A stretch of 33,498 bases of DNA. Origin: a virus (Duplodnaviria > Caudoviricetes). The position numbers and the translations under genes were made by a program. The notes under the pieces are model-generated. The model was not told where the DNA came from. It ran no database searches and saw nothing but the letters and a program-made list of their open reading frames with translations. The stretch covers positions 1 to 33,498 of the IMG/VR virus record IMGVR_UViG_3300017700_000439; one strand, written 5' to 3'. Within the stretch, counting starts at the first letter, position 1. Each line of letters opens with the position of its first letter. Of this stretch, positions 1-33,498 are shown one piece after another.

Positions 1-1
1 A

Positions 2-316
2 GAACTCGACCTCGGGGTGGATGAATCGCAGGTCAACTCGGTCGGCAAGGATGAGCTGGTCGGCATCCGGGGTACCCTTCAGGTGTTCACCCGGAACGGC
101 TGGCAGAACATCAAGAACGTCAAGATCGAGGACGACGGCACCAACGAGTACGCTGCCGAGGCAGCGGCTGAGCCGGAGGCCGAGGCTCCCGTAGCCAAGG
201 CCCCTGCTGCTCGCGCTCCGCGTGCCGCTGCTGCCAAGGCTCCCGCTGTCGCGCAGCAGCGCGCGGCGGCTGCCGGGGTGAAGGCCAACCCCTTCGCCAA
301 GCCCGCACAGGGCTAG
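2..316 (+). CDS. 5'-truncated putative ssDNA-binding (DUF669-like) protein
   Basis: Frame open from the window edge. The DELVGIRGTLQV...QNIKNV strand pattern is followed by an acidic then Ala/Pro-rich tail, upstream of the primase. Function inferred. Confidence 0.45.
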   Translation, partial: ELDLGVDESQVNSVGKDELVGIRGTLQVFTRNGWQNIKNVKIEDDGTNEYAAEAAAEPEAEAPVAKAPAARAPRAAAAKAPAVAQQRAAAAGVKANPFAKPAQG

Positions 317-323
317 TTAGACT

Positions 324-362
324 GGGTGCCCTGCCGACTTCCCCCGATCCGGCAGGGCATCC
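324..362 (+). terminator. GC-rich hairpin after the SSB-like gene
   Basis: GGGTGCCCTGCCG (324-336) pairs with CGGCAGGGCATCC (350-362), 13-nt loop, only a weak U-tract. Confidence 0.5.
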
Positions 363-365
363 TTC

Positions 366-432
366 GGGACTGTAGCTTATGGAATGCTCCGGCTCATGAC
401 CGGCCATAGAGGTTCGATTCCTCTCAGTTCCA
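366..432 (+). tRNA. tRNA-like gene, anticodon CAT (Met/Ile2), atypical
   Basis: Acceptor GGGACTG/CAGTTCC, T-arm AGAGG-TTCGATT-CCTCT, anticodon arm CCGG-CTCATGA-CCGG (CAT at 395-397). D-arm is short and no CCA is encoded after the discriminator. Confidence 0.65.
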
Positions 433-447
433 CGGACACACGCACGA

Positions 448-1032
448 TTGGAAATCGCATTGGACGAGACGCAGGAACTCACCGAGTTCTTCGAGTACAT
501 CTGGGGCACCGAGCCGCCCCTCGACAAGGCCTGCTTCGTCTACCTGCCGCTCAAGGAGGACGACGGCAGTCCGCAGGGCAACTGGACCAAGTTCATGTTC
601 GCGTGGCCCCGACAGAAGGCTGCTGTCGTGCGCCACGTGCTCAAGTACGCGGCCAACCCCAACGTGGACGTGTTCTACTCCCCGGCGCTCTTCGGCGCGG
701 CCATCCCGAAGAAGGAGAACGTGATCGGGAGCTGGGTCCTTTGGGTGGACTTTGATGGCAACGCCCCGACCGACTGGACCGATCTCGTAGACGACCTGAA
801 GGTGCCCGAGCCGACACTCGTCATCCAGTCCTCAATCCCCGGCCACGAGCACACCTACTGGAAGCTCTCGACCTTCCTCGACATCCCGACCACGCTCGAA
901 GAGCGCAACCGCTCGCTGGCCTATGCTCTCCACGCCGACACCAGCGGTTGGGACGCTGACCAGATTCTGCGGCCCCCGTTCACCATCAACCGCAAGAGGG
1001 ACATCCCCGTGACGATCAAGAGCTGGGCATGA
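448..1032 (+). CDS. RepB-type (archaeo-eukaryotic primase superfamily) DNA primase catalytic domain
   Basis: Motifs LWVDFDG, PTLVIQSS.PGHEHTYW and ILRPPFTINRK match the RepB DNA-primase pattern. TTG start at 448 or 460. Confidence 0.8.
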   Translation: MEIALDETQELTEFFEYIWGTEPPLDKACFVYLPLKEDDGSPQGNWTKFMFAWPRQKAAVVRHVLKYAANPNVDVFYSPALFGAAIPKKENVIGSWVLWVDFDGNAPTDWTDLVDDLKVPEPTLVIQSSIPGHEHTYWKLSTFLDIPTTLEERNRSLAYALHADTSGWDADQILRPPFTINRKRDIPVTIKSWA

Positions 1033-1487
1033 GCGACGACCACGACGAGCATCTCGCCATCCACAAGCAGTTCATGAACCTCTCATTGCCCAACGAGTAC
1101 CTGACGAGCGTCTATGACGGCCTTACTCAGCACGTCAACGAGCACTTCAACATCCTCAAGTACGGAACAGAGTGGGCGCGCAAGAGCCATACGGTCAAGC
1201 ATTCTGTCGAGGACCTCACAGCGAAGCAGGCAGAGCGCGATGAGTTCTTGACCCGTTGGAGGGCGCTGAACGAAGAGGGTGAGGCCAAGGGATGGCTTGA
1301 GGACTACGGAGACGGCCTCTTCCCTGTCGAGTTGCCTGAGTTCACCTACGAGACCGTCTATGACGAGACCGAGGAAGAGTGGGAAGCTCGCAAGGCCACA
1401 CTTCCCGAGACAGTGACATTCCGTGTCATTTCAGACCGCAACGTTCCCCCCGGTGAGAGTTTCATCGTGCCGGATGACCTCTCATGA
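1029..1487 (+). CDS. hypothetical acidic protein between primase and helicase
   Basis: 152-aa ORF with ATGA overlaps to both neighbours; no recognisable motif. Confidence 0.75.
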   Translation: MSDDHDEHLAIHKQFMNLSLPNEYLTSVYDGLTQHVNEHFNILKYGTEWARKSHTVKHSVEDLTAKQAERDEFLTRWRALNEEGEAKGWLEDYGDGLFPVELPEFTYETVYDETEEEWEARKATLPETVTFRVISDRNVPPGESFIVPDDLS

Positions 1488-2746
1488 GCACGACATACAC
1501 GCTGGACGACTTCAACCTCGTCCCGAGCGCCAAGGAGATCGTCTACGGCAACGTCGATCTCGAAGCCCTGCCCTCTGTCGAAGAGGTCCAGAAGCTCGCG
1601 CGCTGGACACCCGACATGCTGGAGCTGTTCAGCAAGGATGCTGACCACTTCGCAGGCGTAGCCGGTGAGAAGCAGGACCGCTCAGCAGCGATGGCGCGGC
1701 TGGCCTACTACGGCGCTGAGATGGGCTGGGACGACCAGCAGATCGCTGCCGTGCTCTACGACGCCGACGACAGGTGGGGCAAGTACAAGGATCGCCGTGA
1801 CCGTGAGAAGCGCCTGCTCGACTTCGTGAACCGGGCGCGCGCCAAGCACGGCTATTCGACAGTGACGGCAGTAGACCTGAGCCGCTTCGCCAAGCGCGAG
1901 TTCGAGGTAGTCGAGCCGGATCAGGCCGCTCGGCCACTAGTGTGGGGCTTCGATGACTTCGTGCAGGCCGACTTCCCGATCAATTGGATGCTGGAGGGGC
2001 TGCTCGCACAGGGCGGCCTCGGCCTCATCACCGGCTTCCCCGGCACGGGCAAGACCCAGTTCGGCATCGCCCTCGGCGCGCATCTCGCGCTCGGGGCTGA
2101 CAAGTTCCTGAAGTGGGATAACGTGTCGGGCCACAAGAAGGTGCTCTTCCTGTCGCTGGAGATGGGTCCGGCCCCGCTCAACCTCTTCATGACGACGATC
2201 TCCAAGGGCTACAGCGACATGCGGACTCTGAACAAGAACCTGCTCGTCGGGCCGTTCGGTGAGCCACTCCCGCTCGACACCAAGGAGGGGCAGGCCTTCC
2301 TCAACAACCTGCTGGACGAGTACATGCCGGACGTGATTATCATCGACTCGCTTCAGGCTGTGATCTCGAAAGAGATGACCGACGAGTTGAGCGTCAAGGC
2401 GTTCTTCCACTACCTGTCGGTTGTGCGCGAGAAGTACCGTTGCGCGATGGTCGTCATCCACCACAACCGCAAGAAGTCGAACGACAACCAGAAGAAGGAG
2501 ATCGAGCAGAGCGATGTCTACGGCTCGACTTACATCGTCGCAGAAGTTGACTTCGTGTTGTCACTTTCCCTGCCCGAGCCGTCGAACACCAGTCTGCTGA
2601 AGGCGACCATGCTCAAGACGCGCCTCGGCAAGCAGATCACTCCGTTCGAGATGTACCGGGATGAGAACCTCGGCTTCTCCATCGACTTCGACAACCTCAT
2701 GCACCAGTTCCCTGTCAAGGAAGGCACGGCACCCCTCGATGTCTAA
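1484..2746 (+). CDS. primase C-terminal helical domain fused to SF4/RepA-like (AAA_25) helicase
   Basis: N-terminal DRSAAMARLA..GAEMGW primase-accessory motif, Walker A GFPGTGKT, LSLEM, Walker B IIIDS, IHHNRK. Confidence 0.85.
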   Translation: MSTTYTLDDFNLVPSAKEIVYGNVDLEALPSVEEVQKLARWTPDMLELFSKDADHFAGVAGEKQDRSAAMARLAYYGAEMGWDDQQIAAVLYDADDRWGKYKDRRDREKRLLDFVNRARAKHGYSTVTAVDLSRFAKREFEVVEPDQAARPLVWGFDDFVQADFPINWMLEGLLAQGGLGLITGFPGTGKTQFGIALGAHLALGADKFLKWDNVSGHKKVLFLSLEMGPAPLNLFMTTISKGYSDMRTLNKNLLVGPFGEPLPLDTKEGQAFLNNLLDEYMPDVIIIDSLQAVISKEMTDELSVKAFFHYLSVVREKYRCAMVVIHHNRKKSNDNQKKEIEQSDVYGSTYIVAEVDFVLSLSLPEPSNTSLLKATMLKTRLGKQITPFEMYRDENLGFSIDFDNLMHQFPVKEGTAPLDV

Positions 2747-2942
2747 CTCTCACCCCGAATACCGTGCGGTGTTCTCGTATCCAGCGAGTTATCTGGGGCC
2801 GATCGAGGACAGCTATGGCCCTCCCCGGCTCTCTGAGAAGGAGACCGAGCAGGATCGCCCGTGGCGGCCTGAAGAGTCGCTGGGATGGCGAAGTGGGACC
2901 CAGACCCGCGAGGTAACCGATTGGGCCGCGACAGATGCCTAA
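2739..2942 (+). CDS. hypothetical protein (67 aa)
   Basis: ATG at 2739 overlaps the helicase end and the stop overlaps the polymerase start, filling the gap exactly. Confidence 0.6.
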   Translation: MSNSHPEYRAVFSYPASYLGPIEDSYGPPRLSEKETEQDRPWRPEESLGWRSGTQTREVTDWAATDA

Positions 2943-4794
2943 GAGCTACCGCGAGGATGAGGGTGTAGCCCTCCTGACGGCCCTGTACGAGCGCCCGGAC
3001 GTGCCGATGGCCGCAGACACCGAGACGACCGGCCTGCGGGTCGCTGACCCCCAAGGAGACCGCTGCATCGGGGTCTCCATCGCCTGCGTCATTGACGACG
3101 TGCCCTACAGCCACTACTTCGCGACAGATCACTCGACAGGGGTCAATGTTTCACGTGAAACGGTCGAGATGCTGGAGTACGTGCTCACCCAGCCCGAGCG
3201 CCTGCTGATCTTCGCCAACGTGCAGTTCGACATCGCCTCCATTGAGACCATCGACGGCACGCGCCTCGATGATACCGACTTCATCGACATCTGCACGATG
3301 GCCCACCTGTGCAACGAGAACCAGCCCCGCAACAAGGGTGTCGAGTCGCTCGCGCAGTGGTATCTAGGCGAAGAGGGCAAGATCAAGGACGACTTCGTGG
3401 AGAAGGAGAAGAAGTCCGGCAACAAGAACATCACCCCCGAGCAGATGTGGGACTACGCCTGCATGGATGCCGTCTCTACGTGGCGCATCTGGTTCCAGCT
3501 ACTCGATCACCCGGTCTGGAAGGCCCTGCCCGAGAACATCTGGCCGGATAAGCAAGAGCTGATCCGCACCCTGCTGGAGATGAAGCGCAGGGGTGTCAAG
3601 ATCGACCAGCGCGTAGCGCGCGAGAACGTCGCTGAGGGCGAGAAGCGGATGAAGGAGCTGGCCAAGGAGCTGGGCTACCCCGCGATCCCCAAGAAGCCGA
3701 CTCGGATGTACCCGAACCCTGACCCGGACCCGCTGCCCGTGCTTGGCCCCATCGCATTGACAGAGATTTTCATCGAGCGACTCGGCCTCCCCGTGCTGAA
3801 GAAATCAGCCAAGACGAACAAGCCCAGCTTCGACAAGACGGTGATGGAGCAGTACGACGAGATGCTGGAGCTGCTCGACAGCAAGGAAGCAGCCCTCGTG
3901 AAGGAGTACAGGGGCTGGCAGAAGGCCGTGAGCGCCGCGTACAGGCCCTATCTGGAGCTGGTTGGGGCTGACGGGCGGCTCCGGTGCTCCTACAAGACGC
4001 ACGGCACCGTCACAGGCCGCCTGAGCTGTTCAGAGCCGAACCTCCAGCAGGTCCCGAAGAGCAGTGACAAGGCGTGGAACGGCAAGGTCAAGGAGTGCTT
4101 CATCGCACGCGAGGGTTACACCCTCATCAACGCTGACTTCAGCCAGCTCGAACTGCGCCTCGGCACGGCCTACGCGGGGGAGGCTGGCCTCAAGCAGGTG
4201 TTTGAGGAAGGCCGCGACATCTTCACGGAGATGAGCAAGCAGCTTGGCATGGAGCGCCACGACACCAAGACGCTGGTCTACTCGATGCAGTACGGCGCGG
4301 GCATCAATCGGATCATGACCGCCTTCGGCGTCACGAAGCCCCGTGCGGACCAGATCAGGAACAATTACTTCAACTCCTACCCCCTCTTCAAGGTGCTGGC
4401 CGACAGGTGCTCGGCGTCCGCTGAGGCCACCGGTAAGGTCAAGCTGTGGACTGGGCGCTACCGTCACTTCCAGTTCGCGAGTGAGAGCTTCAAGGCCATG
4501 AACTCGGTCATTCAAGGCGGGGCCGCCGACATCGTGGAGCGCGTGATGGTGCGCTGCTTCCGCGAGCTGGACAACCCCGACTGCCAGATGCTGCTTCAGG
4601 TCCACGACAGCATCACGTGGGAGGTCAAGAGCGAGCTGGTCGAAGAGTACATCCCCCGCATCAAGGCCCTCATGGAGGACGTGAGCGGCACGGTCAGGCA
4701 CGACGACTTCAACGTGCGGTTCGCTGTGGATGTCGATTTCTGGACCGAGCGAGAAGAGCGCGTCTACAAGGAGTACATGGGGTTGGCAGCATGA
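2935..4794 (+). CDS. polA: family A DNA polymerase with 3'-5' exonuclease
   Basis: ExoI DTETTG, ExoII NVQFD, ExoIII YACMDA; TGRLSCSEPNLQQ; motif A DFSQLELR; motif B KTLVYSMQYG; motif C QVHD. Confidence 0.97.
   Translation: MPKSYREDEGVALLTALYERPDVPMAADTETTGLRVADPQGDRCIGVSIACVIDDVPYSHYFATDHSTGVNVSRETVEMLEYVLTQPERLLIFANVQFDIASIETIDGTRLDDTDFIDICTMAHLCNENQPRNKGVESLAQWYLGEEGKIKDDFVEKEKKSGNKNITPEQMWDYACMDAVSTWRIWFQLLDHPVWKALPENIWPDKQELIRTLLEMKRRGVKIDQRVARENVAEGEKRMKELAKELGYPAIPKKPTRMYPNPDPDPLPVLGPIALTEIFIERLGLPVLKKSAKTNKPSFDKTVMEQYDEMLELLDSKEAALVKEYRGWQKAVSAAYRPYLELVGADGRLRCSYKTHGTVTGRLSCSEPNLQQVPKSSDKAWNGKVKECFIAREGYTLINADFSQLELRLGTAYAGEAGLKQVFEEGRDIFTEMSKQLGMERHDTKTLVYSMQYGAGINRIMTAFGVTKPRADQIRNNYFNSYPLFKVLADRCSASAEATGKVKLWTGRYRHFQFASESFKAMNSVIQGGAADIVERVMVRCFRELDNPDCQMLLQVHDSITWEVKSELVEEYIPRIKALMEDVSGTVRHDDFNVRFAVDVDFWTEREERVYKEYMGLAA
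3147..3162. promoter_or_regulatory. parS-consensus site inside the polymerase gene
   Basis: TGTTTCACGTGAAACG; core GTTTCACGTGAAAC (3148-3161) is the perfect actinobacterial parS palindrome. Confidence 0.7.
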
Positions 4795-5069
4795 GCGCTC
4801 GGGGAACGTCAAACACCAATGTCAGAGGCTCAGCCGCGTCTCGGCGGGCACGCAAGGCGTGGCTGCTGGTCACCTTCGGGGACGGCTACACGGCCCCCTG
4901 CTTCTACTGCGGGGAAGAGCTGGACTGGTTCACGATCACTGTGGATCGCATCGTCGCGGGCATCCTTGGTGGCACATACCGTAGGGGTAACATCCGACCA
5001 GCCTGCATGAGGGACAACTCGGTCGAGGGCAGCAAGCTCCGTGACGAGCTGAGAAGGGCACGAGCATGA
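4791..5069 (+). CDS. HNH-like endonuclease
   Basis: CFYC...TVDRI...GG.Y..GNIRPAC..DN pattern; ATG at 4791 overlaps the polymerase stop. Confidence 0.75.
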   Translation: MSARGTSNTNVRGSAASRRARKAWLLVTFGDGYTAPCFYCGEELDWFTITVDRIVAGILGGTYRRGNIRPACMRDNSVEGSKLRDELRRARA

Positions 5070-5266
5070 ATGTGTCGAGACCCAGCGAGATGCCTGTGAA
5101 CTGGGATAAGGCTATCCACATCAAGAGCAAGCGCGGCGAGCCGCTGGAGGCCGCACGCATCTACGGGTGGGACGCATTTCGTGTCCGTACCCGCTACTCA
5201 AACGGGAAGGGAATCATCATGGCACTGTCGGAGATCGACCTCAAGAATCGGGTACTGCGAAAGTGA
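5066..5266 (+). CDS. hypothetical protein (66 aa)
   Basis: 4-nt overlaps with both neighbours. Confidence 0.65.
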   Translation: MNVSRPSEMPVNWDKAIHIKSKRGEPLEAARIYGWDAFRVRTRYSNGKGIIMALSEIDLKNRVLRK

Positions 5267-5691
5267 GCTTCGTTGTCAGCATCGACCCCGGAGACACCTG
5301 CGGAGTGGCTCTGTGGAGTGAGCACGGGCACCTGCACTGGAAGCGCAGCATGTCGCTCGAAGAATTCGAAGTCTGGGCTGACAAAATTGACGTAGAAGTG
5401 TCAGTAGTTGTCTGCGAAAACTACGTCTCTCGTCCCGGCCAGCGGTACGAGAAGAAGGGGTCGAAGATGAAGGCCTCACAGGGTCTCGGCATGGCTAAGC
5501 TTCTCGCTCGCAGGCTCCAGGCCAAGTTCGTGCAGCAGCAACCCGACATCCTCCGCATCACCGCCCTGCACGCCGGGATCAAGGTCCCGCAGAAGGGCCA
5601 CATTGACGACGACGTGAGCGCCTACCTGCACGGTTTCCGATACTTCGTGTCAATCGGCACGCTCAAGCCCGTCTTGCAGCAGGGGAGCTAA
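5263..5691 (+). CDS. RuvC-like Holliday junction resolvase
   Basis: GTG at 5263; SIDPGDTCGVA, VVVCENY and HIDDDVSAYLHG match the RuvC/RNase H-fold catalytic pattern. Confidence 0.8.
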   Translation: MSFVVSIDPGDTCGVALWSEHGHLHWKRSMSLEEFEVWADKIDVEVSVVVCENYVSRPGQRYEKKGSKMKASQGLGMAKLLARRLQAKFVQQQPDILRITALHAGIKVPQKGHIDDDVSAYLHGFRYFVSIGTLKPVLQQGS

Positions 5692-5730
5692 CACCCTAAG
5701 CTGTAGGTACGTGCATCCAATCGCGTGTGT

Positions 5731-5773
5731 GGCCCCTTGCCAGTCTCCCTTCGGGGGTGTGAAGCAAGGGGCC
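5731..5773. terminator. bidirectional terminator between converging operons
   Basis: GGCCCCTTGC pairs with GCAAGGGGCC and encloses an inner CCC-TTCG-GGG hairpin; lies between + and - gene ends. Confidence 0.75.
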
Positions 5774-5784
5774 TTCGCTTTGCG

Positions 5785-6099
5785 CTAGACGCGCTCGGGG
5801 TACTTGAACTTGCGCTCTCCGTCACCCTCTGCGACGGACGTGACCCACAGGGAGTCGTTGCCGTCGAGGAACACCTGACCGTTGACGCTGGCCTCTGAGG
5901 TATCCCCCCAGACACGGGTGATGAGCATCGGGAAAACGTCTCCCGCGTGTGCTGCGTTCCCGACATGCACCTGCACTCCAGTCGAAGCATCTCGATGCTC
6001 CGCAAGGTGCGCCTGCGTGTCGGCCCTGCGCTTGTTGATCGCCTGAGCGTCACCCTCCGTGAGGGTGTAGCGAACGATCCTGCCAATGGCGTGTGCCAT
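5785..6099 (-). CDS. conserved-type phage hypothetical protein
   Basis: IGRIVRY...GN....GD.FP..I.RV...VNGQVFLDG.D.LWVTSV pattern recalled from uncharacterised phage proteins; good RBS. Confidence 0.8.
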   Translation of the reverse strand: MAHAIGRIVRYTLTEGDAQAINKRRADTQAHLAEHRDASTGVQVHVGNAAHAGDVFPMLITRVWGDTSEASVNGQVFLDGNDSLWVTSVAEGDGERKFKYPERV

Positions 6100-6137
6100 G
6101 TCTCTACCTCTTTCTTAGTAGTGGGACAGAGGGCAGT

Positions 6138-6479
6138 TTATCGCTTGCGCCGGAACCGAGCCAGCCATGCCCAGCGATTGAACGGATAGTGCTTCTGCAC
6201 TCGCATGAGCTGGATGACTTCGACCCAGTAGAAGTACACGATGGCCGAGAACACCACGAGCCGGACGTACTCACGGCCAATGTAGGAGACCCCGAAGAAG
6301 ATGCTCAGCAGCACCACGATGACGAGGCTCAGCAGCGCGAGCTTCTTCCTCATGTTGTTCCGGCCCTCAGGGGTGATGTTGTAGGGCGAGAACAGAAAGT
6401 ATCGGACGACGAAGAATCCGATGGGAACGAGAGCGCTGAGCAGCACGAAATCCGCGACGTTGTTGACAAACTCAGTCAT
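6138..6479 (-). CDS. membrane protein, possible holin
   Basis: Three hydrophobic segments and a basic C-tail; GGAGG RBS before ATG 6479. Confidence 0.7.
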   Translation of the reverse strand: MTEFVNNVADFVLLSALVPIGFFVVRYFLFSPYNITPEGRNNMRKKLALLSLVIVVLLSIFFGVSYIGREYVRLVVFSAIVYFYWVEVIQLMRVQKHYPFNRWAWLARFRRKR

Positions 6480-6693
6480 TGATCTTGCCTCCATAGGCAG
6501 CGTACAGCAGGTCCCGGTAGTGATTGCGGGTGTAGTGCCCGTTGACCGACTCCACCACCTGCTTCACGCCCTCGACACGGCCCTCGGCTGCTCGCAGAGC
6601 CTGTCGGCTCTTCTCGATGGCAGCCTTGCGCTCCACCACGTCGTCAGGAACGACCGGAATAGTGGGGGCTGCCTTCTTCTGGAACCAGCTCAT
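6472..6693 (-). CDS. hypothetical coiled-coil protein
   Basis: 73 aa, coupled between two membrane-protein genes. Confidence 0.7.
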   Translation of the reverse strand: MSWFQKKAAPTIPVVPDDVVERKAAIEKSRQALRAAEGRVEGVKQVVESVNGHYTRNHYRDLLYAAYGGKIND

Positions 6694-7019
6694 GAGTCAA
6701 CCCTCTCACGTCCCCCAGTTTGGGGGGTAGGCAGACTGCTGAGAATCTTGTCCACCGAGGCACCAACAACGGTCAGGTCGTCCACGAGAGCTTGAAGGAT
6801 GTCACCCCGCTTTTCGCTCAGCTCCCACGCTGCCTTATAGTCGTCGCCTCGCTTGATGGCTTCCGCGATTCGGAGGTTCTGGACCCCGAGCAGGGTTTCG
6901 ACAGTAAACCTTGAGACGATCCAACCGCGAGCGAAGCTCGTGATGATAACGGCAATGGCCGACAAGCTGAGCGTGATTGGCGTCAGCGGTGACGCGGCAA
7001 TCGAGTCGATCCAGTCCAT
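6690..7019 (-). CDS. membrane protein with N-terminal TM segment
   Basis: TM helix followed by RGWIV and a coiled region; arrangement typical of actinophage lysis-associated clusters. Confidence 0.7.
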   Translation of the reverse strand: MDWIDSIAASPLTPITLSLSAIAVIITSFARGWIVSRFTVETLLGVQNLRIAEAIKRGDDYKAAWELSEKRGDILQALVDDLTVVGASVDKILSSLPTPQTGGRERVDS

Positions 7020-7022
7020 TCG

Positions 7023-7745
7023 CTACTCCCCCGGCAACCTCAATGCGATGCCATAGACATTACCGTAGACCTTGGCCCTCTGGGTCCTGCCGGTGGCACC
7101 GTTGGCTTCGATGATCTCCCCATTTCCCGCGTAGACAGCAATATGAGTGCCATCCTTCCACGCCACGAGATCACCGGGCCGTAGGTTAGCAATGCTGGTC
7201 CGCACACCGGGAATGCTCTGACCCTGCGCACGAGCGCTATGAGGAAGCTTGTAGCCGAGCTGGTTGTAGATGCTCATCACGAGGCCCGAGCAGTCAATTC
7301 CCTTGGTCGTGGTGCCTCCGAGAGCGTACTTAGTCCCGACGTAACTATTGGCCTGAGCTAGGGCTTGGTTTCGAGAGCTGCTCAACGTCCCGTCAGGCTT
7401 GTAGGCGGCCCCGACAGGGTTACCCCCACCAACACCAGCCTTCTGAGTAGCCGCTACTCGCTTGGCTTGGGTAGCCTGCGCGAGCTTGGTGAGTCGCTCT
7501 CCTGAGGCCTTCACGCTGTCCATGCGCTTCTGGGCCGAGAGCTGCACTGCGTTCTGCGCCTTGGGGGCGTTCGACAGAGCGAGCTGTGTCGGGGACTGCG
7601 AGATGATGCCTGCCCCGAGGCCTGCGTTGAGCTGGCCGACTTGCTGGTTGGCGTAGCTGGCCACTTGTGCTGAGGGCAGGGGCGCACCTGTCGTGGTGGC
7701 CGACTTCAACCCTGCGTTCGGGAGCGGGGTAGGGGTATATGCCAC
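7023..7745 (-). CDS. NlpC/P60 cell-wall peptidase, probably virion-associated
   Basis: Y..GG....GIDCSGLV, LPHSA, PGDLV, HIAVYAGNGEIIEA; low-complexity N-terminal half. Confidence 0.9.
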   Translation of the reverse strand: MAYTPTPLPNAGLKSATTTGAPLPSAQVASYANQQVGQLNAGLGAGIISQSPTQLALSNAPKAQNAVQLSAQKRMDSVKASGERLTKLAQATQAKRVAATQKAGVGGGNPVGAAYKPDGTLSSSRNQALAQANSYVGTKYALGGTTTKGIDCSGLVMSIYNQLGYKLPHSARAQGQSIPGVRTSIANLRPGDLVAWKDGTHIAVYAGNGEIIEANGATGRTQRAKVYGNVYGIALRLPGE

Positions 7746-10700
7746 TAGAATCCTGCCGCCTCTCCCTCTCGGTTGCGCTTCTCGATCTCAGCGTAGTTGA
7801 TCTGGTTTTGCTGGCTCATGTTCTGGATGCCGAGACCTGTCAGCCAGTTCGTGAAGGCCATCGCAGGACCCCCCACCGGGTCTTTGTTACCCTGCGCGAT
7901 CTGGAACTGCGGGTCGAGTCCCTGCCCCTGAAGCAGCGAGACCAGTGAGCCAGTCACCGAGTTGCCGGTCAGGCGCGAGGCATGCCCGACACCGGGAATC
8001 TGACTGTCAATGTAGTCGCTGGTGTCGTTGATGCGCGCGCCCGTGCCGACCTGCCCCCCTGCGGCCAGCTCGAACGGTGCCCGGATGAAGGGCGATACCG
8101 AACCGAGCACACTGCGGAAGGCCTCATCTCCGAGATACTCGTTGAGAACGTCTACCGAGGCGATGCCGGGGTTGATCGCGTAGTACTTGCCGTCGATCTC
8201 GAATTGGGGGCCTGTGAGCTTGTTCGTCATGTAGCTCGGGAACATCTGGTCCTCGGGGAACGGGTTGGAAAGCGAGTCCGGGTTGACCCCCATCGCGACC
8301 GCGAGGTTGAAGCTCGCCTTCGGGAACGCCATCACGCGAGCAGGCTGGGTGAGCACCGATTCAAGAATGAGCGGGATCGCCTTGCGCTGCCACGAGTAGA
8401 ACGGGATGATGAGCCGGAATGCCTGCTCGCTCTTGGTGAGGTCTGAGCCATCAGGGTGCCACTTCCGCACGCTGTCCGAGGCAGCCGTGAGCAGGTGCTC
8501 CATGTTCTTGTACTTGGGGTCGCTGATGTGCTGTGTCAGGAACTGGATGCCATGTGCAAGGCGCACATAGTGGTCACGGGCTTCCGACACGCCCCCGATG
8601 ACCTGTGCGGCCTTCGTGTGGGTGATCGTGTCCCAGACACTCGTGAGCTTGCCGGTGCCCTGCCCATCCTGCTCGAAGTTCTCCAGCGTGCGGAAGCGGG
8701 GCAGGTTGCCGCGCGAGGCGAACTCGCTGTAGAGCTGGTCGTAGGTGAGCTTGCCATGCCTGCCCTCGATGGCCATCGCCCCGGCTCCGACAGGCTTGGC
8801 TCCCGCGCCCTGAATGGCTGAGATCGCATCCCAGTTCGTGTACCCGTTGCGAGTACCCATCGCGTGCATCGCCTTGAGGTACATATCCTTCGACCCCTTG
8901 GTGCCGAGCGTTAGGAAGGTCAGGCTCATGTCCGAGATCAGGTTGCGGACGTGGTGAGTGGGGTTCGGCAGCGTCATGCCGTACTTCCACATGTCGAGGG
9001 CAGGCTTGTAGACCTCCTTGACCACCTTGCCGAGAGTACCGTCGAGCTTCAGGGTGTCACGCATCAGCGAGTCCACAATAGCGAGCTGCCGGAGAATGCC
9101 GTCCTCGTAGTAGACGTTGGCGGGCATATACTTCGCGAGGATCGACTTACCGCCCTCATCAGTGATGCGCGAGTACCCCGGCTTCGGGACCTTACTTGAC
9201 AGTCGCATGTCAGTAGTGAGCTTCTGGAAAGCCTGTGCGATGGACTGGTCCGCGTTGACCTTGGCGAGACCGGTGTACATCCGATTCAGGAAGTCGGCAG
9301 GGTCCTTGATGTCCCACGTGCGCCACTGCTCAGCAGCTTCCTCCATCACCGTGCGCCCGGAGAGCTTGGCCGCCTCGGCTGCCTTGTCCGCGTCGAAGAG
9401 GTAGTCGCCGTTCTTGAAGTAGAACTCGATGACTGCATTGGCGTGGTGGATTGAGGCGTTGCTACGGAAGAAGGAATTGTCGATCAGGGCCGAGCGTCCC
9501 GTACCCCCGAAGATTTGACCAGCGATGTCAGCGAGGTCCGCTGCTGCCCCCGCCACAACAGGATCGGGGCTGAGTACACCCTTCTGGATCGACTGGAAGG
9601 CGAGAGCCAGTTCCTCCTGCGTGTGCTTGGCACTGAGGACGTTGAGCTTGTCCGTGCTCGTGGCCACAATGTCGCGGAACCAGTTTTCCGAGCGCACGAG
9701 ATCGCGATGGATCGCCACGTTGCCTGCCGTGCGCGAGAACACCGGAGCCAGCTTGGCCAATGCCCCCGTACCGATGAGCTGCTGGATGCGTTCACCGAAG
9801 TCCATCGTCTGGTCAGCGGCCTCCGTGAAGGTCTCCACGTTCAGGTCATCGAAGAGACGCTGATCGGCCTCGACACCAGCCCGCTGTACGTCATCGAGCA
9901 CCATCATGGGGTTCTTGGACTTGCTGGTCTTAGCCGTGGAGATCGCCGCCTTCGACGCCTTCACAGCAGCCGTCGCGATGAGCTTGTCAGCAGCAGGGAT
10001 TAGGGCCTCCGTCGCGGTACCCGCCATGTTGGTCGCCGTCTGGGTAGTGCCCCGCTCCGTCGCGAGCTTCTGCACGCGGGTCGAAGTGTCAGCCAGCTCT
10101 TCGAGGATGGAACCGTAGCCCTGTCGATTCGCAAACACGTCCTCCAGATGCTTGAGCTGGTTGTCGGTCATCTCGTAGGTCTCGGCCACGCGACGGGCAC
10201 CCAGCGACTGGGCGTTGTTCTCGACCACGTGCCTGAGTACGGGGGTCGCCTTCTCAATGAGGTCGGTCAGCCCGCGCACGAGCATCTCGCCGTCGATCTT
10301 CTCTCGACCAATAGTGCCGCCGAGCTTGTTGGTGATCGGCTTGACGAGGTTGTTCTCCATCGGCTTGAGCTTGCCCTCGCTTGACAGGTGCCGGGTCTCG
10401 GCCTGCCGGAGCATGGCCTCGATCTGCGTGCGGTCGCCCCCCTTGATGGCCGCAAACACGGCATCAAGCAGGTTGGTCGGGGGCACCGCTGTCGAGTAGT
10501 TCCAGAAGTAGGCCTGCATCCCCTTACGGTCGAGGTCATCGAGCACGTCGAGCACCTGCGACATTCCGAGAGGCACGCGATCCGGGCCGACACCGACAGT
10601 GAGGGGCACACCGTTCTCGTCGTACCAGCGCTCAGCGAGTCGGAGGGCCTGCTTCACATTGGTCCGTACTGCCTCGGCGCTCGCCCGCGCGTAAGTTACG

Positions 10701-12565
10701 CCCTGAGCCTTGGCCAGCTCACGGGCAGGGCTGAACATATCCTTGATGACGTTCCACTGGAAGTAGGTGTTGGCCTCGCGCATGTACCGGCCCCAGCCAT
10801 CGCCGTACAGCTCGTCGGTGCGGAGCGCGCCTGACTTCGACTGGAAGGGATAGCGCTCGGGCATCTTAGGCGTGACGATGTTGGCGTCGATGCCGCGCCG
10901 GATGCCGCTCTCGGCCATCTTCACGATGGGGTCGGTGGCGTCGTCGCCCATCTTGGCCACCAGCTCCGCGATGTTGTTGGCGGGGGCCTCCATATTGGGG
11001 ACGCCCTGCCACTTCCGCACGGAGAGCGGTACAGCCGCAGGGTCCATCCCGATCTCGCGCAGCATCTTCTCGGTGGGGGAGCTGAGTCGGCTCAGCGCGC
11101 TCACGTCGAGGGACTGATCGAGGATGCCGCGCATCTCTGACACTACGTTGTCAAAGTTGTTCGGATTCGTCATCTTCCGCAGGGCCTCGACAAGGGGCTT
11201 GCCCATCGACTGCACGAGAGCGCCCTCGTTCTCGGCCACCTGCCGCTTGAAGTTGCCGAGGCTGTTGAGTACGGTCTCCATGACCTCGGCCTTGGGCTTC
11301 TTCGGGGTGACTACTCGACCGAGCGCGTCAATGAGCTTGCCCTGCTGCTTCGCCTTAGCGAAGGCTGGGAGGTAGACGCTCTGGTGGAACTGCTGGAGGA
11401 CCCGGAGTGCTCCTGCGTTGCCCTTCTCGGCTTCGAGCAGCACGACAGGCAGCGGTGTGCGCTTGCCCGCGATGGTCAGCGCCGGGGCGTCCGACAGCTT
11501 CTCCAGCCTCTGCACGGCCTCAGTGACCTCAGCCACCCAGCCTGCCGATCCGACGACTCCCGAAGCCAATTCCGGGTTCGGGCCGAAGGTCAGGGGCTTG
11601 GCCGCCATCGGATCAGCCACCGAGCGCACGGCAGTCTTGAGCGTCATCGGGGTCAGGCCTTCGAGCGCGCCCTTCAGCGACTGGGCCTTGGGATTAGTGA
11701 GGACCTGACGCCGGATGTCGCGCTTGGCCACGTCAGCCGTGCGCTGGGCGACCATCGCCTCGAAGGTGGCATCGTCCATCGTGTCGAGCTGCTTGGCGTA
11801 GTCAGCGGCAAATGTGTCAGCAGCGTCCTTCTCCACGCGCAGGGCTGCCGCTTCCGTAGCCGAGGCCTTCGTGGGTGCCTTGATCTTGGCAGTCTCCTTG
11901 AGCAGGTCGTCCACAACGCTCTCGGCCTTCTGTCCAGCCTTGGCTCCCTGCACAATGGTCTCTGCGCCCGCGCGCACCCCCTCCGTGAGCAGCTTGCCAC
12001 CCTTGACGAGCTTCTTGCCTGCGCTGAGGATCATCCCACCGGGCACGTAGGTCAACGGGTCGGCTCCGACATCACCTACGAAACCTGCCACACCCTTGAG
12101 GAGGGGGTTCACGTTGTCCTGTACGTCCACGTAGTTGTCGGGGTCTATGAGTGCGCCCGCCGTGTCAGTGCCTTGTTCGATCAGGTCGCTCGTGTAGTGC
12201 TTGTCCTTCGTGTCCGTCGAGAACACACCACGGATCGGGGCAGCGAGCTGATCGACCGCCCCACCGAGTACGTCACCAATGCCCCCAAGCACATCACCGC
12301 TGTCGAACTTCTCACGGATGGCCGGACCCTTAGCAGCCTGATTGAAGCTTGCCGATACCATGTTCGTTACCCCGAAGAGGGGCCGCGAGATGATGTCCGT
12401 CAGCCAGCTCAGTGCATCCTGCGGCTCGTTGCTCTTCGTGGAGGCTCCACCAAAGTTGCTGAGCTGAGGGAGACCAGCGGAGGGGACGCTGGGAGTTGTG
12501 TAAGGACCCCCAGTGCCTCCTGTCGCTGAGTAGTAGTCGGAGAACGACTTAGGCTTGTCGGCCAC
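7745..12565 (-). CDS. large internal virion / DNA ejection protein (~1,606 aa)
   Basis: GTG at 12565 with AGGAGG RBS; Ala-rich helical; PTHHVRNL.SD and PFYSW.RK..P motifs recalled from podovirus core proteins; position after the nozzle gene. Confidence 0.65.
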   Translation of the reverse strand: MADKPKSFSDYYSATGGTGGPYTTPSVPSAGLPQLSNFGGASTKSNEPQDALSWLTDIISRPLFGVTNMVSASFNQAAKGPAIREKFDSGDVLGGIGDVLGGAVDQLAAPIRGVFSTDTKDKHYTSDLIEQGTDTAGALIDPDNYVDVQDNVNPLLKGVAGFVGDVGADPLTYVPGGMILSAGKKLVKGGKLLTEGVRAGAETIVQGAKAGQKAESVVDDLLKETAKIKAPTKASATEAAALRVEKDAADTFAADYAKQLDTMDDATFEAMVAQRTADVAKRDIRRQVLTNPKAQSLKGALEGLTPMTLKTAVRSVADPMAAKPLTFGPNPELASGVVGSAGWVAEVTEAVQRLEKLSDAPALTIAGKRTPLPVVLLEAEKGNAGALRVLQQFHQSVYLPAFAKAKQQGKLIDALGRVVTPKKPKAEVMETVLNSLGNFKRQVAENEGALVQSMGKPLVEALRKMTNPNNFDNVVSEMRGILDQSLDVSALSRLSSPTEKMLREIGMDPAAVPLSVRKWQGVPNMEAPANNIAELVAKMGDDATDPIVKMAESGIRRGIDANIVTPKMPERYPFQSKSGALRTDELYGDGWGRYMREANTYFQWNVIKDMFSPARELAKAQGVTYARASAEAVRTNVKQALRLAERWYDENGVPLTVGVGPDRVPLGMSQVLDVLDDLDRKGMQAYFWNYSTAVPPTNLLDAVFAAIKGGDRTQIEAMLRQAETRHLSSEGKLKPMENNLVKPITNKLGGTIGREKIDGEMLVRGLTDLIEKATPVLRHVVENNAQSLGARRVAETYEMTDNQLKHLEDVFANRQGYGSILEELADTSTRVQKLATERGTTQTATNMAGTATEALIPAADKLIATAAVKASKAAISTAKTSKSKNPMMVLDDVQRAGVEADQRLFDDLNVETFTEAADQTMDFGERIQQLIGTGALAKLAPVFSRTAGNVAIHRDLVRSENWFRDIVATSTDKLNVLSAKHTQEELALAFQSIQKGVLSPDPVVAGAAADLADIAGQIFGGTGRSALIDNSFFRSNASIHHANAVIEFYFKNGDYLFDADKAAEAAKLSGRTVMEEAAEQWRTWDIKDPADFLNRMYTGLAKVNADQSIAQAFQKLTTDMRLSSKVPKPGYSRITDEGGKSILAKYMPANVYYEDGILRQLAIVDSLMRDTLKLDGTLGKVVKEVYKPALDMWKYGMTLPNPTHHVRNLISDMSLTFLTLGTKGSKDMYLKAMHAMGTRNGYTNWDAISAIQGAGAKPVGAGAMAIEGRHGKLTYDQLYSEFASRGNLPRFRTLENFEQDGQGTGKLTSVWDTITHTKAAQVIGGVSEARDHYVRLAHGIQFLTQHISDPKYKNMEHLLTAASDSVRKWHPDGSDLTKSEQAFRLIIPFYSWQRKAIPLILESVLTQPARVMAFPKASFNLAVAMGVNPDSLSNPFPEDQMFPSYMTNKLTGPQFEIDGKYYAINPGIASVDVLNEYLGDEAFRSVLGSVSPFIRAPFELAAGGQVGTGARINDTSDYIDSQIPGVGHASRLTGNSVTGSLVSLLQGQGLDPQFQIAQGNKDPVGGPAMAFTNWLTGLGIQNMSQQNQINYAEIEKRNREGEAAGF

Positions 12566-12579
12566 TTGTCCTCCTACTG

Positions 12580-13746
12580 TCAAAACTTGCTGGCAAGACC
12601 CAGATTCTCAAGGAATGCCTTGTAGCTGTCGGCGTCGTCGCCTACACCTGCCTGCTGAGCGATCTGCTGCAACTGAGCATAGTTGGTCAGAGCGTCTGCG
12701 AGTGTCTTTTGCGACCCATTCGCCTTCGCCTCGTCCAGCTTGAGCTTGGCGACAGCGAGCTGGTTCTCAAAGTCCTGCTGGGCCGCCCGAGCCTGACCCG
12801 ATCCCGCTGAGTCGTCCATGCTCTTGAGCTGGAGGGCTGTCTGGAAGCGGCTCTGGTTGCCCGACACAGCATCCTGCTGCTCCTGCATCCCGATCTTGGC
12901 GAGGGACTCCGCAAGCCGCTGCTGCACAAGGGCGCGCTGAACGTTACCTTCAAGACCCGCCGCGTTGCCGATGCCGGTGTTGTAGTTCAGTGCCGACGCC
13001 TTGTTGGCTGTCCCCTGCTGAGTGGCTGCGAGACGATTCTGCTCGATGTTCGCGTTGGCTGCGCCCTGATCCCCAGCCGCAAAACCCCCGTTGGCTGCGA
13101 GCGTGCCTGCGGCCTCTCCAATGCCGAGAGCTTCGAGCTGCTTGGTCTGAGCAGCGCGAGCTGCGTCATAGCCCTGATTCGTGACAGCCTGCGCCTGCTG
13201 AGCATTCTGGTTCTGGCCCGCCACAGCCGCGTCGTAGCTCTGGCCGATACCGGTAGCGTCCGCGTCAATGGAGCCACGGAGCTGGCGGTACATCGCATCA
13301 AGACGCGAGTCAGCACTGGAGGCGTTGCTGTGAAGCTGCTGCCTCATGGCCGAATAGTCCGGGGTGCCTCCGAGACCCAGCTCATTGGCCATTGCGAGGT
13401 AGTCCGCAAAAGTCATCTCCGGCTCAGCAGTCTGCGAGGCAGCCGCCTTCGCTCGATTGGCGTAGATTGCATCCTGCGCGGCACGCCCCGAAGCCTGATG
13501 CTGAGCAGCCCCGTACCCCGGAGTCCTATTCGGAGGAGAAACCGGAGCCTTGCCGAACACGTCCTCGCCTGCACGCGTAGTGTCAGGGGCACGGCTGGCG
13601 AGGAAGTCCCCGATGTTTGAGGCGGTGTTCCCAAGGCCTCGACCGATGTCTCCGAACAGGCCACTCAGCCCCGCGCCAAGGGCAGCAATGCCCTGTGGGT
13701 CATCACTGATCGGCTTAGCCGCCTTATTCACCGTCTTGACGGCCAT
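12580..13746 (-). CDS. putative internal virion protein
   Basis: 388 aa, Ala/Gln/Gly-rich helical, in the ejection-protein position. Confidence 0.6.
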   Translation of the reverse strand: MAVKTVNKAAKPISDDPQGIAALGAGLSGLFGDIGRGLGNTASNIGDFLASRAPDTTRAGEDVFGKAPVSPPNRTPGYGAAQHQASGRAAQDAIYANRAKAAASQTAEPEMTFADYLAMANELGLGGTPDYSAMRQQLHSNASSADSRLDAMYRQLRGSIDADATGIGQSYDAAVAGQNQNAQQAQAVTNQGYDAARAAQTKQLEALGIGEAAGTLAANGGFAAGDQGAANANIEQNRLAATQQGTANKASALNYNTGIGNAAGLEGNVQRALVQQRLAESLAKIGMQEQQDAVSGNQSRFQTALQLKSMDDSAGSGQARAAQQDFENQLAVAKLKLDEAKANGSQKTLADALTNYAQLQQIAQQAGVGDDADSYKAFLENLGLASKF

Positions 13747-13757
13747 GTGTCAACTCC

Positions 13758-14441
13758 TTAGACGATGGACGCGGCACGGCGCGCGAGCGCCTCTGCCCGA
13801 GCCTGCTGCTGCGACAGGGTGTTCTCGTTCTTGAACGACGACTGCTGTCGAGAGAGGTCATCGAAGAAACTCTGCTTGGCGGTGTTGATACCGCCGAGCT
13901 GGTCATTCAGCGAGCGGGTGAGATTGTCGTTGGCCGTCCCGTACAGACTCGACTGGAGCAGGCCTCGACCTGCAAAGTCGTTCTGCTGGTTCTGGAACGA
14001 CCGACCTGCTGCGGTGTTGAGGTCTCGGAAGTTCCATGCACCCTCGTTGACATCGGCAGTCGTCGGGTCATCCTGACCCCAGCCGAGTCCCTTGAGTGCG
14101 TCGTTGTAGTCCACGCCATATTTGGTCTGCTGGGCCGTGACATCCGTGTCGTAGTCCTGTGAGGCGCGAAGCAGGGCTGCGAGCTGAGCCTGAAATGCAG
14201 CGTCCCCGGAGAGCCAGTCGTCCTCACTCTGCTCGGGCATGGTCGGAAGCTGCTGCGAGGCTGCCCCCCCGCCCGAAGGAACACCGTTGACGAAGTTCGT
14301 CGGCGGAGCCGACACGCCCGCTGAACTCGTGATACCGAAGCCATCACGAGTAACCGTCTGGGGCTTGACCGTCGAGGGCACGGTAAACCGTTGTACGGGC
14401 GGCTTAGGAGCCGGAGTGTTCTCAAGTGGTGCTCGTGCCAT
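13758..14441 (-). CDS. putative internal virion protein
   Basis: 227 aa; FAGRGLLQSSLY motif and Gln-rich helices. Confidence 0.6.
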   Translation of the reverse strand: MARAPLENTPAPKPPVQRFTVPSTVKPQTVTRDGFGITSSAGVSAPPTNFVNGVPSGGGAASQQLPTMPEQSEDDWLSGDAAFQAQLAALLRASQDYDTDVTAQQTKYGVDYNDALKGLGWGQDDPTTADVNEGAWNFRDLNTAAGRSFQNQQNDFAGRGLLQSSLYGTANDNLTRSLNDQLGGINTAKQSFFDDLSRQQSSFKNENTLSQQQARAEALARRAASIV

Positions 14442-14653
14442 TAGTTTCTCCCTGCTCTACGGATGAGCGCTTCTCGTCGCGCTGCTGCCTCTGCATCTCG
14501 CTGGCCGTACCCCGGAGTGTAGCCAGTCTTGCCGATGTTAGGCATTGACCGACCGCCCCCGTACCGCTTTCGCCCAGCGGCATAGGGATTGAACCCAGCG
14601 CCCCCCTGCGGGGCAGCACCGGCTACGGCACTACGAAGCGGATTGATGGCCAT
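14441..14653 (-). CDS. small basic Gly/Arg-rich protein, probably a virion core component
   Basis: 70 aa, stop overlaps the next ATG; FNPYAAG.KRYGGG. Confidence 0.6.
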   Translation of the reverse strand: MAINPLRSAVAGAAPQGGAGFNPYAAGRKRYGGGRSMPNIGKTGYTPGYGQRDAEAAARREALIRRAGRN

Positions 14654-14666
14654 GACGCAAATCGTA

Positions 14667-16214
14667 CTACGTCACGGGCTTCGACACACGCTCCTTCGCC
14701 TTGACATACGTCATAAGGCTGAAGAGTCGGACAGGAGCCGTAGAGGTCGAACCATCACACTCGAAATCCACCTTGAAAGTGATCTGCCGAAATCGCAGGC
14801 TCTTCATGAACTTGACGAATTTACGGATCGACCCGGCCCCTGTCGTATCCCGCACTGTTTCGACTGCAAGGGTGCCCGAGATTGGCTGCGCCCATGTGAA
14901 GCTACGGAGCAGGCCCCACGTTGCACCCATTGTGCGGAGTTGGCCCCACGTCACCGTGTAGTTGAAGGTGATCGGGGTCGCGATGGCTACGACTTCCCCA
15001 CGGAACACCGCATCAACGCCCCACCAGAAGAGCCGCTTGTACGCCGAACTGACCTCGTAGTTGTAATTCTTTGTCTGAGCCACGCACCGCATAGCCTCAG
15101 CATCCGTGGTTACCCCATCGGTGACACGGAGCGTCTTGGCCACTCGACCGCCCCCGGCAGGCACCGCTGACGAGCTGTGGGTAATGGCTTCCTCGAAGCC
15201 GGACGACGATATACGAGGGATGATCTTGCCGATAGGTCCCCGGAGGGTAGAGCGCCAGCGGGTCCACGTGCGCGTCTTGAGGCTAAACACGTACATCGTG
15301 TCGTAGTAGCTGAAGATGATGCGGTTGTTGAATACCGAGACAGCGAAGTTCTTGTAGAGGCCCGTGCGCGTGATCGCTGTGAATGGCACCTTGACATTGA
15401 TCTGGGTGACCCGATTGTTGACGAACTCGTAGGCCTTGTCGTCGTACATGAAGTAGAGGTAGCTCTCGAAGGAGACGAGCGTGTCCTTGTCCGACAGTCC
15501 CACGCCGGGGATCACAAGGCTGGTTTGACCGGCTGCCGGGTCACTGGTGTACTGGAAGCTATAGACCGAATCGGTGCGGAACACGAGCAACGAGTTGTAG
15601 TAGACCTTGAGCTGGACGATGTTCTGGCCGTCACCTGCCCCCACGTCGATGAAGTCCGGCACCACCTTCCAGAATGGCGTGGTGCCGAGGACCTCGGAGA
15701 AATAAAGCCGGGTGCCATTGACCGTCGCATCGCGACCGGCTGCCACCCAGAGTCGGTACTTGTTGGCCACGATCACGTCGCCCTTGGGCATATTGGTATC
15801 GGCCACGAAGCCGCCCGAGGGCGTCCAGTAGCCTCCGGGGTTGGCTGCTCCGACAGGTGCCACGAGCCACGCCTTGCTGTCGAACTGGACCATCGAGCTG
15901 GCCGCAATGGTGTTCGTCAGGAGCACCCAGTTGGTGCCCGTGAAGTAGTAGGTCGAGTTGAGGCCGTCGCTGGCGAGCAGGTAGGGTACGCCACCGGCAG
16001 CGAAGTACTCCCCGAGCAGCAGCATGTTGCCGGTCGCACCGAGGGGGAAGTTGATGCCGAGGTCTACGAAGGGCGGGCGCGACTTCAGGGACCCATCGAG
16101 GTCCAGCTCGAAGTTGAGGCACTCGACCAGCTCGTTGTCGGCTACTGCCGTGGGGTCGCTGAAGGTGTTGAGGCCGCCGATGAACGGCCCGACCTGAATC
16201 GCGTCTCCGGGCAT
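14667..16214 (-). CDS. tail nozzle / tail tubular B-like beta-propeller protein
   Basis: F.GGLN...D......N......G.LK.R N-terminus, beta-rich repeats (RLYFSE, LLVF.TDSVY); follows the adaptor. Confidence 0.7.
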   Translation of the reverse strand: MPGDAIQVGPFIGGLNTFSDPTAVADNELVECLNFELDLDGSLKSRPPFVDLGINFPLGATGNMLLLGEYFAAGGVPYLLASDGLNSTYYFTGTNWVLLTNTIAASSMVQFDSKAWLVAPVGAANPGGYWTPSGGFVADTNMPKGDVIVANKYRLWVAAGRDATVNGTRLYFSEVLGTTPFWKVVPDFIDVGAGDGQNIVQLKVYYNSLLVFRTDSVYSFQYTSDPAAGQTSLVIPGVGLSDKDTLVSFESYLYFMYDDKAYEFVNNRVTQINVKVPFTAITRTGLYKNFAVSVFNNRIIFSYYDTMYVFSLKTRTWTRWRSTLRGPIGKIIPRISSSGFEEAITHSSSAVPAGGGRVAKTLRVTDGVTTDAEAMRCVAQTKNYNYEVSSAYKRLFWWGVDAVFRGEVVAIATPITFNYTVTWGQLRTMGATWGLLRSFTWAQPISGTLAVETVRDTTGAGSIRKFVKFMKSLRFRQITFKVDFECDGSTSTAPVRLFSLMTYVKAKERVSKPVT

Positions 16215-16227
16215 TGACAGCTCCTAG

Positions 16228-16872
16228 TCAAAAATCGTAAACCGTGATGGTCGAGTAGGTCATGTTCTGAGCGGTACGCTCTTCCTCGGCCATCTCACCG
16301 ATGTTGGCGTCAAGCTGCTGGGCCTTAGCCTGCGAGGCGTTCCAATCCTCGTCCATCTCGTAGGCCTGCTGGAGCACGTACTGGACGATGGCCTGAAAGT
16401 ACTTGTCAGGCAGGGGGATAACATCGGTCGTCGCTACCACGGGCACCGGGCGCTGCGTGAAGTACAGCGTGATGTTCTCGACAGTGGCGGGCTTAGGCCA
16501 GAAGCTGAACTTGCCTCCCCACTCATACCAGAGGTAGGGCACGCCCTGATCGTTGATCTGGCTGGCCGTGTTGATGATCTCTTCCTCGGCCTGCGCGAAG
16601 GGCATGTTGGGCAGACGTGATCCGGCGTAGTGCAAAGACTCGATCTGGAGGATGCGGTCGCTCGGGAAGGTGTAGTCCTGCTGGCCTGCAACAGAGACCG
16701 TCGTGCTCGTGGCCTTCAGCACCTTGTTGCGCCGGTTGATCTCGTCGGCAGCATCGTTGATCCACCGGATGATGTCAGCCGTTTCGAGCTGCACGCCGGA
16801 CTCGTCACCGAACTGCCGGGTCACCGACTGAAGGACCTCCTGCACGGTCCTCACCGAGGGGCTGTACGCCAT
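16228..16872 (-). CDS. head-tail adaptor (tail tubular A-like)
   Basis: IIRWINDAA.EI, GQQDYTFP, WPKP, LPDKYFQAIVQY motifs. Confidence 0.75.
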   Translation of the reverse strand: MAYSPSVRTVQEVLQSVTRQFGDESGVQLETADIIRWINDAADEINRRNKVLKATSTTVSVAGQQDYTFPSDRILQIESLHYAGSRLPNMPFAQAEEEIINTASQINDQGVPYLWYEWGGKFSFWPKPATVENITLYFTQRPVPVVATTDVIPLPDKYFQAIVQYVLQQAYEMDEDWNASQAKAQQLDANIGEMAEEERTAQNMTYSTITVYDF

Positions 16873-16881
16873 GATGCTCTC

Positions 16882-17340
16882 CTAGTAGTTGCTGACGACC
16901 ACGCCGTCGATGTTCATCTTGTTGAGCGGCGACTTGGCGATGAACTCGTACTTGTCCATCTCTTCCTCGCGGTAGTCCATCTCAGCCTTGATCGCGAGCG
17001 CCTTCTCGGCACGCTCCCGAGCCTCGATCCGGCTGAACACGTCGCTAGGACGGTGCCGGGTGAGGTCGCCCTCGAACACCCACGCGAGGACCTCCTGCGT
17101 GTTGTCGATCTCGGCAGTGGTCAGGTAGCGCACGATGTACGGGCGCTTGCCGGGGCTGCTGTCGAGGATCGCGAACGGCTTGGTGTCCGTCTCGGTGCGC
17201 TGAGCAGGCGGGATGAATACGAGGCTGAAGTACGGGTTGTAGTCATGCAGGACCTCAGCAAGCTGCTGGTGCTTGGTCGAGATGAAGCAGTTGAGGTCCG
17301 AGTTCCAGACGTGGCTGTTCTGGTGAAGGTGAGTGTCCAT
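16882..17340 (-). CDS. hypothetical protein
   Basis: Phage-like codon usage from ATG 17340 (or 17349); the longer ORF start overlaps the upstream gene. Confidence 0.7.
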   Translation of the reverse strand: MDTHLHQNSHVWNSDLNCFISTKHQQLAEVLHDYNPYFSLVFIPPAQRTETDTKPFAILDSSPGKRPYIVRYLTTAEIDNTQEVLAWVFEGDLTRHRPSDVFSRIEARERAEKALAIKAEMDYREEEMDKYEFIAKSPLNKMNIDGVVVSNY

Positions 17341-17359
17341 GCCGTCCATGCGGACCAGC

Positions 17360-17791
17360 TTAGACGTATGTGGCCGACAGGATGCAGCCCGCGCCGACTG
17401 TCGTTGCGTCCGTGACTGGAGCCGCCCCAGTGATTGCCAGCCCGACACCCAGCGCGAACCGCTTGCCCACGTTGCCGAACTCGATAGAAAGGAAGGAGTT
17501 GGCCGCCACCGGGATCACGACAAGGGGGATGTCGGTGGCGAGCACAGGAGCGGTCGCTTTGTTGTAGAGCTTGACGAAGATGGGTGAGGCGCTCAGGTTC
17601 GAGACGGTCAGCTCCTGAAGAGCGGTAGAGCCTGCTCGCCATGCAGCGAGATTCGTGTCGGCAGTACTAACTCGAAGCAGAGGCACTCCCGCAGGGAGGG
17701 TAACGGGCTGAGGCTGCAAGGTGCCGCCTGCATTTACTTGGGCGTTGACCTGCTTCTGCTTGAGGTCAGCGACGGACTCACCGAGTGGCAT
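17360..17791 (-). CDS. beta-rich protein, possible capsid decoration/spike
   Basis: 143 aa immediately after the capsid gene; TAAGGAG RBS; all-beta pattern (FVKLYNKATAP). Function inferred. Confidence 0.55.
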   Translation of the reverse strand: MPLGESVADLKQKQVNAQVNAGGTLQPQPVTLPAGVPLLRVSTADTNLAAWRAGSTALQELTVSNLSASPIFVKLYNKATAPVLATDIPLVVIPVAANSFLSIEFGNVGKRFALGVGLAITGAAPVTDATTVGAGCILSATYV

Positions 17792-17823
17792 TTTGACTCC
17801 TTATTGTCAATAAAAGGCTATGG

Positions 17824-17858
17824 AAAAGGGGCCAGCCGATTACTCGACCGGCCCCTTC
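17824..17858 (-). terminator. intrinsic terminator after the major capsid gene
   Basis: AAGGGGCCGGTCGA-GTAA-TCGGCTGGCCCCTT followed by Ts on the - strand. Confidence 0.85.
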
Positions 17859-17873
17859 GGCTCCCCCTCGGAC

Positions 17874-19076
17874 CTACGCCTCAGTCAGGTCCCTGATGAC
17901 ACCGTGCGTGTTGCGGCGCTCGGTGCCCAGCTCGTGGTACTCGGCCATGCGGGCGTACCACGCGTCGTAGTCGCCGGAGCTGTCACGCACCTGCTTCCAC
18001 ATCGCGCCGTCGCGGTCGAGCCAGTGCCACTCTTCGTCCCGGTAGAACGTGAGGGCGTCCTCGTTGATGAACCACTGGGTGCCCAGCGGGGCATCCGGGT
18101 CCGCGACCACGGGAATCTCACCCTTGTCGGTCGTGAACGCGAGGCCGGTGAAGCCACCAGTGAACTCCTGCGAGTTGACCACCGAACGCTGCTGCGAGAG
18201 CAGGTTGAAGTAGGCACGGCGCAGGCCGAGGGACTGGAAGATGACGCTGGTCGAACCACCGCGAACGCGGATGCGGTCGGCCATCGTAATCATGCGACCC
18301 TCGGTGAGCGCCCGTCCGACACCACCGTTCGAGTCAACCTCGGCGGTCCACTCCGGCTCGACCGTGGGGTCGATGTTGTAGAGCGTTCCCGAGGCCGCCA
18401 CAATGGCGTTGAAGCCCGTGATCTCGTTGCCGAGCGAGCCGTTGCGGACCAGAATCTGGCCCGAGGCGGTCGTGAAGGTCGCACCCGACAGGGTGACGGC
18501 ACCCGTGCTGAGGTTGATGGCGGTGATCGTGCGAGCTGCGGCCACGACGGTCGAGGGCAGCGTCACGAGGTCCACAACCTCACCGATCTGGAGCAGGCGG
18601 GCATCGACCGCCGTGAAGGTGTTGGTGCCTGCGGCCACGGTGGTCGTGGTCGCAATGGCACCCGAACCGTCGCCGTAAATCTGGCGGTTCATGTCCTTCA
18701 GGAGGTCGTTCTTGAGGCCGTCGATCTCCTGATCGAGCACCTTGGCGAAGGCCTTGGTGTCGGTGTCGGAGAGCGCGATGGCCTGCCCGGTGAGCTGGAT
18801 GCCGCCGTAGGCGTACTTGAGGCCGACACGCGCGGCAGCGTAGCCCTGCTGGCCGGGAGTCGGCAGGGGTGCCATCTCCTGACGCGAGCCGATGCCCGAG
18901 TTGCGGCGGGTGTGGACGGGGAAGGTGACGTACTTGCCACCGATCTCCGTGGTGACGCCTGCCGACGAGCGCATGATGCGCTTGAGGGTCACCGTCTCCG
19001 TGTTGAGCTGCTCACGGATTCGCCCCTGATATACCTCCTTGAGGTACGGGGTGATCGAAGCGAGGGTTGCGGCCAT
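17874..19076 (-). CDS. major capsid protein
   Basis: 400 aa after the scaffold gene; LKEVY.G.I.EQL, D..RQIYGDGSG, RRNTHG.I.DL; strongest codon bias; own terminator. Confidence 0.9.
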   Translation of the reverse strand: MAATLASITPYLKEVYQGRIREQLNTETVTLKRIMRSSAGVTTEIGGKYVTFPVHTRRNSGIGSRQEMAPLPTPGQQGYAAARVGLKYAYGGIQLTGQAIALSDTDTKAFAKVLDQEIDGLKNDLLKDMNRQIYGDGSGAIATTTTVAAGTNTFTAVDARLLQIGEVVDLVTLPSTVVAAARTITAINLSTGAVTLSGATFTTASGQILVRNGSLGNEITGFNAIVAASGTLYNIDPTVEPEWTAEVDSNGGVGRALTEGRMITMADRIRVRGGSTSVIFQSLGLRRAYFNLLSQQRSVVNSQEFTGGFTGLAFTTDKGEIPVVADPDAPLGTQWFINEDALTFYRDEEWHWLDRDGAMWKQVRDSSGDYDAWYARMAEYHELGTERRNTHGVIRDLTEA

Positions 19077-19115
19077 GATCTTCCTTTTCTTGTAGTTGGA
19101 GGATCAGGCCACGGC

Positions 19116-20003
19116 TTACTGCTTGTTCTTCTCCAGCAGATCGGCCATCAGTGCTTGGGTCTCATCTCGTGTGAGCTGGCCCAAGGACTTCTGGTTACCA
19201 CCAGTAGGAACGCCCCCGGATGTGGGGAGCAGGGTCGGAGCCGAATCCCCCGGTCGAGGGGTGCTGAGGATTCGAGTACGAAGCGCATTGAAGTCGGCAT
19301 ATGCCTCTTCGAGAGTCGGGGCCTTGCCCGTCGTCTGCGCGATCTGGACAGCTCGCCTGATGACTTCCTTCTCGTCGTCGTCCGTCAGCTCCGCGTGGGC
19401 TGCACGCAGGGCCTTGGTCTCAGAGTCGATGGCTGCGTCCGCTGCCTTGTCGATCTCGACCTTCTGCTGGTTCTGGAGGAACTGCATGATGGCCTGCTGC
19501 TGCTGCTCCAGCGTCTCGAACCGGGGGTCGAGGGTCGGCGTAGCTGCGGCGTCGGGATCGGTCTGCTGCTCGGCTACTTCCTGCTTCAGCTCCTGCTTGT
19601 TGGGCAGTCGTCCGTTGCGTTCGAGGAAGGTTCCGAGAGCCTCATAGATTTCCTCGGGCTTCTCGTTGAGCTGCTGGGCGATGGTGACAGACTGCTGAAT
19701 CTGTGCGGGCGTGAGGCCTGCATCAGCAAACTGCTTCCACGGCTTGTACTGCTCATTGACGGACGTGACGCGAGCCTGAGCTGCGCTGTCCATAGCCTTC
19801 AGGTCATCTTGGATGGCTCGGAAGCTGATCGGGTCAAGCTTGGTACGAAGAGTGTCCCACGCGGGGTTGCCCTGAGACTGGCTCTGGTCACCCTGCTCGA
19901 CGGTGGTCTGCTGGTCAGTTACGACCGGCTCGCTCCCGCCTCCGGCTCCATCCCCCTCCACTTCGATAAATCGGAGTCTGAGGTTCTTGAACCGTGTGAG
20001 CAT
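19116..20003 (-). CDS. capsid scaffolding protein
   Basis: Acidic N-terminus, coiled-coil middle, Pro/Gly linker and C-terminal helix; between portal and capsid. Confidence 0.8.
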   Translation of the reverse strand: MLTRFKNLRLRFIEVEGDGAGGGSEPVVTDQQTTVEQGDQSQSQGNPAWDTLRTKLDPISFRAIQDDLKAMDSAAQARVTSVNEQYKPWKQFADAGLTPAQIQQSVTIAQQLNEKPEEIYEALGTFLERNGRLPNKQELKQEVAEQQTDPDAAATPTLDPRFETLEQQQQAIMQFLQNQQKVEIDKAADAAIDSETKALRAAHAELTDDDEKEVIRRAVQIAQTTGKAPTLEEAYADFNALRTRILSTPRPGDSAPTLLPTSGGVPTGGNQKSLGQLTRDETQALMADLLEKNKQ

Positions 20004-20016
20004 TTCTTCTCCTTGT

Positions 20017-20077
20017 GCTGTACCGTCTCCGGCCCTAGCTACGTCTTGTGCGGCTGTACCGGGAGTCCGGCCCTAGC
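20017..20077 (-). promoter_or_regulatory. tandem RNA stem-loop motif in the scaffold 5' leader
   Basis: Two copies of GCTAGGGCCG(G)-loop-(C)CGGTACAGC at 20077-20053 and 20039-20017, directly before the RBS. Confidence 0.65.
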
Positions 20078-20089
20078 TGCGTACTTCAG

Positions 20090-20117
20090 ATGATACTGCC
20101 TGACGGCAGAGTGTCAA
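20090..20117 (-). promoter_or_regulatory. sigma-A/70-type promoter for scaffold-capsid genes
   Basis: TTGACA (20117-20112), 16-nt spacer, TATCAT (20095-20090). Confidence 0.65.
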
Positions 20118-20118
20118 A

Positions 20119-20361
20119 CTACACGCCGGGAAGGCCCGCGACAGCAATGCCCTCGGTACGGCAGATGTAGATGAGGTCGTTCTTGGTGGCTGCCATCATC
20201 GAGGCTGCCGGATACTTCGCGGCGACACCGGAACCGGAGATCGCTGCCTTGAGCTGAGCGACCGTGGGGGTGCCTGCTCGATGCACGAGCTTACCTGCGC
20301 CGGTCGTGTTCTGGTTCACGGGGTCGTAATCGACACACATGAGCGGCTTGCGAGAGAGCAT
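20119..20361 (-). CDS. hypothetical protein (80 aa)
   Basis: Starts 3 nt after the portal stop with a GAAGGA RBS. Confidence 0.7.
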   Translation of the reverse strand: MLSRKPLMCVDYDPVNQNTTGAGKLVHRAGTPTVAQLKAAISGSGVAAKYPAASMMAATKNDLIYICRTEGIAVAGLPGV

Positions 20362-20364
20362 GGT

Positions 20365-22563
20365 CTATCCTTCCATCACAGGAGCCGGAACCGCCCCGTT
20401 GTCGGCCATCGTAGCACCGGGTCCTTCGACAGGGGCCTCTTCCGCGCCACCCGTTGTCACGTCCAGCTCGGGACCGCCTGCGGCAGGGCCGCCATCCGAT
20501 CCGTCGCTCGGGATCATGTCGAGGAACTGCATCATCTTCGCCTGCTGGAGAAGCCGGGTGTGCTCGGCCACGTGCAGCTCGAACTGCTCCTTGTGCTCGG
20601 GCGAGAGCGACTCGTACTCCTGCCCCATGCGGAACTTGTTGTGCGTGTCGATGTGGACCTCGTGAACGTCGAAGTCATCGACAGGAATCATCGGCGGCAT
20701 CTCGGGCATACCCTCGGCCTGCCACTGGGCGGCCAGCTCAGGGTTGGCCTGCGCTGCCTCTATGACCTGCTGCTCGAAGAGCTGCTGAGCCTGAGCGAAC
20801 ATCTCGGGCTTGAGCATCTTCATCTTGGTGTTCTCGCGCATCGCCTTGCGCTCGGCCACGTTCATCAGGTCGAGGACCTTCTGCGCGCCGCCGACCTCCA
20901 GCAGCTTGAGTGCCATCGGCTGGTCGATCAGGCCGATGGAGAACATGTCCATGACCTTGGCCTCCTTGGCGGCCTGCGACTGGCCGACAGCGGTGCCCTT
21001 CTGGATGCGGATGTCGGTGCCGTTCTTGATGTCGGCACCCTTGAGCAGCACCGTGTCGAAGCTCTGGTCAGTGCCGATGGTCTTGATCTTCCGGGGGAGA
21101 TCGACGTACTGCACGAAGAGCTGGAGGCTCTGGCTGGCGAGTCGCTCGTAGCCGTCCTCGATGGACTCGTACTGGGGCGACAGGAAGCTGTCGTCCTTCT
21201 CCTGAAGGTAGTTGATGGCCGTGCCTGCGGTGACGCCTGCGGGGGCCTGTCCCTTCGAGACCTCGTGCTGCCCGGTGAGGTCCTCCCAGTCCGACAGAAT
21301 CCGGTCCTGCTGGTCGATGTAGTACTGGGGCAGGGGTGTGAGCGCCATCGGGGTCGGGGGCGAGTAGCCCACCTTGTACTCGATGACGAGACCCGGCTCG
21401 TTGGTGAGCTTTGAGGGCACGATGCTGCCGCGCTGGGCAAGGAGCTGGGGCTTGGCCATGCGGCGGCCCGCCTCGCTGATCTCGCTGCGAAGCTGGTTGT
21501 ACTCGCGCTGGAGCTGGTTCGTGTCCACCAGCGGCGAGTCGGCGTAGAAGGTGCTCGTCGGGATGTGCTCGAACTTCGTGTAGGGATACTGGTCGTGGGC
21601 ATAGGGCAGGCCGTCCCGGTACATGCCCACGAGCTTGTCGTCCACCACGATGATGACCCCGCCCTCGGGCAGGTACTTCGTCGCTCCCGGCTTGCACCAG
21701 CACTCGTAGACCACTACGGAGTCCGGGGTGCGGCTGCCGGAGGACAGGTTCAGGTAGCCCTCTTCGAGGATGCTGTTCGAGCTGGAACTTGACGGCTGAA
21801 TGTCAGTTCCGTTCAGGGCCTCCGCGAAGAACTGGCGGCACCATTCGACAGACTTCGTGTAGGCGTTGATGACGAAGGGCTGGTCCTCGATCTCCTGCTC
21901 GCGCAGGTCGGGGACGAAGAGATGGAAGGGCGTGATCGAGCCGAAGCGCACGTTGCCCTTGTCGCCGGTCTCCTTGTCCACGATGGTCGAGGTATCCCAC
22001 CACGTCTTGAGGAAGCCGTTGCCGGTGATGATCGTCCACCACGCCGCCTTGCGGAAGTGGGTGCGGAGCTTCTGCATGTCGGAGATCGACTGCCACGCCT
22101 GCTCGGCGGCATAGGCCGCGCGCACGTCCTCATCCTCGGCGGTGGCCGGGACAGCGACAGCCTGCGGGATGCTGGCAAGGAACTTGGCGTGCTCGGCGCG
22201 CACGAAGGACCGCGTGCGGTTGATCGTCTTGCGCTGGTGGTAATACGGCTTCTTGGGCGTGGTGAGCTTGTCACGGAATCCCTCGGGCGAAGTCGTCCGC
22301 ATCCGCTCGGCGTACTGGTTGCCGTAGAACATCGACATGTTCTGGAACCACTGGAGCTGCTTGGTCTGGCGAGCCTGCTTGCTGCGCTCGTACTCGCCCT
22401 TCATCCACGCTACGAGCGCCTCGGCGTCCTTGGTCTTGCGGTACTTGTCGAGGTCGAACTTCTCAACGGGAGCCGGAAGCTCGGTCGGGATCGGGGATGT
22501 CGAAGAACTCTCCGTCGAGACCGGCGTCTGCGATGTCTGCGAGGAACGTGCTCTCGAAGCCAT
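20365..22563 (-). CDS. portal protein (P22-like size)
   Basis: 732 aa downstream of the terminase; IN.....V, G.GFLK..WD, QREYN..RS.I.E, TAGTAI..LQE, D.HEVHI..H motifs. Confidence 0.9.
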   Translation of the reverse strand: MASRARSSQTSQTPVSTESSSTSPIPTELPAPVEKFDLDKYRKTKDAEALVAWMKGEYERSKQARQTKQLQWFQNMSMFYGNQYAERMRTTSPEGFRDKLTTPKKPYYHQRKTINRTRSFVRAEHAKFLASIPQAVAVPATAEDEDVRAAYAAEQAWQSISDMQKLRTHFRKAAWWTIITGNGFLKTWWDTSTIVDKETGDKGNVRFGSITPFHLFVPDLREQEIEDQPFVINAYTKSVEWCRQFFAEALNGTDIQPSSSSSNSILEEGYLNLSSGSRTPDSVVVYECWCKPGATKYLPEGGVIIVVDDKLVGMYRDGLPYAHDQYPYTKFEHIPTSTFYADSPLVDTNQLQREYNQLRSEISEAGRRMAKPQLLAQRGSIVPSKLTNEPGLVIEYKVGYSPPTPMALTPLPQYYIDQQDRILSDWEDLTGQHEVSKGQAPAGVTAGTAINYLQEKDDSFLSPQYESIEDGYERLASQSLQLFVQYVDLPRKIKTIGTDQSFDTVLLKGADIKNGTDIRIQKGTAVGQSQAAKEAKVMDMFSIGLIDQPMALKLLEVGGAQKVLDLMNVAERKAMRENTKMKMLKPEMFAQAQQLFEQQVIEAAQANPELAAQWQAEGMPEMPPMIPVDDFDVHEVHIDTHNKFRMGQEYESLSPEHKEQFELHVAEHTRLLQQAKMMQFLDMIPSDGSDGGPAAGGPELDVTTGGAEEAPVEGPGATMADNGAVPAPVMEG

Positions 22564-22927
22564 TTACGTCGTCTCCCTCATTCAGGTCTGGATGGCGCTG
22601 ATTGATGCGCGCAAGCTCGGCCTCATCGGAGGGGTCGAACTCGGTGCCATCATATCCGGTAAGGGTTGTCTCCATCGCCTGAACCTGCTGATACGCCAGC
22701 GGGTCGGCGGTTCCGACGAGGGCTATCGCCTTGTCCACGAGCTGCGTCATCTGCCGGAACCTCAGTGTCTGCTCCTGCTCCCTTAGCAACTCGGTCTGGG
22801 CCATCTGTGACTGTGATTGCTGGCTCTTCGTCAGCAGCTTCATGAGCTGCCACCCCAGCAGTCCCACGCAGACGATCAGCAACAGCAGCAAGCTCGACAA
22901 GAGCCAGATCGAAAGCTCCACGGGCAT
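22463..22927 (-). CDS. membrane-anchored protein overlapping both neighbours
   Basis: GAAGGAG RBS, N-terminal TM helix, coiled coil, acidic tail. Confidence 0.65.
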   Translation of the reverse strand: MPVELSIWLLSSLLLLLIVCVGLLGWQLMKLLTKSQQSQSQMAQTELLREQEQTLRFRQMTQLVDKAIALVGTADPLAYQQVQAMETTLTGYDGTEFDPSDEAELARINQRHPDLNEGDDVNGFESTFLADIADAGLDGEFFDIPDPDRASGSR

Positions 22928-23186
22928 TCACTCCTTCGTTGTATCCCTGCGACAGCAGGAGGTTCTCACGATCCGGGTCCACTGGCTGAAGGCCCTCAAA
23001 AAGGCCTGCCGTCTCGGCCATCTCGCGCACAGCTTCGACCGAGATGTAGATGCGCCCAGTCTCGTTGAACTTCACGTCTACGCCCGTGTCGAGGAAGGGT
23101 CCCTCGATAGCCTTGGTCAGCCAGCAGTGGCCGGGTGCCTTGGGCAGCGACTCCATGAGCTGGTACTTGCCTGCGGGATCAGCCAT
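22650..23186 (-). CDS. hypothetical protein
   Basis: ATG 23186 with GAAGGAG RBS overlapping the terminase end; globular N-terminus (PGHC...GPFLDTG...GRIYIS), disordered C-terminus. Confidence 0.7.
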   Translation of the reverse strand: MADPAGKYQLMESLPKAPGHCWLTKAIEGPFLDTGVDVKFNETGRIYISVEAVREMAETAGLFEGLQPVDPDRENLLLSQGYNEGVNARGAFDLALVELAAVADRLRGTAGVAAHEAADEEPAITVTDGPDRVAKGAGADTEVPADDAARGQGDSPRRNRRPAGVSAGSGDGDNPYRI

Positions 23187-24807
23187 CGTAGGCTCCTTCG
23201 TAAAGTTCTTCATCGGAGTAGGTAGTCTCCCACTCCGTTGCATCCTCATTTGACATCTCATCGTCAACAAATGTCACATTGTCGTCGTTTGAGAGTCTCG
23301 CCATCATGTCTTGATACGAGAGCGTGACCGGAACTCTATCACTGGCCGGGGCCGGAACGGGAGAAAGGTCCGGCATCAGGGTCGCGAAGTACTTGGCCGA
23401 GTCGAATGCGTGGTCGTCCTTCTTGTGGATTTCCTCGCGCTTGTTCGTGTCGTAGGCCAGCTTCTCAGACGAATACGTGGCCCACCGGAGCTTCTTCAGC
23501 TCCTTGATGAGGTTGACACAGTTCGACAGGATGACCCACTTCGGGCGGTATGGACCCCAGCCGCTGCCCTCTGCGAGGACCTCGAAGTACTGGCGCATCT
23601 TCTCGACACCGATCATGGCGTCATGGGGGATGCCATCGACTTGGATGTGGATGCCAAGCAGCGCATACTCGGTGAGGACGCTGGTGCCGGTGTTCATCTG
23701 CCGCTGCTTGCCAGCGGGGTCGCCAACACGGATGTCCGGTGCGTCGTAGTCTCGACCGCTGAGCCGCCCGAAACCGACCTCCATCTCTTTCACGATAGAG
23801 GCGTGCTGGGGCACGTTCATGTCGGACTGGTAGTGCTCCGCGAAGGTCACGATGTCGCCTCGGGGGCTGACTGCGTGCCAGAGCCACGCCGTGGGGTTGT
23901 TGATGCCGAAGTCGGCAGAGCTGTACCACTCCCACTTCCTGATCGAGCGCATGTCGAACTGGTCGTAGTCCATCACGTGGGTATCGGTGTTGAAGTTCGG
24001 GAACACAAGACCCGAGCGCGCGACGAACGACCCCTTCTCGCGCATCGCCCGCTCCTGCACATCCATGCCCTGCATGTAGAAGTCGCGGTCCTCTTCGTCA
24101 GCCTGAACGTAAGGGTTGTCCTCCATCGAGAGCGTGAAGCAGGCCACGTCCCCATCGGGGTTCTCCTGTGCAGGCTCCCAGAGCAGATCGTAGGTCCAAC
24201 CCATGCCCTTGACTGGCGTGGCCGAGATGACCCAGAAGCCGTTGTAGTCGATGAGGCGCATCATCGACTCGTTGAAGATATGACGGGGCGGCTCTTCATC
24301 GAAATAGATGATGTGCCGGGGCACACCACCGAGCTTCGACAGCTCCATGCCGTGCGTCACGAAGTCGATGGTCGAGCCGTTGGAGAACGTGAGGATCAGG
24401 TTCTTCGCGTCCCAGCTCTTGTCCCAACGACCATCCACGAGCATTGACTTCGACAGCCAGCGCTGGAACTTGGGGAGCATGATCTGCTCGACACCCTTGG
24501 CCACGTCCACGACGACGAACCGCTGGCTGATCGGGCCGCTGCCCCACGCCTCGGGGCGCTGGAGGTAGCGGTGCGTATTGGTGGCCCACCAGATCGACTC
24601 GACCACGATGGAGTCGGTCTTACCGCCTCGGTTGCCTCCCGACACAAAGCGGCCCCGCTTGGGGCTGCGGTGAAAGCGATCCTGCTCGGCATAGTACTTC
24701 TCGCCGTAGTTCAGGATGTTCGGCTGGTTGAGGCTCCGCTCAAGGGCGTCCGTGACGAGGCTGAAAAGGTCCTCGACCGGGATGTGCGGTGCCTTGGCTG
24801 GAGTCAT
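23179..24807 (-). CDS. terL: terminase large subunit
   Basis: Q..FH, Walker A GGNRGGKT, Walker B IYFDEE, SATP coupling motif, nuclease ADFG..NPTA, DPAG, DDHAFDS.KY. Confidence 0.95.
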   Translation of the reverse strand: MTPAKAPHIPVEDLFSLVTDALERSLNQPNILNYGEKYYAEQDRFHRSPKRGRFVSGGNRGGKTDSIVVESIWWATNTHRYLQRPEAWGSGPISQRFVVVDVAKGVEQIMLPKFQRWLSKSMLVDGRWDKSWDAKNLILTFSNGSTIDFVTHGMELSKLGGVPRHIIYFDEEPPRHIFNESMMRLIDYNGFWVISATPVKGMGWTYDLLWEPAQENPDGDVACFTLSMEDNPYVQADEEDRDFYMQGMDVQERAMREKGSFVARSGLVFPNFNTDTHVMDYDQFDMRSIRKWEWYSSADFGINNPTAWLWHAVSPRGDIVTFAEHYQSDMNVPQHASIVKEMEVGFGRLSGRDYDAPDIRVGDPAGKQRQMNTGTSVLTEYALLGIHIQVDGIPHDAMIGVEKMRQYFEVLAEGSGWGPYRPKWVILSNCVNLIKELKKLRWATYSSEKLAYDTNKREEIHKKDDHAFDSAKYFATLMPDLSPVPAPASDRVPVTLSYQDMMARLSNDDNVTFVDDEMSNEDATEWETTYSDEELYEGAYDG

Positions 24808-24816
24808 GACGCCATC

Positions 24817-25122
24817 CTACGGAGTGGACTGGTCCTTCGCACCAAGACGGACGAGGGCACCAATGATCGAGGGGAGCGACGTGTTGCCACCCCGGCTGCC
24901 GGTAATGGTGACGCCGGTCAGCAGCAGCTCGGAGTCGCCACCGTCATGGCGGTGGTTGCCGGGAGCTGCCTGACTCGGACCGGGGCCCAGCGTGTGGTGC
25001 TGGGCCTCCGATCGCGAGTCGAGGTCGGAGTTCTGGTGGAACGCGTCAACCTCATCAGCAGTCGGGTTCGGCTTGTCCTGCTCAACGTTCCGCTCGGACT
25101 CCCCGTACTGCTTGACTGCCAT
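24817..25122 (-). CDS. small protein, possibly structural
   Basis: 101 aa; HHTLG....QAAPGNHRH resembles His motifs of fibre proteins. Confidence 0.65.
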   Translation of the reverse strand: MAVKQYGESERNVEQDKPNPTADEVDAFHQNSDLDSRSEAQHHTLGPGPSQAAPGNHRHDGGDSELLLTGVTITGSRGGNTSLPSIIGALVRLGAKDQSTP

Positions 25123-25132
25123 GTGTCAAACC

Positions 25133-25381
25133 TTACTTGCTGAGGGTCTCGACGTCACCGATGCCGGGGCCGTCGCCGGTCGCCGTGTTGACGATGATCG
25201 ACTTGAGCACGGACACGAGGGTAGCGACTCCGGCCACCGAGAAGGTGGTCGTCCAGTCGATGTCTGCGAAGCCCGTGGGGACTCCGGTAATTGCGAGGAA
25301 TCCGACCAGCACCTGTGCGAACGTGTTGACCGCTCGCTCGAAGGTGGCAAGCCAGAATTCCTTGGTGAAAATGCGCCGCAT
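25133..25381 (-). CDS. holin (r1t-like)
   Basis: FW....ERAV.TFAQ...IDW......AG.A..VSVLKSI; immediately after the endolysin. Confidence 0.85.
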   Translation of the reverse strand: MRRIFTKEFWLATFERAVNTFAQVLVGFLAITGVPTGFADIDWTTTFSVAGVATLVSVLKSIIVNTATGDGPGIGDVETLSK

Positions 25382-25391
25382 GAGGGTCTCC

Positions 25392-26300
25392 TTACAGAGC
25401 GTTCTTGAGTGCCGCGACGAACTCGGCAGGCGTCGTACCGGGCTTCGCGAGCACGGCCTTGAACTCAGCGTCATCGAGAGCCGCGATCTTTTCGAGGTCT
25501 GCATCCGACAGACCTGTCGGAACGGAACCCTCGAAACTTACTTTGGGTGACTGCTGGTAGAACTGCAAGAACCCAAGGCTGTTGATGAGATCAAGGTTGT
25601 ACGCCACTTCAGGGAATCCGGCAAGCTGGAGTCTGAGCTGGAACTCCGGCTCAGACTGTCCCGTGAAAGGGACCGCGCCTAGCTCCTGAATGGCCTTGAC
25701 TCGAAGATCGGCATTCTGGGCGAGGTTGATGATCTTGCATGCGTCGGGGAGAACGAGGAACGAGTTATTCCCTGCAATGCCGTGCAAGAGATAGGGCTTG
25801 GTCATGGGATCGTCTTCCTTCGGTGTTGTGTTGTCGAACGGGGTTGAGCCGCTACCCGCTGGGCGGGTGGGGTTGGTAATCACGAGGGGCTGCCCCGCGA
25901 AGTCGAGCGACCAACCCGCGTACCGGAAACCGGAGACACGGGCGTATCGGGTGCTCAACCACTCATCGACCGTCGAGGTTCCCACGGTGGAGAACCCGGG
26001 CCACTGGTCGAACGCTGCCGTCATCAACGACCGACCGCTCGCTAACCGGCGACCGATGTGGCCCCCTAGACTGTCCGACAGGTCGTCGCTTATGAACCAG
26101 TCACAGGCGCCCTCCGGCGCGATACGCGGGTCGAGCGAAACGATCCGCGAACGTCTCATCGCGGGAGCCGCGTCCCCCGCAGGCTTCAACCCGCCGGTCA
26201 CACGGGTGTGCTCGATGCACGCGCCTGACCAAGAAAGACCATTGGGCCGCCGTGGGCGGGCTCGTGCATCCGCTTCCGCTTCCGCTGCCGAACGAGTCAT
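25392..26300 (-). CDS. endolysin, probable Cys/His (CHAP-like) peptidase
   Basis: WSGAC..., GGHIG, YAGWS N-terminal domain, Pro/Thr linker, C-terminal putative binding domain; upstream of the holin; ATG overlaps the previous TAA. Confidence 0.65.
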   Translation of the reverse strand: MTRSAAEAEADARARPRRPNGLSWSGACIEHTRVTGGLKPAGDAAPAMRRSRIVSLDPRIAPEGACDWFISDDLSDSLGGHIGRRLASGRSLMTAAFDQWPGFSTVGTSTVDEWLSTRYARVSGFRYAGWSLDFAGQPLVITNPTRPAGSGSTPFDNTTPKEDDPMTKPYLLHGIAGNNSFLVLPDACKIINLAQNADLRVKAIQELGAVPFTGQSEPEFQLRLQLAGFPEVAYNLDLINSLGFLQFYQQSPKVSFEGSVPTGLSDADLEKIAALDDAEFKAVLAKPGTTPAEFVAALKNAL

Positions 26301-27265
26301 TAGGCCAGCTCCAGCCGAGGCCCGAGGTAGGTAATCTCCACCCACATAGGCTGAGCCACAAGAATATTCACAGCCGTCCCCTGTGACTGAAAAGCCATAA
26401 CCTGCAACGTGTCGTTCACCGCAAAGTCATCGTCCACGTCCAGCTGAATCGTCGGCCCGATGGCTGCGTTGGACGGAGTTTCGTGACGTACAATCGAGGC
26501 GGCATTTTTCTTGATCCAGCCCGCCCGATACCCACCCGACAGACCCCCGTCGAACAGCCAAGTTGCCTTGATGCCGTAACGCCCCGCACGAGTGAATGTG
26601 AACGTGCTGGCGGCATAGCTGCACGGAGCAAGTTTGGCAGTCCGAACCGTGAAATCAATGGCAGTATCGGTCGCGTTGGGGATCGACTGAGCAGCAGACC
26701 GCGTGCCCCTAATTTTGGGCACAACCCCTCCGGCGATTGCCTGCCACGCATCCGTGGCGAGGTCGCACCACTCTTCGACCAAGCCAGTATCTAGCAACCG
26801 TGCCCGAACGCCATAGACCAAATAAATCCCGGCTGCCTTGGCATACTCGGTATCCCGTGCTCCACTAGTAGCAAAACTAGCCGTTCCCTGCTGGACCCAC
26901 ACGTTGTCAATGGCTTGGAAGTCCACGTTCATCGAGTCGATGTGGAAACGACGACCCTCAAAAGCCGAAGCCGTAGGCAGGGCATTGAGGTCTGCGAGGA
27001 CAGGAATGCTATTGGGGTACTGCCACTGGGCACCCCCGAGTCCGTAGACCGCGAGGCTGCCTGTATCGGACTCAGTGATGATCTGGCCGAGGAACGGAGT
27101 AGCAGGCCGGGTGACACTGGTGAAGATCGGGGCACCCATCACAGCGTCGATCTTGTCCATGTTGGAGTTGATCTTGTCGATGTCCACGACTTCATCGGGG
27201 AAGATGAGTCCGGTCGAGCCGCCTCCGGGCTTGTAGAGGGACAGCTTGGTGGTCAGTGCGCTCAC
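26300..27265 (-). CDS. tail fibre / receptor-binding protein
   Basis: N-terminal TTKLSLYKP...NSNMDKID anchor, TRPATPFLGQII.E.DT repeat, C-terminal C1q/TNF-like beta domain (FT..RAGRY). Confidence 0.75.
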   Translation of the reverse strand: MSALTTKLSLYKPGGGSTGLIFPDEVVDIDKINSNMDKIDAVMGAPIFTSVTRPATPFLGQIITESDTGSLAVYGLGGAQWQYPNSIPVLADLNALPTASAFEGRRFHIDSMNVDFQAIDNVWVQQGTASFATSGARDTEYAKAAGIYLVYGVRARLLDTGLVEEWCDLATDAWQAIAGGVVPKIRGTRSAAQSIPNATDTAIDFTVRTAKLAPCSYAASTFTFTRAGRYGIKATWLFDGGLSGGYRAGWIKKNAASIVRHETPSNAAIGPTIQLDVDDDFAVNDTLQVMAFQSQGTAVNILVAQPMWVEITYLGPRLELA

Positions 27266-27268
27266 GAG

Positions 27269-27991
27269 CTACCTCTCCAGTTCAGGGGGCCGATGTGTCA
27301 AAGCAAACCCTACTACCTGTGCCTCCACACCTGAAAGAATAGCGCGCCGTTCCTCGGGGTCCTTCACGTGCATGACGACTAGCTCCATGACCGCCGCGAT
27401 GACGCCCTTCGCATCTTCGAGCTGCTGCTGTGCCGGATTCCAGCGACCCGTAATCTCCAACACCTTCTCGATGGCACGCATGTCCCCCGCCTCAGCGTTA
27501 CCGACGAGCTTACCGAGCACCATCGGGATGGCCTGCTTGAGGTTGGCCTCCTGTCGCGCCCGGTAGCTCTCCATGAAGAGCGGGTGTCCCAGCCACGCCT
27601 GATACCGCGCCATCGGGATGCCGAGGTCACGCATCTTGACAGCGGTCGTGCGCCTGTCGGTAGGGTCGGTGAGTGCAAGCAGCGCCATCGACTGCTCCAT
27701 TGACAATCCAGTGTCATCACTCCATGAGACGCCTCGATAGGCGAGAGCCTCCTTGAACTCATTGGTCAGAAACAGGGCCGAGTAGGTCTTGACGGGGATG
27801 TTCGGCCAGAAGCGATGTACCTCCGTGATGGAGGGCAACTTGCCGAGCGTGCGGTAGGCAGTGTCGAACGCGGCGACAGCGTTGCGAAAGGCGTGGTCGG
27901 TGAATCCCTGCGGAGTCTGCACCCGCTGGAACCGGCCATCCTTCTCCTTGACCCGGATGCCCCCCTCGACCTGCTCGAAGTTGTCAGCCAC
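27269..27991 (-). CDS. HTH protein, probable terminase small subunit
   Basis: HTH-like segment ending Y.AWL.HP.F, then L...AEAGDMRAIE...E.TGRW.P, typical of small-terminase-like proteins. Confidence 0.55.
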   Translation of the reverse strand: MADNFEQVEGGIRVKEKDGRFQRVQTPQGFTDHAFRNAVAAFDTAYRTLGKLPSITEVHRFWPNIPVKTYSALFLTNEFKEALAYRGVSWSDDTGLSMEQSMALLALTDPTDRRTTAVKMRDLGIPMARYQAWLGHPLFMESYRARQEANLKQAIPMVLGKLVGNAEAGDMRAIEKVLEITGRWNPAQQQLEDAKGVIAAVMELVVMHVKDPEERRAILSGVEAQVVGFALTHRPPELER

Positions 27992-28043
27992 GGAAGTAGC
28001 CCCAGCAGGCGGCTGCCACGATGAAGATCAGCATGACAATCAT
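27984..28043 (-). CDS. 19-aa hydrophobic micropeptide
   Basis: MIVMLIFIVAAACWGYFRG; ATG overlaps the upstream TGA and the stop overlaps the downstream start. Confidence 0.5.
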   Translation of the reverse strand: MIVMLIFIVAAACWGYFRG

Positions 28044-28555
28044 CGGTGGTCCACCCAGTCGGTCTGCATCTCCTTCAGCTCCGACAGGTAGCCGTACTGG
28101 ACTTCGGTGAGGGCTGCCTCGATGACCTTGGGCATGGTACGGGTCGTGCCGTCCGCGTAGCGCATGACGGTGGCGCTCGGGACCTTCAGCATCTTGCAGA
28201 ACTTCTGCCGAGACCCGGCCACATCGAGGATGAGCAGGTCGAAGGGCGACTCCTTGATGGCTCGCCGGGGGCTGACCCGGAAGAGGTAGGCGATCTGGAT
28301 GCGCTCGCCAGACTGCCACGAATGGTAGGCATCTTGAAGAGTCTCAGCGTTGTACTCATCCTTCAGCACCTGCTTGGCGTTGACGCCCTTCTCGGCGCAC
28401 GCCTTCCCAAGACTGACGATCATCTCGTCCGAGAGGTCTGCAAACTGCCCCGACTCGATGTGGGTCATCGTGGTCTTGGCGAAGCCAAATGTGGCTGCAA
28501 AGTCCTTTTGACTGTACGCTGTCAATTCGCGCAACCTGCGGTATGGATTCTCCAT
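28040..28555 (-). CDS. XRE/Cro-type DNA-binding protein with two HTH-like units
   Basis: LRE....SQKDFA...G.AKTT...IESG and SRQKFCKMLKVPSATVMRY..G. Confidence 0.75.
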   Translation of the reverse strand: MENPYRRLRELTAYSQKDFAATFGFAKTTMTHIESGQFADLSDEMIVSLGKACAEKGVNAKQVLKDEYNAETLQDAYHSWQSGERIQIAYLFRVSPRRAIKESPFDLLILDVAGSRQKFCKMLKVPSATVMRYADGTTRTMPKVIEAALTEVQYGYLSELKEMQTDWVDHR

Positions 28556-28572
28556 GACCGTCCTTTCTTGTC

Positions 28573-28642
28573 GTCCCCCGGCCTGACTCGAACAGGTCTG
28601 CCTTCCTGATGAGTGCGCTTACTCACCCTGACCAGCGGGGGT
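28573..28642 (-). ncRNA. degenerate tRNA-like element
   Basis: Acceptor-like CCCCCG/CGGGGG and T-arm CCTG-TTCGAGT-CAGG; the middle folds as a single GGTGAGT/ACTCATC hairpin. Confidence 0.45.
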
Positions 28643-28681
28643 TGGTGCGCTTGATTCCGGGGCACCGGGCCGGGAGGCTGA

Positions 28682-29125
28682 CTAGGCCTCGGACTTCTCC
28701 TGCTCGGGCAGGTTCTTCAGGCCCGAGAGGACCTTGATGAGGTCCTTGACCTTCGTGGCCGAGAACTTGAAGCCCTCGCCCACCCAGCCCGCAGGACGGA
28801 CCTCGACCTGACCGTGGCCGTAGTAGTCGGAGGTCGCAGCCGAGAAGAAGTCGCTGGACACAACGTGCCCCGAGAACTCCCCGCTGTCCGGCTCCGACAC
28901 GTCCTCGGCCACACGTGCCTGCTCTTCGAGCCGCTCCTTCTCGCGAAGGTCAAACGCGGCCTTGGCCTGCACGTCGGCAGCGGACTGTGAAGCAGCGGCG
29001 TCAGCCGCCTTCTTCTGGTCCTCGGCCTGCGCCTCTTCGAGTCGCTTGGCTTCGGCAGCCTTGTCCTTCTCGGCCTGCTTTGCGGCGGCCTCTGCCACCT
29101 TCTCTTCGTTCGTCTTGGCAGCCAT
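28682..29125 (-). CDS. hypothetical protein with Ala/Glu/Lys coiled coil
   Basis: Strong phage codon bias; start 29125 or 29134. Confidence 0.75.
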   Translation of the reverse strand: MAAKTNEEKVAEAAAKQAEKDKAAEAKRLEEAQAEDQKKAADAAASQSAADVQAKAAFDLREKERLEEQARVAEDVSEPDSGEFSGHVVSSDFFSAATSDYYGHGQVEVRPAGWVGEGFKFSATKVKDLIKVLSGLKNLPEQEKSEA

Positions 29126-29155
29126 TGGGGCCACCCCCTTTCCTCGGGGCTGATT

Positions 29156-29482
29156 CTAGCTGGCCGACTCGTCCTGTGCGAGGACTACTGCTTGCAGGAC
29201 TTCGAGGGCATACTTCACGAAGTCGTTGGGGATCGTGACGCTCTCGCTCTCCGTGCGAGAGCTGTAGTAGCCCTGCTTTACCTTACGGCTGTACGTGAGC
29301 TTCGCACCGTCCTTGAGCTGCTTGACGGTAATGCGCTGACCACCGGGCAACTCAATTGACGCATTGATGTCAAGCGACACCTTGCGCTTCACTTCGAGTT
29401 CCAGCTTGGGTGGCTCTACGACCTCCACCAGCCCCTCGACGGCCAACTCTTCCAGAGCCTCTTCGACTTCCTGCTCATCCAT
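29156..29482 (-). CDS. hypothetical protein
   Basis: 108 aa, overlaps the upstream stop. Confidence 0.7.
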   Translation of the reverse strand: MDEQEVEEALEELAVEGLVEVVEPPKLELEVKRKVSLDINASIELPGGQRITVKQLKDGAKLTYSRKVKQGYYSSRTESESVTIPNDFVKYALEVLQAVVLAQDESAS

Positions 29483-29666
29483 CTGTACGTCCTCGCTTCC
29501 TGATTTCCATGATTACCTCGTTGAGGGTCTGGTGCAGCTCGATGGCGAGGGCGTCCAGCTCGATGGTCTCACCGGGCACCTTCGCAATCTGGGCACTCAT
29601 CGGGGAGTACCCCGGCAGGGCAACCTCGATCTGCGCGATGATCTCAGCCTTGGGTCCCGGCATCAC
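29475..29666 (-). CDS. hypothetical protein
   Basis: 63 aa, fills the gap in the operon. Confidence 0.6.
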   Translation of the reverse strand: MMPGPKAEIIAQIEVALPGYSPMSAQIAKVPGETIELDALAIELHQTLNEVIMEIRKRGRTDG

Positions 29667-29940
29667 CGTCCACCTTCCTCTCGTACTTCCTCTGGAACAC
29701 CGAGTCCTTGCAGGGATAGAACTCCCCCTCGGTGCCCTTGATAATCCAATCGGTGGGGCTGGCCGTCATCTCGCCTTCCAGCGTGACGACCGACAGCTTG
29801 GGCGGCGACAGGTGCGCGTCGTAGAACACCTTGCCGTCGTTGGCTGCCGCCCACGCGACGATGCCGATGGCTCCGGCCTCGCTCCCGTCCCACGGCAGAG
29901 CCTCGATCTCGACCCGCTTGCTCACAAAGACGCCCATCAC
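29644..29940 (-). CDS. conserved-type phage hypothetical protein (TLEG.M...DWIIKG..GEFYPCK family)
   Basis: Recognisable widespread phage motif; start overlaps the upstream stop. Confidence 0.8.
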   Translation of the reverse strand: MMGVFVSKRVEIEALPWDGSEAGAIGIVAWAAANDGKVFYDAHLSPPKLSVVTLEGEMTASPTDWIIKGTEGEFYPCKDSVFQRKYERKVDGDAGTQG

Positions 29941-30908
29941 GGCACCTTCGTCAGAGCGGTCGGCTTGAGCCACATCATGAACTGGCCGTTGCTGACCAGA
30001 ATGCTATCGCCCTCATCGTCCTCGCGCGTGGGGTCTATGGTCATGATCTCGCCCGAGACGAAGCCGTTGAGCTTGGCCGTCTCATCAAGGATCACCACCT
30101 TGTCGCCGCGCCGGAAGCTGATGCCGTCCTGTCGAAGCATCTCGTCGGCTCCATTCGGAAACAGGTCCTTGAACTTGCCGACGATCACCGTCCCCACGTC
30201 CTCGGACATGGACCTTGACATCACAGTGTCAAACAAGTCCTTCATCCCCGGCATGTCGCGAGTCAGTGCCTCATTCACGATCTCGCAACACTCATGCTGC
30301 TTCGCAGCCACGGCTTCCTCGAAGCTCACGATGAGGCTCTGGATCAGCACGTCCTTGTCGAGAGGCTTGGCATCTGGCGTTGGCGGCTCAGTAACGGGAG
30401 GGCTGGACTGCCCCGCTGGCATGTACCAGTTCGTCGTCTCGACACCCTGATTCAGGTACGACAGTGCTGCCTCGGCGGCTTCGGGATCACCCCCGGTGAC
30501 CTTGAGTGCCCAACGCCGATCATTCTCGGTGCCGAGCTTCCTGTCGAGTCGTTCCTTGAGCCTACGGTTGTAGTCGATCTGGAGCTGTACCTGCTCCTGA
30601 GTCGTCCCGAGCGTACGCGAGGTCAGCGTGTAGCTCTCTCGCACATCGGCAAGATCGCGCCGAAGCCGAGTGATCTCGTCCATCGGGTTGCCCGCCTTCT
30701 CCAGACTGAGCGTGAGCACGTTGTCGAAACGCTCGCCGCCATGCCAGTAGCCACTGACGAGCTGCTGCTCACCGTTCATGCGGGTAGCGGTGACGATCCC
30801 GAGGCGCACCCAATTCTCATCACGCTCGCGAACGGTATCGCCCACGCTGAGCTTCTGATCCTCGGTCATAGGCATGTCGGGCTGGTAGTTGATGTTGCCC
30901 TCAGTCAA
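29937..30908 (-). CDS. multi-domain hypothetical protein
   Basis: TTG at 30908 with GAGGAAGG RBS; SH3-like ends (LSVGDTVR, FRRGDKVV) and a central coiled coil. Confidence 0.7.
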   Translation of the reverse strand: MTEGNINYQPDMPMTEDQKLSVGDTVRERDENWVRLGIVTATRMNGEQQLVSGYWHGGERFDNVLTLSLEKAGNPMDEITRLRRDLADVRESYTLTSRTLGTTQEQVQLQIDYNRRLKERLDRKLGTENDRRWALKVTGGDPEAAEAALSYLNQGVETTNWYMPAGQSSPPVTEPPTPDAKPLDKDVLIQSLIVSFEEAVAAKQHECCEIVNEALTRDMPGMKDLFDTVMSRSMSEDVGTVIVGKFKDLFPNGADEMLRQDGISFRRGDKVVILDETAKLNGFVSGEIMTIDPTREDDEGDSILVSNGQFMMWLKPTALTKVP

Positions 30909-31311
30909 CGTAGTCACCTTCCTCTGGGATGTCCTCTTCGCCGTGCTTCTCACGAAGCGCACGGAGATCATCGTTAGCAGCCTGAAGATCGCGCCGGACG
31001 GCCCAGAGCTTGGAGTTCAGCTCCCGCTCAGAAGTTACGTTCTGCTCGCGAAGCTGCACGGCGTAGGCACGGGCCTCGTCGCGCTCCTGCTCAAGGTTCT
31101 GCATCCGGCCCTTCATGTAGCTCAGGCCGATGCGGACCTGCGGGTTGGCGTCCTCGAAATCCTTGGGGTCGAGGGCCATCGCCGCTTCATATCCGGTGGT
31201 GACGGGGCGCTCCTGAAGCTGGCTCCACAGTCCCTTCGTGAGCTGGTCTCCCTGCTCAATCTGGTCCATGAAAAAGGTCAGGAGCCGCCCCACCGGCAGC
31301 TCGTCGGTCAC
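30901..31311 (-). CDS. hypothetical coiled-coil protein
   Basis: 136 aa with an ATGA overlap. Confidence 0.7.
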   Translation of the reverse strand: MTDELPVGRLLTFFMDQIEQGDQLTKGLWSQLQERPVTTGYEAAMALDPKDFEDANPQVRIGLSYMKGRMQNLEQERDEARAYAVQLREQNVTSERELNSKLWAVRRDLQAANDDLRALREKHGEEDIPEEGDYVD

Positions 31312-31751
31312 TTCGTCATGCCGAAGAGGATCGTGCGCGCCTGCTCGCCGTAGCCAGCGTCGTCGGCTGCCTTCTGCACCGCATCGAGGGCCTCGTTCCA
31401 GCCTCGGTCGGCGGCATCGCTGGCGAACTCAGCAGGGGTCTTGTCAAGCGGGGCCTCGGTAGTCACTGCCTCTGAGTAGGCTTCGGCAGGTACAGCCCAG
31501 CCAGTGGTCTCACCCTCGCTCGGGTAGGCCCTGCCTTCCGACTTCAGCTCGGAGTCCTTGGCGCTGCCCTTCCGGCTCCGCTTGTCGGACTTGTCGAGGA
31601 AGCGCTCGAACGCCCGTGCTCGCTTGAGCAGGGCATCGGTGCCGTCCGAGTTGAGCTGGATGGTGGTCAGGGCGTTGCGGTTCGGGTCGTACTGGGCGTT
31701 CTGGACCGAGCCGAGTGCGAGCTGAAGGGCCTCGCGACCGTTGTAGGACAT
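31308..31751 (-). CDS. hypothetical protein, first gene of the leftward operon
   Basis: 147 aa directly downstream of the promoter at 31827-31799. Confidence 0.75.
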   Translation of the reverse strand: MSYNGREALQLALGSVQNAQYDPNRNALTTIQLNSDGTDALLKRARAFERFLDKSDKRSRKGSAKDSELKSEGRAYPSEGETTGWAVPAEAYSEAVTTEAPLDKTPAEFASDAADRGWNEALDAVQKAADDAGYGEQARTILFGMTK

Positions 31752-31798
31752 GTGGTTTCCAATCTGTGTTGTTGAGTTAGCTTACTTGCTACTGACTC

Positions 31799-31827
31799 AC
31801 GATAGTTAGCTTACCTAGCTGTGTCAA
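31799..31827 (-). promoter_or_regulatory. sigma-A/70-type leftward promoter
   Basis: TTGACA (31827-31822), 17-nt spacer, TATCGT (31804-31799). Confidence 0.75.
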
Positions 31828-31828
31828 G

Positions 31829-32192
31829 TCGGAATCTGGGGCAATCCGACAGTGCCCGCGCACATGGCGAAGGCCCGAGTGCTTTCGGTTGCTGTATCGC
31901 CTCGACAGGCACAGCTCCTACTTCTCGGGCCTTCTCATCCACCGGGCCAGTACGCGCCACCGGAAATCTGAGGCCAGCATAGCTCGAAGCCGTGCCGGAA
32001 TGGGAAAGGCCCCGCTACACCACGCCCATCCTTGCGGTCAGGGTCGAGTCTCCAGCGGGGCCTTCCGCTCGTTGGGGGCTACGGTTACCCCTTTCGCCTC
32101 CCCGTGCCGGGAACTGACGAGCTGTGCGCGCTGCTTGCAAGCTTCACCCCACCAGCCTTCTCCCCTTTGCGAGGGGCGGTACCGGCTCTGTG
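31829..32192 (-). ncRNA. candidate structured non-coding RNA (~350 nt)
   Basis: No credible ORF; several nested 6-11 bp helices (see findings). Confidence 0.45.
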
Positions 32193-32350
32193 TTAGCGCG
32201 CGATAGTTAGCTTACCGGGGCTTTTCGTCGGATGCAACTCACACCCCAGTATGGAATCAAGTGGACGAATCAGGCGTACAACATCGTTTTGACAAGCTTA
32301 TGTCAATCCCAACCGGGACATCGAGCAAGGCAAACAGAAAGAAGTACGTC

Positions 32351-33103
32351 ATGAACACTGCAACTGTTACCACCCCCTACGCCTCACCCTTCTCCCCCGC
32401 CTACACGAGTGAGATCGAGGGCAACGAACACTACCGTCCTACCCTTTGGAACGACTCGCACGACGCATTCAAGCGTGGCATGGTCCCCAGCTATGGGGCA
32501 GCGCGCAAGGTCTGGCACGAGGCACAGTGGCTCGACGTGCTGCACGACGCCTATGCCGAGAAGGCGGCGCGTGAGGGACAGGCATCCCCTGTCGAGCTGT
32601 CGGCCCATGAGCGCGACGTGGAAGCGGCACGGCGACAGGCCGAGGCTCTCGGCGCGACCTTCGCACAGCGCGAGAAGCTTCGCGCCATCGTGACCGAGCG
32701 ACGGGATGCACAGGCCGCACTCGCCACGGCACAGGAGACGATCAACGAGCTTCGCACCCGTGTCTCCCAGCTCCAGAACGAGCAGATCACGGACGGCAGT
32801 GACCACCGACTGACTGAGTTCTGGGAGCGTGCCGCACAGAAGGCCAGCGATGAGAACTACTGCGGTGAGTACGACCGCATGGCCGAGTTGCTCGGTGGCC
32901 CCGGTCGCGTCAAGACCTACGACGTAACTACGCGAGTCACTATCGAGATCACCGTGCAGGTTGAGGCTCGCAGCGACGACGATGCCGTCGAGCAGGTCGA
33001 TGACTTCGATCACGTCGAGATGGAACGCATCATCGGCAACCTGTCGTACTACGACGTGAACATCGAAGAGATCGACGCACGAGAGGCCAACGAGAGCAAC
33101 TAG
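32351..33103 (+). CDS. hypothetical protein with coiled coil and acidic C-terminus
   Basis: ATG 32351 after a purine-rich RBS; phage-like codon usage; followed by a terminator. Confidence 0.8.
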   Translation: MNTATVTTPYASPFSPAYTSEIEGNEHYRPTLWNDSHDAFKRGMVPSYGAARKVWHEAQWLDVLHDAYAEKAAREGQASPVELSAHERDVEAARRQAEALGATFAQREKLRAIVTERRDAQAALATAQETINELRTRVSQLQNEQITDGSDHRLTEFWERAAQKASDENYCGEYDRMAELLGGPGRVKTYDVTTRVTIEITVQVEARSDDDAVEQVDDFDHVEMERIIGNLSYYDVNIEEIDAREANESN

Positions 33104-33118
33104 CAAAGGAGGGCACAG

Positions 33119-33164
33119 GCCCCCGTCCATTTCCTCACCCGAGGGGGAGTGGCCGGGGGTTTTC
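33119..33164 (+). terminator. intrinsic terminator
   Basis: GCCCCCG pairs with CGGGGGT, inner pairing present, followed by TTT. Confidence 0.65.
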
Positions 33165-33498
33165 CCGTTCCGGCATGGAATCAAGTGGACTAACTCACTC
33201 CTGCTGACATTTCAGTGTCAATCGTGGTATCAGGTGAGGTTGGGATCGAGTGGACTAACTGCCTGCCGAGCTGGCTTATGGTACTGGGAAATTTCACGAC
33301 TTGAACCGGTGAGTTGTGGGGCTTGAGCACCATGCACTGTGAGTAGCTCACTGGCCCTAGTAGTCATCCTTGTGGCCCGCTCGTGGCGCTGCCCCCGGAA
33401 GGCCCGCAGGGGCCGAGAGGGGGTAGCAGCGCCACAGGGCCACAAGTACAGAGTCTCTCTCCCCTGTACGCGTCCTTGACGTGACGCTACAGGGGAGA

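Follow-up and report, generated by a model that had tools for sequence, protein, structure and literature searches.

Spaced palindromes across an actinobacterial podophage genome are candidate binding sites for a SprT-like metalloprotease

Introduction

Among the closest described counterparts of the array analysed here are the repeats of Cluster O mycobacteriophages, 17-bp symmetric elements present in 34 copies, about one third of them intragenic, in phages that are apparently lytic; they were proposed to be the target of a dimer, and the account of the repeats does not identify the binder (PMC4351075). Cluster A mycobacteriophages, which are temperate, carry stoperators, asymmetric sites of 13–14 bp that follow the direction of transcription and to which the immunity repressor binds as a monomer (PMC6550527). 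A stoperator system is further defined by an integrase or parABS in the phage and by a bound protein that blocks transcription elongation. Microbacterium cluster EG phages have 18-bp inverted repeats (PMC7302621) and phage BPs has 12-bp operators bound by its repressor (PMC4557955). On the protein side, SPRTN, a DNA-binding protease of the SprT family whose activity DNA stimulates, and Wss1 are DNA-dependent eukaryotic metalloproteases that remove DNA–protein crosslinks, and the text describing them mentions no sequence specificity (PMC5127644).

The DNA analysed here (the window) is a stretch of 33,498 nucleotides, positions 1 to 33,498 of IMG/VR virus record IMGVR_UViG_3300017700_000439, and represents part of the genome of a Jasminevirus/Shocker-like actinobacterial podophage. 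It carries 17 spaced palindromes and, because this palindrome travels with a SprT-like gene across unrelated phages and plasmids, we propose, with a probability of about 0.45, that they are sites for a homodimer of a phage SprT-like HExxH zinc metalloprotease, which would tether the protease along the phage DNA. ImmA and IrrE, likewise encoded by HExxH-type peptidase genes that mobile elements carry close to modules for stability or regulation, are proteases that cleave a repressor; to our knowledge, neither is an operator-binding protein. Plasmid MpR, compared here by its description, shares this genetic setting and is a putative zinc metallopeptidase to which that description assigns no function (PMC7414963).

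Like the Cluster O repeats, the present sites are dyad-symmetric and partly intragenic, and such arrays can exceed 30 copies, as in phage phiAsp2 (36); the Cluster O repeats are built as 7-3-7, with arms that do not vary and positions that close relatives mostly share (PMC4351075), whereas the present array is 6-6-6, has another consensus, is mostly intragenic, turns over, and is linked to a gene across phages and plasmids. Stoperators are comparable in number and spread, with 20–30 genome-wide sites mostly off promoters (PMC6550527), against 17 in 33.5 kb here and 25 in the relative G001, but the present sites are palindromic and their candidate reader has a protease motif and no helix-turn-helix (HTH). 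The repeats of cluster EG and BPs are also symmetric repeats of actinobacteriophages, but are few (4–10) and intergenic (PMC7302621, PMC4557955). SPRTN and Wss1 resemble the candidate reader in joining a SprT-type HExxH zinc-protease motif to DNA binding (PMC5127644); the present protein differs in its length of 200–240 aa, in belonging to prokaryotic mobile elements and in co-varying with a defined palindrome.

The Palindrome Array

TGAC-N8-GTCA occurs 17 times in the window, with the consensus TTGACA-N6-TGTCAA, compared with a mean of 0.70 and a maximum of 3 in 100 dinucleotide shuffles. The palindromes listed by the first-pass annotation all lie where it placed them (its number being the base that precedes TGAC), all 17 have the TGACA half that it described, and its list of exact matches is complete; one extra near-match, at 12566, has a broken core. 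Counts rise at a spacer of eight only, each other spacer from 0 to 20 giving 0–4 sites, and TGAC-N8 ranks first among all 4+4 spaced palindromes (17 vs 0.87 expected). Within called genes, 11 sites were counted vs 0.4 (largest value 2) in 200 synonymous-codon shuffles. For one of them, at 32290, the gene call is too long, its true start probably being 32351, so that 10 rather than 11 are intragenic; the other seven are intergenic or overlap a start or a ribosome-binding site. The atypical codons remarked on earlier for the copies inside genes are indeed rare ones. Gaps of 808–3809 bases, in line with the 0.8–3.8 kb first reported, have a coefficient of variation (CV) of 0.44 and are more even than random placement (P = 0.00025; P = 0.007 with the 6 non-coding sites fixed and the others redrawn among 31 synonymously makeable places). 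The frequency of the peptide D-x-x-[LVMA]-S per 1000 residues is 2.3–2.7 in the window and G001, vs 0.6–1.2 in motif-poor relatives. The sites and associated features are as follows.

2547..2564, no strand: site 1, in the helicase gene 1484-2746
5387..5404, no strand: site 2, within a resolvase-like gene ending at 5691; the same gene in G001 also has one
9196..9213, no strand: site 3, in the 1606-aa core-protein gene; codon siteless in G001 and G002
11137..11154, no strand: site 4, in the 1606-aa gene; codon shared with G001 and G002
13736..13753, no strand: site 5, over the start codon of gene 12580-13746
16214..16231, no strand: site 6, across the ribosome-binding site of gene 14667-16214
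17793..17810, no strand: site 7, past the major capsid gene, on the ribosome-binding site that comes next; likewise in G001
20090..20117, minus strand: sigma-70-type promoter match (11/12, spacer 16; a consensus match only), upstream of the scaffold and capsid genes
20100..20117, no strand: site 8, overlying the scaffold/capsid promoter at its -35 hexamer and spacer
21789..21806, no strand: site 9, in the portal gene; the portal site is elsewhere in G001 and G002
23250..23267, no strand: site 10, within the terminase gene, at its 3' end; codon shared with G001 and G002
25112..25129, no strand: site 11, over the start codon of gene 24817-25122
27700..27717, no strand: site 12, in gene 27269-27991 (weak small-terminase match); no site at this codon in G001
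28040..28555, minus strand: tandem XRE-HTH protein, candidate binder of the first-pass annotation; itself targeted by the array and unlikely to be what reads it
28508..28525, no strand: site 13, in the tandem XRE-HTH gene, at codon 10; kept in G001, L064 and L163, missing in L065
29356..29373, no strand: site 14, within gene 29156-29482
30215..30232, no strand: site 15, within gene 29937-30917
32289..32306, no strand: site 16, 5' of gene 32351-33103, the first in the early arm; position shared with G001
33204..33221, no strand: site 17, 3' of gene 32351-33103; G001 has a site in the corresponding interval
33498..33498, plus strand: contig end; the early arm lacks about 10 kb here, and the G001 counterpart of that stretch holds a SprT-like gene (G001 39227-39841)

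Relatives and Turnover of the Array

Conservation holds for the array, which is kept in four uncultured relatives, but not for its individual intragenic positions, most of which changed between genomes. At site 1, for instance, G001 encodes the same seven residues and differs by synonymous changes only, yet has no site, while the position of site 8 is kept in G001, G002 and L163 and is degenerate in G007. G001 has 25 sites (20 intragenic) and G002 has 7 (6 intragenic); the CV of spacing in three genomes is 0.44, 0.61 and 0.43. Such positional turnover together with even spacing suits coverage of the genome more than control of particular promoters. In a contig from reads that is 92% alike, the single listed change in the 18-mer of site 9 falls in the spacer, which is too little to count.

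Motif-bearing genomes group in a polymerase plus helicase tree (support 0.948), although structural genes place G007 elsewhere. A relative with 50% identity has a separate 45-kb contig to itself within a Streptomyces assembly. A palindrome of similar geometry in G006 (4 copies) did not recur within its clade, and the CTGTAAAG array of Shocker showed no enrichment in the 121 actinomycete genomes searched (G343, G347 and G354 among them are unpublished, and nothing is claimed from any one of these alone).

A SprT-like Gene Associated with the Motif

A SprT-like HExxH gene is present in all three motif-bearing relatives that cover the region (G001, G007 and the G012 phage contig) and in 0 of 10 near-complete motif-poor relatives, although G008 has 3 exact sites without it. 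The window stops short of the stretch where the gene would sit, so the first-pass annotation could not see its product, and its probable presence in the window's phage, as in G002, is deduced from relatives. The first five unrelated records picked by the gene all had sites (36, 2, 2, 7 and 4; controls 0), the 36 belonging to phiAsp2, whose GenBank features for 8639-58638 annotate no repeats. We then compared 69 viral loci, chosen by the SprT-like gene alone, with 42 control loci. The former hold 349 N8 sites vs 13–44 at other spacers, and 36 of the 69 are enriched at P < 0.01; the latter hold 10 vs 5–14. The 36 enriched loci form 11 DNA-similarity groups, two of which hold 20 and 7. A site is found between −400 and +60 of the SprT-like gene start in 33/69 loci. 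Locus L229 may be phiAsp2 itself. Plasmids with the gene have 2–7 sites each; a Natronoglycomyces plasmid has 2 sites vs 3 controls, and two related Microbacterium plasmids have 2 each, none adjoining the SprT-like gene. These low plasmid numbers, and the mere 6 sites of G007, with 20 kb between two exact ones, indicate that dense coverage is not required. The neighbours of the gene vary among plasmids and phiAsp2, and the database holds at least 2228 homologues at E ≤ 1e-20.

Residues H101, E102, H105 and H123 are invariant in 40 homologues, H123 being probably the third zinc ligand, and HExxH is intact in 79 of the 80 homologues parsed. Matches to Pfam PF10263 (E 3.8e-05 and 9e-05; 23.9 and 22.7 bits) are below the curated cut-off of 25.6; many homologues carry a precomputed PF10263 match, and Atlas clusters at 0.97 have PF10263 on 12–35% of their members. 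The SprT-like alignment has no match among solved structures. Modelling predicts that the protein pairs as a homodimer, with a model score of 0.83 vs 0.00 for the best control, contacts agreeing at ≥94% between runs and pLDDT ≥85; the mark used for this score is reached by 20/30 solved pairs and 1/23 solved single chains.

The sequence of a loop next to the zinc site varies together with the motif: 35 of 41 loci with SRQ[G/N]R are enriched (SRQGR 30/36, SRQNR 5/5), leaving 6 SRQGR loci that are not, vs none of 9 with SRGGR, a difference whose Fisher P of 5e-8 is overstated because loop and motif share ancestry. In 7 of the 9 SRGGR loci, an upstream palindrome has the same geometry and a variable adenine position; SRGGR locus L203 retains a canonical site.

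From these data, it is likely that the dimer itself is the reader of the two TTGACA halves, its loop glutamine recognising the adenine, and that it represses its own gene. Given such binding, there is about an even chance that phage genomes multiplied the site, to one per 1–2.5 kb, so that an active protease would span the genome and cut host silencers, defence or repair proteins loading on phage DNA; sites on promoters would additionally set transcription.

Alternative Explanations

The first-pass annotation had suggested a dimeric protein bound over the genome. That general idea, for a binder of double-stranded DNA, agrees with the strict spacer, with halves that vary independently and a spacer of below-chance self-complementarity, and with the four relatives that have the array; the HTH binders it named, at 28040-28555 and 27269-27991, do not fit, being found family-wide, including an aquatic sister clade with 0–2 sites per HTH locus, and the 305 kb of pooled sequence from this clade contain no equivalent palindrome. 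We rejected the tandem XRE-HTH protein as reader since it does not track the motif; its model (pLDDT 97) has an XRE fold (ImmR being the best match, at Z 7.6 and an rmsd of 2.1 over 61 residues), and no Foldseek match was found at E ≤ 0.001. The winged-HTH protein (G001 40086) is also family-wide. The first early protein (32351-33103) seemed to track the motif, but motif-poor G008 and G013 have remote homologues; its model is of low confidence, with no fold match and no informative Atlas match. Silencing of the stoperator type, another earlier suggestion, lacks support: there is no integrase among the family hits of the window, itself a fragment, or in annotated relatives, and no HTH match in the genome contigs. 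A decoy for a host factor lacks support as well: each of 301 Actinomycetota genomes has at most 2 perfect sites, the host possibly being outside this sample.

Some other binder (the tandem XRE-HTH protein, the product of a small gene linked to it, or a regulator of the host), with the SprT-like gene as a mere target, is nevertheless conceivable, if improbable. The HTH gene has its codon-10 site in four genomes, predicted HTH recognition helices differ between motif-bearing and motif-poor clades, a 64-aa gene (G001 3280) tracks the motif within the family too, an actinobacterial MarR gene (L180) has two such sites upstream, and a perfect 12-base site occurs in 23 of the 301 chromosomes vs 4 for the control. 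Against this, the HTH is family-wide, no chromosome searched exceeds 2 perfect sites, the SprT-like gene has different neighbours among the plasmids and phiAsp2, and the motif shifts with the SprT loop residue. Reading of the sites as single-strand hairpins, either priming signals for the phage's AEP-type primase or RNA operators over translation starts, is very improbable. The array spacing resembles Okazaki-fragment length, several starts are covered, and the mean folding energy of the 18-mers is −2.6 kcal/mol; however, the halves do not co-vary (44 vs 45.1 and 50 vs 51.2 pairs at the two variable positions), spacer pairing is below chance (44 vs 59.6, sd 6.6), loop length is fixed at a strict N8, motif-poor relatives also have the primase split from the helicase, and phiAsp2 and plasmids share the motif.

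The two remaining alternatives retain the SprT-like dimer as binder. It may act only as a global transcription regulator or roadblock, comparable to plasmid KorB or to stoperators, its zinc site serving self-cleavage, induction or structure rather than the cutting of other proteins, a reading that we hold to be somewhat unlikely. Several of the conserved sites are on promoters or starts, and plain regulation fits these equally well: besides the frequent site at the SprT-like gene start, the capsid promoter site is present in four genomes, three starts in the window, and other ribosome-binding sites besides, are overlapped by a site, and plasmids have just 2–7 sites. However, most phage sites are deep in genes and move, a −10 match at promoter distance accompanies just 8 of the 148 half-sites, so that we rejected a promoter array for most sites, and the catalytic motif is almost always retained. 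Alternatively, the dimer could organise, compact, segregate or help internalise the genome, as in the comparison systems MatP/matS and ParB/parS. Even spacing in three genomes, the predicted homodimer and a ParA gene near the homologue in two plasmids are consistent with this, as is the Lsr2-like protein encoded in the terminal repeat of the related phage Jasmine (PMC5513430), but the large gaps in G007, the 10 relatives that manage without the SprT-like gene and the otherwise unexplained catalytic residues make it quite unlikely.

Significance

In the literature searched (mainly open-access articles; the phiAsp2 repeats may have been mentioned before), nothing linked the motif, or operator binding, to SprT-like proteins, and we found no prior report of a DNA-site-binding role for this family. 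Symmetric arrays have been reported in actinobacterial phages in accounts that name no binder (PMC4351075, PMC7302621); here, such an array is linked to one gene, from a protease family rather than from any known DNA-reading family. It is a tentative and rather doubtful generalization that the SprT-like metalloproteases of phages and plasmids, a widespread family, have become sequence-specific readers: each element would write dozens of self-marking palindromes into its own genes, where the docked dimer would destroy host proteins loading on that DNA, giving a DNA-anchored protease shield with a specificity set by one loop residue. If direct binding is true, they would form a new class of sequence-specific DNA-binding proteins, with at least 2228 homologues and a testable recognition rule, and a gene that is common in actinobacterial mobile elements, as "hypothetical" or "SprT-like", would gain a role. 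The array also shows that phages rewrite their own codons, and probably their own proteins, for extra sites. As phiAsp2, with its 36 sites, is cultured, the proposal is directly testable and, if the protease acts from its sites, it would represent a new anti-defence or anti-silencing principle.

The Palindrome Array in the Window and Its Relatives

With its 33.5 kb, the window covers part of the genome of an actinobacterial podophage, whose kin include Microbacterium phage Shocker (58% in the capsid, 50% in the terminase) as well as Cellulosimicrobium phage DS1 and Arthrobacter Jasminevirus. Compared with a complete uncultured relative, G001 (43,372 bases), it is missing some 10 kb of early-arm sequence. 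At 460–2746, a primase domain (190 aa) and a helicase (420 aa) each have a gene of their own, and an unrelated gene separates the two; they form one gene in Shocker and in the related genome G003; ARAGORN predicts a short tRNA-Met at 366–433. Another relative, a 45-kb sequence (L162; capsid 50%, GC 43%), is a stand-alone contig within a Streptomyces assembly and represents either a carrier state or contamination.

The window contains exactly 17 TGAC-N8-GTCA palindromes, all located where the first-pass annotation had placed them, against a mean of 0.70 and a maximum of 3 in 100 shuffled sequences. The peak is at N8 alone, the other spacers from 0 to 20 giving 0–4 sites each. Seven sites are intergenic or lie over a start, and ten are intragenic (0.4 expected from synonymous-codon shuffles). 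Most intragenic sites follow the frame xxT GAC nnn nnn nTG TCA and are made of rare codons, TCA accounting for 7–9% of serine codons. Pooling 49 sites from three genomes gives TTGACA-N6-TGTCAA as the consensus; of the 98 half-sites, 58 are perfect. The sites are spaced more evenly than expected by chance in the window (CV 0.44, P = 0.00025), in G001 (CV 0.61, P = 0.004) and in the related genome G002 (CV 0.43, P = 0.025), and this evenness persists after gene structure is taken into account (P = 0.007 and 0.02).

Among uncultured relatives, the array was found in G001 (25 sites), G002 (7 in 22 kb), G007 (6 in 43.5 kb) and three phage contigs of assembly G012 (19 in 35.5 kb). G008 has 3 sites, G003, G006, G009 and G010 have none, no TTGAC-N8-GTCAA was found in G013, and the site is absent from all four cultured relatives. 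Three intragenic sites (core protein, terminase end, and HTH gene) occupy the same codon in the window and G001, the remaining intragenic sites of the window being lineage specific; at the helicase site, the two genomes differ by synonymous changes only. Synonymous opportunities were turned into sites in 11 of 31 cases in the window and 20 of 59 in G001, versus none of 20–39 in seven motif-poor genomes and 3 of 27 in G008. The array is real and strongly selected, and selection appears to act on having sites rather than on most of their positions.

A Gene for a Putative SprT-Like Protease Tracks the Motif

Within the G001 gene set, only a SprT-like HExxH gene (39227–39841) and a 64-residue gene track the motif: both occur in G001, G007, and G012, and neither was seen in any motif-poor genome, ten of which are near-complete. 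The region carrying the SprT-like gene is missing from the window, G002, and G003; the phage of the window presumably has its own copy in the missing part. The protein matched 7 phage and 53 plasmid records, 10 of which, picked by rank and variety, were examined. The first five all had sites (36 in Actinoplanes phage phiAsp2; 2, 2, 7, and 4 in four plasmids; 0 in the reversed control). In the second five, an Amycolatopsis plasmid had 5 sites, and a Natronoglycomyces plasmid had 2, of which one lies directly upstream of the gene, against 3 for the control; the other three, with homologues of about 30%, had no site and carry different loops (see below).

Scanning viral contigs with a profile gave 96 relatives, of which 80 were kept, yielding 69 loci (0.98 Mb) once G001, G007, and 9 duplicates were dropped. 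These loci, picked by the SprT-like gene, hold 349 sites versus 13–44 for the remaining spacer lengths between 4 and 12. Enrichment is significant (P < 0.01) in 36 of the 69, which represent 11 shared-DNA groups; the two large groups comprise 20 and 7 loci, and one locus, L229, may be phiAsp2 itself; 33 of the 69 have a site between -400 and +60 of the gene start. In 42 podophage-family loci chosen without the SprT-like gene, outside the motif clade, there were 10 sites versus 5–14 at other spacers.

The loop between HExxH and a conserved HN sorts the loci by motif enrichment, in a comparison uncorrected for ancestry. Enriched loci comprise 30 of 36 with an SRQGR loop (272 sites vs. 16.5 expected), all five with SRQNR and the single one with SRSGR, which has a relaxed core, as opposed to 0 of 9 with SRGGR and 0 of 18 with other loops. 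Glutamine–adenine read-out is a common protein–DNA contact. In seven of the nine SRGGR loci, a palindrome that has a shared central core and varies at the adenine position lies at most 100 bases upstream of the gene; of the other two, one has a canonical site and one no palindrome. A shorter palindrome precedes the gene in several loci of the TDVNG group. One precedes it in a distant subfamily (L253, L256, L262, L264, L266, L269, L273), suggesting that the SprT-like family may contain more specificity groups.

Modeling predicts a homodimer for the protein: its score was 0.83 (best of three controls, 0.00), with contacts agreeing at 94% or more and pLDDT of at least 85. Of 30 solved pairs, 20 reached the scoring mark, as did 1 of 23 solved single chains. 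Sequence comparison to solved structures returned no match for it.

HTH Proteins and Other Repeats

The binders first put forward, a tandem XRE-type HTH protein (28040–28555) and the protein at 27269–27991, are poor candidates for reading the array, as both occur family-wide, the former also in a motif-poor aquatic sister clade, where the loci of its homologues have 0–2 sites each. A winged-HTH protein was rejected as equally family-wide. In four genomes, a site lies at codon 10 of the tandem XRE-HTH gene. Candidate operators of the tandem HTH protein itself are GTAARCTAAC repeats at 31785, 31814, and 32215, over a leftward promoter (31827–31799), with 6 copies in G001, and ACGCTA repeats that precede the HTH gene in the aquatic clade.

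Other elements of the window are as follows.

about 20010–20075, -, short hairpin-like repeat, two copies, in the scaffold-gene leader; kept in G001, G002, and L163 (a relative sharing some sites), one copy in G007
32252, 33176, and 33241, 15-base GGAATCAARTGGAC-type repeat
33460–33498, inverted repeat ending exactly at the contig end; also in G001 near 37700

The first may be an RNA operator for scaffold autoregulation, and the last a genome end or origin. The GGAATCAARTGGAC-type repeat is a family-wide marker of the early/terminal region, including the Shocker terminal repeat, independently of the palindrome. Shocker and G003 have a separate asymmetric array, CTGTAAAG (45 and 31 copies spread over both strands at about 1 per kb, many of them intragenic), for which no enrichment was detected among 121 actinomycete genomes searched. 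A CTGTCGG-type octamer, possibly a primase recognition site, is over-represented on both strands across the family (29 in G001 vs. 2.8 expected); it occurs in the window and most relatives, with variants in Jasmine and DS1.

Proposed Role of the Array

The SprT-like dimer probably recognizes the palindrome and acts as repressor of its own gene. Beyond this, the protease would be tethered along phage DNA, where it would remove host proteins; to this reading, counting also weaker forms in which only one host protein is the target, we give a probability of about 0.45. It is favored by the catalytic motif, kept in 79 of 80 homologues, by the location of most phage sites far from promoters, and by even coverage despite drifting positions, although G007 and plasmids get by with few sites and the window itself shows no copy of the gene. 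Control of transcription only comes next in probability. In four genomes, one conserved site spans the -35 and spacer of the promoter for scaffold and capsid, but a -10 match at the distance expected of a promoter accompanies just 8 of the 148 half-sites.

Genome organization is improbable, and so is another binder of the sites. The promoters of actinobacterial MarR and MerR-like genes (L180, L181) contain this palindrome too, so host regulators may cross-recognize it. Hairpin signals are the least credible explanation: in 74 sites, co-variation between the two halves is absent and spacer self-pairing is below chance, which argues for a dimer on double-stranded DNA, and the earlier suggestion that the sites serve a dimeric protein thus gains support at the sequence level.

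The array resembles the 17-bp repeats of Cluster O mycobacteriophages, themselves unexplained (PMC4351075), and stoperators in copy number; its palindromic sites lack the asymmetry of stoperators (PMC6550527), which speaks against the stoperator-like system initially envisaged. The SprT-like protein resembles the DNA-binding protease SPRTN by motif (PMC5127644) and plasmid MpR by setting (PMC7414963). In the open-access literature searched, we found no SprT-like protein joined to an operator. The likely reader of the array is a member of a protease family; the searched literature offered no precedent for such a reader.
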